Origin: a virus | Length of the DNA: 64,000 nucleotides | Strand: one strand, 5' to 3' | IMG/VR virus record: IMGVR_UViG_3300020057_000001 | Coordinates: 32,001 to 96,000 of that record | Shown here: positions 1 through 64,000 of the stretch, one piece after another | How the letters are laid out: each line of letters opens with the position of its first letter | How positions within the stretch are numbered: the first letter of the stretch is position 1 | Notes under the pieces: model-generated | Database searches by the model: none | What the model saw: only the letters and a program-made list of their open reading frames with translations | What the model was told of the DNA's origin: nothing | Translations under genes and position numbers: made by a program

Positions 1-2
1 AT

Positions 3-428
3 GAAGACGTAAAGCTCTTGCTTGAGTCTTTAGCAGATGTGAACGCACTGCCCGCAGAAGCCGACATCTACGCTGGTGAAAACTGGTTGTTCGAGGGTGT
101 CGAGCATCTGATCGACGAGCTTACGTACCGTGGACAAATAGAGACGTTACTCAATCAAGGGCGCTTGAAGGCACCTGTCGCTGAAGCCCTGCTGAAGAGG
201 GGTCCTGGTAGACCCTCGGCGGCTATTCAACCTCCAAAGGGTACGAGCGGAACCGGTGCTGTACACCACAGTGGAAAAATTCAACTGTTTGCGTTGTCTA
301 GTAACTGGAACAAAGTAGTAAAAAAATTCCAAGAAGGCCCTACGCCGATACGTATGGCTACCAACTCGTTAGTATCGCGGGAACGTAAGCTCAGTAAGAA
401 GGACATGGAAGATGAAGAAAAATCTTAA
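3..428 (+). CDS. Hypothetical protein, 5' truncated by the window edge
   Basis: Frame open from position 3; overlaps the start of the next gene; no recognisable motif. Confidence 0.5.
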   Translation, partial: EDVKLLLESLADVNALPAEADIYAGENWLFEGVEHLIDELTYRGQIETLLNQGRLKAPVAEALLKRGPGRPSAAIQPPKGTSGTGAVHHSGKIQLFALSSNWNKVVKKFQEGPTPIRMATNSLVSRERKLSKKDMEDEEKS

Positions 429-1539
429 GCCAAAACTTAGAGCTATAAAACCTCTCCTGAGGCAAGTGCTTTTTCTTAAGCGCTTAGAAGCAGAGATGAA
501 CGCGGCCTACGACATGATCTCTAGCAAGCTTGTCGACGATATCATGAAGCAGGTTGCGCTTGTAGAACCCCTAGCCAAGTCAGACGACGACCTTCCAGAG
601 AACTTTTCAAGAAAGATTCCCCGCTTCGAGGTGGATCTTTCATCTATTAGCAAGCTCATAGAAAAATACACGGACGCTTTGCGCTACACGATTCTCGGTA
701 AAGCCGCAGGGAAAGAAGCCGAAGACGCTGTAACAGAGCTTAGGCTGAAGACTAAGATTCCCGCAGGTGGGGTGGTGCAAGGCTACCTTTCAGCCCTAGA
801 CGCGCACGCTGCATACATGAACGGGGTCCTTGAGAAAGAAGGGTCTATCTCGGGACGCTTTACCAAAAAAGCGCTTGACTTTATTAAAGAAAAAACCGGC
901 CTATTGGTAGATGCCAAAGTGCTCGAACTGAGGTCAAGGACCCTATCGACTTTGCAAGATTCTCTTAAAGAGATTGATATGCAGAATGATGCCGCTGTGC
1001 GTGAATACGTACTGGCTGAAAATACGCTTAAGGGAAACATCTCGTCGATTAAAGCTAAACAAGCACTCGTGAAAGAAGCTATCCAAGACGTGTTCGAAAA
1101 ACGCACACCGGTCTACCTCGTCAAGCAGCGTCTCAAGGACGTTACCCAAGAGTACGGGACCAATTGGACACGTGTCGTGCGCACGGAAATGGGTCTCGCT
1201 TCCGGTGCCGCTTCACAGCAAGCCATAGCGGATATTGCAGGGCACGAAGATCCCGTAGTCGCTATTGTTGTTACAAAAGACGACAGGTTGTCACCTGAGT
1301 GCCGTGACTGGTCGTTAAACGAAGACGGGTCGTACAAATATTTCAAAATGAGTGCGTTGAAACCCGCAGGATACAACCTTGGGCGAAAGAAAGCGGAGTG
1401 GAAAAATAGCGTACCAAGTCGACACTTCAACTGCCGCTGCCATATCGCGTACGTCCCTGCCGGTTTCAAACTTGACCTGTATGGTTCGCTGATCCCACTC
1501 ACAGACACCGAGGAACTGAAACTTGAAAACAACTCTTAA
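412..1539 (+). CDS. Phage head morphogenesis protein (SPP1 gp7 / Mu F-like minor head protein)
   Basis: RVVRTE motif, DDRLSPEC and C-terminal HFNCRC motif typical of the family. Confidence 0.8.
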   Translation: MKKNLKPKLRAIKPLLRQVLFLKRLEAEMNAAYDMISSKLVDDIMKQVALVEPLAKSDDDLPENFSRKIPRFEVDLSSISKLIEKYTDALRYTILGKAAGKEAEDAVTELRLKTKIPAGGVVQGYLSALDAHAAYMNGVLEKEGSISGRFTKKALDFIKEKTGLLVDAKVLELRSRTLSTLQDSLKEIDMQNDAAVREYVLAENTLKGNISSIKAKQALVKEAIQDVFEKRTPVYLVKQRLKDVTQEYGTNWTRVVRTEMGLASGAASQQAIADIAGHEDPVVAIVVTKDDRLSPECRDWSLNEDGSYKYFKMSALKPAGYNLGRKKAEWKNSVPSRHFNCRCHIAYVPAGFKLDLYGSLIPLTDTEELKLENNS

Positions 1540-2014
1540 TGATCTCGTGCAACGGAATGCAACCTCCACCACATTTCTTTGGACAATACCTAAGCGGACG
1601 CTTCGACGAAGAATTCGCGTGGCTTTTTACGTGTACGTTACCGGCCCTATACGGACAGTGCGGGTTGCCGCCGCGCATGTTTTCCAAAACCTCTGGCTGT
1701 TAAAGCACGTTTGGAGGTTCCGCCCTTGGGACGCGGCGTACAAGTACGCGCTCCTCTACGACATCTACGACAAAATGGTCATAGATTTTGAACGTGGAAA
1801 CGATATGGTAGACAGCTCAAAAAGTATCAAGAGCCTTAAGATTTGCAGAGAAGCATGTAAGCGGCTGAGGGATCCTGTAGATACATACGTAGACGTGACA
1901 GAAAAAGCAAAGCTTTTTAGTGACCGCTACGTTATATGTTCTGCGGACGATACTAAAGGTCCGAGAGAAACGCTAGCTAACGAAATAAAGCGCAACGGCA
2001 ACTGGTGGTGGTGA
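1523..2014 (+). CDS. Hypothetical phage protein
   Basis: 163-aa ORF coupled to the upstream gene; start uncertain. Confidence 0.5.
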   Translation: MKTTLNDLVQRNATSTTFLWTIPKRTLRRRIRVAFYVYVTGPIRTVRVAAAHVFQNLWLLKHVWRFRPWDAAYKYALLYDIYDKMVIDFERGNDMVDSSKSIKSLKICREACKRLRDPVDTYVDVTEKAKLFSDRYVICSADDTKGPRETLANEIKRNGNWWW

Positions 2015-2039
2015 GTTAAAGGTCTGCGCGGTCAGGTAC

Positions 2040-2249
2040 TTATCGTACACTTTTGTTTTTATCTCGTATAATAGACACTTCCACACGGTGCATGACGGTA
2101 CTCACTACCAGCATCAACCCTAGAGTCATTAAAAACGGCGCGACGTCCCGCTCCATGTTGTCGGTAAACTTCAAAAGTAGAACTGTTGCCACAGCAAACG
2201 ACAGGAATTGTAGCCCAACTAATGAATATAACAAGTAATATTTTTTCAT
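2040..2249 (-). CDS. Small two-TM membrane protein
   Basis: Two hydrophobic segments; GAGG RBS; sigma28-like promoter upstream. Confidence 0.6.
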   Translation of the reverse strand: MKKYYLLYSLVGLQFLSFAVATVLLLKFTDNMERDVAPFLMTLGLMLVVSTVMHRVEVSIIRDKNKSVR

Positions 2250-2276
2250 CTCATACCTCTTAAGTTTCTAAATTGT

Positions 2277-2303
2277 GTATCGTCAGGGTCTGTAAAAACT
2301 TTA
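2277..2303 (-). promoter_or_regulatory. sigma28/FliA-like promoter
   Basis: Minus strand TAAAGTTT-N11-GACGATAC upstream of 2040..2249. Confidence 0.7.
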
Positions 2304-2363
2304 ACACTATTTTGGAACAAGTCAAAAATAAAAGACTTGACGGCGCTAAACTTTAGTTAATTT

Positions 2364-2870
2364 TCATTGTCTTTGCTTCAGGAACGCGTCCACCATGTCA
2401 AACCAATAGTTGAGAAGCTGTAGGTGAGAAGGCAAGGTCGGGCTCATTACAGACGTATCGTCTTGCGTGTGGTCGAGGTTGTTGTAGGCGTGTCCGCACT
2501 CATGCCAAAGCAAAACTTTTCTTGTCTCGTAGCTTGCGGATTCCCAAAAAGCGCGTTTTAAATAAATAGTTCCAGACCCTACAAGCGATTTTCCGTTTAG
2601 TGTTCGGTAAGAGGCAAGTCCCACAGTTTCGGGACTTGATGTAGGTAGGTTGGCAAAGTTGTCGACTACTAAGATCTGCTTGACGACACCCGCTACATAT
2701 ACAGGATTATGCTTGTTCATATCCAAAAACTCGTTGAGCAGTTCTCTGATTTCAGGATGATTTTCAGGAACCTGTGCGGGTCTTGGAGCGTCTAAAAAGA
2801 GTGTGACGGAGGGCTCTTCGCCTCCACACGCTGTGAGAAAGACGGCTAGAACTAGCAGTAGTATTTTCAT
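2364..2870 (-). CDS. Lipoprotein zinc metallopeptidase (metzincin/matrixin-like)
   Basis: Lipobox LTAC; HECGHAYNNLDH followed by Met-turn SVMSP. Confidence 0.75.
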   Translation of the reverse strand: MKILLLVLAVFLTACGGEEPSVTLFLDAPRPAQVPENHPEIRELLNEFLDMNKHNPVYVAGVVKQILVVDNFANLPTSSPETVGLASYRTLNGKSLVGSGTIYLKRAFWESASYETRKVLLWHECGHAYNNLDHTQDDTSVMSPTLPSHLQLLNYWFDMVDAFLKQRQ

Positions 2871-2903
2871 TCTGTTTCCCGTGAGATGTCTAAGTTTTGA
2901 AAC

Positions 2904-3230
2904 TTATTGTTTTGGTGAGCCGTTTGCGCTAAAGCGCTTAATCGTTTTACCTAAAGAGCCTGCGGCACTTAGCTCTAGCTGCATGCCATCCGAAGGTGCT
3001 TCGTCGTAGAACGCCCAAAGCTCGTCACAGGTATCTAGAAAGCTCATGCCCGCCACCATACCTAGAATCCGTTCTTCTGGGTTGGTGTCGTCGAGCGCTT
3101 GGGGAAGGTAGGCGTGAGGAGCATAGGGCGCGTAGCCTTGGAGTACTGCTTCGCGACAATACATCAAGGCATTTTTTACATTTCTGTAGGGGTCAGCGGC
3201 AAAGGGCGAACATATAAACACACGTTTCAT
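2904..3230 (-). CDS. DUF4406/nucleoside 2-deoxyribosyltransferase-like Rossmannoid protein
   Basis: VFICSPF, PYAPH, CDELW and S.GM..E motifs. Confidence 0.65.
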   Translation of the reverse strand: MKRVFICSPFAADPYRNVKNALMYCREAVLQGYAPYAPHAYLPQALDDTNPEERILGMVAGMSFLDTCDELWAFYDEAPSDGMQLELSAAGSLGKTIKRFSANGSPKQ

Positions 3231-4018
3231 GTTGAGATTCCCATTAAGTATTCGAAGGCTTTTTCTGCTTGCATTGGAACCACTGCGTTACCGAGTCGCT
3301 TAATTCTGTCCATCCGAGAGGGAACCCCATAAATACCTCTGCCCATAGTGGGCTTAACAATGCGCCCGTTGGCACTGATGAATTCGTGATTTGCTGATAT
3401 TTTGAATTTCGTCCAAGGGGTAAATTCACAAATGCAGTCAGCGCTAGGCTGTTCCTTCGGTACTCTGACGGATGAGCGCCGTCTCTGTAATCCCTGGCTG
3501 CTAACGTCGGATATACTGTAAGCCAGGCAGAACCAACGTTCCCGCTTGTGTGGTGCTCCGACTTCTTGAGCGGATAGCATACACCAGCGACTATCATACC
3601 CTGCCTTGGTAAGTTCTTCGAGCACTCGATCCATTCCCCGTGTTCTGATTGCTGGGACGTTTTCAAGGAATATGAACGCGGGCTTGATCTCTTCGGCCAA
3701 GCGCATGATCTCGAAAAATAATCCACTTCGCTTTCCGTCCAAGATTCCTGCGCCTTTTCCAGCGACGGAGATATCCTGGCAGGGGAACCCTGCGACAATG
3801 ATGTCAATGACGGTGTCGAAGTGTTTTCCGGTGAGTGTAGAGATGTCGTCCCAAATCGGTGCTGCTTTGATGCTTTGATCACCCATTCGTGATAAGAGTA
3901 CAGACTGAGCGTGTCGGTCTTGTTCACAGTAAGCAATTGTGTTGATGTATTCTCTAAGCGCAAGGGTGTTTCCGCCGATGCCGCTAAATAAATCCAAGCC
4001 ATTTAATTTTTCCTTCAT
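3227..4018 (-). CDS. DNA cytosine-C5 methyltransferase, alpha chain (motif IX absent)
   Basis: LDLFSGIGG (I), GFPCQ (IV), ENV (VI), HKRERWF (VIII), LGNAVVP (X). Confidence 0.9.
   Translation of the reverse strand: MKEKLNGLDLFSGIGGNTLALREYINTIAYCEQDRHAQSVLLSRMGDQSIKAAPIWDDISTLTGKHFDTVIDIIVAGFPCQDISVAGKGAGILDGKRSGLFFEIMRLAEEIKPAFIFLENVPAIRTRGMDRVLEELTKAGYDSRWCMLSAQEVGAPHKRERWFCLAYSISDVSSQGLQRRRSSVRVPKEQPSADCICEFTPWTKFKISANHEFISANGRIVKPTMGRGIYGVPSRMDRIKRLGNAVVPMQAEKAFEYLMGIST
3244..4002 (-). CDS. Overlapping alternate-frame polypeptide carrying C5-MTase motif IX (putative beta chain)
   Basis: 252-codon frame nested in the MTase; ends in LLSPLWAEVFMGFPLGWT, matching motif IX. Confidence 0.65.
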   Translation of the reverse strand: MAWIYLAASAETPLRLENTSTQLLTVNKTDTLSLYSYHEWVIKASKQHRFGTTSLHSPENTSTPSLTSLSQGSPARISPSLEKAQESWTESEVDYFSRSCAWPKRSSPRSYSLKTSQQSEHGEWIECSKNLPRQGMIVAGVCYPLKKSEHHTSGNVGSAWLTVYPTLAARDYRDGAHPSEYRRNSLALTAFVNLPLGRNSKYQQITNSSVPTGALLSPLWAEVFMGFPLGWTELSDSVTQWFQCKQKKPSNT

Positions 4019-4030
4019 GCCGCGACCTCT

Positions 4031-4561
4031 TTACAACCGAACAATTCCTACACTCGAAAACGCTTCTTTAAACTTTTCACTTTCGTCTACAGAACCCGCA
4101 ACATAGATAATGGCATTCCCATGGGAAGGCGAGGCATGCGCTCCGTGTTGGGAATCAAACCGAATTCTCTTAGCAGGAATACAGAACGAAAACTCAGCCA
4201 TGCTGGGTACGCCCTTCCCTTGTGAGTTTTGGAAAGCTTCCAAGCTAAAGGCTAAAAAGATAGCGTGCTTTAGGTGCCCCGATGCTTTGTAGCGCATGAG
4301 CTTTTGCCAGAACAAAGACATGTTCGACTTGTTGCCCGTTTTTCCGCCGGGGGGATTGAGAAAGATAGAGCAGTCGATAGGCCATTCTGTCGTCAATCCG
4401 CCTTGTTCTTGATTGATAATCGTAGTGGCACCCACTCTAGCGTTGCCAAAAACGTCAGAGGCAGGGTCGAGGTCTATTGTCCCTAGCACCAGTTTCGCCT
4501 TTTCAACAATCAAAGTAGGGGTGTACCAAAGGTCAGTAGCAGAGCTGTGTAAGATGTTCAT
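4031..4561 (-). CDS. Phage DNA N6-adenine methyltransferase (Dam-like)
   Basis: DLWYTP, IDLDPAS, catalytic-type NPPG, RIRF. Confidence 0.75.
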   Translation of the reverse strand: MNILHSSATDLWYTPTLIVEKAKLVLGTIDLDPASDVFGNARVGATTIINQEQGGLTTEWPIDCSIFLNPPGGKTGNKSNMSLFWQKLMRYKASGHLKHAIFLAFSLEAFQNSQGKGVPSMAEFSFCIPAKRIRFDSQHGAHASPSHGNAIIYVAGSVDESEKFKEAFSSVGIVRL

Positions 4562-4860
4562 TCAACCGCGCCCACATCGCCCACGCGCAGCTCGTTTTCA
4601 CAAGGACCCATGACAGTGTATTCAGCCGATCCAACCTTGGAAACCAAGCTTCGAAACGGAATCTCTTCACCAAGCTCAGTAAGGACAACAAAACGACTCT
4701 CGGAGATCGACACAACCACTCCTCGCAGCGACCGTAGTACGTTCTTCCCTGTGCTCATTGAAAGAAGCAAAGTGTCCCCTTGCTCAAAGTATTCTGGATG
4801 GCTCGGGTCTTGTAAAAAATTTACAGCGTTTCCCTTAAGTAGTTCAGGCGTCGAGTTCAT
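4558..4860 (-). CDS. Hypothetical protein
   Basis: ORF coupled by ATGA-type overlap within the operon. Confidence 0.55.
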   Translation of the reverse strand: MNSTPELLKGNAVNFLQDPSHPEYFEQGDTLLLSMSTGKNVLRSLRGVVVSISESRFVVLTELGEEIPFRSLVSKVGSAEYTVMGPCENELRVGDVGAVE

Positions 4861-5545
4861 TCAATTCTCCACTATCAATTCGTAGTTTTAGCTCTTCCAT
4901 GGCGTTATCTTTTAACACTTTCTCTGCTACTATTTCAGTAACTTCACTGTAGGCATCGGTCAGCAACACGGCAGACTTTAGTCTCCATCTTAAAAAATCT
5001 ATTTTCTTTAGGAATCTTTTAAAGTCTTCTGGTACATGGTGCGTATTCATAGTCGCGTCTTTAAGATACAGGTCTTGCCACCTCGACGGGATCTCAACAA
5101 CGTCTAGATTTCCGCCAGTCATGTCTAACCAGTCGAGCGCAAGAATGACCTCTATTTTTTCTTCTGCCGCTAGCTTAAGCAGGAGGCAGTCACATATTGC
5201 TACTTGCTTCTCTTTAGAAAGAGCACTGTAGGCCGCGTTTTCAATCATTAGCGGGTTCGCCCACACCTCGACAAGCACCGCGTCTAGCACTTCTCTAGGC
5301 GCTTCGGTGGAATCTAGCTTTTTTTCTACTGCCATTTCGCATTCGTCGTAAAGCTGGAGTACCCGATAGTCTTGCTTGCAGCACAGCGAGATGTACTCAA
5401 ACGTTTTATCAGCTAGTACGTCCATGCTCCAGCGTTCGTGCTGCTCCTCGATCTCCCACTTAACGTAGAGGTCTAGAAGGTCGTAGCCTCTTTGCGACCT
5501 TGGGGAAAGCTTTACGTACTTGGGGTGCTTGAATATTCGTGCCAT
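4844..5545 (-). CDS. Hypothetical protein
   Basis: 233-aa ORF with AAGGA RBS. Confidence 0.65.
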   Translation of the reverse strand: MARIFKHPKYVKLSPRSQRGYDLLDLYVKWEIEEQHERWSMDVLADKTFEYISLCCKQDYRVLQLYDECEMAVEKKLDSTEAPREVLDAVLVEVWANPLMIENAAYSALSKEKQVAICDCLLLKLAAEEKIEVILALDWLDMTGGNLDVVEIPSRWQDLYLKDATMNTHHVPEDFKRFLKKIDFLRWRLKSAVLLTDAYSEVTEIVAEKVLKDNAMEELKLRIDSGELNELDA

Positions 5546-5570
5546 GGTAATCCTTTTTCAAACGTCGAGA

Positions 5571-5607
5571 ACTTGAATGTCTTCGGTAACAGTGCGGTAG
5601 ACTTTAG
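5571..5607. repeat. 37-bp direct repeat, copy 1 (duplicate of the helicase 3' end; contains a sigma28-like promoter)
   Basis: acttgaatgtcttcggtaacagtgcggtagactttag identical to 6433..6469; minus strand reads TAAAGTCT-N11-ACCGAAGA. Confidence 0.95.
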
Positions 5608-5612
5608 AAGGT

Positions 5613-6386
5613 CTACCTCAGAAGGAGCTGAATATTAAGCTCAAGCCCCCCCGTCGACCAGCCGCCCACGTGGATGCCGACCAATCGCCCAGCACCGTCA
5701 AAAACGGGCGCGCCGCTGGAACCGCCCGCAGCGGCAGCGTCGGTTATCATCGCATTGCTCCAATAGACGCCCCCTCCTGAGTAGCTCTCGTCCGTCACTG
5801 ATCCGGCGGCGAATTGCACATCGTTGGTCAAGTCTAGCGGAAAAGATGCTGTGACAGTCAAATCCCCTAATTTCGGAGCGTAGTCTTTAGATTCGCTGAA
5901 CCCCTGCAACGCAAGTCCCGCAGTGTTCCAAGCGATTCCCGAAATTCGTGTAACGTCGCGCGAGCCATCTTGAAAAGCCGTACCACCCGCGCCTACAAGA
6001 GTTGGGCCGGAGTAGTAGAGCATGTTGGTGCAACCGGAGGTTACATGATGTGCTGTAAGGATTCGCCCGTCGTGTAGTTTTGTCCCTGTGCCTCGCGTCG
6101 CATTTGAAACACATTGCAAGTCAAGAATTGACGCGCGGTTTGGGATAATAGCCTGTAAGATAGAGACCAACGCTGCTGTATAAGATTGACCGTCCTTTCC
6201 TGTAATACCTGTATTTCCTGTTTGACCGTCCTTTCCTGTAATACCTGTATTTCCTGTAATACCTGTATTTCCTGTTTGACCGGCCTTGCCGCTCTCTCCA
6301 GATGGCCCTGGCCTACCGTCCTTACCGTCTGATCCGCACGCTGCGAGAAATAAAGAAGCCAAAGTGTACAAGCGGGGGTAATTCAT
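5613..6386 (-). CDS. Lipoprotein with collagen-like repeat and trypsin-like serine protease domain
   Basis: Lipobox LAAC; Gly-X-Y run (GQTGNTGITGKD)n; LTAHHV and GGSSGAPV catalytic motifs. Confidence 0.85.
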   Translation of the reverse strand: MNYPRLYTLASLFLAACGSDGKDGRPGPSGESGKAGQTGNTGITGNTGITGKDGQTGNTGITGKDGQSYTAALVSILQAIIPNRASILDLQCVSNATRGTGTKLHDGRILTAHHVTSGCTNMLYYSGPTLVGAGGTAFQDGSRDVTRISGIAWNTAGLALQGFSESKDYAPKLGDLTVTASFPLDLTNDVQFAAGSVTDESYSGGGVYWSNAMITDAAAAGGSSGAPVFDGAGRLVGIHVGGWSTGGLELNIQLLLR

Positions 6387-6419
6387 AATGTTCTCCTAAT
6401 AGCCTAATCGGCGGTTGTT

Positions 6420-7856
6420 TCAAACTTCTAGCACTTGAATGTCTTCGGTAACAGTGCGGTAGACTTTAGCTCTTTGTTGAGAGTACCCTAAGAATTTATC
6501 TCGATACCCGTAACCTTTCAAGGTGACGTCAAAGAAATATACGGCGTCCTTACCAGGACTCAGGCGAAGCCCTCGTCCTAGCACTTGTCTTGTCAAAGCT
6601 TCGCCGGAAGTATTCACAACTGATATCATGGCGTCTATGGAGGGTACGTCAATCCCAGTTCCCAACAATGCACTATTAGAGATCAGCGTGCCTACCTTCC
6701 CGTCTTTAAACATTTTGAAAGGGTGCCGAAACCCGCTATGCGCAACCATATGCTTTGTGCCGTAGCGCTCATTGTAAGCAGTGGCGAATTTCTCCCCTGG
6801 CTCTCTTGTCTTAAAGAGCACAAGAGTTCTCAGCCCTCTGTCTTCTAGAGCCTTCAGGGTGTCACAAAGATAATTTATGGCCGCAGACGAGCTGGCAAGA
6901 ATGCCGTAAGCTTTTTGCTGGTTCATGGCATCGGGCAGGGTAGATTTTTGAGAGGAGAGATTAATCATAAAAATCCGAGGGGGTGTGAGAAACTTATGCT
7001 CAAGTCCCCAAGCGGAAGTCTTTTGATAAACTACAGGGCCGCAGAGGGCATGCACGCCTACGACTAGGCTGTCAGCTCTCACAGGAGTGGCTGTGAGCCC
7101 GTAGGCATGAGAAGCGCCCGAGCCGAGAATGGCCGCCGAGTAGGAATCCGATCCCACCCCATGGCATTCATCTGAAACCATGACATTGAACATATCGCAA
7201 TAGCCTTTCGCCGAAGCGATAGTGGTTACTGCGCAAGGAGCACCTTCTTTAAACTTTGCTCCGCCGCCTATGCCACACGTTCCCGGGATAACTTCCTTTA
7301 ATGCTTTAACAGTTTGTTCCACAAGGTCAATTGTAGGCACAATCACCAAAGGACGCTTCCCACTCTTAATAGCGGAGTGGCAAAGCATAGCGATGATCAG
7401 GGACTTACCCCCGCCCGTGAACACATCGAGCATTGCTCTCTTGAAAAGGAGCAGCTCTTTTACAGCTTCGACTTGGTAGGCTCTAGGCTGTTTGGCATAG
7501 GTGACGTCGAGCGGGTGGTATATGATTTCATTGTTCAGGTGTCCAGACACCTCCTCACAGAGCCACCACAGCCCTGGAGGACAGGACAGCGATCCGTCTG
7601 CGTTTTCGGCGTAGTAGCGAACGAGCAAGTTTTTCCCTAAGCGCCTTATTTCCCTCTCTACCCAACGCGCTTGCACGTCGCTGGTTGACGGCTTGTTTTT
7701 AAGGGCCTTGATTTGGTATTCCACGGAAGAATCTACGGCGGTGATAAAGCGTTTGAAAGGGTCGAGGTCAGCACCTGTGACAATGAGTTCCTGCCCGTCG
7801 GGTCTTAGGGTTCCTTTAGTAAACGGAAAAGCCGTAAATGATTCAATTTTTTTCAC
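6420..7856 (-). CDS. Superfamily 2 DNA helicase (UvsW/ResIII-like)
   Basis: PRAYQ, TGGGKS, DECH, LTATP, TGIDVP, QVLGRGLR. Confidence 0.9.
   Translation of the reverse strand: MKKIESFTAFPFTKGTLRPDGQELIVTGADLDPFKRFITAVDSSVEYQIKALKNKPSTSDVQARWVEREIRRLGKNLLVRYYAENADGSLSCPPGLWWLCEEVSGHLNNEIIYHPLDVTYAKQPRAYQVEAVKELLLFKRAMLDVFTGGGKSLIIAMLCHSAIKSGKRPLVIVPTIDLVEQTVKALKEVIPGTCGIGGGAKFKEGAPCAVTTIASAKGYCDMFNVMVSDECHGVGSDSYSAAILGSGASHAYGLTATPVRADSLVVGVHALCGPVVYQKTSAWGLEHKFLTPPRIFMINLSSQKSTLPDAMNQQKAYGILASSSAAINYLCDTLKALEDRGLRTLVLFKTREPGEKFATAYNERYGTKHMVAHSGFRHPFKMFKDGKVGTLISNSALLGTGIDVPSIDAMISVVNTSGEALTRQVLGRGLRLSPGKDAVYFFDVTLKGYGYRDKFLGYSQQRAKVYRTVTEDIQVLEV
6433..6469. repeat. 37-bp direct repeat, copy 2 (within the helicase 3' end; sigma28-like promoter)
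   Basis: Identical to 5571..5607. Confidence 0.95.
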
Positions 7857-8044
7857 GTTATCAGCCTTATGACGCGGTTGTTAATCAGAGTTGGGCGGGC
7901 TGAAGATTGTCGCTATGACGCCCGCTAAGACGAGCACCCCGATGAAAATTGCAAAGAACAGGATTGGGGCGAGCAGAAGACCAATTAGAAACATGATCAC
8001 GTCCTTTTACCGAAAAACTTAAACATCTCGAACTTCCTAGCCTG

Positions 8045-8071
8045 TTATCGCCACGCGTTCTTCAAACTTTA
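8045..8071 (-). promoter_or_regulatory. sigma28/FliA-like promoter
   Basis: Minus strand TAAAGTTT-N11-GGCGATAA heading the helicase/MTase operon. Confidence 0.75.
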
Positions 8072-8119
8072 GCTTTTTCTAGAATAAATCTTACGATTGA
8101 CTAAAGCAATAGTTGGAAG

Positions 8120-8126
8120 GTAAAAT
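8120..8126 (+). promoter_or_regulatory. GTAAAAT putative late-promoter element
   Basis: 30 nt before the protease ATG; same heptamer precedes nine other + strand genes. Confidence 0.5.
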
Positions 8127-8155
8127 AGCACCTAAGTGTGTTAAGGAGTTAACGA

Positions 8156-8947
8156 ATGGCGTATAGAATCTACGGGGTAGGCTCGGTTCAGTCTCCCGAC
8201 AAAGTGGGCGAAACTGTAAATCTAGAGGGCTTGGATACGTCCAACCTCCGCTATTTGAGCGACGAGCACGCCACCGACGACGTTGGTGGGGGTATGTTCG
8301 CAATATTAGGCGCTATTACCAGCTACAAGAAAATATTTAAACAAGAGGACGCCCAAACGCCTAGACAAAAGCGCTGCTGGGACGTCGCAAAAGCTCCTTT
8401 CCTTTACTTTGAAGCTGAGCTTCTTCACAGCCACCCGAACGCGGCTAGCGCAGAAGCCCTTATCACATGGTGCGCACAACACCCTGAGAATGCTTTAAAA
8501 ATTGGAGCTTCGATCGAAGGCGGTATCGTAAAGAGGGGTGACGCTGACGCAAAACACCTCGAGCAAACTGTAGGCGAGGGGATTGCCCTTACGATAAAGC
8601 CCATGATGCCGCGTTGCTCAGTGTTTCCCATGCTTGATTTACAAAAGAGTAACGTTCAAGTAGCTTACCCTAAAGCCTACGTAGCGCTCTTGCAGAAGTC
8701 GTCTAGTGATAAAGGGTTCATCGAGTTGAAGAAAAGCGAACAAATCCAACTTATTGCCGCGCGGCTAGCTCAGCTAAAGAAATCAGCCGAAGCTATGACA
8801 TCGAGCATGAAGTGCAATCACTGCGGAAAACCAACGTCTTTCTTCATCGGTAGCGATACACCCAACCGCTGCCCTTCGTGCTCTGCGGCGTTTTCAATGA
8901 CTTCGCTCTGGAAAGCTGTTAAAAAAACAACAAAGGATGGTAAATAA
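8156..8947 (+). CDS. Prohead (capsid maturation) protease with C-terminal zinc ribbon
   Basis: S...D..GE, conserved His (SDEH), GASIEG motif of caudoviral prohead proteases; CNHC...CPSC. Confidence 0.75.
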   Translation: MAYRIYGVGSVQSPDKVGETVNLEGLDTSNLRYLSDEHATDDVGGGMFAILGAITSYKKIFKQEDAQTPRQKRCWDVAKAPFLYFEAELLHSHPNAASAEALITWCAQHPENALKIGASIEGGIVKRGDADAKHLEQTVGEGIALTIKPMMPRCSVFPMLDLQKSNVQVAYPKAYVALLQKSSSDKGFIELKKSEQIQLIAARLAQLKKSAEAMTSSMKCNHCGKPTSFFIGSDTPNRCPSCSAAFSMTSLWKAVKKTTKDGK

Positions 8948-9324
8948 TGTCTAGAAGTGTATTCATGGACCCAGCAGTGTCCGCTAACATCTGCCAAGAA
9001 GTGCTTGCTCAGTTCTCAGACTTCTCAGGATCTACTCAAGTCAACCCCCTTCGGTTGCTACAGATCACGGAAAACATCCATCAGCTTTCGATCTCGAACC
9101 AGACAGACGCGGTTATCAGAATTGTTCTTACCGCTCCGGGCCGTGTAGCCGATAAAGGGCTCACTACCGCAAAATTGGTCACAATTGCTGCTCTAAGCGC
9201 ATTTACGTTTGACGGCACAGTTTTAGAAAATCTTCAATTTCCGGCTGGTTCCACTTTTTGGGTATATCCCGCAAGTGCCGTACCTACCCTTGGCTACCTA
9301 CAACTCTTCTCAACGGGGATTTAA
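8947..9324 (+). CDS. Hypothetical, probable virion protein
   Basis: TAATG coupling to the protease gene. Confidence 0.6.
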   Translation: MSRSVFMDPAVSANICQEVLAQFSDFSGSTQVNPLRLLQITENIHQLSISNQTDAVIRIVLTAPGRVADKGLTTAKLVTIAALSAFTFDGTVLENLQFPAGSTFWVYPASAVPTLGYLQLFSTGI

Positions 9325-9326
9325 CC

Positions 9327-9974
9327 ATGAGCTTTGGATACAACGGCGTTGGTTTTGGTGGATCAGGCGGCGGTGGAGGGGGCGGAGGAGGCATCTCTGG
9401 CGTACCTTCATTTACCGTATCCTCCTCAGGATCACTTACTTCTTTGGTTTCAGCCGTGATTGGATCTTTGGGTCGAGTACCCACGGAGTCCACGACTTAC
9501 GTGCTTCACTCACTTCCAGCCAGCAACATCTCGAACTGGTTAGCTTTGCCTTCTGGTTCTTCGGCCACACAGGGCGCAATAGTGTCCGCTTATCAGAACA
9601 CATCAGGAAGCACGATTGCTGCTTTCTTACCAGTGCAGATCAACTCGGCTACCGGCTCTCTCGCCCTTGTAGACGTGTCTGTACTAGATAGTTCACAAGA
9701 CACCTTCGGCGTCACTCAGGCAGCGATTGCCAACGGCGCATACGGGAATGTGGTCATGGAAGGTCGCTTAGAAAATATTACAGGCGGCTTCTTGGCTGGG
9801 TCTGTTCTCTGGGTTGCCAAGAACGGCTCGCTCACAGCCACAGCGCCTAACGCAGGGATCAATGGTTTTGTGTCCGGTGACTTAGTCATTAAGGTAGGGG
9901 TGGTTGTTCCAAACGTCGGAAACGCGCTGCTTGTCGACCTCGTAGTTGAAATGGACATTATCGGCGCTCTCTAA
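9327..9974 (+). CDS. Probable virion decoration/cement-like protein (DUF2190-like C-terminus)
   Basis: Poly-Gly linker, then a beta-rich domain (GV...AIA.G..G.V...G) similar to the C-terminus of 11217..13079. Confidence 0.55.
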   Translation: MSFGYNGVGFGGSGGGGGGGGGISGVPSFTVSSSGSLTSLVSAVIGSLGRVPTESTTYVLHSLPASNISNWLALPSGSSATQGAIVSAYQNTSGSTIAAFLPVQINSATGSLALVDVSVLDSSQDTFGVTQAAIANGAYGNVVMEGRLENITGGFLAGSVLWVAKNGSLTATAPNAGINGFVSGDLVIKVGVVVPNVGNALLVDLVVEMDIIGAL

Positions 9975-10084
9975 AGTATTTTCTCAAGTCTCACGAATCC
10001 CCACTGCTAGCGCAAGCCTCTTTACCCTACCCGAAAAAAATGCTACAGTGGCTTTGTTCCTGTTAACCGCTCAAGGAGAACCGC

Positions 10085-10393
10085 GTGACTGAGAAAAAAG
10101 CTAAGAAGCCTAAAGCTGCTAAAGTATTACCCGACGAAAAGCCTACCGTCACGTTTCCAGACGGGCGTGAGAAATACGTAGACGAGCTGAACGACGACGA
10201 CGTTCAGCAGATTCAACAAATTATACGGGCAGCCGTAGAAGACGTTATCAAAGGCTCAGCCGCTGCCTTAGACAAAATGCTCAACCCTTTCGGACTGGCT
10301 TGTAAAGTCATAGCGTTTACGTACCCGCTCGGAGCGACCAAGGAAGAAGTAGACGGCCTAATGCTTGCTGCCGCTGGTCCACAAGCAGAATAG
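10085..10393 (+). CDS. Hypothetical protein
   Basis: AAGGAG RBS, GTG start. Confidence 0.6.
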   Translation: MTEKKAKKPKAAKVLPDEKPTVTFPDGREKYVDELNDDDVQQIQQIIRAAVEDVIKGSAAALDKMLNPFGLACKVIAFTYPLGATKEEVDGLMLAAAGPQAE

Positions 10394-10425
10394 CTCACAT
10401 TAAAGCATGCGGTCCAAAGACACCC

Positions 10426-10464
10426 AAAATCCACCCACTCAGTAAGAGCCGGTGGATTTTTGTT
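10426..10464 (+). terminator. Intrinsic terminator
   Basis: aaaatccacc...ggtggatttt stem followed by T-rich tail. Confidence 0.6.
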
Positions 10465-10503
10465 ATTAAATACAAGTAGTTAAAAGATTTTGTAAGCTTT
10501 TGT

Positions 10504-10530
10504 TAAAGTTTTGTGGCAATTGTGCGATAA
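10504..10530 (+). promoter_or_regulatory. sigma28/FliA-like promoter
   Basis: TAAAGTTT-N11-TGCGATAA upstream of 10567. Confidence 0.75.
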
Positions 10531-10566
10531 CTATATTGGTAATGAAACCACAGAAGGAGATATCAG

Positions 10567-10851
10567 ATGCGCATTCCCCCGAAGTCTCGTACTACTCTTG
10601 ATCCTGCATCCGTGGCAGAAATAAAAGCTGTGGTGCCAAGTGGGTCTGAAGACACCGCAGCTGCTAACAAAGAAGATTTGCTTCAGATGGCGAGAAAAGC
10701 CGAAAGCAGACCTCACTGGCAGAATCCTCTGGCACCTGTTCTTAGCAACTACACAAGAGCTACTAGCCAGGGCTACGACCCCGACTTTGCGGCGAAGATT
10801 AAAGAGTTGGCGCCAAGTTGGTTTAAAGGCGCATCGACCGCAAAGAAATAA
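10567..10851 (+). CDS. Hypothetical protein
   Basis: GAAGGAG RBS. Confidence 0.65.
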   Translation: MRIPPKSRTTLDPASVAEIKAVVPSGSEDTAAANKEDLLQMARKAESRPHWQNPLAPVLSNYTRATSQGYDPDFAAKIKELAPSWFKGASTAKK

Positions 10852-10877
10852 CAATTTAAATCACGTATAGGTGTTGT

Positions 10878-11114
10878 ATGATTCTCACTGTCAAAGTCTC
10901 CGTAAATAGAACCCACTTGCTCTGGGCAGCCTGCTTTCTTCTATGCCGCAATGAAAAGCTGTCAAAGTCCGCGGTGCTTAAGTTTTTGCGTGAGCAAATG
11001 GCAAGGTTTGGCGAAGACGAAAACTCGTTGTGCGGGTTGACGTGGCAACAGGATTACTGCGACCAACTCCCAGAAGCTGAAACATGGCTGAACAAAGCCT
11101 TTGATCGCGAGTAG
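10878..11114 (+). CDS. Hypothetical protein
   Basis: ORF with AGGT RBS. Confidence 0.55.
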   Translation: MILTVKVSVNRTHLLWAACFLLCRNEKLSKSAVLKFLREQMARFGEDENSLCGLTWQQDYCDQLPEAETWLNKAFDRE

Positions 11115-11216
11115 CCCAGTCCAACCCTCCCATGGTGTTTCTCGGCATCCCCTACCGCGAATTGAGTAAAATAGCTTGGTGTATACTCACCAATCACCTC
11201 AAAGGGGTTCTCCACC

Positions 11217-13079
11217 ATGGCGACCAGCTCTAAGTTGTTATATCTAGCGTCCGGCGTAAACCGCTCGCTCGACCTTCTCAATGCTTCCAACGTGTTCCAA
11301 ATCCGTGACAGCGTTCTCAAAATTGCCGCTGACGCTTCTGCAACGAACGTTATGTCGTTCAACTTGGCTGCATACTCGGCAAGCCGCTCTTTAACTTTCC
11401 CTGACAGCAACATCAACTTCGGTGCTTTTGCCCGTGGTTTTATCGCTGCTGGCTCGGCTAACCATGTCGTTATCAACGATGGTACAGGCGCTCTCTCTAG
11501 CGAAGCAGCTCTTGCGGCTTCTCGCGGTGGTTTCGGTGCTGACGTTTCTGCTTTCACAGGCGTTCTCAAAGCGTCCTCCGGTGTGTTCTCTGCTTCCGCA
11601 GTCGTTAACGCTGATATCAGCGCTGTTGCCGCTATTGCTTACAGCAAGTTGGCAGCCCTCACCTTTAACCGCGCCCTTATCTCTGACGGCTCGGGCGTAG
11701 TTACCGCTTCGGCAGTGACTTCTACTGAACTCGGATACGTTGCAGGCGTAACTTCCGCAATCCAGACACAGCTTAACGGTAAGCTCAACCTTACTGGCGG
11801 TACATTGTCCGGCGCGCTGGACTTGGGCGGCAACCTTCTTACAAACGTGGCTACTCCTGTATCCGCATCCGACGCTACTAACAAAGCTTACGTTGATGCC
11901 GCTATCAACGGACTAAGCTGGAAGTTGCCAGTTGTTGCGGCTTCGACAGGCAACTTAACCCTCAGCGGAGCGCAAACCGTTGATGGTGTTAGCTTAGTTG
12001 CAGGTCAGCGCATCCTCGTAAAAGACCAAGCTACTACTTCACAGAACGGTATCTACGTTGTAGCCGCTGGCGCATGGGCTCGCTCTGCGGATATGGACTC
12101 GCTCACTCCTCTAAACGAGTTCAACTCGGCTGCTGCGTTTGTCCAGTCCGGTACAGTCAACGCCAACCGTGGATTTGTTCAAACTGCTACAGTCACTACA
12201 ATCGGAACAGACCCTGTTGCGTTTGTCCAATTCTCCAGCGCATCTTCGCAGATTGCCGGAAGCGGAATCAGCATCTCTGGCTCTACAATCTCCATCAACT
12301 TGGCTACTAACCCGGGTTTGGAATTCTCTAGCTCCGCTCTCCGCATCAAGCTTGCTGACACTTCCCTCGCCCTTTCGGCAGGTGGCGTAGCTCTGGCTTT
12401 GGCTTCCTCAAGCGGTTTGACTGTCGCTAGCGGACTTTTGGTTAAAGTAGAAGCTTCCAACCCTAGCCTCCAGATCAACGGCTCGAATGAACTCGGCGTT
12501 AAACTCGCAGCAGCAGGCGCAATCGTCTCCGGCGCTTCTGGTGTCGCGGTTCAACTCGAATCTTCCCAACCTTCGCTCCAAATCGTAGCCAACGCTATCG
12601 GCGTTAAGCTCGACACCGCTCGCGGTCTTGCCAAAGACGCTTCTGGCGTATTCGTAAAAATTGACGGAAGCTCGCTTACGTTTAATGGTTCTGGAGAGTT
12701 GCAGGTAGGTTCATCCGACGCTACGCTCATTTCCTTTACCTCGGGTGAAGCCCTCACAGCAGGCGACAACGTGTACATCTCAGCAGCAGGCACTGTGTCA
12801 AAGGCACGTGCAAACGCTGAATCTACGTCGCTCGGCTATGTTGGTCTTGCTCGCACCACAGTTGGTTCCGGTGCAGCGGTGCAAGTAATTGTTGGCGGAC
12901 GTCTTAGCGGATTGACTGGCTTAAGCGCAGGCAGCCGTTACTACTTGTCAGCAGGAACTGCGGGTGTATCGACCACTACAGCTCCTTCCGCTTCTGGACA
13001 ACAAGTTGTGTTGGTTGGAATTGCAATGAGCGCTACTGAACTCATTGTTTCACCTGACTATAAAGTATCTATCGATTGA
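11217..13079 (+). CDS. Virion fibre protein (tail or head fibre)
   Basis: DATNKAYVD, TLSGAQTVDGV...RILVKDQ....NGIY phage fibre motif; Ala/Ser/Gly-rich; GTAAAAT at 11166. Confidence 0.75.
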   Translation: MATSSKLLYLASGVNRSLDLLNASNVFQIRDSVLKIAADASATNVMSFNLAAYSASRSLTFPDSNINFGAFARGFIAAGSANHVVINDGTGALSSEAALAASRGGFGADVSAFTGVLKASSGVFSASAVVNADISAVAAIAYSKLAALTFNRALISDGSGVVTASAVTSTELGYVAGVTSAIQTQLNGKLNLTGGTLSGALDLGGNLLTNVATPVSASDATNKAYVDAAINGLSWKLPVVAASTGNLTLSGAQTVDGVSLVAGQRILVKDQATTSQNGIYVVAAGAWARSADMDSLTPLNEFNSAAAFVQSGTVNANRGFVQTATVTTIGTDPVAFVQFSSASSQIAGSGISISGSTISINLATNPGLEFSSSALRIKLADTSLALSAGGVALALASSSGLTVASGLLVKVEASNPSLQINGSNELGVKLAAAGAIVSGASGVAVQLESSQPSLQIVANAIGVKLDTARGLAKDASGVFVKIDGSSLTFNGSGELQVGSSDATLISFTSGEALTAGDNVYISAAGTVSKARANAESTSLGYVGLARTTVGSGAAVQVIVGGRLSGLTGLSAGSRYYLSAGTAGVSTTTAPSASGQQVVLVGIAMSATELIVSPDYKVSID

Positions 13080-13119
13080 GTTTTCACAGTTAACTTTGTG
13101 TCCTGTTTACAGGCGCGTC

Positions 13120-13150
13120 GGGCTGGGTCTTTCGACCCAGTCCTTTTTTT
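13120..13150 (+). terminator. Intrinsic terminator
   Basis: gggctgggtc-tttc-gacccagtcc followed by T7. Confidence 0.85.
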
Positions 13151-13163
13151 ATTGAAACTGTGC

Positions 13164-13190
13164 TAAAGTCTGAAAGCAAAACGGCGATGA
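13164..13190 (+). promoter_or_regulatory. sigma28/FliA-like promoter
   Basis: TAAAGTCT-N11-GGCGATGA upstream of the Hef-like gene. Confidence 0.7.
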
Positions 13191-13203
13191 AGAAATAACG
13201 GAG

Positions 13204-14934
13204 GTGACTATGGCGGCGGGGAAAAAATTAACAGCTGAAGACGTAGCAAAAGTCGCACAAGCAAAAAACCCAAACCTGCGCTTGGTCGAGAGTTCTTACG
13301 TTGACTTATCCACCCTGTGCATCTGGGTGGAAGAGGGTTGGGGTGAGTTTGAGCGAAAGCCTTCTATCATTCTTTATTCGAACAGCGTGTATCACCCTGA
13401 ACACGGCAGGTTGCGTAAAAATGCAATTTTGGCAAAAGCGCAACAAAAACCGGAAAGCAAACAAAAGCGTAAAACCACTAACCTTGCCAAGTATGGACAC
13501 GAATACATTTCACTCTGCCCACATGTACGTAGTAAAGTTTGTGCAACTAACTTAGAACGTTACGGTCATGAAACCCCGCTTTTGAACGCCGACGTTCAAG
13601 CTAAGATTAGTGCAACTAACTTAGAACGCTACGGTCATGAAAACCCCCTTTTGAACGCCGACGTTCAAGCTAAGATTAGAGCAACTAACTTAGAGGCGTA
13701 TGGCGTAGAAAACGTCCTGTCGAGTAGTCTTATACAAGACAGAGTAAAGACTACTAATCTACAGCGCTACGGGTTTGCAAACGCTGTGCAAGCCGAGGCG
13801 GTTCAGAGTAAAACGAAAAACACTAATTTACAGAGGTATGGCGCTGAATACGGTCTGTCAAACCCTGATGTGCAGCGTAAACGGAGACTTACTAACGTTG
13901 CGCGCTACGGGTCTGCGCACGCTACATTACACCCTGCGGTCAGAGCAAAACTAAGTGCTACCAATATCGCGCGATACGGCCACCAAAGTAGTTTCGGTAA
14001 TTCAGACGTCCAGAAGAAAATTTACAGAACTAAGATGCTTCGCGGGCTATACAAACAGTCTAAAGGTGAACTAGAACTGAGAGACTTTTGTAAAACACTG
14101 GACCCCGACGCCCGTACAACCATGGCGTATTTAAACAAGAAAGCTTTCCAAATTGATATTTTTCTGCCTTCTAAAAATATATGCATCGAATACAATGGGA
14201 TGTTTTGGCATTCCGAGGGGAATAAAAAAAATTACTCCGAAAAACACTTAGACAAGACGAAAGCATGCGCTTTACAAGACAGACGTCTCATACACATTTG
14301 GGAAACCGAATGGCACAACAAGCGCCCTCAAGTGGAAAACTACATCCGAAGCGTAGCGGGTATTTTTGAAAGAAGGATTCCTGCAAGAAAATGCCTAGTA
14401 AAAGAAGTTACTGATAAGGCGCAAGTTAAAGCGTTTCTTGACAGCAATCACTTATTAGGCGCGTGCCCGTTTTCAAAAGCGGTGGGCATCTTCTTGAATG
14501 AGGAACTCGTAGGTGTTGCTCTTTTGGGGAGGCACCATCGAACAAACGTCCTTAACATTGCTAAGCGATTTGCTTTTTTAGCGGGTGTTCAGGTGATTGG
14601 CGGCGTGAGCCGTCTTACCAAACACCTTTTAGACGTCTGCGAATCCGATTCCCTCGTCACTTGGGCCGATGTCAGGCTAGGAGCGGCGTCGGTCTACACG
14701 TCCGCAGGGTGGACCTTAGATTCCACGTCGCGCCCTGACTATTTTTACTGGCACGAATCTCAAAAAAGAGTTGTTTCAAAGCAGCATTTTAAAGACCACC
14801 GAAAAAGTTCAACCGGTGTTTCCGAAAAAGATTTTGCTAAAACCCGGAGATGCCTACGGATCTGGGACTGTGGAAAACATAGGTTTCGTATCTATAAAGG
14901 CGGAATTCCTACATGCTCGCTTTCATCCCCGTAG
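13204..14934 (+). CDS. Hef-like putative homing endonuclease: TNLERYG repeats, Vsr/PD-(D/E)xK nuclease, C-terminal GNAT-like domain
   Basis: About eight 23-aa TN..RYG repeats; IDIFLP...IEYNGMFWHS; HIWETEW; IWDCG. Confidence 0.7.
   Translation: MTMAAGKKLTAEDVAKVAQAKNPNLRLVESSYVDLSTLCIWVEEGWGEFERKPSIILYSNSVYHPEHGRLRKNAILAKAQQKPESKQKRKTTNLAKYGHEYISLCPHVRSKVCATNLERYGHETPLLNADVQAKISATNLERYGHENPLLNADVQAKIRATNLEAYGVENVLSSSLIQDRVKTTNLQRYGFANAVQAEAVQSKTKNTNLQRYGAEYGLSNPDVQRKRRLTNVARYGSAHATLHPAVRAKLSATNIARYGHQSSFGNSDVQKKIYRTKMLRGLYKQSKGELELRDFCKTLDPDARTTMAYLNKKAFQIDIFLPSKNICIEYNGMFWHSEGNKKNYSEKHLDKTKACALQDRRLIHIWETEWHNKRPQVENYIRSVAGIFERRIPARKCLVKEVTDKAQVKAFLDSNHLLGACPFSKAVGIFLNEELVGVALLGRHHRTNVLNIAKRFAFLAGVQVIGGVSRLTKHLLDVCESDSLVTWADVRLGAASVYTSAGWTLDSTSRPDYFYWHESQKRVVSKQHFKDHRKSSTGVSEKDFAKTRRCLRIWDCGKHRFRIYKGGIPTCSLSSP
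13543..13690 (+). repeat. Near-perfect 69-bp tandem repeat within the TNLERYG array
   Basis: gcaactaacttagaacg...gttcaagctaagattag repeated with period 69. Confidence 0.85.
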
Positions 14935-14953
14935 GTTTGTCCGCGCCCTGTTC

Positions 14954-15136
14954 TTAGTCCTCATCCTTATCACGCTCAAAATATTGCGCAATAGCCAACA
15001 ACCCTAGGTCACACGCTAGCATTAAGCCAGCAAACGCTAAAATATTCGTAGGCATCTTAAATTGTAGGACAAAAACCAAGACGAACAGGTTAAAACAAGC
15101 TAAAAGAAGAAAAGTTTTCATAGCACCTCCAAACAA
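14954..15136 (-). CDS. Small membrane protein (probable ATG near 15121)
   Basis: Two hydrophobic segments; GGAGG RBS. Confidence 0.55.
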   Translation of the reverse strand: MFGGAMKTFLLLACFNLFVLVFVLQFKMPTNILAFAGLMLACDLGLLAIAQYFERDKDED

Positions 15137-15161
15137 AAGATACCCTGTGTAAAGAAAAGAC

Positions 15162-15188
15162 TCAAGTTTTAAAAGAAACTTGCGATAC
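15162..15188 (+). promoter_or_regulatory. sigma28/FliA-like promoter
   Basis: TCAAGTTT-N11-TGCGATAC upstream of 15211. Confidence 0.7.
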
Positions 15189-15210
15189 CTAAGCTAGAAG
15201 GAGGGCAAAC

Positions 15211-15435
15211 ATGTACGAAGTTCTAGTTACAATCATAGTTATCCAAGCGGTTCTAATCTTAGAGGGTCTGGTCATAGGGGTGTTGCTAGCCCGCACCGCT
15301 AAGGTACGCTTGAGAGACCGAGTGCAGATGGTAGCCCACGTTATGCTTTTCGTAGCGTTTTTCTACCTAATGCTTTGCGGCTGGTTAGTTGACCGTGTAA
15401 TGTCTTTCTGTAAACGCCTTTGGAGCGCCAAATGA
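15211..15435 (+). CDS. Small two-TM membrane protein
   Basis: AAGGAGG RBS; hydrophobic helices. Confidence 0.6.
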   Translation: MYEVLVTIIVIQAVLILEGLVIGVLLARTAKVRLRDRVQMVAHVMLFVAFFYLMLCGWLVDRVMSFCKRLWSAK

Positions 15436-15905
15436 AAATTTTTCTTTTTTTAACAGCCTTTCTTCCACTTCCGGCACTCGCTTCGACGCAGGTGTTTTAC
15501 CCGACCGGTAAGGACGCTGGTAAGCTGCTCCTCTCCACGGTAAATGACCCCAACGGGTTTTGCACCGACGGGACACGAATCCGCAACAGGCAGGGCGTGG
15601 TACATTTCACTTGCTTTGGGGTCAACGGCACAACAACCGACGCTGCCTTGATACTGATGAAATCGTCTTTGGGATTGCACCCGCGAATCTGTTTCTCTTT
15701 TCTCGACTCACAAAAGAGCTACAAGATCACGCTACCTACCCCGATGTTCTATTACAAGGCTTCCGACGTGGGCAAGGTGTTGGACACCAGCAGTGCGCAC
15801 TTCATCGATGTTCGCGAGTTAAGCACGGTATTTGACAGTTCCCTAGAATGTACAAAGCTTCCGGTCGATTTCGTTGCACCTACACAACAACAACCAGCAA
15901 TTTGA
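15432..15905 (+). CDS. Secreted hypothetical protein
   Basis: Signal peptide MKIFLFLTAFLPLPALA; ATGA overlap. Confidence 0.6.
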   Translation: MKIFLFLTAFLPLPALASTQVFYPTGKDAGKLLLSTVNDPNGFCTDGTRIRNRQGVVHFTCFGVNGTTTDAALILMKSSLGLHPRICFSFLDSQKSYKITLPTPMFYYKASDVGKVLDTSSAHFIDVRELSTVFDSSLECTKLPVDFVAPTQQQPAI

Positions 15906-15937
15906 TAATTTGTAAAATGAATTTTTAGGGGGACTGC

Positions 15938-16195
15938 ATGAAGATATACGCCGGACACGCTATCGGAACAAGAACTTTGACTGCGGATTTGCAATTTTTT
16001 AAGAGAGACATTCTCGATTTTGGCTTTGAGGTCGCTTACGACTGCCCTGCCCTGGGGTGGACAGTGTGGGTGTCTCGGGCTTCGAATTTTAAAGAACGGA
16101 TGGAACTCTGTAAAAAGTTTGACTATCTAGTAACGCACCCTGAAGGTGTAGCCGAAGACGTAGTGTGCAGGTTGACACAGATCGTAAGTTTGTAA
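15938..16195 (+). CDS. Hypothetical protein
   Basis: GGGGG RBS; GTAAAAT at 15912. Confidence 0.55.
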   Translation: MKIYAGHAIGTRTLTADLQFFKRDILDFGFEVAYDCPALGWTVWVSRASNFKERMELCKKFDYLVTHPEGVAEDVVCRLTQIVSL

Positions 16196-16220
16196 AAGCG
16201 TTCCCGATCTCTCCTTACTC

Positions 16221-16255
16221 GCCTCTAGACGTTCTGTCTAGAGGCTCTTTTGTTT
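16221..16255 (+). terminator. Hairpin/terminator before the lysozyme gene
   Basis: gcctctagac-gttct-gtctagaggc followed by T-rich tail. Confidence 0.6.
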
Positions 16256-16284
16256 GGTTTAAAATACGGATTGAAGGAGAATCC

Positions 16285-16866
16285 ATGCCAAATCAACCAG
16301 TTATCACGTTTGACGACACAAAACTTATCAGAGATTCCGAGGGTCACTCGCTGACCGCTTACCCAGACCCCGCAACGAAAAACGATCCTATTAAAAAAGG
16401 GCACCCTTGGACAATCTCCTATGGGATTACAGGAGCATGGGTAAAGCCGGGCGTTGTGATCACACAAGCAGAGTCCGAGCTTAGATTTATGGAACTTATT
16501 AAAGTCTTCTGTAAAGATCTCGACGCATGCCTCACTGTAGAGCTTGGTAAAAACCAATACATCGCCGTCCTTTCTCTCTTGTGGAACATCGGCAAAGGTA
16601 ACTTTGCAAAAAGTACCCTGCTCAAAAAACTGAATGCAAAAGACTTTGCGGCGGCTGCCTTGGAGTTTGTAAAGTGGAATAAAGCAAATGGTGCTGTCAT
16701 GAACGGGCTAACGACCCGTAGAGCCAAAGAAGCCGCGCTATTCTCTACCCCATCTCAGGCTCCTAAGCTGTCTAAGTCTCTCACGGCGCCCGCTGTAATC
16801 GATTTTGAGCAGTTTACACAGACAACATGCCCTGTCACAGACGAAACAAATTTACCAAAGAAATAA
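16285..16866 (+). CDS. GH24 phage lysozyme (endolysin or virion muramidase)
   Basis: SEG....AY.D....WTI.YG.T triad, LLWNIG.GNF..STLLKKLN, GL..RR; GAAGGAG RBS supports the 16285 start. Confidence 0.9.
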   Translation: MPNQPVITFDDTKLIRDSEGHSLTAYPDPATKNDPIKKGHPWTISYGITGAWVKPGVVITQAESELRFMELIKVFCKDLDACLTVELGKNQYIAVLSLLWNIGKGNFAKSTLLKKLNAKDFAAAALEFVKWNKANGAVMNGLTTRRAKEAALFSTPSQAPKLSKSLTAPAVIDFEQFTQTTCPVTDETNLPKK

Positions 16867-16916
16867 ATGCTTTACCGCTTTCTTTAAAAATTTCTTTTAA
16901 ACGTCAAAAATAAACC

Positions 16917-16943
16917 TAAAGTCTGACCAACTCTTGGCGATAA
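16917..16943 (+). promoter_or_regulatory. sigma28/FliA-like promoter
   Basis: TAAAGTCT-N11-GGCGATAA upstream of 16966. Confidence 0.75.
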
Positions 16944-16965
16944 CAAAGCTAGGAGGAACAAACAA

Positions 16966-17529
16966 ATGACTTGTTCAATAGATACAGCACCGCCGCCAGC
17001 GATAATACGCCACCTTCCCACCAAGTCTGCCTGTAACGGCAGCCGGAATTCATCCGCGCCGAAGGGCGTCATGATCGCTCCCGCCAAAGTTGCTAGCCAC
17101 AGCAGCCAGAGTTCTTCTGGCACTCCCTCCCACTCACCCGCTGACGCAAGGTCAGCGGCAGGAAGTAAGGCCAATGCTGAAACAGGTCAAGTCACCCAGA
17201 ATCTAGACGTCAGGGTGTTTAATGTCACTTCTAAACAAAAAGCCTACCGACCGAAGAGAGCAACGTCCAGCGGACGCTATTACTCTCTAAAACCCGCTCC
17301 CGTGAAGCACTTCCACCTATTCGTGCTTGCGGGGGTGTCCCCTACCTCCTACACAATCGCAAACAACTCATGCGACAGGGCAACTTTGACCTGCACAGTA
17401 GACGTAGACCGCAAGCGCGTTTTTGACATCGGCGCTGGTGGCTCATTCACGACAGGCAGCGGTGCTAGTATCGGTATTATCGGTACCGTGCAAGGAAACA
17501 TCTACGGAACTTTGGGATTCTCTTTTTAA
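16966..17529 (+). CDS. Hypothetical protein with beta-strand C-terminus ending in Phe
   Basis: AGGAGG RBS. Confidence 0.6.
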   Translation: MTCSIDTAPPPAIIRHLPTKSACNGSRNSSAPKGVMIAPAKVASHSSQSSSGTPSHSPADARSAAGSKANAETGQVTQNLDVRVFNVTSKQKAYRPKRATSSGRYYSLKPAPVKHFHLFVLAGVSPTSYTIANNSCDRATLTCTVDVDRKRVFDIGAGGSFTTGSGASIGIIGTVQGNIYGTLGFSF

Positions 17530-17550
17530 TCACGCATTGAAGGACTTCTT

Positions 17551-18147
17551 GTGAAAAAACTACTCTTGCTTTTACCTCTTTTTCTAGCCGCTTGCGGCGC
17601 AGACGACCAGTCGACGCGCATGACGACGTCGTTCGACCCAGAATGCGAGGATGCAATTCTATCTTTAACTGCTACAAACTGCTCGACACCCGGCCCTACG
17701 CCTCCTCCAGCTCCGACGGGTCCAGCATCGACGCTGACTATCACCGGCCCCGTACCCGCACCTTCGGGTGCAGGCTGGACAACTGAAGGGTTTGTACGCG
17801 TTCCAACGAGTACAACGTTCCTAGGCTGGCAGAGCCTTGGCTTGTCCACCTCCACAGTGGCAATTACCAAAGTTTATGCTAGCTCAATAACAACGTCTGG
17901 CTCTTGCCAACAGGTAGACCTCAAGATGATTACTGGTTTGGGTGCACCGACAGGGCTGCGAGGTAACTTTTACAACCAGAGCAGACCTGACCGCTTTAAG
18001 TATTGCGTCGAGAGCGGGTCGGTTATCGCTGGATATGAAGACGGAGCGGACACAAACTTCTCAGACTTTAAAGTGAAGATTAGCTCAAACCTCGGAAGTT
18101 TGAACTACGAGCTACGGGGTAATAACCTGTTCGTTTGTCTCGATTAA
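17551..18147 (+). CDS. Lipoprotein, Pro-rich linker, DUF4114-like acidic motif
   Basis: Lipobox LAAC; GYEDGADTNFSD. Confidence 0.6.
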   Translation: MKKLLLLLPLFLAACGADDQSTRMTTSFDPECEDAILSLTATNCSTPGPTPPPAPTGPASTLTITGPVPAPSGAGWTTEGFVRVPTSTTFLGWQSLGLSTSTVAITKVYASSITTSGSCQQVDLKMITGLGAPTGLRGNFYNQSRPDRFKYCVESGSVIAGYEDGADTNFSDFKVKISSNLGSLNYELRGNNLFVCLD

Positions 18148-18176
18148 AAAAAAGAAATCGTCCCTGATTTCTTTCT
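18146..18176. terminator. Probable bidirectional terminator between convergent genes
   Basis: aaagaaatc-gtccct-gatttcttt flanked by A/T runs. Confidence 0.55.
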
Positions 18177-18180
18177 GTGA

Positions 18181-18432
18181 TTAGCCTACCAGTCCTTGGT
18201 AAAAGGCGTCAACAAGCATCTTACATTCTGCGTTTTGTAAATCTAAAACTTCTGGAAGAATTTCTGGGAGTTTTAGGTCTTTTAGAGGTAGGAGGCTTGG
18301 TACTTTTTCGAAAATCACACCGATGATATTCTTCTTCTGAATCGTTGCGACGATGATCGAAGCAATCGCTCCACCTGCCACAAAAATCTTCTTTAACTCT
18401 GAAATGTCTTGCGGAAAAGAAGCTGCACTCAT
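18181..18432 (-). CDS. Hypothetical protein
   Basis: AAGGAG RBS. Confidence 0.6.
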   Translation of the reverse strand: MSAASFPQDISELKKIFVAGGAIASIIVATIQKKNIIGVIFEKVPSLLPLKDLKLPEILPEVLDLQNAECKMLVDAFYQGLVG

Positions 18433-18607
18433 TTAAGACTCCTTGTCTTATTAGGTTGTTAAGGCCAGATAAAGCATAGCAACTTTTACTTTTTGATCAA
18501 GTGTCAGACCTTTGACGCCTTTTTACTTGCCAAGGTTCTGACGCATTTGCGTATTCAAAATTTGTTCGTATTCTTCTCTTGCCCAATAACGGGCTAAGGA
18601 GATTTCG

Positions 18608-19834
18608 ATGCGCGGTAGTTATTTGGATTTATGGAACACAGCAAAAGTGCTCGGTAACTGGTCAAACGAAACGAAACAAGCCGTCGATGCTATCGTGGCG
18701 AACAGAAGCAGATACGAGGAAGTACAGAACAAAACAGGCGTACCTTGGTACATAGTAGCGGTGTTGCACAGCCTCGAGTCGAGCAGAGATTTTGGGTCAT
18801 GGCTTGCGAACGGTGACCCTTTGACAGCTCCCACCGTACACGTTCCCGCAGGGCTCGGTAGAGGAATGTCCTTTCCAGTGTCGTTTGTCAAAGGCTGCGA
18901 AATTAGCCTAGCACACGCGGGTGTCCGTGGTTCCACACATTGGGACGACCTGACTGTGCTTCTCGAAACACTAGAGGCATACAACGGGATGGGATATGTC
19001 CCGCGGCGAATTAATTCGCCCTACCTTTGGTCGGGTACCCAACACTATGCAAAGGGCAAGTATGTCGCTGACGGAGTGTGGGATTCTAACGCTGTCTCTG
19101 CTCAACTCGGCTGTGCCACTCTTCTTAAAGAAATTCAAAACAGGGGGCTCTTGAATATGGCAGACGTTACTCCCGTGGCTACATGGTTTGATTTTCAACG
19201 CGACGCTTCGAGAACAACAGTAATCACTGCGTATGCAGGACCGACACCTGTTGCGCAAGTAAAAACAAACATTAAGAAAGAGATTGTGAGTTTTCTGAAT
19301 AAGTTTCCTCAAGCGGGATCTGTGCTGGTAGGGCTGCAAAGTAAGCCCATCCCTGTGGTAGCCGCTGCTCCCATTGCCGCTCCCATTGCCGCTCCTGTGC
19401 TCAGTTCTGTGAATTCAAAGATGGTCGAGTTTTACAAAGTCAAGTCAAACTACGACAGAGTGTTCGACGATGTCATGCAATGGTACGGTACAACGTCGAA
19501 CGGATGCGTCGCGTTTATGAGCACGGCTTTGCGAATGACAGGGTATTCCGTCCCGATGGGCGAGATCAGTTTGGTAACCACCCCTTTCTCGGACTTCCTT
19601 ATTTCAAAAAGATGGAAGCGGATATCACTTGACCAACTCCTTCCGGGCGACGTCTGTTTCAGTATTGAAACGGACTATCCGGGCTACCCTTCACACACAT
19701 ACTGCTTTCTTAGTTGGGCAAACATCAGCACCAAAACAGCTTGGATTATTGACAATCAGGGTTTTACCCACGAGCGAAACATGCTTGCTAACGGTCCGAA
19801 AGATGCGTTTCAATACGCCCTGAGGGCTGTGTGA
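18608..19834 (+). CDS. Two-domain peptidoglycan hydrolase: lysozyme-like (COG5526 type) plus NlpC/P60/CHAP-like amidase
   Basis: VPWY.VAVLH.LES, NGDPL, YNG.GY, SPYLWSGT..Y..GKYVADG; C-terminal GCVAFMS, PGD, SHT. Confidence 0.8.
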   Translation: MRGSYLDLWNTAKVLGNWSNETKQAVDAIVANRSRYEEVQNKTGVPWYIVAVLHSLESSRDFGSWLANGDPLTAPTVHVPAGLGRGMSFPVSFVKGCEISLAHAGVRGSTHWDDLTVLLETLEAYNGMGYVPRRINSPYLWSGTQHYAKGKYVADGVWDSNAVSAQLGCATLLKEIQNRGLLNMADVTPVATWFDFQRDASRTTVITAYAGPTPVAQVKTNIKKEIVSFLNKFPQAGSVLVGLQSKPIPVVAAAPIAAPIAAPVLSSVNSKMVEFYKVKSNYDRVFDDVMQWYGTTSNGCVAFMSTALRMTGYSVPMGEISLVTTPFSDFLISKRWKRISLDQLLPGDVCFSIETDYPGYPSHTYCFLSWANISTKTAWIIDNQGFTHERNMLANGPKDAFQYALRAV

Positions 19835-20049
19835 GACGAGAAACCTTAGAGACGCTGAAGACCAAAGTCTCGTGCTCCTTTGAGCCGAGTAAGTTCTTAA
19901 GCTTAAACTGGAGCGAAGTTGAACAGTTGAAGAAAGACCTACTCGTAGCCGCTTTAGAGATTTGTAAGGGTAACCAAACCCACGCCGGTGACTTGTTAGG
20001 GATATCCAGCATTTGTGTCTCGAAGCTCCGCGTAGAGTACCACCTCTGA
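19831..20049 (+). CDS. Fis/NtrC-type helix-turn-helix protein
   Basis: LVAALEICKGNQTHAGDLLGIS matches the Fis-family HTH pattern AL....GN...AA..LGIS. Confidence 0.7.
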   Translation: MRRETLETLKTKVSCSFEPSKFLSLNWSEVEQLKKDLLVAALEICKGNQTHAGDLLGISSICVSKLRVEYHL

Positions 20050-20055
20050 ATCCAT

Positions 20056-20076
20056 GTGTCTAAAACATTTAGACAC
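20056..20076. promoter_or_regulatory. Perfect 9-bp inverted repeat, possible operator/UAS
   Basis: gtgtctaaa-aca-tttagacac. Confidence 0.5.
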
Positions 20077-20135
20077 TGGTGAATCCTTATACATCCCTAA
20101 TTATCAAAAACTGAATGAAATTACTCTTGACGCCT

Positions 20136-20151
20136 TGGCACGCCACATGCA
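20136..20151 (+). promoter_or_regulatory. sigma54-type -24/-12 promoter
   Basis: TGGCACGCCACATGCA, GG-N10-GC spacing exact. Confidence 0.55.
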
Positions 20152-20167
20152 ATAGAGGTATTGAGCA

Positions 20168-20749
20168 ATGAAGCTCTTAGGAGAATTTGAAATGTTGAAC
20201 ACACGAGCAATTTTTAACCTATACCCAAAAAACCCCGTCGCTAAAACCGTCCTCGACCACATGACGCTCAAAGGAAAAAACCAAGAAAAGTTTTACGTCG
20301 ACGTATTGGCTAAAGAACTAAAGCTCGGTCGTTCGGACATCATCGAAGTCTTTAAGCTTTTGGAAAAGGACTGCAAAATGGGGTCATGGTTGCGGGGCCG
20401 AGTAACTCCGGGACAGACAAGATTCGAAGCAGTGTATCGGATGGACGACGTAGAAAAGGCGATGCACAACCCAAAATTTGAAGCACCAGAGCCTTATAGG
20501 GCATCTCCGAAGAGGATAGTTTTTACAAAAAAGACGCTCAAGCAAAAGAAGACGCCTCTGCAAGTAGCTCCTCGCGTAGCTCCCGTGGTTGAGCCGCTTC
20601 CAGTTGTAAAAGCGGTCGAGCCTGTCGCTACCGAGCCCGTGCTTATGAACATGCTAGTCATTCGTCCTGGTTTTGTTTTGCAAATTCCTTCTGGGCTTTC
20701 CGAAGCGGAACGTAAGAAAGTGGCTGACTTTGTACAAATAGCGAACTAG
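20168..20749 (+). CDS. Hypothetical protein with probable winged HTH
   Basis: VDVLAKELKLGRSDIIEVFKLLE helix pattern; basic Pro-rich tail. Confidence 0.55.
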   Translation: MKLLGEFEMLNTRAIFNLYPKNPVAKTVLDHMTLKGKNQEKFYVDVLAKELKLGRSDIIEVFKLLEKDCKMGSWLRGRVTPGQTRFEAVYRMDDVEKAMHNPKFEAPEPYRASPKRIVFTKKTLKQKKTPLQVAPRVAPVVEPLPVVKAVEPVATEPVLMNMLVIRPGFVLQIPSGLSEAERKKVADFVQIAN

Positions 20750-20779
20750 AGTACTCAATCAATTAAATACCCGACCTTC

Positions 20780-20797
20780 AGCCCTTAAGGGGCTTTT
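20780..20797 (+). terminator. Intrinsic terminator
   Basis: agccc...gggct followed by T run. Confidence 0.5.
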
Positions 20798-20859
20798 CTG
20801 CGTTTTCATTTAGAAAAGCCTGTGTTAGACTGCAAGTAAAATCTAACAAGAGGTGATGA

Positions 20860-21189
20860 ATGGCAACAGGCGCGTTAGGCAAACCAGTAATTCAAGTAGT
20901 AAGCGGAATCTTTCGGTCACAGCCGCAAGAATACACGCTTACACACAACGCTACATCTGACTGGGGGAGTATAGCAGCAGGTGACCTCTATCAAATTATC
21001 GTATTAGCTTCTGCTCACGGCCTCGGTACAAGCCCAGTTGTAGCCTGTTTTCTCGATACAGGCGCCGGTTTTGTACTAATTATCCCTGACAGCATTACTG
21101 TCGCTGCCAACGGTGACGTCGCAGTTAATGTAAGTCAAGCAGGTATTGACGGGCGCTACAGCGGCCGCATTCAAATCGCTCGGTCATAA
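20860..21189 (+). CDS. Probable virion protein
   Basis: HGLGTSPVV motif common in phage fibre domains; GTAAAAT at 20836. Confidence 0.6.
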   Translation: MATGALGKPVIQVVSGIFRSQPQEYTLTHNATSDWGSIAAGDLYQIIVLASAHGLGTSPVVACFLDTGAGFVLIIPDSITVAANGDVAVNVSQAGIDGRYSGRIQIARS

Positions 21190-21198
21190 GGAGATGTT

Positions 21199-21930
21199 AT
21201 GGCTCGAGTAAAGGGCGATTTAAGCTCTAGGGTAGTGAGCACGAATTCGTTGGCTGTGGGTGTCACCACAAGCGTAACGTCTTCTTCCGGTCAAGTTGTG
21301 CTCAATAATTTTGCAACAGGCGTGCAAACAGCCACGGGCGTCGCGTCCAACTTTTCATTTAAGTTTGCAGCAGCTACACTATTTCCGACGGTGGGCTACC
21401 AGTTCACTATATATAATAAAAGTTCTCAATCTATCTCGGTACTTAACAGCGCAAATACAAGTCTAGTAATTATTCCAAGCGGTTACTCCGTGATTGTGAC
21501 GCTTCGCGACAATACGACGTCTAGCGGAATCTTCGATATTGCTGCTTTTTCTAACACATCCTTCTCCGACACGTCAGCAGAGCAAACGGCTCTTTTTGGG
21601 CGCAGCGGTCTTGTTTCGGTCGACGCGTGGTTGCTTCTGAGTGGGGTGCCGTCAAATTCGGTCGGCTACCGTACTTCTGTGACCACCGCGCGAGTGGTCC
21701 GGTTGTTTACCAACACGGGCGCAGCGAGCACATACACACTGGGCCTTTATTCCCACGACGGTGCCTTGGTAAACTCCTCACTCATAGCGACGTTAGCAGT
21801 CGTAAGTGCCCTTGGCGCAGAAGTCTCTATCTCAGCGAGTGTGGCAAACGGTAAACAACTCGCCGTAAAATTGGAAAGTGGCGCAGTCACGGACGTTCTT
21901 GCGGGCGTAGTTCTGAAAGGACTTGTTTAA
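21199..21930 (+). CDS. Probable virion protein
   Basis: Ser/Thr/Val-rich beta protein; AAGGAG RBS. Confidence 0.6.
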   Translation: MARVKGDLSSRVVSTNSLAVGVTTSVTSSSGQVVLNNFATGVQTATGVASNFSFKFAAATLFPTVGYQFTIYNKSSQSISVLNSANTSLVIIPSGYSVIVTLRDNTTSSGIFDIAAFSNTSFSDTSAEQTALFGRSGLVSVDAWLLLSGVPSNSVGYRTSVTTARVVRLFTNTGAASTYTLGLYSHDGALVNSSLIATLAVVSALGAEVSISASVANGKQLAVKLESGAVTDVLAGVVLKGLV

Positions 21931-21931
21931 C

Positions 21932-24700
21932 ATGTCAAAAATTCTAAAAAATACCACGGGGAGCCCTGTAACGATTACGGATGTGGGAGTGACCATTGGC
22001 GCTAGCAGCCAAATCACACTCGCACCGCAGGACTATCTTCTGTACGCTGCTTCAAGCAACGTGCTGACGTTCATTGGCGCAGGCACAATAGTTGTTAACG
22101 ACGGATCATCTGACCTTAGCATCAACCAGGGCACATCTTTAATACAAGGGAACTTCCCTTCTTCTATATTGAGCAGAACCCAAGACGGAGCGGGCACAGC
22201 GGTAACGTCCACTCTAGTTAGTGGCAAGCAAAGCCTTGACGCAAACATAACAGCTTCCGCTTTGCCAACAGGAGCCGCCACTTCTGCCAATCAGACAACA
22301 ACTAACTCTTCTTTGTCGTCCATCGACACAAAAACACCGGCGCTTGGGCAAGCTCTTGCAGCGGCTTCCCGTCCAGTGGTTCTGACCGCTGCTCAAATTA
22401 CAACTCTCACTCCTCTGACCACAGTAGCATCTACACAATCAGGCACTTGGAACATCACAAACATCACTGGGACAGTCTCTCTTCCCGCAGGTGCCTCTAC
22501 CTCTGCACTACAAACAACTGGCAACGCTTCTTTAAGTTCTATAGACACCAAGACACCTGCTCTTGGGCAAGCCCTTGCGGCTGCCTCGGTGCCCGTTGTT
22601 CTCACAGCAGCTCAAATTACAACTCTCACTCCTCTGGCAACAATTGCGGCTACTCAATCAGGCACTTGGAACATAGCCAACGTCACGGGAACAGTCTCTC
22701 TTCCCACAGGCGCTGCCACGTCTGCACTACAAACGACTGGTAACACTTCTTTATCTTCGCTAGACACCAAGACACCTGCGCTTGGGCAGGCTTTGGCAGC
22801 AGCATCTAGTCCAGTTGTTCTCACAGCCGCTCAAATTACAACGCTCACCCCTTTGACCACAGTGGCTGTGACCCAGAGCACCTCGCCTTGGGTGACCTCA
22901 AGAAACTGGAATCTAGGTAGTGGTACAGACTCAGTGGCTGCGGTGCAGTCGGGCGTTTGGAACGTTACAAATATTTCAGGGACCGTCTCTCTGCCCACGG
23001 GCGCGGCTACGGAAACCACTCTAGCAGCGGCAAGTGCAAAGCTTCCCGCTTCTCTAGGCGCTAAGACAGGCATCACCTCTTTTAGCGTAGTGCCCAATAC
23101 AGACACACCTTTTCCGTCTTCTCAGTCCGGCACTTGGAACATAACCAACGTCACGGGGTCAGTAAGCTTACCCACCGGAGCTTCCACGTCTGCCAGTCAG
23201 ACAACCGGAAACGTGTCCCTAGCAAGCGTCGATGGCAAGCTCACAGCAAGCAACACTTCTCTTGCAAGTATTGACGGGAAAATTACTACCGTGAATACAG
23301 GCGCGGTCGTTATTACCTCCAGCGCATTGCCCGCAGGTGCTGCCACTTCTGCCAACCAGACATTAACTAATGGACCTGTCACCCCAGGCGCTGTGGCAAC
23401 TCAAAGCAACCTAGCGGGCGGACAATTCAACAGGGTAAAACCCGCTGTAACCAATGGGCAGCAGGTCGCTGTTCAAGTAAACTCACGCGGAAATTTGATG
23501 ACCGCATCGGACCTCGAATCACCCAACTTCGATGCAATGAACCGCATGCGTGTGTCCAATCCCGTTCAAATCCTCGGGTACACTTTTTCCCTGTCTGAGC
23601 ATAGTCTTTCATTCAACTACCTCCTAACTACAGCGGGCACAGTCACGCACGTCCCTGACAATGCCTGCCTACGCCTCGCCGCAACTACCGCGTCTGGGAG
23701 CAGCGCCGTGGTTCAGTCAAAAATGTACATACGTTATACTTTGGGCGTGAGCCACGTGGTTCACCAATCGATTGTTGTAGGTGCCGCAAAAGCCAACGTT
23801 AGAAAGCGTTGGGGTTATTTTGACGCAGAAGACGGATTGTTTTTCCAACAAACACTAGCCTCTCTTTCGGTGGTCGTGAGAACTTCCACATCAGGATCAG
23901 CAGTGGATACTGTTATCGACCGAGCAGCATGGAACATTGACTTACTGGATGGCACAGGGCCTTCCGGCTATACCCTCGATGTGACGAGAGGCAACCTTTA
24001 TTTTCTTGACTTTACTTGGCACGGAGCCGCTCGAGTGCGGTTTGGGGTATTGTTCAACGGGCTCAAAGTTTACTGCCATGAATTCGACGGCTCTAATACG
24101 TTTACCGTACCGTACATGAGAACGGCATTTTTGCCGGTGCGTGCGGAAATCACAAATACAGCGGCTACGGCATCTGCGACCTCGCTGGACTTTATCGCAG
24201 GGTCAGTATTTAAAGAAAGCTCAGAGCCATACCTCCCTACATACAACTTCGGGCGTTCTACAGCGAGAACGTTTAAAAATGCGAATGCTACCGCGAGTCC
24301 GTTCCTCAGCATCCGCCCTCGCACCACTTTTGCCACTATCACGAACAGAATCATTACAGAGCCTACTGAGTTTCAGGTGTTTGCCGGTGCGGTTGCGGTA
24401 GTTGCCACTTTAGTTCTGAATCCTACGCTCACAAGTGCCTCGTTTGCAAACGTAAATACTGCGTCTAGTTCGGTTCAGGTTGATACGGCAGCTACGGCTT
24501 TTACAGGCGGGACGGTGATCGGTGACTACCTGATACAGATAAACACCACAGCGACTTTTGACCTTAGGGCCTTTTCGGACGCTATCCTTCTCGGCCTAAA
24601 CATTCCGGGTACAACGGCGGACATTTTAACAATCGTTTTGCAAAGTACAGCGGGTAACTCTAGCTGCGGTGCTGCTTTCAGGTGGGGTGAATTCCAATGA
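21932..24700 (+). CDS. Large virion fibre-like protein with 73-aa repeats and a beta-sandwich C-terminus
   Basis: Repeats LP.GA.TSA.QTT.N.SLSSIDTKTPALGQALAAAS; DAMNRMRVS-type domain. Confidence 0.7.
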   Translation: MSKILKNTTGSPVTITDVGVTIGASSQITLAPQDYLLYAASSNVLTFIGAGTIVVNDGSSDLSINQGTSLIQGNFPSSILSRTQDGAGTAVTSTLVSGKQSLDANITASALPTGAATSANQTTTNSSLSSIDTKTPALGQALAAASRPVVLTAAQITTLTPLTTVASTQSGTWNITNITGTVSLPAGASTSALQTTGNASLSSIDTKTPALGQALAAASVPVVLTAAQITTLTPLATIAATQSGTWNIANVTGTVSLPTGAATSALQTTGNTSLSSLDTKTPALGQALAAASSPVVLTAAQITTLTPLTTVAVTQSTSPWVTSRNWNLGSGTDSVAAVQSGVWNVTNISGTVSLPTGAATETTLAAASAKLPASLGAKTGITSFSVVPNTDTPFPSSQSGTWNITNVTGSVSLPTGASTSASQTTGNVSLASVDGKLTASNTSLASIDGKITTVNTGAVVITSSALPAGAATSANQTLTNGPVTPGAVATQSNLAGGQFNRVKPAVTNGQQVAVQVNSRGNLMTASDLESPNFDAMNRMRVSNPVQILGYTFSLSEHSLSFNYLLTTAGTVTHVPDNACLRLAATTASGSSAVVQSKMYIRYTLGVSHVVHQSIVVGAAKANVRKRWGYFDAEDGLFFQQTLASLSVVVRTSTSGSAVDTVIDRAAWNIDLLDGTGPSGYTLDVTRGNLYFLDFTWHGAARVRFGVLFNGLKVYCHEFDGSNTFTVPYMRTAFLPVRAEITNTAATASATSLDFIAGSVFKESSEPYLPTYNFGRSTARTFKNANATASPFLSIRPRTTFATITNRIITEPTEFQVFAGAVAVVATLVLNPTLTSASFANVNTASSSVQVDTAATAFTGGTVIGDYLIQINTTATFDLRAFSDAILLGLNIPGTTADILTIVLQSTAGNSSCGAAFRWGEFQ
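22262..22870 (+). repeat. 219-bp (73-aa) tandem repeat, about three copies plus degenerate units
   Basis: Unit starts at 22262, 22481, 22700. Confidence 0.85.
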
Positions 24701-24725
24701 TTAACATACAACAGAGGGCGTCATA

Positions 24726-25364
24726 ATGCCGTTTAACATAAATAACGAGAGCAATGTACCAGTCACCTACCAGGGTCAAACAATTGCCCCTGGCGCTTTC
24801 TACACAGTAGCCGACCCCGGAACAGCTTTTGCTCTGGACTACGTGCTTATCAACGATGTGATCTACGGGGACACCTCTATCACGGTGAAGACTGCCACTC
24901 ATAGGGGACAAGACGCGCTCGCCATCCTGTCGACTATCCGCAGCGCGTTTGTGTCTATAACAAGTGCACCCTTGCAATCGCCCTTTGCTGCGAAGAAAAT
25001 CGGAACAAAAAACCTTGTCGCCCGTACAACGGGTGTGAGCTACGCCGTCACCACGGGAGCAACAACCCTCTTGTTCACAATAGCGTATCCCTGGGTAAAA
25101 ATTAACGGCGTCGAGATTATAGGAGCCGTGGTAGGAGATAGTTGCAATTTCAAAGTGTTTGACACGGCTGCGGGTACATATTCCACGATTCCTAATTATC
25201 AGCTCAATCAATTCGGTTTTAATGTTCAAATGGCACCCGGCTTTTACCAACGAATCTCCGACTTCGACGCCGACCTCTATGAGGGCATGGTGCTCCAAGT
25301 CGAATACACCTCGGTCTCAAATAAAAATGTAGGGATAAACTACATACTCACCGAAATGAAATAA
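24726..25364 (+). CDS. Probable virion protein
   Basis: In the structural operon; N-terminus resembles that of 21932. Confidence 0.6.
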   Translation: MPFNINNESNVPVTYQGQTIAPGAFYTVADPGTAFALDYVLINDVIYGDTSITVKTATHRGQDALAILSTIRSAFVSITSAPLQSPFAAKKIGTKNLVARTTGVSYAVTTGATTLLFTIAYPWVKINGVEIIGAVVGDSCNFKVFDTAAGTYSTIPNYQLNQFGFNVQMAPGFYQRISDFDADLYEGMVLQVEYTSVSNKNVGINYILTEMK

Positions 25365-25805
25365 ATGCAAAACGGTGTTGTTTTTCGTAGAAGTAGAAAA
25401 CTAGGGTCGAGATTAATTCGCTGGGGTACCCAAGAAGCTTGGAGCCACTGTGGGGTTATCATAGACAATGAAGCGTATCATTCAGATAGTAGAGGCTGTC
25501 ATGTGTCTACCGTGGAAGAGTTCTGTCTAGGCTCTGAAACGTTTTTCCTTGCCGTCGCCATCACAAAAGAACAAAAAGATAGAGCTATAAAAGCAATAGG
25601 TTATCAATATGATTGGGCAGCTATCGTCTGGTTTGCGATCGTCTTGTTACTGAAAAGAATCGCAATTATCCTACCGACGACTACAGTCAACTCAAAGTGG
25701 CTCGTGTGCTCTGAGTACGCTTCGTACATCTTTTGGGGTAAGGGTCAAACCGTAACTCCTGGCGAGTTTTTAAACCGCGTCCTTGCTGAACAAATCGTAA
25801 AATAG
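25365..25805 (+). CDS. Permuted papain-like amidase (YaeF/YiiX family)
   Basis: WSHCGV (His), YDW, CSEY (Cys) in permuted order. Confidence 0.75.
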   Translation: MQNGVVFRRSRKLGSRLIRWGTQEAWSHCGVIIDNEAYHSDSRGCHVSTVEEFCLGSETFFLAVAITKEQKDRAIKAIGYQYDWAAIVWFAIVLLLKRIAIILPTTTVNSKWLVCSEYASYIFWGKGQTVTPGEFLNRVLAEQIVK

Positions 25806-25865
25806 AGAAAATACCCTCGTTGCAGAATACTCTGCTGTTGCGCTAGACGCAGATAGGAAGACATC

Positions 25866-28229
25866 ATGGCGTTCTTTACTAGAGGTAGCGTCTCCATCCA
25901 ACGCGACCTCGCAATTGGTCGTAATTTGACGATAGTCAATCCGGGCTACGTCCAGTTCAACGACGCAGCTTCAAACTTCATACGTCTTCTTGGTCCAAGC
26001 ACCGTTGTCTCCTCTTACACTATCACTTTGCCTGCCACTGCTCCAGGCACCAATCAAACTTTACAGTTTGACGGGACAAACTATATCTGGTCTTCCGCTG
26101 GGTCGGGTACAGTTACATCTGTAGCCCTCACGGCTCCCGTAGAATTTAGCGTGTCGGGATCGCCTATAACAGGCGCGGGCACACTAGCAATAACCAAGAC
26201 GACACAACCAGCCAACTTTGTTTGGGCGGGACCCGCAACAGGTGGACCGGCGGTGTCTGCGTTTCGTGCGCTTGTTTCAGGAGACATCCCTGTTCTGTCT
26301 TACGTCAGTTCAATCACAGCGGGTACTGGACTTTCGGGCGGAGTAATTACAAGCTCGGGTACTATCAATATAGCCACTACGGGTGTGGCAGCAGCGGCCT
26401 ACGGGTCAGCTTCCTCTGTAGCCACTTTTACAGTGAACACCCAAGGGCAACTCACAACAGCAGCAACCACAGCCATTCAAATTGGTCAGTCGCAAGTTAC
26501 AAGCCTTGTCTCAGACTTAACAGCAAAAGCTGCCACCACCCTTCTGCTAAACACGGGTACTGGGCTTACAGGTGGCGGGGACCTTTCGGCTAACCGCACT
26601 TTCTCCATAGCCAACACGTCCGTAATAGCGGGCTCCTACGGGTCTGCGACTCAATCACCGACGTTTACAGTGAACGCGCAAGGGCAACTAACGATTGCGG
26701 GCAACACGACAATTGCACCTGCTTTCTCTTCGCTCACAAGTACTCCCACTACCCTTGCGGGCTACGGGGTAACCGACGCTATCCAAAACGTCCTGGGTAC
26801 TCCAAGTATCTCTTCTAACGCAATTGCGAGCCGTCCCGTTTTTGGGACGGCGGGTCGTCTTTTTGTTTCGACCGACACAAAGCTGTTATTTCGCGACACG
26901 GGATCAGCATGGGAAGCCATTGCGGGCTCTGTTACGTCGATCGCTACGGGGACCGGACTTACCGGTGGAACGATTACGGGGACAGGGACTATCGCCCTAG
27001 CTGATACTGCGGTAGTAGCTGCCGCTTATGGGTCGGCTTCTGCGGTCGGTACTTTTACAGTAGACGCACAAGGTCGTTTAACAACAGCAGCAACCACAGC
27101 CATTCAAATCGGTCAGTCGCAAGTTACAAGCCTTGTCTCAGACTTAGCAGCAAAAGCTGCCACAGCAACAACAATCACAGCGGGTACTGGGCTTACAGGT
27201 GGCGGGGACCTTTCGGCTAACCGCACTTTCTCCATAACCAACACGGCAGTGACCCTTGGAGCCTACGGGTCTGCTACTCAAACACCTACGTTTACAGTCA
27301 ACGCGCAAGGGCAACTTACAGCCGCTGCAAATGTGCTCATCGCTCCTCTTTTTTCCTCAGTGGCATCGAAACCAACTACCCTTGCGGGCTACGGGATCAC
27401 TGACGGTATTCAAAACGTCCTAGGTACTCCGAGTATCAGCTCAGACCTTATTGCAAACCGCCCTACTTTTGGAACAGCAGGGAGGCTGTTTGTCGGAACG
27501 GACACGGCACTCATTTATAGAGACACGGGCGCTGCGTGGACTGTTCTAAGCCCTTCGTCAGGTGGAACAGTTACATCTGTGGCTTTAAGTCTACCTGCAA
27601 TTTTTACAGTCAGTGGATCGCCCGTCACAACCACTGGCACACTGACAGGGACACTAGCGACACAAACGGCAAACATCATATTTGCGGGGCCTTCAACTGG
27701 CGGAGCTGCTGTTCCGACTTTTCGCTCGCTCGTTTCAGCGGATATCCCAACCTTAGACTTTGCGAAAATAACATCAGGTACGGTACCAGTAGGGCAGGGC
27801 GGGACAGGAATAACCACCACGCCGTCAAACGGGCAGATCCCGATAGGAGACGGAACCACTTACTCGGCGGCGGCTTTAACGGCGGGTATCGGGGTCGCTG
27901 TTACCAACGGTGCCGGTAGCATTACTTTAGCTGCCACAGGAGCTATCCCTGCCACAGTTTCGACAAGTACCTCGTTAACCCTAACCGCAGCTAACTGCGT
28001 CGTCATTCTCACGGCAACTACCGCGAGGTCGGTCACTCTTCCTACGGCGCCCGTAAACGGGTCTCAGATTATGCTTAAAGACGGAGCAGGTACTGCGGCT
28101 ACTGCAAACATTTCGGTTGTAGCTGGTGGCGCGGACACCTTAGAAGCCCTCGGCACGCCGATAGACGCAGATGGAGCTGCGGTGTGCTACGTTTATTTAA
28201 CAAGTACGACAAGGTGGTATGTAATCTAA
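25866..28229 (+). CDS. Tail/virion fibre protein with a 209-aa internal duplication
   Basis: GTGLTGG, YGSA....FTVNAQG repeats; DNA repeat of period 627 bp (26454/27081); GTAAAAT at 25797. Confidence 0.75.
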   Translation: MAFFTRGSVSIQRDLAIGRNLTIVNPGYVQFNDAASNFIRLLGPSTVVSSYTITLPATAPGTNQTLQFDGTNYIWSSAGSGTVTSVALTAPVEFSVSGSPITGAGTLAITKTTQPANFVWAGPATGGPAVSAFRALVSGDIPVLSYVSSITAGTGLSGGVITSSGTINIATTGVAAAAYGSASSVATFTVNTQGQLTTAATTAIQIGQSQVTSLVSDLTAKAATTLLLNTGTGLTGGGDLSANRTFSIANTSVIAGSYGSATQSPTFTVNAQGQLTIAGNTTIAPAFSSLTSTPTTLAGYGVTDAIQNVLGTPSISSNAIASRPVFGTAGRLFVSTDTKLLFRDTGSAWEAIAGSVTSIATGTGLTGGTITGTGTIALADTAVVAAAYGSASAVGTFTVDAQGRLTTAATTAIQIGQSQVTSLVSDLAAKAATATTITAGTGLTGGGDLSANRTFSITNTAVTLGAYGSATQTPTFTVNAQGQLTAAANVLIAPLFSSVASKPTTLAGYGITDGIQNVLGTPSISSDLIANRPTFGTAGRLFVGTDTALIYRDTGAAWTVLSPSSGGTVTSVALSLPAIFTVSGSPVTTTGTLTGTLATQTANIIFAGPSTGGAAVPTFRSLVSADIPTLDFAKITSGTVPVGQGGTGITTTPSNGQIPIGDGTTYSAAALTAGIGVAVTNGAGSITLAATGAIPATVSTSTSLTLTAANCVVILTATTARSVTLPTAPVNGSQIMLKDGAGTAATANISVVAGGADTLEALGTPIDADGAAVCYVYLTSTTRWYVI

Positions 28230-28378
28230 GGTTTTTTGGTCAGTTCTTCCATTAGACGCTTTACCTGTTCCGTGGAGTGTTTAAGCTGTTTGATACGTTC
28301 CTCTAAGGTCATGTGAGGAGGCGGTTCTTTGATTTCTTTGGTTTTTTTCCATGCGTCTAAACTAATCACTTTTGTCAT
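28226..28378 (-). CDS. Small protein starting MTKVISLDAWKK, C-terminal coiled coil
   Basis: ATG at 28378; N-terminus shared with 29804..30088. Confidence 0.55.
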   Translation of the reverse strand: MTKVISLDAWKKTKEIKEPPPHMTLEERIKQLKHSTEQVKRLMEELTKKP

Positions 28379-28501
28379 GCGGAACCCTAAGGTATTGGGA
28401 CGGTTGAGTATTTTTGAAACCTGTAGTGGGATACGATTAACTTTACAATTCACTGACGCGTGCGGTAAAATGTGAAAAGACTTTACAACTAGGAGACTAT
28501 A

Positions 28502-28801
28502 ATGCCAATTACTTCAGATACACAACAAAGACTCGAAATCGCTCTTGCTAGCTCTACAGCCGCGGCTGACCTTCTCGCCTTAGCAAGTGCTGGTTCAGTT
28601 ATTGCCCAGACTCCCCCTGCGGCAGCACCTACGTTTACCCCCGCATCTGCTCTCACAGGTGTTGACGGTACAGGAAGCAACGCAGCTCCTTTGGCTGGAA
28701 CTAACACACGCCTCGGTGGTCATGACACCCAAATCGTAGCTTTGACCTCTTTGGTCAACAGCTTGCGGACTAAGTTGATTGACGCTGGAATTCTCGTTTA
28801 A
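28502..28801 (+). CDS. Small probable virion (head fibre-like) protein
   Basis: C-terminal VNSLRTKLIDAGIL motif; AGGAG RBS; GTAAAAT at 28465. Confidence 0.6.
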   Translation: MPITSDTQQRLEIALASSTAAADLLALASAGSVIAQTPPAAAPTFTPASALTGVDGTGSNAAPLAGTNTRLGGHDTQIVALTSLVNSLRTKLIDAGILV

Positions 28802-29140
28802 TCACTTGATCCTGTAGCTTCGCAAAACATTTTTATTATTTTTAGCGCGCGCGAGCTTCATGTGCTCTTGCGCTTCTTTGTTTTTTGCTATTGTGCCTTC
28901 GAGCGTGCTGGGTTGGTTGGCTTTGAGATGTCTTAGAGCTTGCTCAAAGCTCGCACATTCGACTACATCGTCAGCGCCCTGGTCAAACTGGTCATACGAA
29001 CCCCAGCGTTTAGTCGACCGGTCGTACACATCTACGTTGTGTTGACCGTCTTCTCGGTACACCTTTGCATTGTCGGCATAGTAAGTGTAAGCGCCATGGT
29101 CGGCGGCTTCTTTATTAAAGATATTTATCACGTCGGTCAT
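28802..29140 (-). CDS. Hypothetical protein ending NKNVLRSYRIK
   Basis: TAATG-coupled start. Confidence 0.55.
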   Translation of the reverse strand: MTDVINIFNKEAADHGAYTYYADNAKVYREDGQHNVDVYDRSTKRWGSYDQFDQGADDVVECASFEQALRHLKANQPSTLEGTIAKNKEAQEHMKLARAKNNKNVLRSYRIK

Positions 29141-29228
29141 TATTCTTTCCAATCAAAAGCGAACCACAAGAAAAATAAAATCCCAAAAAGCAAATAAAAG
29201 GTCAAATGTTCCACTGCGCGCTTCTTTC

Positions 29229-29465
29229 TTAGTACTCGGAGGGTTCGTGCCAGACTTTAGTTAGTTCTTCCGAGAACCGCCCGCTGGTAGCGTACTCGGG
29301 GTCTTGCAGTGTAATGTCGGGCGAGATGGTGCAGCCTAGCGCCCTCGCTTGATCAAGCGCATGGTTGACAGCAGAAGGCGCATAAGACATGCGACCGTCT
29401 GCGTACCTACGAGCCCAAAAACCCAACTCTTCAACTAAACGTCTTAGTGCGTCTTCATGTGTCAT
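29229..29465 (-). CDS. Hypothetical phage protein
   Basis: RYADGRMSYAPS motif; operonic overlap. Confidence 0.55.
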   Translation of the reverse strand: MTHEDALRRLVEELGFWARRYADGRMSYAPSAVNHALDQARALGCTISPDITLQDPEYATSGRFSEELTKVWHEPSEY

Positions 29466-29775
29466 GTAGCACCTTTACTTGATGTTCTGCTTGTTTAATC
29501 AACTCGTCCATAGCATCCGTTTGCCAAGTCATGTAAAACCGGAGTGTCCCAAACTTCTCTTTTACTTGAGACGCTTTTGGGCGCGCACCCTCCTCGTCCG
29601 CTGGTTCATCTGCTATTAAGCATTCAAGCTTTTCACTCAGTCGCCGAATGGCAGGTTCCCAAGCGTCCGGTACGTCAAAACCCCAACACATACAGGTGGA
29701 TCTTGCACTTGCTTGGCGGTCTGCGTAAAGCAGCGGGAAGTCTCTACAGAGAGCGTCGTCTAGTTCAGCCTTCAT
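29455..29775 (-). CDS. Conserved phage protein (QVKEKFG.LRFY family)
   Basis: QVKEKFGTLRFY motif. Confidence 0.7.
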   Translation of the reverse strand: MKAELDDALCRDFPLLYADRQASARSTCMCWGFDVPDAWEPAIRRLSEKLECLIADEPADEEGARPKASQVKEKFGTLRFYMTWQTDAMDELIKQAEHQVKVLHDT

Positions 29776-29803
29776 GTCCGTCCTCACTGTTTGGGTAGTC
29801 TGT

Positions 29804-30088
29804 CTATGGGAGGTTGGCGGCTTTTAAATCCCGCCTTGCCTTGGCAATACGCTCTTTTAGCACTTTACGGGTTTCGTCAGATGGGTCCTCGTTTAGCCAA
29901 CCTTCATTCTGTTCTTGAAAGCGCTTTAGCTCAGCTCGCTCTGTTTTGGTCAAAGCCATTCTCGAAGGTGCTTCTTGTGCTATTGCGAGAGCGCTCACAC
30001 GAGAAGGTTTTTTTACCTTCTTAGGCTTCTCTACTTCTTCTATTATCCCAGTTGCTCTATAAGTACCTAAACTAATTATCTTTGTCAT
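29804..30088 (-). CDS. Small basic protein starting MTKIISLGTYR
   Basis: AGGAG RBS; sigma28-like promoter upstream. Confidence 0.6.
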   Translation of the reverse strand: MTKIISLGTYRATGIIEEVEKPKKVKKPSRVSALAIAQEAPSRMALTKTERAELKRFQEQNEGWLNEDPSDETRKVLKERIAKARRDLKAANLP

Positions 30089-30121
30089 GCAATCTCCTGC
30101 TTGTTTCAAACTCTACCTATG

Positions 30122-30148
30122 GTTTCGGACGTGTCCGTTCAGACTTTA
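30122..30148 (-). promoter_or_regulatory. sigma28/FliA-like promoter
   Basis: Minus strand TAAAGTCT-N11-TCCGAAAC. Confidence 0.6.
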
Positions 30149-30162
30149 GCATTATTTTCAGT

Positions 30163-30501
30163 TTACTGAAAAAAAGCTAGCGGATGTGTCCATGAGTATT
30201 CCTGTGCCCATTCTCGTGGCGTTAACGGTCTAGTAGTCCAAGAGAGATTTGAAAACTGCGCACCAAGCAATTCTGGCAAGACTTGGGTGACCATCTGCGT
30301 GCGCTCGGTGCTGTGTTTGTGTGTGAATGCGGTGCTCACAATCGACAATTCGGCAAAGCCATCAGTCAGGCCGTTTGCGCTATGGATTACGATTTTTACA
30401 AGAGGGTCGCTCCAGTACGTAGACAACACCTTTCTAAGATGTTCTTCCAATTGACCTATTACCACTTCTGTTGCCGATACGTCGTTGAAAAGCTCAGTCA
30501 T
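30163..30501 (-). CDS. BolA/IbaG-like protein
   Basis: IVS.AF.......R.QMV...L and LTPREW motifs. Confidence 0.6.
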   Translation of the reverse strand: MTELFNDVSATEVVIGQLEEHLRKVLSTYWSDPLVKIVIHSANGLTDGFAELSIVSTAFTHKHSTERTQMVTQVLPELLGAQFSNLSWTTRPLTPREWAQEYSWTHPLAFFQ

Positions 30502-30706
30502 TCGACTCCCAGAGTTGTTCCATGCGCTCGGTTAATCTTACGACTTCCCGCGCAGTGTCCGTTCTAAATTCTGTAGAAAACCAGTTAGTAGGGGCTTCGT
30601 TCAAGAAGCGAAGCAGAGCCGCACGCTGCCGCGCCGTGTGTAGGTATTCCGAGGGTATGTATTCCGTCAAGATGCCTGATAAACTCGACGGGTAGTGATG
30701 CGTCAT
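30494..30706 (-). CDS. Hypothetical protein
   Basis: Operonic overlaps. Confidence 0.5.
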   Translation of the reverse strand: MTHHYPSSLSGILTEYIPSEYLHTARQRAALLRFLNEAPTNWFSTEFRTDTAREVVRLTERMEQLWESND

Positions 30707-31125
30707 TCTTTCTCCTTCATTAGGTAGTCTAGATAATCTTCTTGCCCTGCCGCAATATACGCTAGCGTCTCATAAGGAATTGATGCGTAAGCCTGTTCGT
30801 GCGACATGCCCTTCATGCGGTTTTTAATATAGTACGAAAGATAGGAACTGTAAAACTTAAGCCAGCCAATTTCTCGCACCTGCAAGCAGTGAACATTTTC
30901 GTGGGCGCGCACCTTGGGGTCAATCTCTACCTCAAAGAAAAACACGATAGGGTAAAGTACGAACCCGCTCGGTATTTTCTTACTGCTAGTGGGTAGATGT
31001 ACAAACACCGAGCACGCTTCTCCTTTTAGTGGAGGCAGAAATTTTAGCTCAACCATTGAAAGGTTAAGCCACAGTAACAACGCTATTAGTATCCACCGCT
31101 TCATAGTACTCCAAGTCCTTAACAA
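30703..31125 (-). CDS. DUF4157-like zincin with N-terminal hydrophobic segment
   Basis: AHENVHCLQ...G...FY..Y...AY..IPYE.LAY. Confidence 0.65.
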   Translation of the reverse strand: MLRTWSTMKRWILIALLLWLNLSMVELKFLPPLKGEACSVFVHLPTSSKKIPSGFVLYPIVFFFEVEIDPKVRAHENVHCLQVREIGWLKFYSSYLSYYIKNRMKGMSHEQAYASIPYETLAYIAAGQEDYLDYLMKEKE

Positions 31126-31433
31126 TATTCCGTGGAATCGTCTTCGTCCGTAGGGGTGGGTGCAAGAGGTTCAAAGAATTTTGCTGGGTTTGCCGTGCCG
31201 TGTACCTGTTTTAAGTTGGTGACGTCTAAGTTGATACCAAGCGGCACGCGGTCGCCTTTCATATTGCAGCACGCAATTCCCGTCACGTGTGCGCCCGAAG
31301 AAACCGATGTAGTTTTAAAAATTTTAAAGACTAAACGGCTACGTCCCATTTCATGAGTGGCGTAGAACACCTGGGTAGTTTTAGGGTTTTGGAGCTGTAT
31401 GCGGGCGTGTGTGAAACATTCTGTCAAGTTCAT
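31119..31433 (-). CDS. Hypothetical protein
   Basis: AGGAG RBS. Confidence 0.55.
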   Translation of the reverse strand: MNLTECFTHARIQLQNPKTTQVFYATHEMGRSRLVFKIFKTTSVSSGAHVTGIACCNMKGDRVPLGINLDVTNLKQVHGTANPAKFFEPLAPTPTDEDDSTEYC

Positions 31434-31468
31434 AAAAATCTCCTACGTGCGAACTAAGTCTACATTAG

Positions 31469-31494
31469 TTATCGGCAGGAATTTTCAAACTTGA
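31469..31494 (-). promoter_or_regulatory. sigma28/FliA-like promoter
   Basis: Minus strand TCAAGTTT-N10-GCCGATAA (perfect -10, spacer one base short). Confidence 0.65.
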
Positions 31495-31500
31495 GGAAAA

Positions 31501-31659
31501 TTATTTCTTTTCTTCTTTATTTCTGTACTTGAGAAAAGTCTCGTTTTGTTTCGCCCAGATAGCGTGGAAGGCTGTAAGTTCTAGCTCTTTTACGCGCTTG
31601 TCGAGTTCTTTAATAATTTCAAGCAGGTCTTTAACGGTAGGCTTGGCGGGCAACTTCAC
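31501..31659 (-). CDS. Small coiled-coil protein (52 aa, not in the ORF track)
   Basis: AAGGAG RBS, GTG start, MKLPAKPTVKDLLEIIKELDKRVKELE. Confidence 0.5.
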   Translation of the reverse strand: MKLPAKPTVKDLLEIIKELDKRVKELELTAFHAIWAKQNETFLKYRNKEEKK

Positions 31660-31714
31660 GATAACTCCTTAAGAAGATCAAGATGGACCTATATTGGGAA
31701 AGACTGGTAGGGAG

Positions 31715-32365
31715 CTAAAGCCATTTTTTGGCTTGCCCGATAGCCGGAAACTGTTCACAAAAAACGTGTTGTATAGCCAAAGCGATATCTCTGTGTTCTT
31801 TTTGCGTTGAGACATCGGTCCTAAGGTCGAGGTAGTGTATCCAGTTGCGGAGGTTGTTTGTCATGTAAAGAGTTGTAGAGGTACCTAAAGGAAGGAGAAA
31901 ACGCGCTTGCTCTTTAGCAATGTTTTTATCTAACGCCTCTTGGTAAAGCCTAGTGCTTAAGCTCTGAACTTGAATTTGCGCGTCCAGAAACCACGCAAGG
32001 TCTTCTTCGGACATATCATCTAAGGAGTTCTGACGGTTTTTCTTATCTTGCCTGCGGGCAGGGTAAGTCTCAAATTCAGTAACCGCTGCGTAGCGCTGCG
32101 AAAACTCTTGAAACGTTGCAGACCTATGCCGAAGAATTTGTGCAGCTATGGCGCGTGAAGTAGTGATCTCCACTGTCATGTAAGCGTGTTCAAAGACAGA
32201 CCAGTGGCTGTGCTCTATGCAGTAGTTCAAAAGTTTAGAGGCTGTTTCGTTGTTCATCTGGTTCGAGGGGTTAGACACGCGCGCCACGTAAGCTGAAAGC
32301 TGCTCTGCTGACATATGCTCTAGGTCACCCACGCCCTTGGTCACCGATACTAGTTTCACTTTCAA
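31715..32365 (-). CDS. thyX: FAD-dependent thymidylate synthase
   Basis: HWSVFEH, QILRHRSATFQEFSQRY ThyX motif, ARFLLP, Q.EHR. Confidence 0.95.
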   Translation of the reverse strand: MKVKLVSVTKGVGDLEHMSAEQLSAYVARVSNPSNQMNNETASKLLNYCIEHSHWSVFEHAYMTVEITTSRAIAAQILRHRSATFQEFSQRYAAVTEFETYPARRQDKKNRQNSLDDMSEEDLAWFLDAQIQVQSLSTRLYQEALDKNIAKEQARFLLPLGTSTTLYMTNNLRNWIHYLDLRTDVSTQKEHRDIALAIQHVFCEQFPAIGQAKKWL

Positions 32366-32374
32366 AATATGATC

Positions 32375-33865
32375 TCATTTCTTGCTTTGTTTGGGGAGCG
32401 TGTCCGGCTTTTTAACGTCTTTCAATTCGTTTATTGTTTCATGGTCAGCGTTCTCTAGCGCATTGTTAAACTCGTCGGTCTCATTCTTCGGATCGTAGCT
32501 GTAGTGCCCGATTTTTGAAATATTTACACCGTGGTGATTATTTAAGTGATCGATCACATCATTTGCAGCAGCCCTGTGGGTGCCTGTGACAAGAGACCCA
32601 TTCCCCATCTCACCATCGATCATGAAAGGCGGGATTTTGTTTTCACCTTTTATTTGAGACACGACCATTTGATGCACGTGCGGCCAATCGTGCACGACGT
32701 GGATCGGGTTGAAGTTTTGCGGATAATAAGGTTTCTGTGAGAATTTAGCAATAGTCTGTTTTAAAGCATGCGGTAAGTTGTTTGATTTTATGAGAGGGTT
32801 CTTCGGCGGTTTTGGAATTGCAATCTTTTTGGGAGCTTCAAAATCTGTTCCCGAACTCGATTCATCACGGGGATGCCCAACTTCGATATCTTTGCTGCTC
32901 ACTTTGAAGTGTGCCTCGGGGTGTGCGACGACGATTTCTTCTTCACTTGAATGGACTGGGTTGTGCCCTGGATAAAGTGAATGGCCGCCGGTGTGCAGCA
33001 CGTCTCTTAAGGGGACGTCCTTTTTCATGATGAGGTGGTGAGGGTGATCTTCTGAATCGTGCTCCCCCCGCCCTGTAGCGAAACGCGTAGCCATGTCACG
33101 ACTAAGAGACCAAGAGGACATGTGAGCCGAAGGGATTGTTACGGTTTTGTGGCGGTCCACTTTTGAAGCCTTCCCTACAGTGTAGGGGGACATACCGCCT
33201 TCGAGGTATTTTTCCTCGTCATGGTCTGTTACACCTAGTGAATCTTTCACCCGCTTTGCATAGCTTCCACCCACACCTCTATAGACCGTGATGTGCGGCT
33301 CGCCGTTAATCATTTTCTTGTTAATGTGGCTGTCGTTCATAATCGCTTTCTGTGAAGCAATCATGTGGTTAACGAGGTGAGGGGTTTGGTGCTTATGCTC
33401 GTCTGAGTGGCCCTTGTCACCTCTATGCGTTTCAATGTGTTCAGGCTCCCCCGTGTACATCGCTTTAATAGCCGCAAAATGGCTGGGCTCCACTTTTCTC
33501 TCGTATGAGTTCCAGAAGTCCCCAGATTGCTGCTCACCTTCCTCGGCGCCTCCACCTTGGTAGTTGGGGTGCGCTAAGATGGCTCCTGTGGAAAATTGCT
33601 CGTCAGGCGCGTGGCTCCATGCGTGTCTGAGTTGCTCTCTTGAGAGGTCCGGGTGTAGGTTGCCCGCTAAATTGTACAGTACATCCGATATTTGATCTTT
33701 GGGCGCGTGCTTCAGGTATTTTTCAACGTGACTTGGGGGAATAGGGTGTTCTTGTGCAGCAAGCATTTGAAAACCGCTGTGGTGTCTCAGTTTGTGTGCC
33801 ACTGCGATGGCTTTGTCCCAGTCCTGTGTCTGGGCGTAATGGTCTAAAAGTTGGTAGTCGTTCAT
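32375..33865 (-). CDS. Polyvalent protein: ADP-ribosyltransferase-like (R-S-E) domain plus ParB/Srx-like C-terminal domain
   Basis: VYRG, SSWS...A.RFA, EEEIVV; IPPFMID....LVTGTHRAAA. Confidence 0.6.
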   Translation of the reverse strand: MNDYQLLDHYAQTQDWDKAIAVAHKLRHHSGFQMLAAQEHPIPPSHVEKYLKHAPKDQISDVLYNLAGNLHPDLSREQLRHAWSHAPDEQFSTGAILAHPNYQGGGAEEGEQQSGDFWNSYERKVEPSHFAAIKAMYTGEPEHIETHRGDKGHSDEHKHQTPHLVNHMIASQKAIMNDSHINKKMINGEPHITVYRGVGGSYAKRVKDSLGVTDHDEEKYLEGGMSPYTVGKASKVDRHKTVTIPSAHMSSWSLSRDMATRFATGRGEHDSEDHPHHLIMKKDVPLRDVLHTGGHSLYPGHNPVHSSEEEIVVAHPEAHFKVSSKDIEVGHPRDESSSGTDFEAPKKIAIPKPPKNPLIKSNNLPHALKQTIAKFSQKPYYPQNFNPIHVVHDWPHVHQMVVSQIKGENKIPPFMIDGEMGNGSLVTGTHRAAANDVIDHLNNHHGVNISKIGHYSYDPKNETDEFNNALENADHETINELKDVKKPDTLPKQSKK

Positions 33866-36267
33866 TTGGCACCCCTGCGCCCAATCGCATGCGCAACTTC
33901 CCGAGCTTCATCCCAGTCCACGGTCACTTCGTTGTCTGATTTTTTTAGAGAAGGCCCCTTTTGCCTAAACTGCCTAAACTTCCAGAGGTGTTCGGCATCG
34001 TGGCTCGTAGAACCTGCCTCTAATGGAACTCTGAAATGTTCCTCTGCATAGTCGTACATTGCCGACGCAACCCCTTTACGCTGGTGCTGAGGAAACACCT
34101 CTGTCTCGTAAGACATAATGTGGTCGGTGGGCTTTTTAGAAAAAATAGGCACGCCCTCTGCGTCTTCGTTATTGTCCCAATCATGGTAACCTATGCTTGC
34201 AAATCCCGCATGGTTTCCTTGCTTATCGTGGGCATTAACGTAGATGCCGCCGTGTGGGGAAGTTGTGTGAGAGAGCGTGTAACCCTCTTTTTGCCAATCC
34301 CCATTTTCACCTTTGCCCAAAGCAGCGACCCCCACTTGCCCAGCACTCTTTTTTATCTCTGGCTGCGGTTCTAGCAGCGCATTCTTTTCAGGAAGTTGTG
34401 TAGTTTGGTGTGCGGTTTTCAACGAGCGTAGCACTGACGCGTATTTTGCAGCGGCATGCAAGACACTCGTCTCGTTTCCAAACTCTAGCTTAGCCATTGA
34501 GGAGTTTCTAGCAACACCTCCAACGCCCTTTTGCGAACTGTGGTCCGAGTGTCTGATTTTTGGATGGTCAAATGGGAAACGTATGTATCTTGAATTCGTT
34601 GTCTCTGCCTTTTCTTCCCCGTGAGGAATACCTGAATCTTTGAGTTGACTTAAAAAGGCGTCGCATTGCAGGCTGCGTGTCTTCTGAGACGCAATCGCAA
34701 AACCTTGTTTTTCAAATTCGTCAGGTTGGAGCCCTTGGATGTACGCATGAGCGGAAGGAAGATCAGGAAAGCTTTCGGTGACCCCCTTTTTATTAGAAAC
34801 TTTCACGGGTTTGTTTACGTGCTCCTCGAGCCAAATACTACGGGAGACGCCCAAAGGACGGTCCGCCGGTGTGAGCGGAACGTGAGTAATATGCAAAGGC
34901 TTACCCAAAAGTGCGTCTTTTTTGTGCGGGTGGCTGTTCCTCACGGAATAGTAATTTGACATTGCGCGAAGTTTTTGCAAGCCCGTGCCTGCTTTGTTCA
35001 AATCTTTCGCCCAAACAATCGGAGGTTTTAGTGGGTCGCCCTGCACAACTTTTCGCGTTTTCCCGTCCATCGTAGGCTCTGGTAAATCTTTCGCATTTAA
35101 TTTAGACCAAACCCGTTTCGCTGCGTTTGACGTTTTGCCGGTATCTGACGCAAGGCCGCCGTAATGATCTGCTAACTTTTGATAAACTTTTTGTCCTAGA
35201 CCCTTACCCCTGTGAGGCTTGTCTATGAAGGAATGAGACATATGCATCCCATCGTGGCTTTTGTCGTGAAATTCCGAGTGGTCGACTAAAAATTTCCCAA
35301 CCGTTTTGTTTTCGTGATGTAATTCCCAGTAGTGTCTTTTGGAAGTCCCCCGCTCTCCTGGTTCAGTCCAGTTTCTGTGATGGAGTGTATACCCGTTCCC
35401 AATTTCATGCATCGTGAGCCCTTGAGCGTCTTCAGCTTTGTTGAGCTTCTCGCCGTTCATTTTGGGAAACATTTTCAGTATCAGATTGTGTTTTGCAGCG
35501 ACGTGAAGGTTTTCTAGGATTTCTTTCGGTAAACGCGCATTCACACTAAACCACTTAAAGCCTAGAGCTTCCTTGTCAGGGTCGTTTTCGTTTGTTATTT
35601 TTTGCGGGACTTTCTCTAGTTCAACTAAAAACGCCTTGACCACTTTGCCGTTAGGTGTTTTGCACCTCAATTTAGCGTCTGTAATTTCAGCTAAGTCTTG
35701 TATGCCTGTCTCTTCCCTAAATTCCCTTATTGCGCCTTTTTCAAAATCTTCGCCGTTTTCGACGTGTCCGCCAGGAAAGGTCCACTTTTTATTGTCGTTT
35801 CTTTTCATCATGAGAAGCTTATTATCCGCTTTCACTGCAAGACACGCCACGCGGTTACTTTCCGATTTCCACAGGCGGGTAGACTTCTTGACAGGCTCCG
35901 TCGAGTAATCCTCAATTTCGCTTTGATGGACACGTTCAGGGTGACCGCCTAAAGTGTAGAAATTACCGCCGCCTTCTTGGAGACTTTTTCCATTGTCTAC
36001 GATTTGAAGCACTGGATACCACAAGCCCTTGTACTTCGCTGTGTGCCCTTTGGGAGCCTTGTTTGCATTTGCTTTAGCTCGTGCAATTGCGTCTGCAAGG
36101 CTTTTTGCAAGTGCCGGATAAGACTTTGTTAACTGCGTGGCAGTGCTCATTGCGCTTTTTGCGAGACGGCTATCGCCGAGCTTAAGAGCCTCCTCTGCAA
36201 TTTTGAGGGCTTCGCTAAAAGCTTTTAAAGCGTTTTGTTGAATTTGGGTAAGTGGTTGTTTTTGCAT
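33862..36267 (-). CDS. Polyvalent protein: Nudix hydrolase plus two GNAT acetyltransferase domains
   Basis: Nudix box PGGHVENGEDFEKGAIREFREETG; GNAT motifs HRGKGLGQKVY and HQRKGVASAMY; GAGGGG RBS before MQKQP. Confidence 0.8.
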   Translation of the reverse strand: MQKQPLTQIQQNALKAFSEALKIAEEALKLGDSRLAKSAMSTATQLTKSYPALAKSLADAIARAKANANKAPKGHTAKYKGLWYPVLQIVDNGKSLQEGGGNFYTLGGHPERVHQSEIEDYSTEPVKKSTRLWKSESNRVACLAVKADNKLLMMKRNDNKKWTFPGGHVENGEDFEKGAIREFREETGIQDLAEITDAKLRCKTPNGKVVKAFLVELEKVPQKITNENDPDKEALGFKWFSVNARLPKEILENLHVAAKHNLILKMFPKMNGEKLNKAEDAQGLTMHEIGNGYTLHHRNWTEPGERGTSKRHYWELHHENKTVGKFLVDHSEFHDKSHDGMHMSHSFIDKPHRGKGLGQKVYQKLADHYGGLASDTGKTSNAAKRVWSKLNAKDLPEPTMDGKTRKVVQGDPLKPPIVWAKDLNKAGTGLQKLRAMSNYYSVRNSHPHKKDALLGKPLHITHVPLTPADRPLGVSRSIWLEEHVNKPVKVSNKKGVTESFPDLPSAHAYIQGLQPDEFEKQGFAIASQKTRSLQCDAFLSQLKDSGIPHGEEKAETTNSRYIRFPFDHPKIRHSDHSSQKGVGGVARNSSMAKLEFGNETSVLHAAAKYASVLRSLKTAHQTTQLPEKNALLEPQPEIKKSAGQVGVAALGKGENGDWQKEGYTLSHTTSPHGGIYVNAHDKQGNHAGFASIGYHDWDNNEDAEGVPIFSKKPTDHIMSYETEVFPQHQRKGVASAMYDYAEEHFRVPLEAGSTSHDAEHLWKFRQFRQKGPSLKKSDNEVTVDWDEAREVAHAIGRRGAK

Positions 36268-36353
36268 AGGCCCCTCAAAAAGGTGTATAATCAACATTTT
36301 ATCGCAACAGGTCGTAAAATACAACTGACAAACTAAGCTTGAGGGGCAAAACA

Positions 36354-38732
36354 ATGGCCGGAACTATTAGTCACGCATCGCTCGCGTCACTTGGGTCTTT
36401 ACATAACGCACGCGTCGATCTGGTCTCAGGTGCTCCCGCTGGGTCGCCTCTTTACATTGGCCAAACTGCGTGGGACCAAGTCAACTCCCGCTTTTACATA
36501 GCGGTCGGTACCAATCCCGGAGACTGGGTGACTACTTCTATACCCGACGCGGTCTCCGTAGCTGACACCGCAACGGTTAACCTAACCCTTTCGAGCGGTT
36601 TATTATCGGCGGACGTCATAGAGGCAGCACTTTCGCTGCTCTCGACGCAGATCAGCGACTTTACGGCTGCGGTTACCACTAACAGTGACGTCGCGCAGAA
36701 CACCGCCAAGCGTCACGAGAGCTTGACCATTCCTGCGTCTCACACCCCGACTAGTATTGTCAACGGGTTAGAGCTTAATTTCATCAACCAAACTTTAAAG
36801 CTTTCTCAAAACCTTTCGACCGCAGGTTCTCCCATTTTTCAGGGCGCTACTCTCTCTACCCTGAGTACAGGTTTACTCCATGCAAACTCTTCGGGTGTTT
36901 TGTCCTCCTCTTTAGGAGTAAATGCGGATATTTCAGCTTCCGCTGCAATTGCAGGGACTAAGATTGCGCCCAACTTTGGATCTCAGACCGTACAAACCTC
37001 GGGACCCATTTTAGGGCAGAACTTTAACATCCAAGCGGGACAGACAGTCGTTACGCTTTTCCCAGACGCATTAGCCATTCAAATCGGTCAGTCAGCCACC
37101 CCCAAGGTTATTCAAATTGGTGGACCAAACGACATTGTGCAGATTCAGGGCAGCGCAATTATTAACCAAACCACAAACACATCGTCGAGAGACTCGACCG
37201 TGGTGATCAACCAGGGCGGCCTTGCGGGGTCAAGCGGGCAGGCAGGGCTTTACATTGAAGAAGCTGCGGTTGCTCTACTCCCAGCCACTACGAGCAATTG
37301 GCAGTCCGCCAATATTGTCAGAATGGCGATGGCTTCTACAGGAGCTATCACCGTAGGTAGCTTGGTAAATGTGCTAGGATTTAGCAACGCCCAAAACAAC
37401 GGGACTTTTCCTGTGACGTCCGTCTCAGCAAACGTCTTCATTGAGATTGACAATGCTCTGAGAACCGACGCTGCTTTAGATGAAGCCAGTGCGTCTGCCA
37501 CCGTGACCAACCCAGATTCAGCTAAAGGCTACGCCCGCATCTCGGCTGATAGAGCCTCTTGGGAATTCCAACCTTCTGGAGTTTCCGGACAGTTCATTTT
37601 TACCCCTGGCGCTTCTACTTTTACGTTTAACCAAGGCGTAAACTCCGCAGACGCCGTGTCTTTTTCTTCTCTGGCTCTCACAGGCGCGGGTACGGCTCTC
37701 TCTGTTACCAACAACTCGAGTCTGCTAGGCGACGTTGTGCTCGGGGTCGATAACACTAAAACGCTAGTCGTAAACTCGACAATTGCTTCCAATCTGTCTT
37801 TGGGCACGGGCTACAATATTACGCTATCTAACACGGGTCGGCTCGACGCACCTTTGGATCTCAATCTAGGCACCGTGAACGCCACGGTCGTAAATTTAGG
37901 GAGCGCTGGTACGGCTGTCACTCTGGCAAGTTTGACGGACGGTGTAGTGCTGTCTAGCAGCGGGGGTGTTCTTTCTTCTGGGCAAATCGTAAACACTAAC
38001 GTATCTAACTTAGCAGCAATAGCTTACTCAAAGCTTGCTCTTTCTAACTCTCTAGTCAATGCAGATATTAATGCTTCAGCAGCTATCGCTTACTCTAAGC
38101 TTGCTCTTTCCAACTCTCTAGTCAATGCAGATATTAATGCTTCAGCAGCTATCGCTTACTCTAAGCTTGCTCTTTCCAACTCTCTAGTAAATGCGGACGT
38201 TGCTCCGAGTGCAGCTATTGCTTACTCCAAGCTTGCTTTAACAAACTCTCTAGTCAATGCGGATATTGATGCTTCAGCAGCAATAGCTTACTCAAAGCTT
38301 GCTCTTTCCAACTCTCTAGTCAATGCAGATATTAATGCTTCAGCGGCTATAGCCGGAACAAAGATTGCACCTGACTTTGGCGCACAAACGGTAACCACGA
38401 CAGGTCTTACTCAAAGTGGCTCGTCGCGCATAACGGGCGCCGTGTACAGGTCCGTGGTTGCCACGCGGACGGCAAACTACTCTATCGCCGCAAACGACTA
38501 CGTTGTGAAGACGGATAGTACAAGCGGAACCTTTACGGTGACGCTGCCGAGTGCCGTCATAGAGGAAGGACGAGTTGTGTTTTTGAAGGACGTGTCAGAT
38601 TCTTGGGGTGTCGCACCTATTTCGATTACAGCTACCGCGGGACTAGTCGGTGGACTTTCAACGTTTGTAGGAGACGCGGACAGGCAGTCGCTTCAGTTCA
38701 TTAGTGACGGTGCGAATTGGCTTATTCTGTGA
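36354..38732 (+). CDS. Virion fibre-like protein with 22-aa repeats
   Basis: AAIAYSKLALSNSLVNADINAS repeated five times; C-terminal T...LP......G....KD domain; GTAAAAT at 36314. Confidence 0.7.
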   Translation: MAGTISHASLASLGSLHNARVDLVSGAPAGSPLYIGQTAWDQVNSRFYIAVGTNPGDWVTTSIPDAVSVADTATVNLTLSSGLLSADVIEAALSLLSTQISDFTAAVTTNSDVAQNTAKRHESLTIPASHTPTSIVNGLELNFINQTLKLSQNLSTAGSPIFQGATLSTLSTGLLHANSSGVLSSSLGVNADISASAAIAGTKIAPNFGSQTVQTSGPILGQNFNIQAGQTVVTLFPDALAIQIGQSATPKVIQIGGPNDIVQIQGSAIINQTTNTSSRDSTVVINQGGLAGSSGQAGLYIEEAAVALLPATTSNWQSANIVRMAMASTGAITVGSLVNVLGFSNAQNNGTFPVTSVSANVFIEIDNALRTDAALDEASASATVTNPDSAKGYARISADRASWEFQPSGVSGQFIFTPGASTFTFNQGVNSADAVSFSSLALTGAGTALSVTNNSSLLGDVVLGVDNTKTLVVNSTIASNLSLGTGYNITLSNTGRLDAPLDLNLGTVNATVVNLGSAGTAVTLASLTDGVVLSSSGGVLSSGQIVNTNVSNLAAIAYSKLALSNSLVNADINASAAIAYSKLALSNSLVNADINASAAIAYSKLALSNSLVNADVAPSAAIAYSKLALTNSLVNADIDASAAIAYSKLALSNSLVNADINASAAIAGTKIAPDFGAQTVTTTGLTQSGSSRITGAVYRSVVATRTANYSIAANDYVVKTDSTSGTFTVTLPSAVIEEGRVVFLKDVSDSWGVAPISITATAGLVGGLSTFVGDADRQSLQFISDGANWLIL
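38014..38350 (+). repeat. 66-bp tandem repeat, about five copies
   Basis: gcagc.at.gcttactc.aagcttgctctttc.aactctctagtcaatgcagatattaatgcttca. Confidence 0.9.
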
Positions 38733-38886
38733 CGAGTGTAGCTTCGACTGGCTGAGCACTTACCAAGGCTTCAAGCACTTGCAAGGCTTCAATGATAATT
38801 TCATGATCCTTTCGCGTACCTGAAAAATTAGCTGTTGCTTGTCCTACTACTTTGAGGGCGTCTACTGCGGTCATTGCTACGGTCAT
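38722..38886 (-). CDS. Small hypothetical protein (54 aa, not in the ORF track)
   Basis: AGGAG RBS, MTVAMTAVDALKVV... Confidence 0.45.
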   Translation of the reverse strand: MTVAMTAVDALKVVGQATANFSGTRKDHEIIIEALQVLEALVSAQPVEATLVTE

Positions 38887-38895
38887 GTAATTCTC

Positions 38896-39099
38896 CTAAA
38901 GAATTGGGTGGTTAGAAATCGTTTGTACCTTGGGGCTATTGCACTTTTTGCAGTAGAAATTACCAGCACTCTCAAAAGACCCTGAACATGTGTGACACTT
39001 TCGCACCTTAATCAAGATTAAGGGCAGTCCTACCATAGCACGCGCTTGGTTTTGCTGTTCAAGATGCTTTTTTTCACGCTGTAACATTACTTTAATCAT
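38896..39099 (-). CDS. Small zinc-ribbon protein
   Basis: CHTC...CKKC; AGGAG RBS. Confidence 0.6.
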   Translation of the reverse strand: MIKVMLQREKKHLEQQNQARAMVGLPLILIKVRKCHTCSGSFESAGNFYCKKCNSPKVQTISNHPIL

Positions 39100-39163
39100 A
39101 CAAAAACTCCTAAATAAATAATAAAGCAGAGAGAGGAATTTGGCAAGCCTTTCTCGTTTTAAC

Positions 39164-39190
39164 CTATCGGCTAGGCGGTCACGGACTTGA
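39164..39190 (-). promoter_or_regulatory. sigma28/FliA-like promoter
   Basis: Minus strand TCAAGTCC-N11-GCCGATAG, back to back with GTAAAAT at 39192. Confidence 0.65.
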
Positions 39191-39206
39191 GGTAAAATTT
39201 AACTAG

Positions 39207-39311
39207 AACCTGTCCTCCCTGCTTTTGCAGAGTCGCGCAGATTCTGAAAAGTACTTGCCCATAGAGCAGGGAAAAGTAGGAGCTATACGCTCTGAACAGT
39301 AGGGACGGGTT
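39207..39311 (+). ncRNA. Candidate structured RNA / 5' leader of the fibre operon
   Basis: Nested stems 39207-15/39303-11, 39217-23/39265-71, 39228-34/39240-46, 39280-83/39289-92. Confidence 0.4.
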
Positions 39312-39370
39312 TACAAAAACCTAAACAGAATAACCGTTAAACTTTTAGTTTAACAATATTGAGGTGTTAA

Positions 39371-40639
39371 TTGTCATATCAAGGACGGAAACCCGCGCTT
39401 CTCTCGTTACGTACAGGTGAGCTTGTGCTACCAAAAGCTGCGGATATCTCGCTGGCTACAGGTACGTCAAACAATTTAAATATCCCCGCGTCTACCAGTA
39501 ACTCGTACATCCGGTTTACACTCACTGGCGAATCCGTGCTCACCGGTGTCGTGGCTCCTACAGCGCCTTACGCAAGCGGTAAGCTGTACGTGTTTACCAA
39601 CGCGGGCGTCGGTTTGACAATCACTTTGAACAACGAAGATATCAACTCAAACGCTGGTAACCGCTTTATCACCGGGACAGGAAATGACCTCACTATTGCT
39701 GAAGGTGCTTCTGTCTTTGCAATCTACGACGACGGCGCATCGCGCTGGCGTATCGTGGGCGGCTCCGGCTCCGGTTCTGGCTCAGGTACTTTCAAAAACT
39801 ACTATTCTGTTTGGTTTGACTCGACCAAAAATATTCCGAGCACAAGCAACGGTACCGTGTCCGCTGCGGGTAACCGCACTGCAACTGACGTTCAGTGGGC
39901 TTCGACGAACACTTCGGACATCAGCGTAATACGCTCAGCAATCACGCCGCTTCGGGGAAGGTACTCATACATCTTTCAGGGTACTACGGCAAACGCAGCG
40001 GGAACTACATTCGTTGAATCGCCTACCTTTACATTAGACAATGTAGACCGAGCGACCTCAACTCTCTTACAGCCGATGTACATATCGTTTGAGTACAATG
40101 GTGTTGGCGCTGATGGAGATAACGATCTTATCTTAGTCAGATACAACTCCGCTGGTACGTTCGGATCTGTTCAAACTATTTTTACTGCCGCTGGGCAAAG
40201 TGCCACAGCAACGCCCGGCGCTCGAATCTTGTCAGCGGGTCCTCGGTTTTTTGGGTATGTTCCTGCGGGGATTACTGCAAACGTGGGCGATAAATTCGCT
40301 GTGCGGTTTAGAAACCTTGCGGCGGCTTCAGTCGGCTTAAGAATTACAGGCTTCTACACGGGGCCTAACGCCGACATCGGCTCTACTTCGCAACGGTTTG
40401 TCGGTGATAAAGAATTTGCCGACCGGTTGGTTGCACGGGAAGGAACAACAGTTCCACAGCAACTCGATATCGGCTCTACGACCACAATACTCGCAGGAGA
40501 AACAAGAATCGTCGGGCGCTTGGACATAGCTTCTGGGACAACTATTAACCTTGCGGCGGCTGACAGCTATCTCGTAACTGCCGGACCGATTACAGGACCT
40601 GGGACTTTAAGCGGACCGGGCGTTATCATAAGCGTTTAA
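39371..40639 (+). CDS. Virion/tail protein (paralogous domain to 43676..46171)
   Basis: GAGGT RBS, TTG start; KNY, LRG..SY and RYNSAG segments shared with 43676. Confidence 0.65.
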   Translation: MSYQGRKPALLSLRTGELVLPKAADISLATGTSNNLNIPASTSNSYIRFTLTGESVLTGVVAPTAPYASGKLYVFTNAGVGLTITLNNEDINSNAGNRFITGTGNDLTIAEGASVFAIYDDGASRWRIVGGSGSGSGSGTFKNYYSVWFDSTKNIPSTSNGTVSAAGNRTATDVQWASTNTSDISVIRSAITPLRGRYSYIFQGTTANAAGTTFVESPTFTLDNVDRATSTLLQPMYISFEYNGVGADGDNDLILVRYNSAGTFGSVQTIFTAAGQSATATPGARILSAGPRFFGYVPAGITANVGDKFAVRFRNLAAASVGLRITGFYTGPNADIGSTSQRFVGDKEFADRLVAREGTTVPQQLDIGSTTTILAGETRIVGRLDIASGTTINLAAADSYLVTAGPITGPGTLSGPGVIISV

Positions 40640-40657
40640 CTTTTAAGGAGAAAATCT

Positions 40658-42430
40658 GTGTCTTTTATACCAAACTTAACAAGCTCCCCGTCCCTCGCGG
40701 TAGACGGACTTGCGGGTACTTCTGCAAGTGCTCCTGTAGCCTTCCCAGCCGGATTCACCGGCGTAGGAGCTATACCGTTTGCTGCCGCTGACGCAGCGCT
40801 GACCATGACTGTCGCAGTGCATGGGTCTCTAGTGTCTATGACGCCCACAGCTACAAGAATTATTACTCTAGCTTCAACGGGAGTTGCTACAGGTTTTCCT
40901 GTAATGATCATCAATAATAGCGCAACGTTTAGTATCACGATCAATGCCTCGGGTGGTACGCAAATCACGGTATGCGGCCCTTCCACTAGTATCAGTCTTT
41001 ATTCAAACACTGCTGCACCAACGTTAAACACGCAGTGGAGCATTGCAAACGGCGGCGCGTTTCTGCTTTCAGGTAACAGTGTCGGCGCTGCGATTACGCT
41101 TGGAACTAATGACAACTTTGATCTGAATCTCAGAACAAATGGAGTTGTCGGACTGACGTTAAGTACTGCGGGCGCTGTTACGATGGGATTCACCCCGTCA
41201 ACAAACATAACGCACCGAGTAAACGGCAGGGAGCTTAGACTTATAGGCCCTACTGGCGACCCAGCCTTCTTTCAAACAGACCAAGCAACGAATAACGCAG
41301 GTAAAAGGTGGCGCTTCGGGCATACTGGCGGAATCGCAGGTTTTAACAGTTTCGATTTACAGAACGAAACAGATAACATCATTGCATTTTCGGCTTCGAG
41401 CGCAGGCGCTGTTACGATGGGGGCTAGCGCAGCAGTGGGATTGAAGCACTCGCTGATTGGGAACAACGTGCTTGTCCTTGGAGATGGCGGCACCGTTGAC
41501 TTTAAAAACAGGGCAGAGACAACAACGTTTATGTCGATACAGACGACGACCGGCGCTGTTACGATTGGGCCACCGGTCAATCTGAATTACAACGGAACAG
41601 CACACAGTATTGCGGGCGGATTGAGAGTTGCTACTCCGACTTCGCCGAGTACCGACCAAGCTTACTCGTTCAACCTGACAGCTAACTCGCTTGGTGATAA
41701 TGCAACGCATACTCGCACCAACACGGCAAACGGTGGTGTAAGATTCATTTTAAATCCCAGAACATCGGACAATGATTCCTGCTTTAATATACAGACAACA
41801 CCTGCCGGAAGCTCGCTTGCGACAAGTCCCGACAAAACGGTTTTTGCTGTAACCGCAGCAGGCTCTGTTACGCTGGGGCCTTCTGCTGGTCTCGCGGGCT
41901 TTCACCTTATCCGAAACACCTCGACAACGTCGTCAACTTTATACCTAAGTAACAGCAGCACTAGTACATCGTCAGATACGCACTACAGTCTGATATGTGA
42001 AAAAGGTTCAACAACTGTTTCGACTTCACAGAACTACATCTTGTTTCAAGCCAACGCTGGCGCAAGCCTAAACGGCAAAATCAACGGTAACGGCGCTAAC
42101 AGTGCCGCCTTCGGCTCAACGTCTGATAGCAGAGTAAAAGAGAACGTAGCTGATATGGAACCAATGCTCGCAAACATGGTTGCACTGAGACCTGTTACGT
42201 TTGACTATATCCAAACTGCGTCAACAAGCGCCGGTGAAGGCGTCGGCTTTATTGCTCAAGAAATGGAAGTAATATTTCCAGACGCAGTGAGCGAAGACGG
42301 CAACGGCTTTAAGCAGATTAGCGGTTGGGACAAAACAACGGCTCGGCTTGTCAAAGCTCTGCAAGAACTATCAGCTAAAAATGACGCACTAGAAGCTAGA
42401 CTAGCAACATTAGAAGGAATAACCCTATGA
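40658..42430 (+). CDS. Tail fibre/spike with peptidase S74 intramolecular chaperone
   Basis: LGTNDNFDL.LRTNG; SDSRVKENV, GFIAQE, LVKALQEL coiled coil. Confidence 0.85.
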   Translation: MSFIPNLTSSPSLAVDGLAGTSASAPVAFPAGFTGVGAIPFAAADAALTMTVAVHGSLVSMTPTATRIITLASTGVATGFPVMIINNSATFSITINASGGTQITVCGPSTSISLYSNTAAPTLNTQWSIANGGAFLLSGNSVGAAITLGTNDNFDLNLRTNGVVGLTLSTAGAVTMGFTPSTNITHRVNGRELRLIGPTGDPAFFQTDQATNNAGKRWRFGHTGGIAGFNSFDLQNETDNIIAFSASSAGAVTMGASAAVGLKHSLIGNNVLVLGDGGTVDFKNRAETTTFMSIQTTTGAVTIGPPVNLNYNGTAHSIAGGLRVATPTSPSTDQAYSFNLTANSLGDNATHTRTNTANGGVRFILNPRTSDNDSCFNIQTTPAGSSLATSPDKTVFAVTAAGSVTLGPSAGLAGFHLIRNTSTTSSTLYLSNSSTSTSSDTHYSLICEKGSTTVSTSQNYILFQANAGASLNGKINGNGANSAAFGSTSDSRVKENVADMEPMLANMVALRPVTFDYIQTASTSAGEGVGFIAQEMEVIFPDAVSEDGNGFKQISGWDKTTARLVKALQELSAKNDALEARLATLEGITL

Positions 42431-43674
42431 GTTTTATCCCAGGCGCAAGCAGTACGCCTTCAACATTTCCCGACGGTTTTAGTCTATCTGCTGGTAGCGT
42501 AACTAACGCTACGCTGCGATGGTCCTCGCCGACAACTGGTCTGTACGAACCAGGAACTAACCAGATCGGCTTTACTAATGCGGGCGTGCAAACATTCTTA
42601 ATGAGCGCTGCTGGAGCGGTTACGATTGGGCCGAGCGCTTTTGTGGGGGCGCATGTAATTAATGGCGCTCATTTATCAATACGAAACAGCGGGTCCAACG
42701 GAGGTTACATCGAGGGCCAGCAGGCAGGTGTGCCACAGTGGTTTATCGGTAAACACCCGTATAATAATTTCACTGGTAACAACGTTGGTATTGGTTCGGT
42801 AGTCGCGGGAGTTGGGCTTGAATTTGCGTCTGCAAATGTGTTGTGCGGAGCAGTAAGTGCAGCGGGCGCTTGGGCGTTTGGGCCTGCTCCTAGTGCGGGC
42901 GCTAACCTTGAGCATATCTTTCAATCGCAGGTACAAACACAACTTTCAATTAGGTCGTTAACCGGCAATTCGTCAATACTTAATTTTCAGCAGGGAAGTA
43001 CAAACCGTCTTCAAATTAGGCACAACCCAGGGGTGAACAGAGCAGAGCTGCTTGTAGGGAACCCTGCGACTCTTGTAGCTGCCGAGATCAGCCCAACAGG
43101 AGCTTGGACGCTGGGCGACGGAACCAACAACACCGCATCGCATGTGTTCAGGGCGAACACAACAAACGAATGGGTTGTCAGAGTTCAAAACTTGTCGAAT
43201 AGTAACCCTTACGGTCAAGCGATAACATTCACAGCGGCAGCGCCTAATGACACTACTCGACTGTTTTTTGAATGTGCGGACAATGTTGGGGTAAGGGCAA
43301 CAATACGGTCGAATGGTGGTATTGCGAACTTTTCAGCCAATAACGTAAACTTGTCAGATGCGCGGCTGAAAGAAGCTATCGAGCCTGCGCCTTCTTATCT
43401 CGCAAAGCTGTTACAAGTTGAAGTCGTTAACTACAAGTTTAAAGACCAGACCCATGATGATTTCAACTTAGGCGTTATTGCCCAGCAGCTTGACTCGGTT
43501 TGTCCTGAACTCGTTGACAAAGATGGCTTTGGTACAACGCCCGCAGACGGCATTCCTTTAATGTCTGTATACCAAACCGACCTCCAATACGCGCTCTTAA
43601 AAGCACTACAAGAACTATCAGCAAAAGTAGACGCACAGGCTGCTGAACTAGAAATATTAAAAGGATTAAACTAA
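42427..43674 (+). CDS. Tail fibre/spike with peptidase S74 intramolecular chaperone
   Basis: SDARLKEAI, GVIAQQ, LLKALQEL. Confidence 0.85.
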   Translation: MSFIPGASSTPSTFPDGFSLSAGSVTNATLRWSSPTTGLYEPGTNQIGFTNAGVQTFLMSAAGAVTIGPSAFVGAHVINGAHLSIRNSGSNGGYIEGQQAGVPQWFIGKHPYNNFTGNNVGIGSVVAGVGLEFASANVLCGAVSAAGAWAFGPAPSAGANLEHIFQSQVQTQLSIRSLTGNSSILNFQQGSTNRLQIRHNPGVNRAELLVGNPATLVAAEISPTGAWTLGDGTNNTASHVFRANTTNEWVVRVQNLSNSNPYGQAITFTAAAPNDTTRLFFECADNVGVRATIRSNGGIANFSANNVNLSDARLKEAIEPAPSYLAKLLQVEVVNYKFKDQTHDDFNLGVIAQQLDSVCPELVDKDGFGTTPADGIPLMSVYQTDLQYALLKALQELSAKVDAQAAELEILKGLN

Positions 43675-43675
43675 A

Positions 43676-46171
43676 ATGGCATTCTTACCAGGAAATACAG
43701 CATCCCCGTCGACCGCGACGGACGGCATTGTCGGCAAGGGTCAGCTCGGCAATAACGAAACAATATCTGCTACTCGTGTACTGACTAACGCGGATAGAAG
43801 AATTCAAGTACTGACGCCTTCAGGTGCAATAAGAATAGTTCAGCTTCCTACTACAGCCATTGTTGCTGGAGAAGCTTGGGCTATAACATGTGCTGCAAGC
43901 TCAGGCTTTGGATTAACTGTTCAAAGTTCAAATGGAACAACAATCGTCACGCTTAACCCCGGCGAAGCGATGACTTATTCGGCTAATATTGCTACTCCTG
44001 TAGCTGCTACAGATTGGAGTTTTTCTGGGGTTGCAGTAACTGCTACTCTTGCTCAAACTCTTTTAAACAAAGTAGTTTCATCAACCGCCGCAATCACAGG
44101 TGCTCTAACATTACCCTCCGGAACAGTGGCTAACCGCTCTGCTCTAGCTACGGTCGGGATGATTAGGCATAATACCGACGCAAACGAGTTCGAAGGATTT
44201 TCGAATGGGACTTGGGCAAGTGTGGGCGGTGGATTAAACGAGCAACCAGTTAAAAACTACCTTAAGACATTCTCTAATGCCTCTGTAGCTCCTGGGACAG
44301 TATCTAACCTTGCTTCAACAACCGCTAACCTTGTTTCTTTAACTGCGTTTTACACGGGTACAGCGGCTAACGCTTCTGCTGTTACAAGTCCGGCGAATAC
44401 TGAGCTGAGAGGCTCAACCAACTACCTTACAGCGGCGCTGACATCTAACCCCACCGGTACATCGTTTGTGCAGTTCCCCGCCTTCGCTTTAGAAGGCGCA
44501 GACCTCGGCAAACCCGTCATGCTCAACTTTGATATCCTTGGCGTTACTGCTGATGGAAATTGGGATGTAGTCGTAGTCAGGTACAACTCATCGGGTGTTC
44601 ACCAGAGCATTATATCAGTTGCTGGGAACGCATCCGCAGCAACTCCTGCAAGTGCTAAACTGCCAACGGGCACGTCAAGATTCAGCGGCTTTTGGGTGCC
44701 AGACAGCATTACCCCTTCTGACCTCTACGCTGTGCGACCGAGAAGTTTGGCAGGCAGTGTTGCAGTGCGATTCGATACGCTTTTCTCAGGGCCGCAAGTG
44801 CTGATGCAGACGGGTGCTTTGACCGACCCAATCATAACCACAGGCATCACTGTTTCAGGTTTTGGCGCAACTCCAACGGTCGCGAGTGTATATTCCAGAA
44901 TTGGCCAAAACGCTCACATTCGGACGGTAGTAAAAGTAACAGCGGCATCAGGTTACGGTAATCATGTTTTCACACTTCCGGCAGAATTAACGCCAGACTT
45001 TACCAAGATACCAGGGCAGGAAGGCGGATTCGGCACGACCAATGCTTGGGTAGGTGAGGCTAGTATTGTCAATACCTCAACGGGTACACTTTGGAAAGGA
45101 AGGGTTCTTCTTAACACCTCAAGACAGATGACGCCATACGGGCCGAATGGTCAAGGCGACTGGAACGGAACGGTTCCCGTTGCGCTGTCAACTAACATGT
45201 CAATAACTCTTGATGTTATAATCCCAATAGTCGGCTGGTCGAGTAACGTAACAGCGGGTGATAGGAGTGTCTCAGAGTACGCTAGTAACTCAGGTGTCGG
45301 CGGTGTAGCTGCGAATACAATTTACACCACAGGAAGTGTACAAGGCGCTCTTGGTTCCCAATTTGTTTCAGTCAATAGTGTTACCTCAGGTGGTAATACA
45401 AAATACCGGCTTGATTGGGCGACAGCAATTCAGGCAACGGACACATTTATAATACAGACGACACAAGACTTCGGAGTTACTTTTCAAAATGAAGGCGGCT
45501 CAATTTCGTACATCGGACGAGGGCGTCAAGGCGCGTCAGAATACGGGATGTGGACTGAGCCCATTAACGCAAGCCAAAATTACATAGTCTTCGGTAACCA
45601 AGGGCGCATGATATCGAATGCAGGCTACGCAGGCTCAGGCGCTGCATGGTCTGATATTGCAGGCAGTGCGCAGTACCTATTCAGAGTATTAAAAGTAAGC
45701 GGCGGCGCAGTAGTCGGGTTTCCGATTGGCTCACCGAATATTACTGGGCGCACCGATGGAATTGCGCAGCCTGCGGGGATTGTAGGAGAGGTTATTAATG
45801 GAACGAATCTTTCACCTGCGCTTGGCTCATCAGGGGTAGTGGTTAACCACTATTCGATAGCATTAACAGCGGGGAACTGGCGCATCGAAGGAACTACGGG
45901 CTTTAACATAGGTACCACGGCGGTTGTTGGCTCGGACAATTATATAGTCGTCTCAGTTTCTTCAACTTCCGCGTCAGAACAAAACCCTCTGGGAATCACA
46001 AGTCTGGCACCGGTCGGGTCGGGCGGCGGAAGGCAGACGGGGACATCTAGGTGCATTTCGATATCAGCATCCGCAACGTGGTTTCTCACGGCAAGGCACG
46101 GCATCACGACAGCAGGAAATGCATCGGTTGATTCAGGAACAGGATTTTTTAGGGCTGTCAGAATCTCATGA
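43676..46171 (+). CDS. Tail fibre/virion protein
   Basis: LTLPSGTVANR....GMIRHNT....FEG motif of phage fibre proteins. Confidence 0.75.
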   Translation: MAFLPGNTASPSTATDGIVGKGQLGNNETISATRVLTNADRRIQVLTPSGAIRIVQLPTTAIVAGEAWAITCAASSGFGLTVQSSNGTTIVTLNPGEAMTYSANIATPVAATDWSFSGVAVTATLAQTLLNKVVSSTAAITGALTLPSGTVANRSALATVGMIRHNTDANEFEGFSNGTWASVGGGLNEQPVKNYLKTFSNASVAPGTVSNLASTTANLVSLTAFYTGTAANASAVTSPANTELRGSTNYLTAALTSNPTGTSFVQFPAFALEGADLGKPVMLNFDILGVTADGNWDVVVVRYNSSGVHQSIISVAGNASAATPASAKLPTGTSRFSGFWVPDSITPSDLYAVRPRSLAGSVAVRFDTLFSGPQVLMQTGALTDPIITTGITVSGFGATPTVASVYSRIGQNAHIRTVVKVTAASGYGNHVFTLPAELTPDFTKIPGQEGGFGTTNAWVGEASIVNTSTGTLWKGRVLLNTSRQMTPYGPNGQGDWNGTVPVALSTNMSITLDVIIPIVGWSSNVTAGDRSVSEYASNSGVGGVAANTIYTTGSVQGALGSQFVSVNSVTSGGNTKYRLDWATAIQATDTFIIQTTQDFGVTFQNEGGSISYIGRGRQGASEYGMWTEPINASQNYIVFGNQGRMISNAGYAGSGAAWSDIAGSAQYLFRVLKVSGGAVVGFPIGSPNITGRTDGIAQPAGIVGEVINGTNLSPALGSSGVVVNHYSIALTAGNWRIEGTTGFNIGTTAVVGSDNYIVVSVSSTSASEQNPLGITSLAPVGSGGGRQTGTSRCISISASATWFLTARHGITTAGNASVDSGTGFFRAVRIS

Positions 46172-46242
46172 AACACCTAGCCGATAGGCGCAGAAAGCAT
46201 AGCGGCTTTCAATTAGTTTAGAACTTGCATGGTGCGAGAATA

Positions 46243-46563
46243 CTAGTTGAGGGCCAGTCTTTCAGACGCTGCTTCATTTCTAAGCTCAACAGCCAGTCTA
46301 TAATAGTCGTCTGCATCCAGCGGTTCTTCGTCGTCGCTCAGACAGCTCGGGTATCCTTGAGATGCTGCGTATTCTTTTAATTGATCCGCAATTTGTTGCA
46401 TCGGGGAATCCGGCGATAAGCCTAATTCTTTCATTGTGTTAAGAGCCGAAAGTGCACTTCCCGTGAGGTCTGCCCAATAATTCACCATTTTGATTTCCTT
46501 TGCAACTACTGAAACTTGTGAAACTTGTGACGGCTTAACCCTCACATCTCCTGTATCGGACAA
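46243..46563 (-). CDS. Hypothetical protein (start uncertain, probably near 46488)
   Basis: AAGGA before MVNYW. Confidence 0.45.
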   Translation of the reverse strand: MSDTGDVRVKPSQVSQVSVVAKEIKMVNYWADLTGSALSALNTMKELGLSPDSPMQQIADQLKEYAASQGYPSCLSDDEEPLDADDYYRLAVELRNEAASERLALN

Positions 46564-46583
46564 TCATCAGAACAAGTAAAGGC

Positions 46584-47360
46584 TTATTTCATATTTTTAA
46601 ACGCCATCTCAGACCAGCGCACATACACTGCCGAAGGGTAGATGTGTGCAAAATGCCCGCCTGAACTTGGCGGCCAGCCAGCAGCCTCTCCATACTTATT
46701 CAAAGTAAGCATTGAGTTGCGGTTGTCCGCAGCGGTGCCCGCAATACCCTCAACACGTTCCTTGGCACCCTTCAAATATAGAAACACAACATCGTTTTGA
46801 TTTCTGACATTCTCAAGCGTCCTCATGGTTTCACGAGTCCAATAGTTGTCCACACCGTGCTTTCTAAAAAGCATCAGCGCGCAACAAACAAGGTTTAGCT
46901 GGTACGGCTCATAGACTGTAACCGCTTCTACGAAAGCTATAAAACCGAGGAGTGGTTTAAAAATCTTCGCGAGAATAAAACCTTTTAGGCCCATGTGTGC
47001 AACAGTGGCATCTTTACCAAGCGCTAGTCCGAGTTGAGCCCAGCCCATGACGCCCACTCTGTTACGGTTGTCGCTTGCCGTTGGTGAGAGAAGGCCGTTG
47101 TTGGAAGCGAGATAGCGCGCGATGCGTATCTTAGAGAGCTGAGAAGCGCCAAGCAGTGCGCCAATGAACATGTCGCGACTGTTAGAGTTGCGGTAATCCG
47201 TGTTTCTGTTCGCAGCTAGTACGTTGCGCCAAATACGACCGTTGCTGTCAATACAAGCGTCGACGTAGCCTTGCTGCTCCGTGTCCCCGACCGCCACGAG
47301 CATACCTGCGTACAGTAGCGAATCGCCAAAAACATCGGAATATAGTACTTCAGAATTCAT
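46584..47360 (-). CDS. Hypothetical protein, possibly alpha/alpha-toroid fold
   Basis: AAGGA RBS before MNSEV; GDSLL, G..WR, SRDMF.G motifs. Confidence 0.55.
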   Translation of the reverse strand: MNSEVLYSDVFGDSLLYAGMLVAVGDTEQQGYVDACIDSNGRIWRNVLAANRNTDYRNSNSRDMFIGALLGASQLSKIRIARYLASNNGLLSPTASDNRNRVGVMGWAQLGLALGKDATVAHMGLKGFILAKIFKPLLGFIAFVEAVTVYEPYQLNLVCCALMLFRKHGVDNYWTRETMRTLENVRNQNDVVFLYLKGAKERVEGIAGTAADNRNSMLTLNKYGEAAGWPPSSGGHFAHIYPSAVYVRWSEMAFKNMK

Positions 47361-47454
47361 TGTGTGTCCTTTTAATTGTTTAAACTGGTTAGGGTTTGCC
47401 GCTTTTAGTTCTGCTGTGAGTACTGGGTCGTAAGATCCGCTACCAACGCTTGCT

Positions 47455-48117
47455 TCAGTCCTCCTCAACTTCGTATGTTCCAGAAACAAACACACACGCA
47501 ATGCGTGGGGTTCGTCCTTCAATCGAATCAGTGACTGCTTTTGCGGCGGCCTCCGATGGATAGACTTCGCTGGCCCATGTGGCGTATACGCTCACCCACC
47601 CCGAGAACGCTTTTGTTACCATCATTTTTTTCTTGACTATCAAACCTGGAATAGTCACATACGGTAGAACGTCATAGAAGATATGGGTGCGGTTGTTCTG
47701 CGCCATGAGCGAGGTGCTGCCTGCATCTCTTGCTACAGTCCAGGTGAGCTTGTGATCGGTGACCTTAGTTCCCTCAGGCAATGATTCCACAAATTCAAGT
47801 ACCGTGGGTTCTCTATACGGTGGCCCCATGACAAAGTCACGCGGGTCGTGTGTGTACGTTCCAGTGGCGAATGCGCTCGCGGGCGTCTCGAAGGATAAGA
47901 TGTCCTGCGACTGAGATTCGTCGGCAGCACGGTAATGCCCGTTTGATGTGTAGTAGTGGCGCATACCATTACCTCCCTCGAAATAAATACCATACTTGCT
48001 TCTGCGGTAGTGTTCCAAAGTACGAATAATGGTGACTGTCTGGGTCTGACCGTTTCGGAGAGTAACTACGTCTCCGACTCTTAAATCACTAAGGTCTACT
48101 GTCATTTTCGGCTCCAT
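47455..48117 (-). CDS. Hypothetical protein, paralog of 48118..48363
   Basis: N-terminal DLRVGDVVTLRNG...DILSFETP domain. Confidence 0.65.
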   Translation of the reverse strand: MEPKMTVDLSDLRVGDVVTLRNGQTQTVTIIRTLEHYRRSKYGIYFEGGNGMRHYYTSNGHYRAADESQSQDILSFETPASAFATGTYTHDPRDFVMGPPYREPTVLEFVESLPEGTKVTDHKLTWTVARDAGSTSLMAQNNRTHIFYDVLPYVTIPGLIVKKKMMVTKAFSGWVSVYATWASEVYPSEAAAKAVTDSIEGRTPRIACVFVSGTYEVEED

Positions 48118-48388
48118 TTATTTCACCGGTGATTCAAAGGACACAATGTCCAGGTCACGGTCGTCTCCTTCTGCCCGGCCATCCACATCGAAGCTATAGG
48201 GCAAGCCCTGCTCGGTGAAACTAATACTAAAACTACTGTACGCGTATCCATCTGCGCAGTGGACATCTTGGTCCCACGTCTCTTCAACGGACAGAGTTCG
48301 ACCCCCGCGCAAAGTGACGATATCTCCAATTCGCAAGTCGTTCAGGTTCATTTTCGGCTCCATTTATTTCACCTGTAGTTCAAAGGAC
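48102..48388. repeat. 41-bp imperfect direct repeat at two gene junctions (48102..48142 and 48348..48388)
   Basis: tcattttcggctccatttatttcacc-N5-ttcaaaggac. Confidence 0.9.
48118..48363 (-). CDS. Hypothetical protein, paralog of the 47455 N-terminal domain
   Basis: DLRIGDIVTLRGG...DIVSFESP. Confidence 0.65.
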   Translation of the reverse strand: MEPKMNLNDLRIGDIVTLRGGRTLSVEETWDQDVHCADGYAYSSFSISFTEQGLPYSFDVDGRAEGDDRDLDIVSFESPVK

Positions 48389-48397
48389 GTTCAACGC

Positions 48398-48829
48398 TCA
48401 TTCGTCTAGTGACGCTTTACATTGCGTTATCAACACTTGACATTCTTCGAGCGTCTCGTAGGTATCACACGGCTTGCACGCAGCAACGGATTCGACTTCG
48501 CAACTTTTCTTGACGCCATCCGACGTGCTTGTACACGACCAGTCACCAAGACAGGCAAAATACTCGCAAGACAGGCACGTGGTCATAGCGCGAGCTACAG
48601 CCGCCGACTCCCTTAGCAACCTTTCTCTTTGGTTCAAATCGTCAGTTTGTGTGTACACAGGACCGAGGAAATAACCACAACTCACCGCCAGCAACCCCAG
48701 TGCGGCTACAAGCCCTATTCGTTTACGCACGCGAGCCCCCAAAGTGCCAAAACAATTGCGAGCGTCAGCGCAACAATTGAGAGGTTGATGTAACGACCAA
48801 CCAACAACCCCAAAGCGACGTAGCAGCAA
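48398..48829 (-). CDS. Cys-rich exported or lipoprotein-like protein (start uncertain)
   Basis: LLAVSC lipobox-like segment, about eight Cys downstream. Confidence 0.45.
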   Translation of the reverse strand: MLLRRFGVVGWSLHQPLNCCADARNCFGTLGARVRKRIGLVAALGLLAVSCGYFLGPVYTQTDDLNQRERLLRESAAVARAMTTCLSCEYFACLGDWSCTSTSDGVKKSCEVESVAACKPCDTYETLEECQVLITQCKASLDE

Positions 48830-48853
48830 AGACTGTACAAACTAAACAGGATA

Positions 48854-49024
48854 TTATTCTTTGTCATCAGGCTTGTCTTTCTTGAATATCTTCTCGTCGC
48901 AGTACAGATAGGCTAGCCGCAGTGCCTGCATGCGTATACCGATCAGCTCGGGGTTCATCTCTTTCGATTTCTTGATCTTCTTTAGCGTAAGACCCTTTTT
49001 TACTTTTACTTTGTCGTCACTCAT
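48854..49024 (-). CDS. Small basic protein
   Basis: ATGA overlap with the AAA gene. Confidence 0.5.
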   Translation of the reverse strand: MSDDKVKVKKGLTLKKIKKSKEMNPELIGIRMQALRLAYLYCDEKIFKKDKPDDKE

Positions 49025-50085
49025 GAAGATTTCCTTGCAAGTCCGAGTTTTCCAATCCGTACAGCGATGTAGTCCCAAGCCCAGTTTTGAGGGTCCAAGT
49101 CGGCTACATGCGCTAGCCCCGTAGGCCAGTGCTTTAGAGTATGCCTGAATTCTCCGTAAGAAAACATCCCCCTACACGTCTCAGGAAGAGCAGTAGTTAG
49201 CAGATAGTGTGCAGCCATCTCACTCTCCTGGCTCTGAAGATAGCCGATAGTCTCGTTCACAAGCCCTTTGGCTTCTAGCTGAGACACAGCTTCAAAATTT
49301 AACTGTGTGAGCGTCAGTGGAAACACAGTAGTCCTTTTGTCAACGATATCACAGTACTGTTGGAAACGTGCGTTCCCATGCTCTAGGCCCATTTTGCCTA
49401 CGAACACATGGCGAGTTTCATCTCGCGATAGCAGCCCTGTTTCCGCAATCTCAAGAGCTTGATCGAGTTGTCTTGGTGACTCGCTAAGTTTTACCCAAAC
49501 TTCCTCTCCCGATCCCGGCTCTTTAAAAAGCTTTGGGTGTTTCTGTAGCATCTCTGTTGCCAACTTCGACCGCATGGTGCGAGCCACTGCGTGGACGCTT
49601 GGAGCATGCACCACGTGTGTCACGCGTTTAATCACGGCATCCGGTAGGTCACGTACACCGATGTCCTCAGTCTCTAAGTTAGCAGCCGCAAGAATAAGGA
49701 CGTTGTCGGATAGCTTGTACGTATTCATAAATGTGCGATCGAGTAGCATTTCGGTAAACATTCCAAACGTCTGGTCGCTCATAGGCCGATTAAACTCGTC
49801 CAAAAACAACACGGTTTTGGGGACGACGTAGCCTGTGGACGGGTCGTCGCAGAGGTCCTTCACCCATTTGTCAGGGTACGGGATAAGTACCTTGTTTACT
49901 TCGTCTTTGTGTGGGATGCAAAGATTCAGCGGGTCGATATTTAATACGCGCCTCTCAATGTAGTTAAACCCGTGGTTTTGGGCAAACGCTTTTACTAGCG
50001 CAGATTTACCAAACCCGCTCGAACCATGTATCAGGATTGTCTGTTTGGTCTGGAAGTGGGCTAGAAACATGTTGTCGGTAATCAT
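49021..50085 (-). CDS. AAA+ ATPase (MoxR/dynein-related)
   Basis: GSSGFGKS, LFLDEFNR, AAAN, LPDAVIKR, SPR. Confidence 0.85.
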   Translation of the reverse strand: MITDNMFLAHFQTKQTILIHGSSGFGKSALVKAFAQNHGFNYIERRVLNIDPLNLCIPHKDEVNKVLIPYPDKWVKDLCDDPSTGYVVPKTVLFLDEFNRPMSDQTFGMFTEMLLDRTFMNTYKLSDNVLILAAANLETEDIGVRDLPDAVIKRVTHVVHAPSVHAVARTMRSKLATEMLQKHPKLFKEPGSGEEVWVKLSESPRQLDQALEIAETGLLSRDETRHVFVGKMGLEHGNARFQQYCDIVDKRTTVFPLTLTQLNFEAVSQLEAKGLVNETIGYLQSQESEMAAHYLLTTALPETCRGMFSYGEFRHTLKHWPTGLAHVADLDPQNWAWDYIAVRIGKLGLARKSS

Positions 50086-50116
50086 AAAAATCCTCTCGGT
50101 TTATTTCCTAGTGTAG

Positions 50117-50143
50117 TGTTCGGAGGGAGCGCGCAAAACTTGA
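50117..50143 (-). promoter_or_regulatory. sigma28/FliA-like promoter
   Basis: Minus strand TCAAGTTT-N11-TCCGAACA. Confidence 0.55.
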
Positions 50144-50168
50144 GAGGAATTCACATATTTTTTAGCAA

Positions 50169-51299
50169 TCATATTTTTATTAAATGAAACCTATGCTGCG
50201 TTCTCACCAAATCCCACGCAATCTCTAAGTCGGATAGCACAACGACATCGAGGTTGTTTCCGTGGTCTTTATAAATTTTGTTCATCATGGCGTCCGAGAT
50301 TACTGTTCCACCCCCGCCTACAAACGCTTTAGCATCCAAACTAAATGGTCGGATATCCGCATCAAACGTGTAAGTCGCTAGAAGCTTACCGCTCGCTTCC
50401 ATGTGCTTGCAGCCTGCGTAGAGTTGAGAGAGTGTCTCAGGATTACACATAGATCCCGACACGTCAAGTAGTAGGACCGCTTGCCTTGTCCTTCCAGGTA
50501 CTCTCTTAACGCCTGGAAGATACCCGTAGGCGTGGTTAATTGCGCTGCACGTGTAATGCGACTGTGGGTTTTTGAGGCTTAGCCTTTTTGTTACAATCCG
50601 CACTTGCTCTAGCGCATCGCGGATTGTCTTCATAAGTTTCGCCCTAGGGTCAAACGTCAGGTCGCTGTCCATAGCTTGGTGACCAGCGGTAGTCCCCATT
50701 CTTTGCGCAACGTCTTTCGCTGTCATAAGCTTATGCCTAATTAAGTCACCCACACCGTCTTCAATTTCGTGCTCGTCAAAAGACGGGGGGAGTTCGTCCG
50801 CAATGTCTAAGATCCGGTTGTAATAGTACACCCAGTCTTGGTTTCGCTCCAAGACGACGTGGGTGACGTTTGAGTGCTCTTTTGCCTTCCGGTCTATGGT
50901 CTCCTGCAAAGATTCCACGGTAACCATACCACCCAGCACGTCCTTAGTGGCTTGGGCTTCCGTTGGAAATAACCTGATAAGGTCTTCATGCAACGCTGCG
51001 TCCATGGCCGCGTTCGCAATCCGCTTTTCAAACTTAGACATCTTTTGCATCTCTAGGTAAGTGGCTATCTGGTATATGTGGCGGATTTCGTGGCATAAGA
51101 CAAACAAAAACGTATCTTTGCTTGAGCACACGGCGTCACCCAAGGTGATCGAGATCCCGCTTGGAGTAAACCGCACACTGGCAGACGGCGTCTCCGAATT
51201 GTGTGACACCGACACTTGCTGGAGTAGCGCGAGGGTGTGATACATCCGCATTCTTGCCAGGGTCGTTACCGCGTGTTCGCGCAAGTTACTAATGTCCAT
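50169..51299 (-). CDS. DUF2201-type metallopeptidase plus VWA domain protein
   Basis: HEIRH, NAAMDA, MIDAS DVSGSM, GGGGT, LSD. Confidence 0.85.
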   Translation of the reverse strand: MDISNLREHAVTTLARMRMYHTLALLQQVSVSHNSETPSASVRFTPSGISITLGDAVCSSKDTFLFVLCHEIRHIYQIATYLEMQKMSKFEKRIANAAMDAALHEDLIRLFPTEAQATKDVLGGMVTVESLQETIDRKAKEHSNVTHVVLERNQDWVYYYNRILDIADELPPSFDEHEIEDGVGDLIRHKLMTAKDVAQRMGTTAGHQAMDSDLTFDPRAKLMKTIRDALEQVRIVTKRLSLKNPQSHYTCSAINHAYGYLPGVKRVPGRTRQAVLLLDVSGSMCNPETLSQLYAGCKHMEASGKLLATYTFDADIRPFSLDAKAFVGGGGTVISDAMMNKIYKDHGNNLDVVVLSDLEIAWDLVRTQHRFHLIKI

Positions 51300-52189
51300 T
51301 ACAAATCCCTTTCATCACGAAAGCCCAAAAACACAGGAAACCGCGGGCGACCTTCCGATCCCACACCCTGAAACTTAAACTTCACATGTCGACCTAGCAG
51401 CCGGTCTTTCTCCGACCAGTAAGACTTTCGAAGACCGTGGGTAAGCCCATCACCGGTGCCGAGCTTAAACTCCAAGCCCTTCCACGCCACGACTAACGCG
51501 CCGAGGGTATCTTTACCGACCATGCCGTCTTGGTGAGACGATCGTTTCGTAGTCCCCAGCTCAGACACTTGTACAACGTTGGTATTCTGCATTTGTTCTT
51601 CATACCCGACGACCAGACCTTCATCGTCCTCGAAAAACTTAACTTTAAGCAAAATTTCTTCTTTTAAAGTAGAGCGTCCGAATTTGTAGCGTCCTTTTGG
51701 ATCTCTTAGCATCGCGCCCTCGAGCCCAAGGTCGACCCAATGCTGTGCTTGAGCAAGCGCCTCTTCGGCACCGGTCACAGTGAAATAAGACAGAAAACAT
51801 ACATGCGGGGGTTCCTTCGCCGCAAGAATGCGTGCTAAGCCCATCGCCCGCTCTTCATAATGTGCTTCGCCTATCTGGTCAAAAACCCAATACGTAAAAA
51901 ATGGAGTTCCGGCTACGCTCATGACCGCTGATTGTGTTTGGTTGAAGTCACAACCGTTCACCATGATTTCACCGTCCATGCCGTCAAGCTCGGGCATCAA
52001 GTAGACAAGAGCTTCGAGTTGCTCGCGTATGTATGTGTTTGGGATAGGCTTCAGTTTGCGGGATACGGCTTTACCGTTCAACAGGATGCAACGTATACCA
52101 TCCAGCTTTGTCGAGATAAGCTTTGGGTATTTGAGTTTTGAGAGGTCGTCGGCTTTTTCAGCGAGTAAAGGTTTAAACTGTTTCGTCAT
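51299..52189 (-). CDS. ATP-dependent DNA ligase
   Basis: KLDGIR, DGEI, FD, EGAMLRD, LLKVK, PRFPVF. Confidence 0.95.
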   Translation of the reverse strand: MTKQFKPLLAEKADDLSKLKYPKLISTKLDGIRCILLNGKAVSRKLKPIPNTYIREQLEALVYLMPELDGMDGEIMVNGCDFNQTQSAVMSVAGTPFFTYWVFDQIGEAHYEERAMGLARILAAKEPPHVCFLSYFTVTGAEEALAQAQHWVDLGLEGAMLRDPKGRYKFGRSTLKEEILLKVKFFEDDEGLVVGYEEQMQNTNVVQVSELGTTKRSSHQDGMVGKDTLGALVVAWKGLEFKLGTGDGLTHGLRKSYWSEKDRLLGRHVKFKFQGVGSEGRPRFPVFLGFRDERDL

Positions 52190-52216
52190 AACGCACTCCA
52201 TTAAGGTCTATCAGAG

Positions 52217-52243
52217 GTATCGCCAGTCTGTGCCAAAACTTGA
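52217..52243 (-). promoter_or_regulatory. sigma28/FliA-like promoter
   Basis: Minus strand TCAAGTTT-N11-GGCGATAC upstream of the ligase. Confidence 0.7.
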
Positions 52244-52407
52244 GAGAAAAGTTTTAAGGTTTTGATCATAGCTGAGGTTTTAGTCAAAAGTCCAGCAATT
52301 CTTCTCATTTTGCGCTCTTGCCTGACACTCAGCTCAAAGATGTTGTTTGGGCACCTAGTCAACTCTGGCCGGTTGGTAAAATGCTAAATAATAAGAGGGG
52401 GGTCGGC

Positions 52408-52728
52408 GTGGACGTAATTGATTGGATCTTTAAAAGCATTCAGGGCGGTAACACGGCACTCGCCATAGCTATAGTATCAGGTGCCGCGTTATACGGTATT
52501 TGGCAGCTCGCTATGCGCTTTTTAAGGTTTTTAACTACCCTTTTTAAAAACACGAATGCAGAACTATGCTCTATGAAAGAGATGTTTGTCGGCTTAACCA
52601 AAGAAGTCGAGAAGTTAAACCTCGTGTTAGAGAAAACCGTAGAACTCAGCTCTCAGCGCTTTGGTCACCTCGAGCACCGTGTCAGCCGCCTAGAGAATCG
52701 TGTCGACGTTTTACAAGATAAAGACTAA
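52408..52728 (+). CDS. Single-TM plus coiled-coil protein, possible holin-like
   Basis: GAGGGG RBS, GTG start; GTAAAAT at 52376. Confidence 0.5.
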   Translation: MDVIDWIFKSIQGGNTALAIAIVSGAALYGIWQLAMRFLRFLTTLFKNTNAELCSMKEMFVGLTKEVEKLNLVLEKTVELSSQRFGHLEHRVSRLENRVDVLQDKD

Positions 52729-52732
52729 CAAT

Positions 52733-53341
52733 ATGACTATCATCGGTATTTTTGTTGCCCTCTTTATCGGTTTAGGTGTGTCTTCTGTTGCTGGCAGGTC
52801 AGGGTACATTGACCCTATCATGCTGACCGGCGACGGTATCAGCGACCCGTTGATTAAAGCCGAAGCTGCCGAGTTCATTCAAGCTTGTGAGCGAAGAGGG
52901 GTAATGGAGCCCTGTGAATTGGGCGTGGGATTTATCACGCGCGGCGAGTTTTGGCATGAAGACGCATTCAACACGCTACCAGGATCGGACGGCGCAGCGG
53001 GTATTACGTACAGTTCGTTTGTCACACCTTTCAAAAACATCTTTATTCAAGCGCACTTGCAGTATGCGTTGACGGATCGGGCCTTAAAAAACCTGATCTG
53101 GCACGAACTAGCGCATGCCGTGTTTCAGGCGGAGCACGACGACTTGTCCCCGCATCTCATGAATTCCGGTTTTGGGATCTACGAGCTAGAAAAAGAGCGG
53201 ATGTCGTGGGATATCTTGGAAGAACACTTGTTTCGCAACTACGGGTTTCCCAACACTCAAAAATTAAAGTTTCATTGTAACTTAAACGACTTACGGGCTT
53301 TGGGTACCCTTCTCATTGCGGGCTACTGCACAAACCCCTAG
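52733..53341 (+). CDS. Exported zinc metallopeptidase (metzincin-like)
   Basis: N-terminal hydrophobic segment; WHELAHAVFQAEH and Met-turn HLMNS. Confidence 0.7.
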   Translation: MTIIGIFVALFIGLGVSSVAGRSGYIDPIMLTGDGISDPLIKAEAAEFIQACERRGVMEPCELGVGFITRGEFWHEDAFNTLPGSDGAAGITYSSFVTPFKNIFIQAHLQYALTDRALKNLIWHELAHAVFQAEHDDLSPHLMNSGFGIYELEKERMSWDILEEHLFRNYGFPNTQKLKFHCNLNDLRALGTLLIAGYCTNP

Positions 53342-53344
53342 GCT

Positions 53345-53947
53345 TCATTTCACACGCTGTAGCTCAACTAGTAAAAACTTAACACAGTCTTCCACCCAGG
53401 CTTCCCACGTCTCTAGTGGAAGCCCTTGCTTTAAGTGTAACAGCGCAGCAAAAGCTCCGCTGCCGTAGTCCCACCAAGAACAGCACGACACGATAGCTTT
53501 TACAGGTGCCGAGGGGTCTGAGGTAAACATTGTGAACGTCTGTTTGTGCGATTGTTCCGCGAGTGCTTTTTGAAGCGCCATCAATGGCTCTGAGCAGAGA
53601 GAATCTTTTCCTACTACCCGTTTAAGCTCTTTGTAAAGCAATTCGGTAAAAAGACCCTGTACTTCTGAATAAGTACGTATTCTTTCAAAAATGAAAACAC
53701 AGAGTTTTGCGGAAATTTCCTCTGGGAATAGCGTAGGGGTACGCAATATGAGGTCTAAGCGACCTAGGCACGTAAACTTGTAGGAAGAGAGCACATCCTC
53801 TATCGTCCCCGCCCAACTTGGAGAAAAGGGAAGGTTCAGCCCTGCTGGGTGGTAGCGAAACGACACAGCAGTTAGGGCGCGATCAAGCTTTGGTGGATTT
53901 TTTTGCACGTTTTGGGCTTTTTGGTGGAGGTGGGGGTAGATTTTCAA
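53345..53947 (-). CDS. Hypothetical protein (start uncertain)
   Basis: 200-aa ORF. Confidence 0.5.
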   Translation of the reverse strand: MKIYPHLHQKAQNVQKNPPKLDRALTAVSFRYHPAGLNLPFSPSWAGTIEDVLSSYKFTCLGRLDLILRTPTLFPEEISAKLCVFIFERIRTYSEVQGLFTELLYKELKRVVGKDSLCSEPLMALQKALAEQSHKQTFTMFTSDPSAPVKAIVSCCSWWDYGSGAFAALLHLKQGLPLETWEAWVEDCVKFLLVELQRVK

Positions 53948-54251
53948 GCATTTCTTCGAGTTCTGTATCCGCTACACCGTCTTCTATACCATCGTCTGCA
54001 CTGTCAGCGCCGTAGACGAGGTTAAAGGGTAGGCCGAGGGCAGGTGCTTTTGTGGGGAGTTGTATGAGTTCTTGGCATTCGGCCACCGCTTGGACGAGCT
54101 TGGCAATTTCTTTCGGGTCGCTGACGTAAGACATGTTACCGGCAATGTCGTATACGGCACGGTATCCCCGCCCTGTGTCTTTAATCAAAGAAACAAACTG
54201 GGGGTTAATATAAAGAGTCTTTTTCATGGAGTCTTGTATACTCAGTATCAT
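53883..54251 (-). CDS. Hypothetical protein with acidic/Pro/Lys tail
   Basis: ATGA overlap with the upstream gene. Confidence 0.55.
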   Translation of the reverse strand: MILSIQDSMKKTLYINPQFVSLIKDTGRGYRAVYDIAGNMSYVSDPKEIAKLVQAVAECQELIQLPTKAPALGLPFNLVYGADSADDGIEDGVADTELEEMLENLPPPPPKSPKRAKKSTKA

Positions 54252-54469
54252 TTTTTCGCCTTTTTCTTCTGGTCGACAACCGGAACCTTGTTGCGCTCTG
54301 TAAGCCTTGCACCGCCGTGGCATAAGTTCCACTCTTTTCCTTTATGCATTTCGGTCATGGTAGCTATAAAATCTTCCCAGGTCTCATGCTCTTCTTTGAA
54401 ATACTCCGTAATCACTATCAAATTTCCGTCCGCTGTGGGTCCGTTGAGCTGATTTCGGTGTACTCGCAA
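54248..54469 (-). CDS. Small hypothetical protein
   Basis: AAGGAG RBS and TTG at 54469; the longer 54248..54898 call is mostly antisense shadow. Confidence 0.5.
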   Translation of the reverse strand: MRVHRNQLNGPTADGNLIVITEYFKEEHETWEDFIATMTEMHKGKEWNLCHGGARLTERNKVPVVDQKKKAKK

Positions 54470-54536
54470 TCGGTTCTCCTTTGTGTCTACAGCTATTTTA
54501 GGCTGTCGGGGGTAAAATGGCAAGGAGGAGAAAACT

Positions 54537-55112
54537 ATGAATATTACTTGGAAAATGGCATCATTGGGTGCTTTCGTTGCTATATCGTTGGGCTTTGTAG
54601 CCGGTCGTATGACCAACCAAGCGACTACCACTTCTGTTGTCGACACAAAAACGTCAGAAGTGAGGGAAGTTGAAAATAAACTTGTTGTCGATGTAGTAGC
54701 AGACAAGGTGGTGGTGGTCGAAAAAGGACCTACAAGAACCAGAACAAAAAAGAAAGTTACACGCCCTACAGGTGAAGTCGAAGAGTCAGAGACTGTGGTT
54801 GAAGAAGGACCTGTAAAAGTCGTCGAAACTGACAAAGGTACGTCTAAGCTGGTTGTAGACGAGAAGTCTAAGACAGCGATAAAAACCGAAACACGCACAG
54901 AGACGACGAGTACGCCACCGAGAAACTGGTTGGTTGGTGGGTCTGTATCTTACGGATTGACAGATGCGCTTCAGCAACAATGGCAAAAACCCGACGTGGA
55001 AATCCACGCGGGCTATCGAATTTTTGGTGGGTCCTACTTCGTCGTACAGACTGGGTTTGATGTTTCAAACCAGAACGTGAAATTAGGCGTGGGTCTGAAC
55101 GTCACGTTCTAG
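54537..55112 (+). CDS. Membrane-anchored protein with Thr/Val/Lys-rich stalk and beta C-terminus ending in Phe
   Basis: AAGGAGG RBS; GTAAAAT at 54512. Confidence 0.65.
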   Translation: MNITWKMASLGAFVAISLGFVAGRMTNQATTTSVVDTKTSEVREVENKLVVDVVADKVVVVEKGPTRTRTKKKVTRPTGEVEESETVVEEGPVKVVETDKGTSKLVVDEKSKTAIKTETRTETTSTPPRNWLVGGSVSYGLTDALQQQWQKPDVEIHAGYRIFGGSYFVVQTGFDVSNQNVKLGVGLNVTF

Positions 55113-55114
55113 TG

Positions 55115-55477
55115 TTAGCCGCGTTTCTTTTTTTCAATGAACAATGCACAGACGTCTAAAGTCGCTTTTAGCGGGTTAGTAACATTCTTCAAGGCCGCGT
55201 TAAAGTCTTTTACGATTTCTTTGGCGTCTTGAAATCCTTTGTTATTCTCCACTTGCTCGGTTTGCGCGTTAATCTCAATCCAAGACGCAGCAGCCATATT
55301 TTCAAGTTCGGCTACGGGCTTGTCGTCCAGTTCTTCAATGCTACCGAATTCGAAACTTTTGGCGATACGCTTAGCTTTCTTTTCGGAAATACCAAACAAC
55401 CCGATGAGCTTGTCCGCCGTTGCGCGTACGTCTTCAGCGTGAATTTCTTTAGTAGGTGTAATCTCGTTAACAGACAT
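55115..55477 (-). CDS. Hypothetical protein
   Basis: AAGGA RBS. Confidence 0.6.
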   Translation of the reverse strand: MSVNEITPTKEIHAEDVRATADKLIGLFGISEKKAKRIAKSFEFGSIEELDDKPVAELENMAAASWIEINAQTEQVENNKGFQDAKEIVKDFNAALKNVTNPLKATLDVCALFIEKKKRG

Positions 55478-55488
55478 TATCGTATCCT

Positions 55489-56010
55489 TTACAAATTAAG
55501 TGAGGGGCCAGAAAGAATTGAGTTTAAAATATCATTTGGAATTTCGCTAGAGCCCGAAGCGGCGTGTTGTCTTTGCTGCGGGCGCTGAGGTGCTTGCGAA
55601 TTTTGGGCAACTTTACCCAACGCGCCTTGCACAGTTTGTGTAAACATTAAAAGATGCTTGTGAGTGGCGTCATGCGTACTGGAGATAACAGATGCCATAT
55701 GGTCTAGCATCTTGTTCAGTTCCCCGACGTCTTCGAAAGTTTGTTCGTTAGTTTGCAACGAGATGATTTCTTTTTCGACGGACGCTAAAAACAACTCCCA
55801 CACGCGAGAACCGCTAGGCTTCGCTAGAACCAGACTTTTGATGTTGGCGTCACGGATAACTTGAACCATTTCAAAAGACCGTTCGACTCTTTCAATAGCA
55901 GATAGAGCTACGGACTTAGGAGGGGCTAGCTCGGGCAAAGCATTTTCTTGTTCTGTATTCGGACCTAGATTTTCCGAATCCAAAGCTTCTAGTTTTTTGC
56001 GTACCGCCAC
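55489..56010 (-). CDS. Hypothetical protein
   Basis: GGAGG RBS and GTG right after the RecA-like stop. Confidence 0.55.
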   Translation of the reverse strand: MAVRKKLEALDSENLGPNTEQENALPELAPPKSVALSAIERVERSFEMVQVIRDANIKSLVLAKPSGSRVWELFLASVEKEIISLQTNEQTFEDVGELNKMLDHMASVISSTHDATHKHLLMFTQTVQGALGKVAQNSQAPQRPQQRQHAASGSSEIPNDILNSILSGPSLNL

Positions 56011-56011
56011 C

Positions 56012-57163
56012 TTACCCTCCCAATTCCATATCAATAATATCGTCGTCTGGAGTATACCCGTTTGGATTTGCCATGCAAGCGGCGACGACCGATCTGTACG
56101 CATTCTCGTCGTCACGTAGAGCTTTCAGGGTTTTCTCTTCACCGTGAAACTTGTGTTCTTTACCATCTACCTGAAACGCCCACCATTGCGGGTTAGATTT
56201 TCCCGTATCGGGATTTACAGGATGATATACAATCCCGAGTTTTGTAGCGAGAGAAAAAAGGCTCTTGTCTTGCCGAATAATACGGCAGGTATCAAAGTCA
56301 GCCATGATCTCAGCGACCTTCCCCTCCATTGTCCCCCGCGACTTAACGATCTTGATGCGGACGGTCTTGCCCGTAGCGACTAAAGAGTCACGCTCTTTCG
56401 ATTCAATGATATTACCCGTGTTATCGACCTGCGATTCCTTACGGTTTACCGTCTCTGTAAGGAGCATACACTCAGCCTGAAACCGTAGTTTCTGGCCGCC
56501 TGTGATGATCCACTTGTTACCCGTTTTCTGGAAATCCATATCTTCGATTGCGTGCTGGATCAGGAAAATAGTCACGTCGTATTTAGCGGCAAGGTCGTTT
56601 AAAAACTTAGACAGGGTACCAACAACTTTTGCCATACCGCCGAACTTGTTCCCAGCGTCTTCGATGTTCCCTTCTGCGATCTTTTTGAGTGCGTGAGGGT
56701 CTTGTAGACCCCCTAAAGAATCTACGATAATAGCTGCTATCTTACCTTCGCCCGCTTTTAGACTGTCTTCAATAGTCTGCAACGTGCCAAAAACTTCGTC
56801 CACCTTTGAAGACGAAAAAATGGCAGTTCTTTCGAGGTCAATGCCGAATTTACGGAGACGCGATACACGCTCGGGCATGTTGTAATAGTGTTCAATGTCT
56901 TTGATAATAATGATGGAATCCGGTATTGCTCTCTGAAGCTTTGCGGCGGCAAGAGTGGCAAGAAACGACTTACCCGAGCCCGAAGGTCCGGCCAGTACGT
57001 TCAAACGGCCTCGGAAAAATCCACCCCCTAAAGCCCATTCTAAAAACGGCTCGTCGATCTTGACGAATGTAGGCGGGCGAGATGTGTCTTTTTCGATTGC
57101 GGCGGCGCTTGTCGCACCGTCCATTTTTTTAAGCAATGAACTCATAAACTTGGGTGTAGCCAT
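56012..57163 (-). CDS. RecA/UvsX-like recombinase
   Basis: ALGGGF.RGR, GPSGSGKS, DIEH, IIVDSLGGL, TGGQKLRF, KIVKSR. Confidence 0.9.
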   Translation of the reverse strand: MATPKFMSSLLKKMDGATSAAAIEKDTSRPPTFVKIDEPFLEWALGGGFFRGRLNVLAGPSGSGKSFLATLAAAKLQRAIPDSIIIIKDIEHYYNMPERVSRLRKFGIDLERTAIFSSSKVDEVFGTLQTIEDSLKAGEGKIAAIIVDSLGGLQDPHALKKIAEGNIEDAGNKFGGMAKVVGTLSKFLNDLAAKYDVTIFLIQHAIEDMDFQKTGNKWIITGGQKLRFQAECMLLTETVNRKESQVDNTGNIIESKERDSLVATGKTVRIKIVKSRGTMEGKVAEIMADFDTCRIIRQDKSLFSLATKLGIVYHPVNPDTGKSNPQWWAFQVDGKEHKFHGEEKTLKALRDDENAYRSVVAACMANPNGYTPDDDIIDMELGG

Positions 57164-57175
57164 TCACAAACTCCT

Positions 57176-57199
57176 AAAAAAGAAAGAGGCAAAGCCTCT
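57176..57199 (-). terminator. Intrinsic terminator
   Basis: Minus strand AGAGGC-TTT-GCCTCT-TTCTTTTTT. Confidence 0.65.
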
Positions 57200-57224
57200 A
57201 GTGTTACAAAAGTGCAAGCTGAAA

Positions 57225-58043
57225 CTATTTACGAATTCTCGCCTGAGTAGTCACGTTATCACGTATGTTCAAAGAGTCAACAAAGCTCTTAAACTGCATA
57301 TCTGTACCTGAAAAGCGCTTAGCTTTTACGTCCAATGGGGCTGAGACTAGGGGACACGCAGACCAAGTCACTTGAAACTGGCCAAAAGGCGTATTCAGAA
57401 TCTCCTCTAGGGTCTCTTTAAAAGCTTTCTTGGAGCAAGTAAGGTTAGCGTTACGGTCGGTCACACCTTCTTCAGCGAGGTCCGTACCAAACGACCACCA
57501 GTCACTTCGTGTTTTTGCTTTAAAAGCCGCGTACGAAATACCGATGCGCTTTGCTTGCGCAATATCCATCAGCTCTGCCATGCGTGTGAGAAATTTAACG
57601 AACGATTCTGCATTCGGTGCTTGCTGCTGGTTCAGCCCGTAGGACGTAACATGCTGCATCGAGATCGACGAGTAATTTGAAAGCCTTAAGTCGCACGCTT
57701 CAAGAATTACAAATGCCATGGAGATTGCGATGTCCGCAAAACATGTGATCTTCTTTTCTGACGCGCGAATATAGCTGATAGCTTTCATTCCGGCTAGAAC
57801 TGATCCACCTGGAGAAGTGATAACGACAAACACTTCGTCGCTAGGACTATTGGCGATGTCTTTTATTAACTTTGAGACGCTCTTGTCGTCTACTGGGCCT
57901 CTCAGGGTGACCGTGTTGCTAGGGTCAAGCTCGATGGTGTCTGGAGTTTTTGGAAGATTCTTTTTTTCCCTAAACTCAAACCCCAGGGCGGTACCGGAAA
58001 ACAAACTCATTGCGACTAACGCCGAAACGCAAAACTTGAACAT
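57225..58043 (-). CDS. ClpP-like serine protease with N-terminal signal peptide
   Basis: SPGGSV, AISMAF (Ser), MQH (His), DWW; signal MFKFCVSALVAMSLFSGTALG. Confidence 0.8.
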   Translation of the reverse strand: MFKFCVSALVAMSLFSGTALGFEFREKKNLPKTPDTIELDPSNTVTLRGPVDDKSVSKLIKDIANSPSDEVFVVITSPGGSVLAGMKAISYIRASEKKITCFADIAISMAFVILEACDLRLSNYSSISMQHVTSYGLNQQQAPNAESFVKFLTRMAELMDIAQAKRIGISYAAFKAKTRSDWWSFGTDLAEEGVTDRNANLTCSKKAFKETLEEILNTPFGQFQVTWSACPLVSAPLDVKAKRFSGTDMQFKSFVDSLNIRDNVTTQARIRK

Positions 58044-58108
58044 ACGTGTCCTTTCTAATGGAAGACTACTTAAACATTACCATGTTTTTGTGAAATAATC
58101 AAAATTGG

Positions 58109-58136
58109 AAAACAGAGGGTGGGTGCGCCACCCTCT
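58109..58136 (-). terminator. Intrinsic terminator
   Basis: agagggtgg-N5-ccaccctct stem with minus-strand GTTTT tail. Confidence 0.65.
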
Positions 58137-58139
58137 TTG

Positions 58140-58652
58140 TTAAAACCCCTTGGAGCCGGATACACCGGAGGAGTCACGATAACCATAGGCGATAGAGCGG
58201 GTAGAACTGAGAGCCATGGTGATCGCTAATTTAATAGAAGCGAGCTGTTCAACCAACGCTTGAAAGAACCCCTCCTGCAAAAAGAAGCCTTGTACTTCTT
58301 TATCCATTGCCACAAAAGCCGCTCGCATGTCTGCGGTACCCTTGTTCCCTGTAGTGTTACACCAGTCGGGAAACTTCTCTAGAGCGGCAATAGCTTCGGC
58401 GTTCTTACGAAAGACTTTCGTCTCATTTAGTTTAAAAAGCGCCGACGCATAGTAGGTGCCTGCAACCATAAGACCTTCTGAAAGAGTAGACAAAGCCACG
58501 GGCGCCGTGGACTCGGTCACATTTGTAAGGTCCGAAGCTTGGACAACATATCGGGCTAGAGCTTCGTGTGCCTTGTCTAGCGTCAGGCTTGCCTGCTGCG
58601 GGTTGGGGTACACGTTGTTTAGGCTCAACGAGCCAAGCGTTGTTAAACTCAT
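58140..58652 (-). CDS. Helical protein, possibly a UvsY-like recombination mediator
   Basis: Position between SSB-like and RecA-like genes; TADMRAAFVAMD.EV segment. Confidence 0.4.
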   Translation of the reverse strand: MSLTTLGSLSLNNVYPNPQQASLTLDKAHEALARYVVQASDLTNVTESTAPVALSTLSEGLMVAGTYYASALFKLNETKVFRKNAEAIAALEKFPDWCNTTGNKGTADMRAAFVAMDKEVQGFFLQEGFFQALVEQLASIKLAITMALSSTRSIAYGYRDSSGVSGSKGF

Positions 58653-59917
58653 TACCCACCTGCTTTAGGAGGTAGGTTGGCTGCCATAAACTGCGCCAAG
58701 TTAGGCACGGCAGACGGTGCCACTGGAGGAGGTGTAAAAGCGGGAGCCTGCGCAGCGACGTGTTGCGCAACAGGTACTGCATAGGTCGGCTGAGGCGCAG
58801 GTACTGCATAGGTCGGCTGAGGCACAGGTTGTACGTATTGTGGCTGTGCCGCTTGCACATGTTGTACGGCTTCTACCTGCAACACATGCTGTACATGTGG
58901 TACATGTGGTACGGCTTCTACCTGCAACACATGTTGTACATATTGTGGCTGTGCTGCTTGCACGTCGTCTACCTGCAACACAGGTGCGGTAAAGCCAGCG
59001 GGTGTAGGAGGAGGCGTTGGTCCGGTAGCTGCGACAGCACCTTCTGTTTTCAAGTACTTCGCTATGCGCTCAGAAATGGATCGCGGTAGCGTCTTAAAGC
59101 CGTTCTGTGCGTATTCGTTTACTTCGTCGACAGACCACGGGAAATTATTGACGTGCGCCACTGGGTCGGGAAGAGTAGCGGTATCTAATTGGAGGATCGC
59201 AGGATGGACTGGCGCGTCAATTATCATTGGTATGCTCATGGTCTGACCTGTTGCCGCATCGGTAATAGTGCGTAGCTCTTTTGCTGGCTCTGCGTGATAG
59301 CGCGTGTCCATGAAGGTAGAGCCAGTACGCCACAGCTTTGCCCAACCTTTGGTTGCATTTAGGTTGAAAAGATCGCCTTCATTGTTTTTGCGCATAGAAT
59401 CTGTAAGAGATTCAACCGCCGCAGCAGTCCCCCAAGCTGGCTTGCCAAACAACTGATCCGTGATGGTTCGGCTCGTTGTGAGGACGTGCACTTTCGGGTC
59501 GTTTGGGCAGATAACCAAGATAGCTACTTTAGTCTGCGGTTTAATAGCTTTATGTTCGTTTTTCATTTGGTTGTATTGGTGAGCATATTCGGGAAGCTTG
59601 TCGAAGCCGCCCTTTTCCCACTCTTTAATCGTCTTCTGGAGCGAGTCAGCATACTCTTTTTGCGGGTCTTTGAATCCGCTTAGCTCGAGGGAGGGACGTG
59701 TCCAGTTTTCTGCCTTACCGTTGCGGACGATTGTGTAGGGCATTTGGTCGTACTTAAGATACTTCAGGAAGTTTCCCTGTGCATCTTTCTTAGAAAGGAT
59801 CGGAACTACCTTGATGTAGATAGGATTGTCTTTAATTGTCTTCGTCTCAAGGCGGGTCGAAGAAGACTGTGTGCCGGAAACTTCTGAAGCGTTGTATGCA
59901 GTACCGAGAGTAGTCAT
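58652..59917 (-). CDS. Probable single-stranded DNA-binding protein with low-complexity Q/V/P/H tail
   Basis: Replication context; RTG....TRY segment reminiscent of gp32-like SSBs; repeated VQAAQPQYVQ/PQPTYAVP. Confidence 0.4.
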   Translation of the reverse strand: MTTLGTAYNASEVSGTQSSSTRLETKTIKDNPIYIKVVPILSKKDAQGNFLKYLKYDQMPYTIVRNGKAENWTRPSLELSGFKDPQKEYADSLQKTIKEWEKGGFDKLPEYAHQYNQMKNEHKAIKPQTKVAILVICPNDPKVHVLTTSRTITDQLFGKPAWGTAAAVESLTDSMRKNNEGDLFNLNATKGWAKLWRTGSTFMDTRYHAEPAKELRTITDAATGQTMSIPMIIDAPVHPAILQLDTATLPDPVAHVNNFPWSVDEVNEYAQNGFKTLPRSISERIAKYLKTEGAVAATGPTPPPTPAGFTAPVLQVDDVQAAQPQYVQHVLQVEAVPHVPHVQHVLQVEAVQHVQAAQPQYVQPVPQPTYAVPAPQPTYAVPVAQHVAAQAPAFTPPPVAPSAVPNLAQFMAANLPPKAGG

Positions 59918-59959
59918 TGTATTTCCTTATGCCTATACGGCTGGTGTGAGTATGGATGT

Positions 59960-60511
59960 CTATTGTTTTGACTTCCGTGGTCGTTTATCGGAAGTCTTTT
60001 TTGGGACTTTAGCTTTTTCTTTTACCTCCTTTCTAACAACACCTTCTTGGTTAGTTTTTAATAGGTGGCAAGGTCCGCAGAGTAACTGTAGCCGATGCTT
60101 AATTGAGTTGTAAAGCGCAAGACGAGAATTTATTTTTGGGTCCCATACTTCTACGTCTACAAATTCTCTAGCTATCCAGGTGTTGAAATCGACGTACCCC
60201 GTTTGCGGGTTTATGACAGGCTCGACGTGGTCTACCTGTACCTGTGTAATTTTATTAATTTTTTCAGGAAACCACTGCTTGCAGTGATTGCACTGGTACT
60301 CGACTCTTCGTGCCTTTGACGGAGACCCGTCTTGTTTAGTAACCAGACGCTCGCGTTTATTAAACTCTTTTACAACGGAAAAAAGAGGACTTCGAACAAA
60401 GACTTTTTTCAAAGCTGAAATCACGCTAGCGCGTAAAACAAACTTGTACTCTTTTTTCTTCTTTTTGACGCCGGTATCTGGGTCAGTTTTCTTTTTCACA
60501 TGCGCCGCCAC
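59960..60511 (-). CDS. HNH endonuclease
   Basis: YQCNHC, VQVDHVEPV, LQLLCGPCHLLKT. Confidence 0.85.
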   Translation of the reverse strand: MAAHVKKKTDPDTGVKKKKKEYKFVLRASVISALKKVFVRSPLFSVVKEFNKRERLVTKQDGSPSKARRVEYQCNHCKQWFPEKINKITQVQVDHVEPVINPQTGYVDFNTWIAREFVDVEVWDPKINSRLALYNSIKHRLQLLCGPCHLLKTNQEGVVRKEVKEKAKVPKKTSDKRPRKSKQ

Positions 60512-61527
60512 ATTCTGTTCGCAATACCTAAAGGCATACCTCCAAATTGTTTTGCTACATCTACTTCTACAAATTTCGAGTATCCAACTTCTTCACGCCA
60601 CTCTTTAGCGATGATACTCAACGCCTCTCGGCTATGCATTGCGTCCTCAGTCCAGCATTTAGCAATGTAGTCGTCACCCCAGATACGGAAGTTGTCGCCG
60701 TGGTTGTCACGCCCTTGTGCCCTACATGCGGGACACGGAAGGTCGACACCCGATGGCTTGTACTCGACACTGTTCTCCTCACAATACCAATCGAGCATAG
60801 CTATGATGTCTGTACGGTCTTCTTCTTTTTTAGGCGCGCCCCAATTGTGCGAAAAAGGGTCAACCGCAAGCTCTTCTTTGGTGCGAATGACTGTGCTGTT
60901 CTCTTGTGGGAGGTCGGACAACGGTACCGCGCGCCGCACTTCTAGCACTGTCTGCTCAACGTCCCCTCGCCAACATCCAGGAAAGCGAGACCACCGCGCA
61001 GGGTCGTTACAGCCTTGGTCATTCATTCGATTAAGGCGTTTTGACAAAAAGAAAAAGATTTTCTTAAAAGTCTTTTCGTCGATCGGCTTTTGCGCTCCAC
61101 CAAGAGTAAAGATACGGATCAGGTAGTGGTAGCTTTTTCCACCCGAAAACGTTTTAGTAGTCCACGGTATACCGGAGGCTTCCATAATTTTTTCTTGTTC
61201 GTCTAGCGGAATTGGTTGACCCTCTAGGGGATGGTGCTTTGGATATTTGTCAAACTCGATTAGGAACGTGCGCGAAAGAGCGGCGGAGTTAGCTCGAACT
61301 TGCGTCGATCCAGTAGACGGATTACCGCAGAGGAAAACGCCCTGCGGTCCTTTGTGACCGATCCATCGCCTAGCTTCGTGTAGAGGGATAGAAATACACG
61401 CTCTGTTCAATTCGTCGGTGACCCAAACAAAATCGTCGGGATCAAATAGAACGTCTAAGGCTTGTTGTGCAAGGTCATTCGCTAACATGCTGGGTTTCTT
61501 GAGGGATGTAGTCGACATAGATACCAA
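60496..61527 (-). CDS. Primase (AEP/RepB-like) with C-terminal zinc-binding domain
   Basis: LIEFD, FSGGKSYH, DPARWSRFPG; CPAC. Confidence 0.75.
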   Translation of the reverse strand: MVSMSTTSLKKPSMLANDLAQQALDVLFDPDDFVWVTDELNRACISIPLHEARRWIGHKGPQGVFLCGNPSTGSTQVRANSAALSRTFLIEFDKYPKHHPLEGQPIPLDEQEKIMEASGIPWTTKTFSGGKSYHYLIRIFTLGGAQKPIDEKTFKKIFFFLSKRLNRMNDQGCNDPARWSRFPGCWRGDVEQTVLEVRRAVPLSDLPQENSTVIRTKEELAVDPFSHNWGAPKKEEDRTDIIAMLDWYCEENSVEYKPSGVDLPCPACRAQGRDNHGDNFRIWGDDYIAKCWTEDAMHSREALSIIAKEWREEVGYSKFVEVDVAKQFGGMPLGIANRMWRRM

Positions 61528-61948
61528 ACTCTCCTAGTAAATCTAGACCAAGACCTTTGAATTTTCTAAAAACTACGCGCTTGATACCCACGAAAGCGAT
61601 GTGCTTGGCGCAATCAGGGCAGGGCGAGTGCGTTACGTAGAGTGTAGCACCTCGAGCGTCGTCTATGTTCGTACAGGAAAAAAAAGCACGCATCTCTGCA
61701 TGTACAATTCGAGGATGCTTGTAGTCCGACTGCATGTCAATCGGCCAGTAGTTAAACAATGGCGGAAAAGAGTTGTAGCCTTCCGCGACTACGTAACCTT
61801 CTGTATACGCATATGGAGCAGGGGGGACACGGTAAATAATTGCACCTACCTGCGTCTTAGTGTCGTGGCTGCATTCTGCGGCAGCTTCCGCTAAGTCTAG
61901 CATTTTGTTGTCGAAATCCGTGTCGTAGGTAGGTTTATTTTCGGCCAT
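61475..61948 (-). CDS. dCMP deaminase
   Basis: QVGA, GYN, HAE, PCPDC. Confidence 0.9.
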   Translation of the reverse strand: MAENKPTYDTDFDNKMLDLAEAAAECSHDTKTQVGAIIYRVPPAPYAYTEGYVVAEGYNSFPPLFNYWPIDMQSDYKHPRIVHAEMRAFFSCTNIDDARGATLYVTHSPCPDCAKHIAFVGIKRVVFRKFKGLGLDLLGEFGIYVDYIPQETQHVSE

Positions 61949-62954
61949 TTTTTTTCTCCTTCTTGTCTGCTTCCACGTCTAGTTCTTCTTGCTTCTTGCC
62001 GAATTTAGACCAATCATCCGGTACCTCCTCGTTCTCAAACCGCTCTCTGCTCGATTCGTACTTAAAGGCGCTCACCGCAGTATAAGGAATACCTGGATAG
62101 CGGAACTTATCACACTTGATAATTGTGTAGTTGTCTACACGCCCGATGATCAGTACGTGCGTGGCATCCTCAATTGCACCTTTACCATTTCGCGCTACGG
62201 AGTATGCGTCCCATGTTCGGGGGTGCTTCTTTACATCTGGGCTGTACCCTTGCTGAAACGTCACGATGGGCGCGAGCTTTAGGCGCTGGTTGCAGAGAAT
62301 CTGAAATCGCGTGGTAATAAATTTTATCTGCTTGAAAGGGTCTTTTATGTTGAGCGTTTTAGAGTTTTCGGGGTTGTACGTGTTACCCGTGTTACTGAGT
62401 TGGTCAAAAAGAGTAAGTTCAGCGCCGAAGTGCTGCGATTGCTCGACGACGTAGTCGGCTACCGAATCCCAACAAGTTGTAACACTCATAGACGTCGTAG
62501 TGTCGTAGATACGGACGTACTTTACAGCGTCTTCAGCGACTTTACGTAAGTCAGCAATCCCTTTGATTCTGCCGATAATCGTCGAGATCGCGTACAGGTA
62601 CGAGTATATGTCTAGCTCGTTACTAAAAACCGCAACCATACGCTTCTGCATAATCATCTTAGCTGCCACATGGTTAGCAAACGTGGACTTCCCATGCCCT
62701 GAACGTGCAAACACAACTGTTAAGCTGTCGAGGTGCACGGGGACGTTAAAGTCGTCATGAAATATTTTGAACGCAGAGGCTTTCCGCTCTTCTACGTAAG
62801 TAAACCCCTTGTCGATCTCTTCTGCGGTCTGGTTGCGAATCTCGTTTACACTAAAAGGAGAGACTTTAGGCGCTTCGACGACGTAGCCGCCCGCAGGCGA
62901 CCACAGCGAGTCGATCTCGGATTCGGTAGGTACACCGGTGTACATTTCAGCCAT
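61935..62954 (-). CDS. DnaB-like (SF4) replicative helicase
   Basis: FARSGHGKS, FSNE, LFDQL, IEDAT, KFR. Confidence 0.75.
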   Translation of the reverse strand: MAEMYTGVPTESEIDSLWSPAGGYVVEAPKVSPFSVNEIRNQTAEEIDKGFTYVEERKASAFKIFHDDFNVPVHLDSLTVVFARSGHGKSTFANHVAAKMIMQKRMVAVFSNELDIYSYLYAISTIIGRIKGIADLRKVAEDAVKYVRIYDTTTSMSVTTCWDSVADYVVEQSQHFGAELTLFDQLSNTGNTYNPENSKTLNIKDPFKQIKFITTRFQILCNQRLKLAPIVTFQQGYSPDVKKHPRTWDAYSVARNGKGAIEDATHVLIIGRVDNYTIIKCDKFRYPGIPYTAVSAFKYESSRERFENEEVPDDWSKFGKKQEELDVEADKKEKKNGRK

Positions 62955-62955
62955 G

Positions 62956-64000
62956 TTATTTCGCTTCATAGAAATTGTTACCGACAGCAAATCCAAATCT
63001 CATGTTTAAGCTCCATTTAAGCCAAGCGTTGACACGGTCTTGCGCAACTTCTTTGGCCTTTCGGCAATCCTCTAGGTCGACTTTAGGGCATTCTATAATT
63101 ACTTCATCGTGGATGATGGTCACGAACTTAGCATACGGTGCTTCTTCTAGCAAGAATCTGGTAAAGTTCTGAATAATTGGGTTCACAGAAGACTGTATCA
63201 TCCAGTTGAATGCTTTTCTAGGTTCGGGGGTACCTCTGTATCCTAGAGGGTTTACAAGAAACTCCTGACGTTCGACGATCTGTTTTTGTTTGTCGGCGTA
63301 TGCTTTAATGCCCGAGAACACGTCCCAGTAGCGATACCAAAATTTCTGCACGTCTTCAAACCGAACATCAAAGCCTGACTCGGTAACTGACTTATGAATC
63401 TTTGCAGCGCCCGCTCCATACGCAATCGCCAACGCGCATGTCTTGTGGATGTTTCTGATCTTTTTCAATTTTGTTTTGATCACTTCATCGTCAGCCAACC
63501 ACTGTTGTGCAAACGTCTTACCCGACCAGTCCGCCGCGAAAGCTTCGCGAAGAACTGCGGCACCGAATGGCGAAAACGACATGGACATTAGGTACAGATC
63601 GCTAATCAGCATGACGTCTTTTTCGTAGTAAGGTTCTTTACCAATCCCCGTCAAAGAAGCGTGTGTGTACAGCCGGTCTCCCGTGTACACACTGGTAATT
63701 GTGGGTTCACAGCCTAGGGCGTCTGCACTGATCAAAATATTATCTGCACTTGAAGGGAGCAATGCAGACATTAAGCCGGAATCCCTGCGCCCTAGAGCTT
63801 GAATATTTGCGCCGCCGCCACCTGCGTACCTCCCCGTGACAGTCCCACACAAGCGCAATGTGTGGTGCCAGCGGTCGTCTTGCGTAGATAAGAGTGCAAG
63901 TTTAGCGGCTTGTGTTTTAATCAAGAGGCGCTTTCCTCTGTTCTGGACAATTTCGCCAGGACGACCCCACTGATGCATGTGAGCGCTTCTAAATGACGGA
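62956..64000 (-). CDS. Family A DNA polymerase, 5' truncated
   Basis: TVTGRY..NIQ, motif A ADALGCE, motif B KTCALAIAYG, N..IQS, motif C IHDE. Confidence 0.92.
   Translation of the reverse strand, partial: PSFRSAHMHQWGRPGEIVQNRGKRLLIKTQAAKLALLSTQDDRWHHTLRLCGTVTGRYAGGGGANIQALGRRDSGLMSALLPSSADNILISADALGCEPTITSVYTGDRLYTHASLTGIGKEPYYEKDVMLISDLYLMSMSFSPFGAAVLREAFAADWSGKTFAQQWLADDEVIKTKLKKIRNIHKTCALAIAYGAGAAKIHKSVTESGFDVRFEDVQKFWYRYWDVFSGIKAYADKQKQIVERQEFLVNPLGYRGTPEPRKAFNWMIQSSVNPIIQNFTRFLLEEAPYAKFVTIIHDEVIIECPKVDLEDCRKAKEVAQDRVNAWLKWSLNMRFGFAVGNNFYEAK

Follow-up and report, generated by a model that had tools for sequence, protein, structure and literature searches.

A short motif, L-x-K-[S/A], recurs at domain boundaries of proteins encoded in a 64,000-nucleotide stretch (the window) of the 160-kb genome of an uncultured phage, raising the question of whether it is the code by which a prohead protease cuts packaged polyproteins into individual enzymes, as a sequence-only reading of this DNA had proposed. 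Every tetrapeptide reported in that reading is present in its reported place, and we analyzed the motif across the genome, its relatives and known head-maturation systems.

Enrichment of L-x-K-[S/A] in structural genes

We counted the motif against controls in which the composition of each protein was held fixed. Across the 160-kb genome, LxKS occurs 43 times compared with 19.1 ± 4.4 in composition-preserving per-protein shuffles and LxK[SA] occurs 75 times compared with 44.8 ± 6.5, the proteome-wide excess that the earlier reading had proposed looking for. The LxKS excess is limited to structural gene blocks (21 versus 6.7 expected) and a single Nudix-GNAT-GNAT protein, with no excess in the non-structural blocks (7 versus 7.8 expected). 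After correction for 174 proteins, the scaffold-like, protease and Nudix-GNAT proteins alone are individually significant, and when this genome is scored with a PWM built from relatives alone, 18 sites reach at least 12 bits compared with 1.8 in shuffles. VKKS and LGKG, listed in the earlier reading, are present, but motif classes that begin with V or end in G show no enrichment. With ~19 LxKS arising in this genome by chance, the idea that the motif alone yields a dependable cargo list is not supported.

Related phages display the same register: in 150 representatives of the protease family L.KS occurs 202 times compared with 39.2 expected (5.2x), with the reversed SK.L, L..KS and LKS controls at 1.07x, 1.12x and 0.94x and A, E or G ahead of x-K-S depleted to 0.4–0.7x, and in 44 related head-module loci L.KS occurs 274 times compared with 101.7 (SK.L 0.96x), counts that are not independent where they come from orthologues. 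A motif of this kind could instead follow from amino-acid composition or secondary structure, arising in the Leu/Lys/Ser-rich amphipathic helices and acidic linkers of scaffold-like proteins rather than marking a protease site. Scaffolds and leaders are helical and rich in Lys, Ser and Glu, and LxKS without repeat gene families (34 versus 15.1) ranks fourth of 48,000 three-residue patterns, leaving the genome-wide excess below Bonferroni significance in a blind search of those 48,000 patterns. Against this explanation, which we regard as highly improbable, the effect is specific to one register, with control patterns near 1.0 and A, E and G at P3 depleted, the capsid N-terminal site described below is invariant while the leader preceding it varies, and the motif agrees with the measured HK97 bond (PMC10275583). 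Judged from sequence, a capsid-maturation protease very probably cuts at L-x-K↓[S/A], with Leu (less often Met) predicted in the P3 position, Lys in P1, Ser or Ala in P1′ and often Glu in P2′.

An S78-like protease and its predicted assembly substrates

The 263-aa product of 8156..8947 (plus strand) is by homology an S78-like prohead serine protease of the HK97/SPO1 type with predicted proteolytic activity, and belongs to a family of 829 metagenomic members of which we examined 151 representatives. A tblastn search links it to the 'putative prohead protease' of Mx1 (6e-13), and hhalign aligns a 42-sequence family profile with the head maturation protease of the Herelleviridae member LpeD, a Lactobacillus phage (98.3%, E 1.9e-14, 144 columns); the LpeD protein itself scores 26 bits on Pfam Peptidase_S78 (PF04586; cut-off 21). 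Catalytic residues are highly conserved across the representatives (H38 149/151, H93 143/151, S119 149/151); S119 lies in a G-x-S-[IV]-E-G context and aligns with GFSIEG of LpeD, just as H38 aligns with the LpeD YEH. Searches of Pfam and PHROG with the protease and nine close homologues gave no match, nor did PF04586 when run against the complete genome with an E limit of 10, and the family is therefore a divergent branch outside the current S78 model. In a low-confidence structure model (pLDDT 57) the best structural matches remain below Z 4, with VZV protease (Z 3.8, 120 aligned) and T4 gp21 (Z 3.3, 115 aligned) neither standing out. The portal gene is found 9 kb upstream of the protease gene, and 2 kb downstream of it is a head-decoration gene, while the scaffold and capsid genes are 77–96 kb away; in relatives and Mx1, portal, protease, scaffold and capsid genes occur in compact order. 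Some relatives encode HEAT/LRV solenoid proteins fused directly to the protease.

Following the protease domain (residues ~1–160) are four LxKS sites, LQKS162, LQKS179, LKKS191 and LKKS207 (0.17 expected, p 3e-5), and then a C-terminal S27E-like zinc ribbon. LQKS162-165 (8639..8650, plus strand) is a predicted self-cleavage site right behind the domain, where DLQKS is invariant in 10 homologues (38–80% identity) and has VQKS as its aligned counterpart in the LpeD protease, and 82 of the 151 family representatives carry [LIVMF]xK[SAGT] directly behind the domain. A second conserved site ahead of the zinc ribbon, LKKS207-210 (8774..8785, plus strand), has L207, K209 and S210 invariant in the homologue alignment.

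The major capsid protein, encoded at genome positions 136584-138134, carries the site FERLNK|SFTAAG behind a ~22-residue leader. Seven homologues (33–35% identity) keep LxKS|F while the leader ahead of it varies in length and sequence, capsid N-terminal sites elsewhere read LRKA|M in Mx1 and ISKA|F in LpeD, and 17 of 17 further capsid orthologues have LxKA at residues 10–30; the motif, which the earlier reading had suggested seeking at this N-terminus, is thus present in every capsid homologue examined. An acidic scaffold-like protein of 282 aa (genome 117547-118395) contains four LxKS compared with 0.10 expected (p 4e-6). The 19 most enriched ORFs of related loci have no match among the proteins of this phage; 17 of them are 240–363 aa long with 4–8 LxK[SA] compared with ~0.5 expected, and many enriched scaffold-type ORFs of relatives sit directly upstream of the capsid gene. 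K[SA] sites here favor Leu at P3 (6.3x) and Glu at P2′ (3.1x). Portal orthologues have sites within their first 60 and last 50 residues, and an ORF of 78 aa lying between the protease gene and the head-decoration gene (10878..11114, plus strand) has two, LSKS28 and LNKA71, compared with 0.09 expected. With conservation across dozens of relatives at the capsid N-terminus, behind the protease domain, in scaffolds and at portal ends, the proposal of a prohead-protease code is supported.

These positions suggest a maturation pathway in which, inside the assembled prohead, the protease would free itself from its C-terminal zinc-ribbon tail, take ~22 N-terminal residues off the major capsid protein, chop the acidic scaffold into peptides and trim the portal ends, with the scissile bond inferred to follow the Lys. 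Cutting might instead be performed by another enzyme, a host protease or a different phage peptidase, or take place only after injection into the host. Some phage capsids are matured by host proteases, 80alpha being an example according to the passage in PMC8569155 that cites it, and Iyer et al. considered post-injection processing of polyvalent proteins (PMC5512222). We nevertheless consider this alternative improbable, as the motif co-varies with the protease family, being enriched 5.2x within the protease proteins and placed at the end of their domain, and as SPO1, HK97 and Mx1, whose respective hosts Bacillus, E. coli and Myxococcus are unrelated, display the same pattern.

The Nudix-GNAT-GNAT protein as candidate cargo

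The candidate cargo is a multi-enzyme protein of 801 aa encoded at 33862..36267 (minus strand), with sites LAKS35, LTKS46, LAKS53, VKKS126, LWKS132, LNKA275, LNKA423, IKKS638, LGKG650 and LKKS774. LxKS occurs five times compared with 0.46 expected (p 1e-4) and LxK[SA] seven times compared with 1.04 expected (p 1e-4). Pfam identifies NUDIX (4.5e-17) and, in the second GNAT, Acetyltransf_1 (1.2e-9; residues 657-746 in 801-aa numbering), with the first GNAT (residues 340-398 of the 830-aa ORF) below Pfam cut-offs (Acetyltransf_CG 1.6e-6, Acetyltransf_7 3.1e-6). NUDIX and two GNAT domains provide the at least two unrelated effector-type catalytic domains that characterize polyvalent proteins, and Pfam reveals no embedded peptidase.

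The code flanks each folded domain. In a structure model of low confidence (pLDDT 39) that places only the Nudix borders, the Nudix core spans residues 139-271, and LWKS132-135 (35863..35874, minus strand) lies four residues ahead of its first strand. K-[S/A]-E stands right before Nudix in five of five homologous contexts (LWKS|ESN, AGKS|ESN, LKKS|EDK, LKKA|EDM and LKKS|EDK), one of which has A rather than L at P3 (AGKS). LNKA275-278 (35434..35445, minus strand), between Nudix and the first GNAT, has the top PWM score of the protein (17.8 bits) and aligns exactly with LEKS|ED of homologue P0017 and LNKA|ED of P0018. Behind the first GNAT, LNKA423-426 (34990..35001, minus strand) aligns with ELAKA in P0017, and LKKS774-777 (33937..33948, minus strand; 12.1 bits) follows the second GNAT. 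LAKS35, LTKS46 and LAKS53 (36100..36165, minus strand) lie in an N-terminal leader modeled with low confidence as helices at residues 8–68. Homologues P0017, P0018, L057 and L058 keep sites at domain borders despite a different domain order, and stand-alone Nudix ORFs have an 80-aa leader ending in PLKK[AS]|ED. LxK[SA] is absent from P0019, a more remotely related Nudix fusion that has an XkdF-type protease of its own and, alone among the Nudix-GNAT relatives examined, carries Peptidase_S78_2. The Mx1 counterpart is a 1479-aa protein with GNAT, ART-PolyVal (PF18760) and NUDIX domains whose gene lies 3.3 kb downstream of the Mx1 capsid gene.

Because the code flanks each of its folded domains, the Nudix-GNAT-GNAT protein is most likely head-packaged polyvalent cargo. 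The N-terminal helical leader may target it to the prohead, where cutting, before or at DNA packaging, would release the Nudix hydrolase and both acetyltransferases as separate enzymes and leave a middle fragment, and the freed enzymes would be delivered together with the DNA; packaging, timing and injection are parts of this model that we infer. Taken together, we judge it reasonably likely, on present sequence evidence, both that the code is the site of the phage's own S78-like protease and that this protein is packaged cargo cut in the head.

The earlier reading extended the polyprotein claim to several further proteins, and here significant enrichment and domain-border sites shared by homologues support it for the Nudix-GNAT-GNAT protein but not for those with a single site. 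The 496-aa product of 32375..33865 (minus strand) had been described as ART-like (R-S-E motifs) and ParB-like (GTHR), separated by LIKS358. Pfam and PHROG give no match for these labels, which draw on motif-level hints and a weak structural resemblance to the DRAT family of ADP-ribosyltransferases (TM 0.46), and the separator LIKS358 is a single chance-level hit (p 0.27) in a protein without relatives found in viral contigs. In the MuF/SPP1 gp7-like protein (412..1539, plus strand; PHROG 115 minor head protein, 1.7e-6), LAKS54 (VEPLAK|SDDD; 15.5 bits) has one weak conserved counterpart, LAKT51 at the same place in the closest orthologue (L011, 36% identity), but 13 of 14 orthologues lack both the N-terminal extension and the site, and MuF orthologues show no enrichment (1 versus 2.0 expected). 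LSKS202 of the GH24-type endolysin (16165..16866, plus strand) lies just behind the PHROG 7 match (8.3e-39, residues 53-198) and is probably a chance occurrence (p 0.12); the idea of lysozyme as cargo is not supported, as the site is in non-structural blocks that have no LxKS excess. Each of the three single sites is compatible with chance (p 0.12–0.27).

In a further explanation, the code is real for capsid, scaffold, protease and portal while the Nudix-GNAT protein and other enzymes act in the cytoplasm as early or middle proteins and never enter the head, their linkers being inherited module borders or otherwise used. The Nudix-GNAT gene adjoins thyX in a minus-strand block of non-structural genes; the protease gene is ~24 kb away and the capsid gene 68 kb, and nothing in the placement of the Nudix-GNAT gene therefore indicates late expression. 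A genomic or domain link to MuF, portal, protease or head genes is absent from this genome and found only in Mx1, and the ART/ParB-like, MuF-like and lysozyme sites, single and chance-compatible, also fit enzymes that stay outside the head. We nonetheless find this account fairly unlikely: the per-protein enrichment (p 1e-4) stands in a non-structural block otherwise without excess, the sites bracket domains and recur in homologues of shuffled order and in stand-alone Nudix ORFs, and the Mx1 ART-Nudix-GNAT homologue is encoded close to the capsid gene.

If the code holds for packaged cargo, it supplies a simple sequence rule for the packed and injected proteins of a group of ~150–180-kb phages that has 829 metagenomic protease relatives and includes the cultured phage Mx1. 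Trypsin also cuts after Lys, and the predicted cuts would for this reason be invisible to tryptic proteomics. More tentatively, and at somewhat less than an even chance, the HK97/SPO1-type protease may be a general polyprotein processor, with Mx1-like phages loading Nudix/GNAT/ART chains, and probably HEAT/LRV solenoid fusions too, that are split into individual effectors for injection; sequence would then be enough to read the cargo proteome of a large, mostly uncultured phage group.

Relation to known head-maturation systems

The HK97 capsid protein is cut at K103/S104 (PMC10275583), and its sequence reads TFNK|S at the cut, with ELTKS, ELIKS and LIQKA in the degraded delta domain and GLTKS behind the domain of the HK97 protease. 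Like HK97 gp4 (MEROPS S78), the enzyme described here is a predicted serine protease with conserved His and Ser and a site of Lys then Ser with a hydrophobic P3; it differs in its zinc-ribbon tail and its lack of a direct Pfam S78 match, and the phage itself has a scaffold encoded as a protein of its own and a capsid leader of only ~22 residues. We know of no HK97 protease substrates among non-assembly enzymes. SPO1 has nine [LI]xKS in its 244-aa scaffold (gp3.3), DALNKA|LEAG at residues 21-24 of its capsid protein (gp6.1) and PLDKS behind the domain of its protease (gp3.2). In the comparison with the SPO1-like Herelleviridae, capsid proteins of the wider family share ~27% identity across their full length, whereas the head genes of this phage are scattered over the genome and both it and Mx1 are unclassified. 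As HK97 and SPO1 have the same pattern, the code corresponds to the known HK97-type specificity, extended here; the phi12 protease accepts K or R at P1 (PMC8569155).

T4 gp21 (S77), phiKZ gp175 and SPN3US gp245 also recognize short linear codes (PMC5512222, PMC9026906, PMC7411985, PMC10052503), and in these phages a prohead protease cuts capsid protein, scaffold, itself and injected cargo, which in T4 comprises IPI-III and Alt, an ADP-ribosyltransferase packaged in the head (PMC5512222). Those enzymes cut after Glu (L/I-x-E, S/A/G-x-E and A-x-E), whereas the cut predicted here follows Lys, and where T4 removes only a short targeting peptide, several internal cuts in this phage would split off whole enzymes. 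Polyvalent proteins, for which packaging and processing are predicted (Iyer et al. 2017, PMC5512222), likewise join unrelated effector-type domains in one phage polypeptide, here Nudix and GNAT with ART-PolyVal in the Mx1 homologue; their proposed release is by embedded peptidases (MPTase or a C-terminal assemblin-like domain; PMC5512222), in contrast to a separate prohead protease that would use a recognizable code. The new element is L-x-K-[S/A] flanking Nudix and GNAT domains, also in homologues with rearranged domains. Since the cutting rule and the concept of packaged polyvalent proteins were already known, the result extends what is established rather than introducing a principle of its own and, if true, would carry protease-released capsid cargo from the Glu-specific T4/phiKZ enzymes to the Lys-specific HK97/SPO1 branch.

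Prohead protease and the motif in its family

The source record, of which the window is bases 32001-96000, is a complete virus of 160,071 bp with direct terminal repeats; simple greedy ORF calling gave 174 proteins, which take up 96% of the genome. Among cultured phages, Myxococcus phage Mx1 (169.6 kb) comes closest, as a weak match with 22% identity in the capsid protein and 31% in the protease, and a megablast search of cultured phages with the head region returned no match. The 263-aa protein at window 8156-8947 has no family match in Pfam or PHROG, and sequence searches of Pfam, PHROG and PDB yielded zinc-ribbon matches only. Annotated enzymes that it does match are the 'putative prohead protease' of Mx1 (6e-13) and LpeD's head maturation protease; LpeD is a Herelleviridae phage whose enzyme itself scores above the Pfam Peptidase_S78 cut-off. 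Aligned to this LpeD protease, a family profile of 42 sequences reached a probability of 98.3% (E 1.9e-14). Exhaustive HMMER searching recovered 829 relatives, and of 151 representatives, 149 retain the catalytic residue His38, 143 retain His93 and 149 retain Ser119. On the basis of the Mx1 and LpeD matches, the profile alignment and the retained histidine and serine residues, we assign the protein by homology as a divergent S78-like prohead protease. Structural matches of its AlphaFold model (pLDDT 57, too poor for fold mapping) include herpesvirus and T4 proteases at no more than Z 3.3-3.8. The C-terminal 53 residues (window 8786-8947), which follow the last LKKS, form a CxxC...CxxC zinc ribbon like that of ribosomal protein S27e; the ribbon is kept in the closest subfamily only and, as a tail freed by self-cleavage, may serve in targeting or DNA binding.

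The motif goes with this protease family. Ten homologues of 38-80% identity all keep DLQKS (162-165) and L-x-K-S (207-210) unchanged, and a hydrophobic-x-K-[S/T/A/G] tetrapeptide lies immediately C-terminal to the protease domain in 82 of the 151 representatives, 500-1200-residue forms among them. Such orthologue-based counts come from members that share ancestry. L.KS occurs 202 times in 150 protease-family proteins against 39.2 expected (5.2x), with L.KT at 3.4x and L.KA at 2.8x, whereas the controls lie near unity (reversed SK.L 1.07x, L..KS 1.12x, LKS 0.94x) and A, E or G at P3 is depleted. On 44 contigs of related viruses, the 949 ORFs neighboring the protease gene hold 274 L.KS against 101.7 expected, with SK.L at 0.96x. 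Two site variants, V at P3 (VKKS) and G at P1′ (LGKG), were dropped because V.KS and L.KG are barely or not enriched in all data sets.

Motif enrichment across the genome

Every tetrapeptide listed by the sequence-only reading, which had proposed L-x-K-[S/A] as a cleavage code, was found in its place, and enrichment extends to the proteome: in comparison with shuffles preserving per-protein composition, LxKS occurs 43 times against 19.1±4.4 and LxK[SA] 75 times against 44.8±6.5, the LxKS excess being strongly clustered. The structural block holds 21 LxKS where 6.7 are expected (p 7e-6), the two cargo candidates discussed below together hold 6 against 0.6, and the non-structural block holds 7 against 7.8. 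Only three proteins pass correction for 174 proteins, namely a 282-aa scaffold-like protein at genome 117547-118395 (4 LxKS, 0.10 expected), the protease (4, 0.17 expected) and a Nudix-GNAT-GNAT protein at window 33862-36267(-) (5, 0.46 expected). In a blind search of 48,000 three-residue patterns, run with ankyrin and solenoid repeat families taken out beforehand, L.KS ranked fourth (34 versus 15.1, p 2e-5), which is not significant by itself after multiple testing; with the repeat families kept, all top patterns were repeat-derived.

A PWM trained on scaffold and capsid sites of relatives only found 18 sites of at least 12 bits in the genome against 1.8 in shuffles, including K277 of the Nudix-GNAT protein (K306 in the 830-aa ORF numbering; 17.8 bits), VEPLAK/SDDD in a MuF-like protein (15.5 bits) and a site in the capsid protein (13.5 bits). 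The motif is real and non-random, and we consider it very likely that it constitutes the cleavage code of the S78-like prohead protease.

The top-scoring predicted site of the genome, LPPMMK29/SEDNLI (20.3 bits), belongs to a 249-aa ORF that has no family match and lies in a non-structural block (genome 106146-106895(-), L003:12146-12895). Between the protease and head-decoration genes, a 78-aa ORF (window 10878-11114(+)) carries LSKS28 and LNKA71, two sites against 0.09 expected. A 620-aa head-decoration or fibre protein (window 11217-13079(+); PHROG 2647, 1.5e-32) is matched twice by PF06536, the avian adenovirus fibre N-terminal repeat.

Assembly proteins and candidate cargo

The sequence-only reading had proposed a check of the major capsid N-terminus, and the motif is indeed there. 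This protein (genome 136584-138134, PHROG 752) carries MIPGVNNDLMNQIVSGFERLNK/SFTAAG, and L-x-K-S-F is held at the same alignment column, behind a variable leader, in seven homologues of 33-35% identity. Equivalent sites are LRKA/M in Mx1 and ISKA/F in LpeD, and in all 17 further capsid orthologues an L-x-K-A within residues 10-30 precedes a conserved xEAG segment. Directly 3′ of the capsid gene lies a 508-aa HNH/homing endonuclease (genome 138245-139771, L005:9245-10771; PHROG 3339, 2.8e-85). Portal orthologues have sites within their first 60 and last 50 residues, and the 655-residue portal of this phage has GMSK/S at 33-36, VQKS at 621 and LHKS at 633.

The 19 most enriched ORFs of related loci have no match among the proteins of this phage; 17 of them span 240-363 aa with 4-8 LxK[SA] each (about 0.5 expected), and many, which we take to be the scaffolds, lie directly upstream of the capsid gene. 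The Mx1 scaffold has LAKS and LKKS sites. The surroundings of K[SA] in the enriched ORFs favor Leu (6.3x) or Met (3.5x) at P3 and Glu (3.1x) at P2′.

In the 1239-aa Mx1 'prohead protease' (L007:11944-15663), the segment that opens the Mx1 capsid protein at its N-terminus recurs at about residue 240, straight after a K-A bond (FAKA/MEAGNFNAAPSTLQGGSALQ, compared with LRKA/MEAGNFNAKPSTLVQGSAMQ in the capsid protein). Relatives (P0038, P0083 and P0115) have the protease fused to HEAT/LRV solenoids, the repeat type of a five-gene solenoid array in this phage (genome 118976-134772, outside the window). Four of the five array members have MEKLAK/AG at the N-terminus, and the same four have TAPLTK/SE, which precedes the C-terminus by about 40-50 residues in the three members of 830-900 aa and is at residue 732 of the 1578-aa member. 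The fusions and the two recurrent sites suggest that the array proteins may be head-internal and processed.

Among the proposed cargo proteins, the 801-aa Nudix-GNAT-GNAT protein (Nudix Pfam 4.5e-17) has 7 LxK[SA] against 1.04 expected (p 1e-4). Its AlphaFold model (overall pLDDT 39) is folded solely in the Nudix core, residues 139-271, and its quality elsewhere does not allow folds or linkers to be mapped; LWK134/S lies four residues ahead of this core and LNK277/A right after it. The border behind Nudix, or ahead of the first GNAT, aligns across three proteins as LNKA/ED, LEKS/ED and LNKA/ED, and the border before Nudix reads LWKS/ESN, AGKS/ESN and LKKS/EDK. The Nudix domain is relocated to the C-terminus in one homolog (P0018), and two stand-alone 232-aa Nudix ORFs on 110-122-kb viral contigs (L057:2767-3462, L058:5559-6254) begin with an 80-residue leader that ends in PLKK[A/S]/ED just ahead of the Nudix fold and looks like a putative targeting peptide with its cut site. 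In Mx1, a 1479-aa GNAT, ART-PolyVal and Nudix protein encoded 3.3 kb downstream of the capsid gene has 5 LxK[SA] against 1.17 expected; a literature search found no Mx1 virion proteome. Release of packaged polyvalent proteins by proteolysis is an existing concept (PMC5512222) that the Nudix-GNAT protein fits, as it does the precedents set by T4 Alt and internal proteins and by the head proteins of SPN3US and phiKZ (PMC9026906, PMC7411985, PMC10052503). From its sequence, we regard this protein as a plausible packaged and processed cargo, a reading we favor slightly.

Beyond the Nudix-GNAT protein, a cargo list read from the motif is tentative. The 496-aa ART/ParB-like protein (window 32375-33865(-)) has a single site (p 0.27), no family match, no relatives among the viral contigs searched and no significant BLAST match to the Mx1 polyvalent protein; its ART label comes from R-S-E-like motifs and a structural resemblance to DRAT (TM 0.46), its ParB label from a GTHR motif, and neither from anything else. 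The GH24-type endolysin (window 16165-16866(+)), earlier raised as possible cargo, has LSKS202 in a block without motif excess, and this site is best taken as chance. In the MuF-like protein (window 412-1539(+)), LAKS54 is retained, as LAKT, in the closest orthologue only, and the orthologues show no motif enrichment (1 versus 2.0 expected).

Known enzymes with matching sites

Searches of the literature for the bond cleaved in the capsid proteins of A511, LP65 and SPO1 found no paper that states it. The phi12 protease accepts K or R at P1 (PMC8569155), and HK97 gp5 is cleaved at K103/S104 (PMC10275583). In the gp5 sequence record the cut site reads TFNK/S and the degraded delta domain also contains ELTKS, ELIKS and LIQKA; the gp4 protease of HK97 has GLTKS after its protease domain. 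SPO1 scaffold gp3.3 (L056:2680-3414, 244 aa) holds nine [LI]xKS against 0.75 expected, so the same code is readable in a classical model phage, where the capsid protein has DALNKA/LEAG (residues 21-24) and the protease PLDKS after its protease domain. With HK97 and SPO1 showing the same pattern, the predicted L-x-K-[S/A] code is an HK97/SPO1-type specificity and not peculiar to this phage.

Follow-up and report, generated by a model that had tools for sequence, protein, structure and literature searches.

By the textbook account, early transcription in phages relies on sigma-70 or on a phage polymerase. In some large lytic phages a temporal or functional gene set has a repeated promoter class of its own, as with the classes read by SPO1 gp28/gp34, phiEco32 gp36 and T4 gp55; these phages encode the sigma themselves, and their motifs resemble no consensus of a host alternative sigma. 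The E. coli sigma-28 consensus is TAAAGTTT-N11-GCCGATAA, and in the aer promoter single changes at -35 positions T1, A3 and G5 cut activity 4- to 10-fold, to or near the level seen without FliA (PMC2859248). FliA-type promoters of the Bdellovibrio bacteriovorus attack phase read TTAAG-N16-CCGATA (PMC3627812). Here we describe a phage that, like SPO1, phiEco32 and T4, has a dedicated repeated promoter class, but whose motif is of the host flagellar type and in which no sigma is detectable. As in attack-phase Bdellovibrio, a sigma-28-type signal would serve as a global programme reaching far beyond flagellar genes, although there the promoters are host chromosomal and the -35 element is written TTAAG with N16. 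A literature search for a phage using sigma-28 promoters found no description of one.

We took the genome whole: it is complete, uncultured, 160,071 bp long and 6.3% intergenic, with 179 predicted proteins. The window, to which coordinates refer unless marked otherwise, is the whole 64-kb stretch of it that was first annotated. The initial annotation had listed 13 promoters here, all of which are present as written and on the strands given, with an 11-nt spacer in 12 and a 10-nt spacer at 31469-31494; the list was real but incomplete, omitting 59985-60011(-), 4952-4981(-) and the weak sites 63057-63086(-) and 29232-29260(-). A strict pattern, T[AC]AAGT[TC][TC]-N12/13-CGA[TA]NN, matched 14 times in the window, where 100 Markov-2 shuffles gave 0.23 matches on average (maximum 3), and 20 times in the genome against 1.0 (maximum 3). 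With a weight matrix, 23 strong sites (score of at least 19) were found versus 0.2 in shuffles, and we estimate about 25-30 copies of this promoter, which we call class A, in the genome. Most strong sites are intergenic (15/23, with 6.3% expected; binomial P ~3e-13), and 18 of the 23 have a co-oriented start codon at most 100 nt downstream; their spacer is 11 nt in 21 cases, 10 nt in one and 12 nt in one. The counts lie far above those of the shuffles, and placement is gene-directed. As judged from sequence, these data support the earlier claim of a real genome-wide class of sigma-28 (FliA/SigD)-type promoters ahead of non-structural genes.

The class A consensus consists of an A-tract, cT[A/C]AAGT[C/T]T, N11, [G/T][C/G]CGA[T/A]A[A/C] and, at most sites, a TAGR that follows after 6 nt. 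The -35 octamer T[A/C]AAGT[C/T]T occurs in 19/19 aligned sites with T1, A3, A4, G5 and T6 invariant; in the -10 octamer, the CGA core never varies. The -35 TAAAGTTT, the -10 GCCGATAA and the 11-nt spacer of E. coli are all matched. In E. coli and Salmonella, class 3 flagellar promoters share the two octamers, the spacer of 11 nt, the invariant T1, A3 and G5 and the CGA core; unlike them, the phage sites stand before genes for replication and accessory functions, not before flagellar genes, admit A or C at -35 position 2 and C or G before CGA, and carry a conserved TAGR at the predicted start. Position 2 is C (TCAAG) in one third of sites, and G precedes CGA as often as C does; these TCAAG and GCGA variants possibly reflect a reader of slightly different specificity than sigma-28. 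TAGR lies about 6 nt past the -10 octamer at 19/33 sites against a background of 8%, which is suggestive of a mark of the transcription start. An A-rich tract precedes the -35 element by about 5-10 nt. Class A promoters are compact, at about 60 nt with the RBS counted in.

Because the phage encodes HTH proteins with no assigned role, the motif might be read as a sequence to which a phage protein binds, or as a recombination or packaging signal, rather than as a promoter. We find this scarcely credible for an asymmetric, two-part motif of fixed spacing that lies 19-67 nt ahead of start codons, always in the orientation of the gene, and agrees with a known sigma consensus at 15/16 positions.

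Table 1. Promoter signals and the sigma-like candidate gene in the window. Driven genes are predicted.
Feature	Position	Strand	Score	Context	Predicted to drive
Gene of 246-aa Cys4 + sigma-region-4/LuxR-type HTH protein, 3' part	1..428 (whole gene: genome 31688-32428)	+		sole sigma-like candidate	
Class A	2277..2303	-	22.4	TAAAGTTT-N11-GACGATAC	69-aa ORF 2040-2249, start 27 nt downstream
Class A	4952..4981	-	24.2	12-nt spacer; within 3' end of 233-aa gene	ORF 4558-4860 and methyltransferase operon down to 2364
Class A	5580..5606	-	23.7		233-aa ORF 4844-5545
Class A	6442..6468	-		in helicase 3' end	lipoprotein gene 5613-6386
Class A	8045..8071	-	29.0		37-aa ORF and SF2 helicase 6420-7856
Class B	8120..8126	+		TTGACT-18-TAAAAT; divergent from helicase promoter	263-aa gene of apparent head-gene block (weak family matches only)
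Class A	10504..10530	+	25.1		94-aa ORF 10567-10851, 78-aa ORF 10878-11114
Class A	13164..13190	+	24.7		574-aa DUF7487/Mom-like gene 13210-14934
Class A	15162..15188	+	27.4		74-aa and 157-aa ORFs
Class A	16917..16943	+	29.2		187-aa ORF and a lipoprotein gene
Class A, weak	29232..29260	-			
Class A	30122..30148	-	26.7		small-ORF block 29804-30088 and beyond
Class A	31469..31494	-	28.1	10-nt spacer	small ORFs 31119-31433 down to 30163
Class A, weaker	39164..39190	-	17.8		67-aa and 54-aa ORFs
Class A	50117..50143	-	22.8		AAA ATPase gene 49021-50085
Class A	52217..52243	-	27.7		ATP-dependent DNA ligase 51299-52189, 376-aa nuclease-like gene
Class A	59985..60011	-	24.8	strict pattern	421-aa gene
Class A, weak candidate	63057..63086	-	17.0	12-nt spacer	precedes DnaB-like gene 61935-62996
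Class B, other copies	starts 11166, 15912, 20836, 21865, 25797, 28465, 36314, 39192, 52376	+		GTAAAAT	

Two of the class A sites, 5580-5606 and 6442-6468, are copies of one exact repeat and so do not count as independent. A 96%-identical strain, L102, keeps the 4952-4981(-) promoter and lacks the lipoprotein gene 5613-6386. Beyond the 421-aa gene, the 59985-60011(-) promoter is predicted to drive genes for a ClpP-like protease and a UvsX-like recombinase as well.

At apparent structural genes another signal is present, GTAAAAT (class B), and one copy (39192) stands back to back with the class A site at 39164-39190(-). The initial annotation had placed no fibre or head gene behind class A, and this stands: the 10504-10530(+) promoter serves the 94-aa ORF, and the fibre-like 620-aa gene downstream of its ORFs has a GTAAAAT signal of its own. 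Class B sites appear to mark structural genes, an assignment that draws partly on weak or absent family hits. Like T4-type late promoters (-10-only, TATAAATA), class B is a single -10-like element ahead of apparent structural genes, and it has no conserved -35 element in this genome; unlike them, it is paired in relatives with TTGACT at 17 nt, and for this reason it looks like an ordinary sigma-70 -10 element. No homologue of gp55 or gp33 was found in the phage. We also looked for a third class, of canonical sigma-70 early promoters, and found none: such promoters number 12, against 15-22 in shuffles.

An earlier suggestion was that a phage-encoded sigma-28-like factor might lie outside the window. 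Five sigma models whose controls match in bacteria (PF04542, PF04545, PF08281, TIGR02479 and TIGR02937, that is, Sigma70_r2, r4, r4_2, FliA_WhiG and sigma70-ECF) gave no significant sigma-70-family domain in six frames of the complete genome and of two partial relatives, which speaks against it; roughly half of the 179 predicted proteins were also scanned with Pfam or PHROG, again with no sigma among the matches. FlgM was sought in the phage and not found, and RNA polymerase models PF00940 and PF00623 had no match, the PF00940 control itself having matched nothing. The best match to any sigma model (E 0.036) was the HTH of the 246-aa Cys4 protein at the start of the window. This protein has 63 homologues, one with Sigma70_r4_2 at 3e-5; its AF2 model, a confident one (pLDDT 81), gave nothing at E 0.001 or better in Foldseek and only rows of Z 3.5-4.8 in VIA-align, those for sigma region 4 scoring Z 3.5-4.1. 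With no sigma-2 domain in the model and only weak resemblance to region 4, we rejected the protein as a hidden sigma.

Might the phage nevertheless make or package a highly divergent sigma of its own with sigma-28-like specificity, class A then being its middle class? Profile searches can miss phage sigmas that have diverged too far, as T4 gp55 illustrates, and a large share of this proteome has no family assignment, including several giant ORFs with no Pfam or PHROG family at all. Many large phages encode sigmas for non-sigma-70 promoter classes (SPO1, phiEco32); the motif is a conserved trait of the family, as a co-inherited sigma predicts, and the TCAAG and GCGA variants may leave room for a sigma-28-like rather than a sigma-28 reader. 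We nonetheless hold this to be unlikely. A factor with exactly sigma-28 specificity should resemble FliA and so should be detectable, yet neither an r2, r4, FliA nor ECF signal was found and the lone region-4-like protein is the one rejected above. Convergence of an unrelated protein on both octamers and the spacer is improbable, and since canonical sigma-70 promoters are not enriched, there is no obvious earlier class from which such a sigma would be expressed.

With no phage sigma found in the complete genome, we favor the host factor: class A promoters are probably read by host RNA polymerase with a host group-3 sigma of the sigma-28 family (FliA/SigD/WhiG). From these patterns we infer what reads the promoters, where transcription starts, when the genes are expressed and how this relates to motility. 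The sigma would contact cT[A/C]AAGT[C/T]T through its region 4 and, 11 nt beyond it, [G/T][C/G]CGA[T/A]A[A/C] through regions 2 and 3, while the upstream A-rich tract could provide the alpha subunit with an UP element. The predicted start is the A of the conserved TAGR, about 7 nt past the -10 octamer, which would give messenger leaders of roughly 12-60 nt. Class A would drive the helicase, ligase, recombinase, DnaB-like helicase and DNA-modification genes, ankyrin-like arrays and many small accessory genes, and structural genes would use GTAAAAT instead; going by gene content only, class A genes would be early or middle. With neither a sigma nor a polymerase gene detectable in the phage, its non-structural genes would be expressed only where the cell has free, active sigma-28, a state that in most bacteria goes with being flagellated and motile.

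A more specific form of this dependence would have a Bdellovibrio-like predator as host, in which FliA runs most of the free-swimming attack phase and the phage would use the dominant sigma of the one cell stage open to it. The phage GC content of 48.6% is close to that of B. bacteriovorus, roughly 50%. In that species, 92/140 attack-phase promoters carry TTAAG-N16-CCGATA (PMC3627812). Nothing in the phage genome points to such a host, however, and no tRNA genes were found in it. The lipoprotein gene and helicase profile had zero relatives in 185,579 species genomes, and no cultured relative, near or distant, was found. Since many phyla share a similar sigma-28 consensus, the motif cannot tell one host from another. 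A predator host is, on this evidence, decidedly improbable. Returning to a host sigma-28 in general, we see it as an even call that this is a large freshwater phage lineage with no sigma gene, whose whole non-structural programme depends on host sigma-28 and whose infection is gated by motility or a predator's attack phase. If true, this would be a so far undescribed phage transcription strategy, in which a lytic phage relies on a state-dependent host sigma and its infection success is tied to motility and FlgM export. Non-motile or fliA-mutant cells would then be predicted to be non-productive hosts, and the promoter motif would provide a sequence signature by which to recognize such phages in metagenomes.

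Distant relatives, whose helicases are 36-42% identical and whose GC contents span 34-43%, also carry the class A motif, and their -10 element reads CCGATAAG. The source of one relative is IMG metagenome 3300010354, probably a lake set, which is listed in a study of phage sulfur genes. Relative G2 has 6 class A sites where shuffles give 0-1, and among upstream 7-mers CGATAAG is the most enriched there; relative L105 (GC 55%) has zero class A sites in 18.8 kb. Persistence of the motif in relatives agrees with reports that sigma-28 specificity is conserved among bacteria. The promoter of the orthologous helicase gene is class A in our phage, a hybrid in G2 and sigma-70-like (TTGACT-17) in L010 and G1, a difference that would be expected if host factors serve both types.

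The complete phage genome (an IMG/VR record of 160,071 bp with overlapping ends, rated 100% complete; the window covers its bases 32001-96000) carries a sigma-28-type (FliA/SigD) promoter motif, here class A, far more often than expected. All 13 sites listed by the initial annotation were recovered as described, on the strands stated, when the sequence was re-read, and the underlying pattern (T[AC]AAGT[TC][TC], 12-13 nt, CGA[TA]NN) has 14 matches in the window, where Markov-2 shuffles average 0.23 and reach at most 3, and 20 in the whole genome, against 1.0 in shuffles. A weight matrix built on the site alignment, in which spacer positions were left out of scoring, returned 23 sites at a score of at least 19 (0.2 in shuffles). 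Fifteen of these are mostly intergenic, while intergenic sequence makes up 6.3% of the genome by our own gene call (binomial P ~3e-13). A co-oriented start codon lies within 100 nt of 18 of the 23, and the remaining sites mostly fall within the final codons of the preceding gene or in doubtful ORF calls. Set beside these positions, a role for the motif other than as a promoter is unlikely. Two sites were added to the list, and two others cannot be counted as independent because they are copies of one exact repeat (see table). In a 96%-identical strain, a 233-aa gene directly follows the helicase, and the strain lacks both the collagen/trypsin-like lipoprotein gene and the second copy of the promoter, a pattern consistent with promoter duplication during a recent insertion.

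Coordinates of the features discussed. L002, L004, L005, L006, L008 and L009 are pieces of this phage genome in their own coordinates; L102 is the 96%-identical strain.
Feature	Coordinates	Strand	Remark
Class A site absent from the initial annotation	window 59985-60011	-	strict pattern
Class A site absent from the initial annotation	window 4952-4981	-	strong, 12-nt spacer
Class A sites in exact repeat	window 5580-5606, 6442-6468		two copies
Lipoprotein gene and second promoter copy	window 5556-6469
Helicase/233-aa gene junction in the strain	L102:1300-1420
246-aa protein	genome 31688-32428 (L002:1282-2022)		3' part is window 1-428; source of the E 0.036 HTH hit
GTAAAAT copies in the window	8120, 11166, 15912, 20836, 21865, 25797, 28465, 36314, 39192, 52376	+
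801-aa protein, preceded by 496-aa protein	window 32375-36267	-	Nudix and GNAT domains
Class A site followed by hairpin	L008:10894-10970 (genome 145394-145470)		strong
Ankyrin-like arrays	L004:301-3939, L005:1-3115, L009:5016-5715
Giant ORF	L004:6443-13249		up to 2268 aa
Hybrid promoter of DnaD-like gene	L006:14554-14800 (genome 110054-110300)

Class A sites comprise a -35 element T[A/C]AAGT[C/T]T, in which T1, A3, A4, G5 and T6 are invariant, an 11-nt spacer and a -10 element [G/T][C/G]CGA[T/A]A[A/C] with an invariant CGA. Upstream of the -35 element, at a distance of 5-10 nt, is an A-rich tract, and in 16 of 19 sites the base directly before the element is C. TAGG or TAGA follows the -10 octamer, usually at 6 nt, in 19 of 33 sites from this genome and its relatives (background 8%), and may be read as the transcription start, its T being position -1 and the next A position +1. 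The distance from the site to a start codon with a strong Shine-Dalgarno sequence is 19-67 nt, so that leaders are predicted to be short. About 25 nt past one strong site lie a GC hairpin and a T-run, suggesting either a very short RNA or the terminator of an upstream operon placed just past the promoter.

Both octamers and the spacer match the E. coli sigma-28 consensus TAAAGTTT-N11-GCCGATAA. At the E. coli aer promoter, mutating T1, A3 or G5 of the -35 element cuts activity 4- to 10-fold (PMC2859248); all three are constant here. A protein reading such sites should resemble FliA, and we therefore searched for a FliA-like gene. The initial annotation had raised a phage-encoded factor outside the window; a six-frame search of the complete genome with Sigma70_r2, r4, r4_2, FliA_WhiG and sigma70-ECF models, which were positive in 11 to 14 of 14 bacterial and archaeal control genomes, gave a lone insignificant HTH hit. 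Pfam or PHROG scans, which covered about half of the 179 predicted proteins, showed no sigma factor, and FlgM was searched for in the genome and not found. RNA polymerase likewise had no match, a weak test given that the control for the T7-type model gave no signal. We consider it probable, as the best-supported reading, that the host's RNA polymerase reads class A by means of a sigma-28-family factor of the host; as an alternative, a sigma factor of the phage, too divergent for these models to detect, is rather doubtful. Full-text literature searches found no paper on a phage using sigma-28 promoters.

The HTH hit comes from a 246-aa protein that is conserved in every relative and is encoded between the portal and MuF-like genes. 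Across its family (63 homologues, from metagenomes), four cysteines are invariant, with a sigma-region-4/LuxR-type HTH after them. AF2 models the protein with confidence (pLDDT 81); the model lacks a sigma-2 domain and matches sigma region 4 weakly (Z 3.5-4.1); judging from this predicted structure, we rejected the protein as a sigma factor.

GTAAAAT (class B) is the top-enriched 7-mer of upstream regions (~26-fold). Of its 22 genomic copies, 19 are found no more than 180 nt upstream of + strand genes, and these 19 are all on the + strand. Several of the genes have virion-protein matches, with most others located among those; as a group, the genes look largely structural. No conserved -35 partner accompanies GTAAAAT in this genome. 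The relatives do have such a partner, TTGACT at 17 nt, and for this reason GTAAAAT resembles a -10 element of the sigma-70 type, forming a putative second promoter class. Full sigma-70 promoters (at least 10/12 matches) are not enriched in this genome (12 observed, 15-22 in shuffles), nor in relatives, and we therefore see no clear sign of an early class of host type that would precede class A. Upstream of the genes for the Nudix/GNAT protein and the 496-aa protein before it, the latter lacking a PHROG hit, the class B signal is represented only by a variant, GATAAAAT.

Homologues of the helicase, 36-42% identical, are encoded on large contigs that also share gene order. G2, a 70-kb IMG/VR contig (GC 43%), has 6 matrix sites (0-1 in shuffles), and its top-enriched upstream 7-mer, CGATAAG, precedes 9 genes. 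The class A motif is also found in L010 (71-kb ENA contig) and G1 (35-kb contig, GC 37%), is sparse in two further contigs and has no site in 18.8 kb of another relative (GC 55%). The orthologous helicase promoter is class A here, a hybrid TTGATTTT-N11-GTCGATAAG in G2 and sigma-70-like (TTGACT-17) in L010 and G1; such swapping would be easiest to explain if host factors served both promoter types.

No cultured relatives were found for this phage, nor tRNAs in its genome, nor matches in 185,579 species genomes; one relative presumably comes from a lake. By analogy, Bdellovibrio is an attractive candidate host because TTAAG-N16-CCGATA is present in 92 of 140 attack-phase promoters of B. bacteriovorus (PMC3627812).

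As initially proposed, class A sites head SF2 helicase, ATP-dependent ligase, AAA ATPase and cytosine-methyltransferase genes. Behind others are a UvsX-like recombinase block, a DnaB-like gene, a DUF7487/Mom-like gene, lipoprotein genes and many small ORFs. From gene content only, we infer "early/middle" timing. Two ankyrin-like arrays beyond the window, which consist of at least 16 short genes with 7-nt gaps between them, are preceded by class A sites, one strong and one weak. A giant ORF diverges from the class A promoter heading the methyltransferase/ankyrin operon; it has no Pfam or PHROG family (scanned as the 1916-aa reading from 7499), and two more ORFs (950 and 861 aa) are likewise unassigned. 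The gene of a DnaD-like replication initiator follows a hybrid promoter, CTTGACTTT-N11-TGCCGATAC, and upstream of this promoter lie repeats of GGTTTTGATACCAGGGTACCCC that look like origin iterons.

Follow-up and report, generated by a model that had tools for sequence, protein, structure and literature searches.

Methyltransferases that modify cytosine at C5 are, in their monomeric form (M.HhaI type, PF00145), the products of single-frame genes, and a few have been described that are built from two chains. The closest to the gene described here is M.EcoHK31I (E. coli HK31, YGGCCR), reported by Lee, Kam and Shaw in 1995. Its beta chain is read from a second frame within the alpha gene and is needed for activity; alpha carries motifs I-VIII, motif X and the TRD, and beta supplies only motif IX (PMC2836561, PMC3404938). 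The N-terminal part of this beta chain is described as partly dispensable, with internal Met codons usable as starts (PMC2836561). M.AquI (CYCGRG; Karreman and de Waard 1990) is another two-subunit C5 methyltransferase, naturally divided within its variable region between a catalytic chain and a small subunit holding motifs IX and X (PMC3404938). Artificial fragment pairs of M.SssI, M.HhaI and M.BspRI also assemble their large and small domains from separate chains (PMC3404938).

Here, we examine a phage gene of about 0.8 kb on the minus strand of the window, the whole stretch of 64,000 nucleotides of viral DNA that was analysed. The gene is open in two overlapping reading frames (Table 1). 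The beta open reading frame (ORF) is nested in the alpha ORF on the same strand and covers 252 of its 263 codons; frames 0 and +1 are both uninterrupted along the whole gene, and the +2 frame contains 15 stops. Like the monomeric enzymes, the gene has the same catalytic motifs in the same order on the DNA. Unlike them it is not read in a single frame, since motifs I-VIII lie in frame 0, the TRD and motif IX in frame +1, and motif X in frame 0 again. The locus probably encodes a heterodimeric alpha/beta phage C5 cytosine methyltransferase whose two chains come from the two frames, a reading that draws on the sequence, on structural modelling and on analogy with the known two-chain enzymes.

Table 1. 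Features of the two-frame gene and their positions in the window
Feature	Position	Strand	Remarks
Alpha ORF (P0001)	3227..4018	(-)	Frame 0, 263 aa; motifs I-VIII, non-conserved linker, motif X
Beta ORF (P0002)	3244..4002	(-)	+1 frame, 252 codons, stop-free; leader, constrained segment, TRD, motif IX
AGAGG, Shine-Dalgarno-like	4026..4030	(-)	7 nt upstream of alpha ATG 4018; read from sequence
AAGGA, Shine-Dalgarno-like	4011..4015	(-)	8 nt upstream of beta ATG 4002, inside alpha codons 2-3
Alpha motif I, FSGIGG	3971..3988	(-)	SAM binding
Alpha motif IV, GFPCQDIS	3767..3790	(-)	Catalytic Cys
Alpha motif VI, ENV	3656..3664	(-)	Beta reading of the same bases: SLKTSQ
Alpha motif VIII, QEVGAPHKRERWF	3530..3568	(-)	
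Beta residues 104-165, over alpha motifs VI-VIII	3508..3693	(-)	Both frames constrained at the amino-acid level
Beta hairpin, GMIVAGVCYPL	3568-3600	(-)	Within the dual-constrained segment
Beta TRD hallmark, YPTLAARDYRDG	3478..3513	(-)	Variant of the family WPTPxARDxK
Beta motif IX, LLSPLWAEVFMGFPLGWTEL	3301..3360	(-)	Pattern, codon-phase variability, modelled contacts
Alpha motif X, RLGNAVVP	3275..3298	(-)	

The original prediction had named M.EcoHK31I as the precedent, and its account of that enzyme agrees with the two sources (PMC2836561, PMC3404938). Its proposal that the same design is at work here is supported, with some refinements. The two systems, compared by published layout rather than by sequence, share a beta ORF that lies within the alpha gene in a frame of its own, with motif IX on beta and motifs I-VIII and X on alpha. 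Unlike M.EcoHK31I, in which the TRD is on alpha, the window gene has the TRD hallmarks (WPTP/ARD) on beta, over a hypervariable alpha linker. Its beta frame also differs in being nearly co-extensive with alpha, starting 16 nt after it, and both frames are under constraint in the part of the overlap that covers alpha motifs VI-VIII.

The alpha chain resembles the catalytic half of a known enzyme. It is matched by PF00145 (E 3.4e-39) and TIGR00675 (106 bits, cut-off 100.65), with both matches restricted to residues 6-173 (6-171 for PF00145), which correspond to profile positions 2-166 of about 325, i.e. the first half. PHROG 363 (phrog_363) matches alpha from end to end (E 5e-61), so a family of short enzymes of this build exists. 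Motif I occupies alpha residues 11-16 and is invariant across 27 homologues, and GFPCQDIS, ENV and HKRERWF (motif VIII, QxRxR) are invariant or nearly so. Of the TRD, motif IX and motif X, alpha retains only X on the polypeptide that carries I-VIII. Neither motif IX nor a conserved TRD was found in alpha in the homologue alignment, and both were located in the +1 frame. The linker between motifs VIII and X cannot be aligned among homologues, and its length varies from next to none up to about 200 residues, yet it stays open. The first reading of the locus, a main frame with motifs I, IV, VI, VIII and X, without motif IX and with little TRD, thus holds for the 263-aa frame, as does its nested frame at 3244..4002 of 252 codons without a stop, here placed on the minus strand; the TRD-like and motif IX segments attributed to that frame were found exactly as quoted.

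The beta chain has no match in Pfam, NCBIfam or PDB sequences by profile search, and the likeness of its motif IX to solved enzymes is therefore one of pattern only. This motif (LLSPLWAEVFMGFPLGWT) is recognised by its pattern and by modelled contacts to motif X, and by no HMM. Among gene calls, 60 full-length beta homologues were found (E down to 1e-52), and these carry no Pfam domain except for P0028, a frame-switched chimera. Beta residues 100-240 match 1497 cluster representatives. P0028 aside, there are no in-frame fused relatives among the 60 hits or the best 150 of the 1497 representatives, and the seven longer (338-527 aa) and three short beta-matching representatives among those best 150 lack PF00145. 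Beta homologues conserve WPTPxARD and LNPxWVEWLMGYPxGWTEL over the stretch of the alpha linker, and the PTL.ARDY subtype of the window beta is shared with L087, L090 and P0307. When beta is modelled alone, the mean pLDDT is 59, residues 1-78 have no secondary structure, and motif IX is predicted as a helix with a pLDDT of 92.

The openness of the +1 frame is not due to chance. In 5000 synonymous-codon shuffles of the window gene (GC 48.5%) that kept the alpha protein and its codon usage, the +1 frame contained a mean of 8.9 stops and a minimum of 3. The window gene has one, which is beta's own terminator, and this was reached in 0 of 5000 shuffles. The same holds across the family. We collected 80 viral loci solely by alpha homology, and nearly all have a +1 frame that is open over most of the gene, with roughly 10-27 stops in the +2 frame in most of them. 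Stops were counted by region in 73 loci and compared with expectations from synonymous shuffles. There are 55 +1 stops where 130 are expected from the start to motif IV, 1 against 172 from motif IV to motif VIII (stop-free in 72 of 73 loci), 2 against 92 over the linker and TRD-IX, and 72 against 79 from motif X to the end. The +2 frame of these loci contains 257 stops in IV-VIII and 390 in the linker and TRD-IX. The +1 frame is therefore kept open across the family from before motif IV to after motif IX, although the loci are mutually related and the locus counts are not independent events. This openness persists at 33-57% alpha identity and in phages of Gram-negative, Gram-positive, actinobacterial, Bacteroides and cyanobacterial hosts. 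The original prediction had named loss of the open second frame in homologues as one result that would refute it, and the outcome is strongly in its favour.

Codon-phase variability shows which frame is under selection in each part of the gene. In gap-free alignment blocks of motifs IV, VI and X, frame-0 position 3 is the most variable (1.38, 1.24 and 1.52 bits, respectively). In the motif IX block, the most variable position is beta position 3, which is frame-0 position 1 (1.00 vs 0.45 and 0.46). The selected phase thus switches to the +1 frame at motif IX. The window gene and its two closest relatives differ by 15 and 20 changes in TRD-IX, which are too few alone for a phase preference.

Over alpha motifs VI-VIII, both frames are conserved at once. 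From motif IV to the TRD, the conservation of each beta residue was compared with an analytic null computed from pooled synonymous codon usage and the alpha residues. The excess over this null is modest as far as about beta residue 100, and from about residue 104 many positions lie far above it. Examples, as observed over expected conservation, are G135 (0.99/0.19), P132 (0.88/0.29), Q117 (0.81/0.25), W113 (0.80/0.32), T115 (0.91/0.59), Y106 (0.54/0.07) and P163 (0.69/0.20); these column counts come from related loci and are not independent. The value for G135 means that the codon of alpha Gly140 is GGG in nearly every locus. About 60 codons are therefore constrained in both frames. Synonymous sites appear to have had time to change, judging by alpha identities of 33-57% and by entropies of 1.2-1.5 bits at third positions.

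A two-chain structure prediction, which the original prediction had proposed as a check, agrees with a complex. The predicted alpha-beta complex has an ipSAE of 0.89, and the best of three controls scored 0.00. Among 80 solved complexes, 58 reach the ipSAE mark used, as do 2 of 110 mismatched pairs; these figures apply only roughly here because our own alignments were used. Three runs agreed in at least 80% of contacts, with a partner pLDDT of at least 61. In the model, beta motif IX (residues 213-235) lies against alpha motif X (238-249) and alpha residues 35-58, and beta 133-140 lies against alpha 141-147. The model supports binding of alpha to beta. Since monomeric C5 methyltransferases are solved, this pass may instead reflect likeness to those enzymes rather than binding of the alpha-beta pair.

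Some of the segments that meet in the model share their coding bases. Alpha 142-145 is paired with beta 135-137, both encoded by the same nucleotides (window 3585-3600, minus strand), and alpha 221-237 and beta 213-235 likewise pair though they are encoded by the same nucleotides.

Taken as a two-chain enzyme, the gene would work as follows. Frame 0 would give alpha, the catalytic and SAM-binding large domain with motifs I-VIII, a linker that is merely kept open, and motif X. The +1 frame would give beta, starting in the window copy most likely at ATG 4002 behind its own AAGGA, with a weakly constrained and probably disordered leader of about 100 residues. Beta would then form a small DNA-recognition domain from the segment over alpha VI-VIII, the PTL/ARD TRD and motif IX, and would dock on alpha with motif IX against motif X, completing the enzyme, so that both chains would be needed for methylation.

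The position at which beta translation would begin varies among relatives. In the window, beta ATG 4002 lies 16 nt after alpha ATG 4018, with no stop downstream of it. When starts in the 80 loci were mapped with motif IV/VI anchors, a 5' start codon in the +1 frame was present in 62 (54 ATG, 5 GTG and 3 TTG), preceded in 51 of these 62 by a Shine-Dalgarno-like tetramer. The most frequent arrangement is ATGAATG, with the two starts 4 nt apart. The alpha residue above the beta start varies (N, H, R, C or F), and where it is Asn it is coded AAT in 51 of 51 cases, compared with 41% elsewhere in the same genes. In the remaining 18 loci, the open beta frame begins no more than 10-31 codons ahead of motif IV, and short called beta ORFs (155-168 aa) begin just before the shadow of motif IV or of motif VI. 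In the closest relatives of the window gene, L087:561-1358 and L090:367-1140 (79% alpha identity), a stop interrupts the +1 frame at codon 19 or 11, with the TRD and motif IX almost unchanged. The 5' start used in the window is thus not universal, and it must have been gained or lost recently within this small clade. Together, the late-opening loci, the early stops, the short ORFs and the unstructured residues 1-78 indicate that the beta start is evolutionarily labile and that the first 70-100 residues of the window beta are probably a leader.

Two smaller observations concern the same 5' region. L087 and L090 read IRCLDLF where the window gene has LNGLDLF. In addition, stop-start coupling from the upstream gene was considered as a means of beta initiation and rejected, since that gene is itself read in frame 0 and the TAA immediately ahead of the beta ATG arises from the alpha Leu-Asn codons.

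This lability is also what gives weight to the best of the alternatives, namely that translation of the window beta starts mainly at an internal codon and not at ATG 4002, the 5' open frame not being needed. Candidate starts are a GTG at beta codon 41 and an ATG at codon 136, after AAGGCAGGGT. The stops in L087 and L090, the 18 late-opening loci and the short called ORFs all fit such a start, as does amino-acid constraint on beta that begins near residue 104. M136 is kept in 62% of loci, compared with 31% expected, and M.EcoHK31I beta used internal Met starts (PMC2836561). Against this, the window ATG has AAGGA 8 nt upstream and no later stop, and a 5' start with its biased AAT codon is kept in 62 of 80 loci. 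In no locus does the frame open only just before the TRD, IV-VIII being stop-free in 72 of 73, and M136 is missing from the Lc-Nu and Paenibacillus copies. We consider a mainly internal start unlikely.

A further alternative retains a single chain, made by programmed frameshifts of +1 after motif VIII into TRD-IX and of -1 before motif X. It would account for the DNA-level order I-VIII, TRD-IX, X, which is that of a conventional enzyme. Such an enzyme would require neither a +1 frame open over IV-VIII (1 stop against 172) nor a frame 0 open over the linker, and both are kept. Furthermore, the 5' +1 start codon is conserved, and no conserved slippery site or in-frame stop was seen at either junction. 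We know of no precedent for two efficient frameshifts in one gene. A variant locus also speaks against it. In L039:1276-2386 (IMGVR_UViG_3300031578_000112), alpha ends after motif VIII, and the +1 frame contains the TRD and motif IX followed by a second copy of the junction in alpha phase (EPDVPRM...ALGNAWVP) and motif X. The IX/X junction appears to have been duplicated, with one copy read per phase, so that motif X is on beta and the junction overlap is gone. This layout is explained only by a two-chain design. Its division of motifs, with I-VIII on alpha and TRD-IX-X on beta, is like that of M.AquI; the window gene, unlike M.AquI, has motif X on alpha and two co-extensive ORFs. Double frameshifting is poorly compatible with these data, and we regard it as very improbable.

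Three of the 80 loci look broken: an indel inside motif IX swaps frames in L028, there is one stop in the alpha linker of L045, and there is one in the beta hairpin of L067. These could be pseudogenes or assembly errors. The least tenable reading, in which the +1 frame is untranslated, as a by-product of composition or the relic of a frameshifted pseudogene, with alpha working alone or dead, could point to these members and to the absence of beta from curated family libraries, and is equally poorly compatible with the data and close to negligible in probability given an open frame reproduced in 0 of 5000 shuffles and conserved at 33-57% alpha identity across phages of diverse hosts, a codon-phase signal on the +1 frame at motif IX, and an alpha without motif IX or a conserved TRD.

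The heterodimeric reading, which we prefer, may reach far beyond the window. More than 6700 relatives of alpha were found at E<=1e-10. Six cultured phages were examined, namely Salmonella S9-5, Acinetobacter ABMM1, mycobacteriophage Che9d (gp80), Paenibacillus Paisley, Lactobacillus Lc-Nu (ORF40) and Bacteroides BS162P3, and the same +1 frame, including PTP and MGFPxGWT segments, occurs in all six. Each record contains one CDS only, in line with the expectation that annotation would miss the beta chain. We lean towards the view that the members of this whole, very large phage and prophage C5 family are obligate heterodimers whose genes are dual-coding over nearly their full length. If so, the start of the beta recognition domain would have arisen by overprinting on the alpha catalytic motifs VI-VIII, and amino-acid selection would act in both frames on 60 or more codons. 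Few conserved same-strand dual-coding stretches in dsDNA phages would be longer, and annotation would lack the beta subunits throughout the family. A description of this family-wide two-frame layout was not found in the literature searched, a result that describes the library searched and is no proof of novelty.

If beta is real, short phage cytosine methylases are currently half-annotated, with a DNA-recognition subunit that is invisible to gene callers. This would affect virome enzymes as well as cultured phages of mycobacteria, Salmonella, Acinetobacter, Paenibacillus, Lactobacillus and Bacteroides, and predicting the specificity of phage anti-restriction methylases would require reading the +1 frame. 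This family would be a natural and widely replicated system for two proteins that share one sequence, including a dual-constrained stretch. The pair of start codons 4-16 nt apart may set the subunit ratio. The family also offers natural heterodimeric scaffolds for split-methyltransferase tools, such as those built from M.EcoHK31I.

The window is phage DNA, with genes for a helicase, virion proteins and an HNH endonuclease. Directly upstream of the C5 gene (4031-4561, minus strand) lies a candidate phage Dam-like N6-adenine methyltransferase of 176 aa with DPASD and NPPGG, which has weak, below-cut-off profile matches (PF05869, E 1.3e-5; TIGR01712, E 2.6e-4). With this Dam-like candidate next to it, the putative C5 enzyme most likely serves to shield the phage DNA from restriction by the host.

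Other features of the neighbourhood were also observed. The Dam-like candidate and the C5 gene form a methylase pair. On the other side, at 2904-3230 (minus strand), a DUF7768 protein (E 4.7e-33) has an ATGA overlap with the alpha stop codon (3227-3230), which suggests that it is translationally coupled to alpha; the beta frame ends 14 nt before this overlap. Further away, a 257-aa protein (5613-6386, minus strand) combines a lipoprotein-like N-terminus with collagen-type G-x-y repeats (PF01391) and a trypsin-like peptidase domain (PF13365), a domain combination that is unusual for a phage genome. Finally, a large HNH/homing endonuclease (phrog_3339, E 1e-93) is encoded among the virion genes at 13204-14934 on the plus strand.
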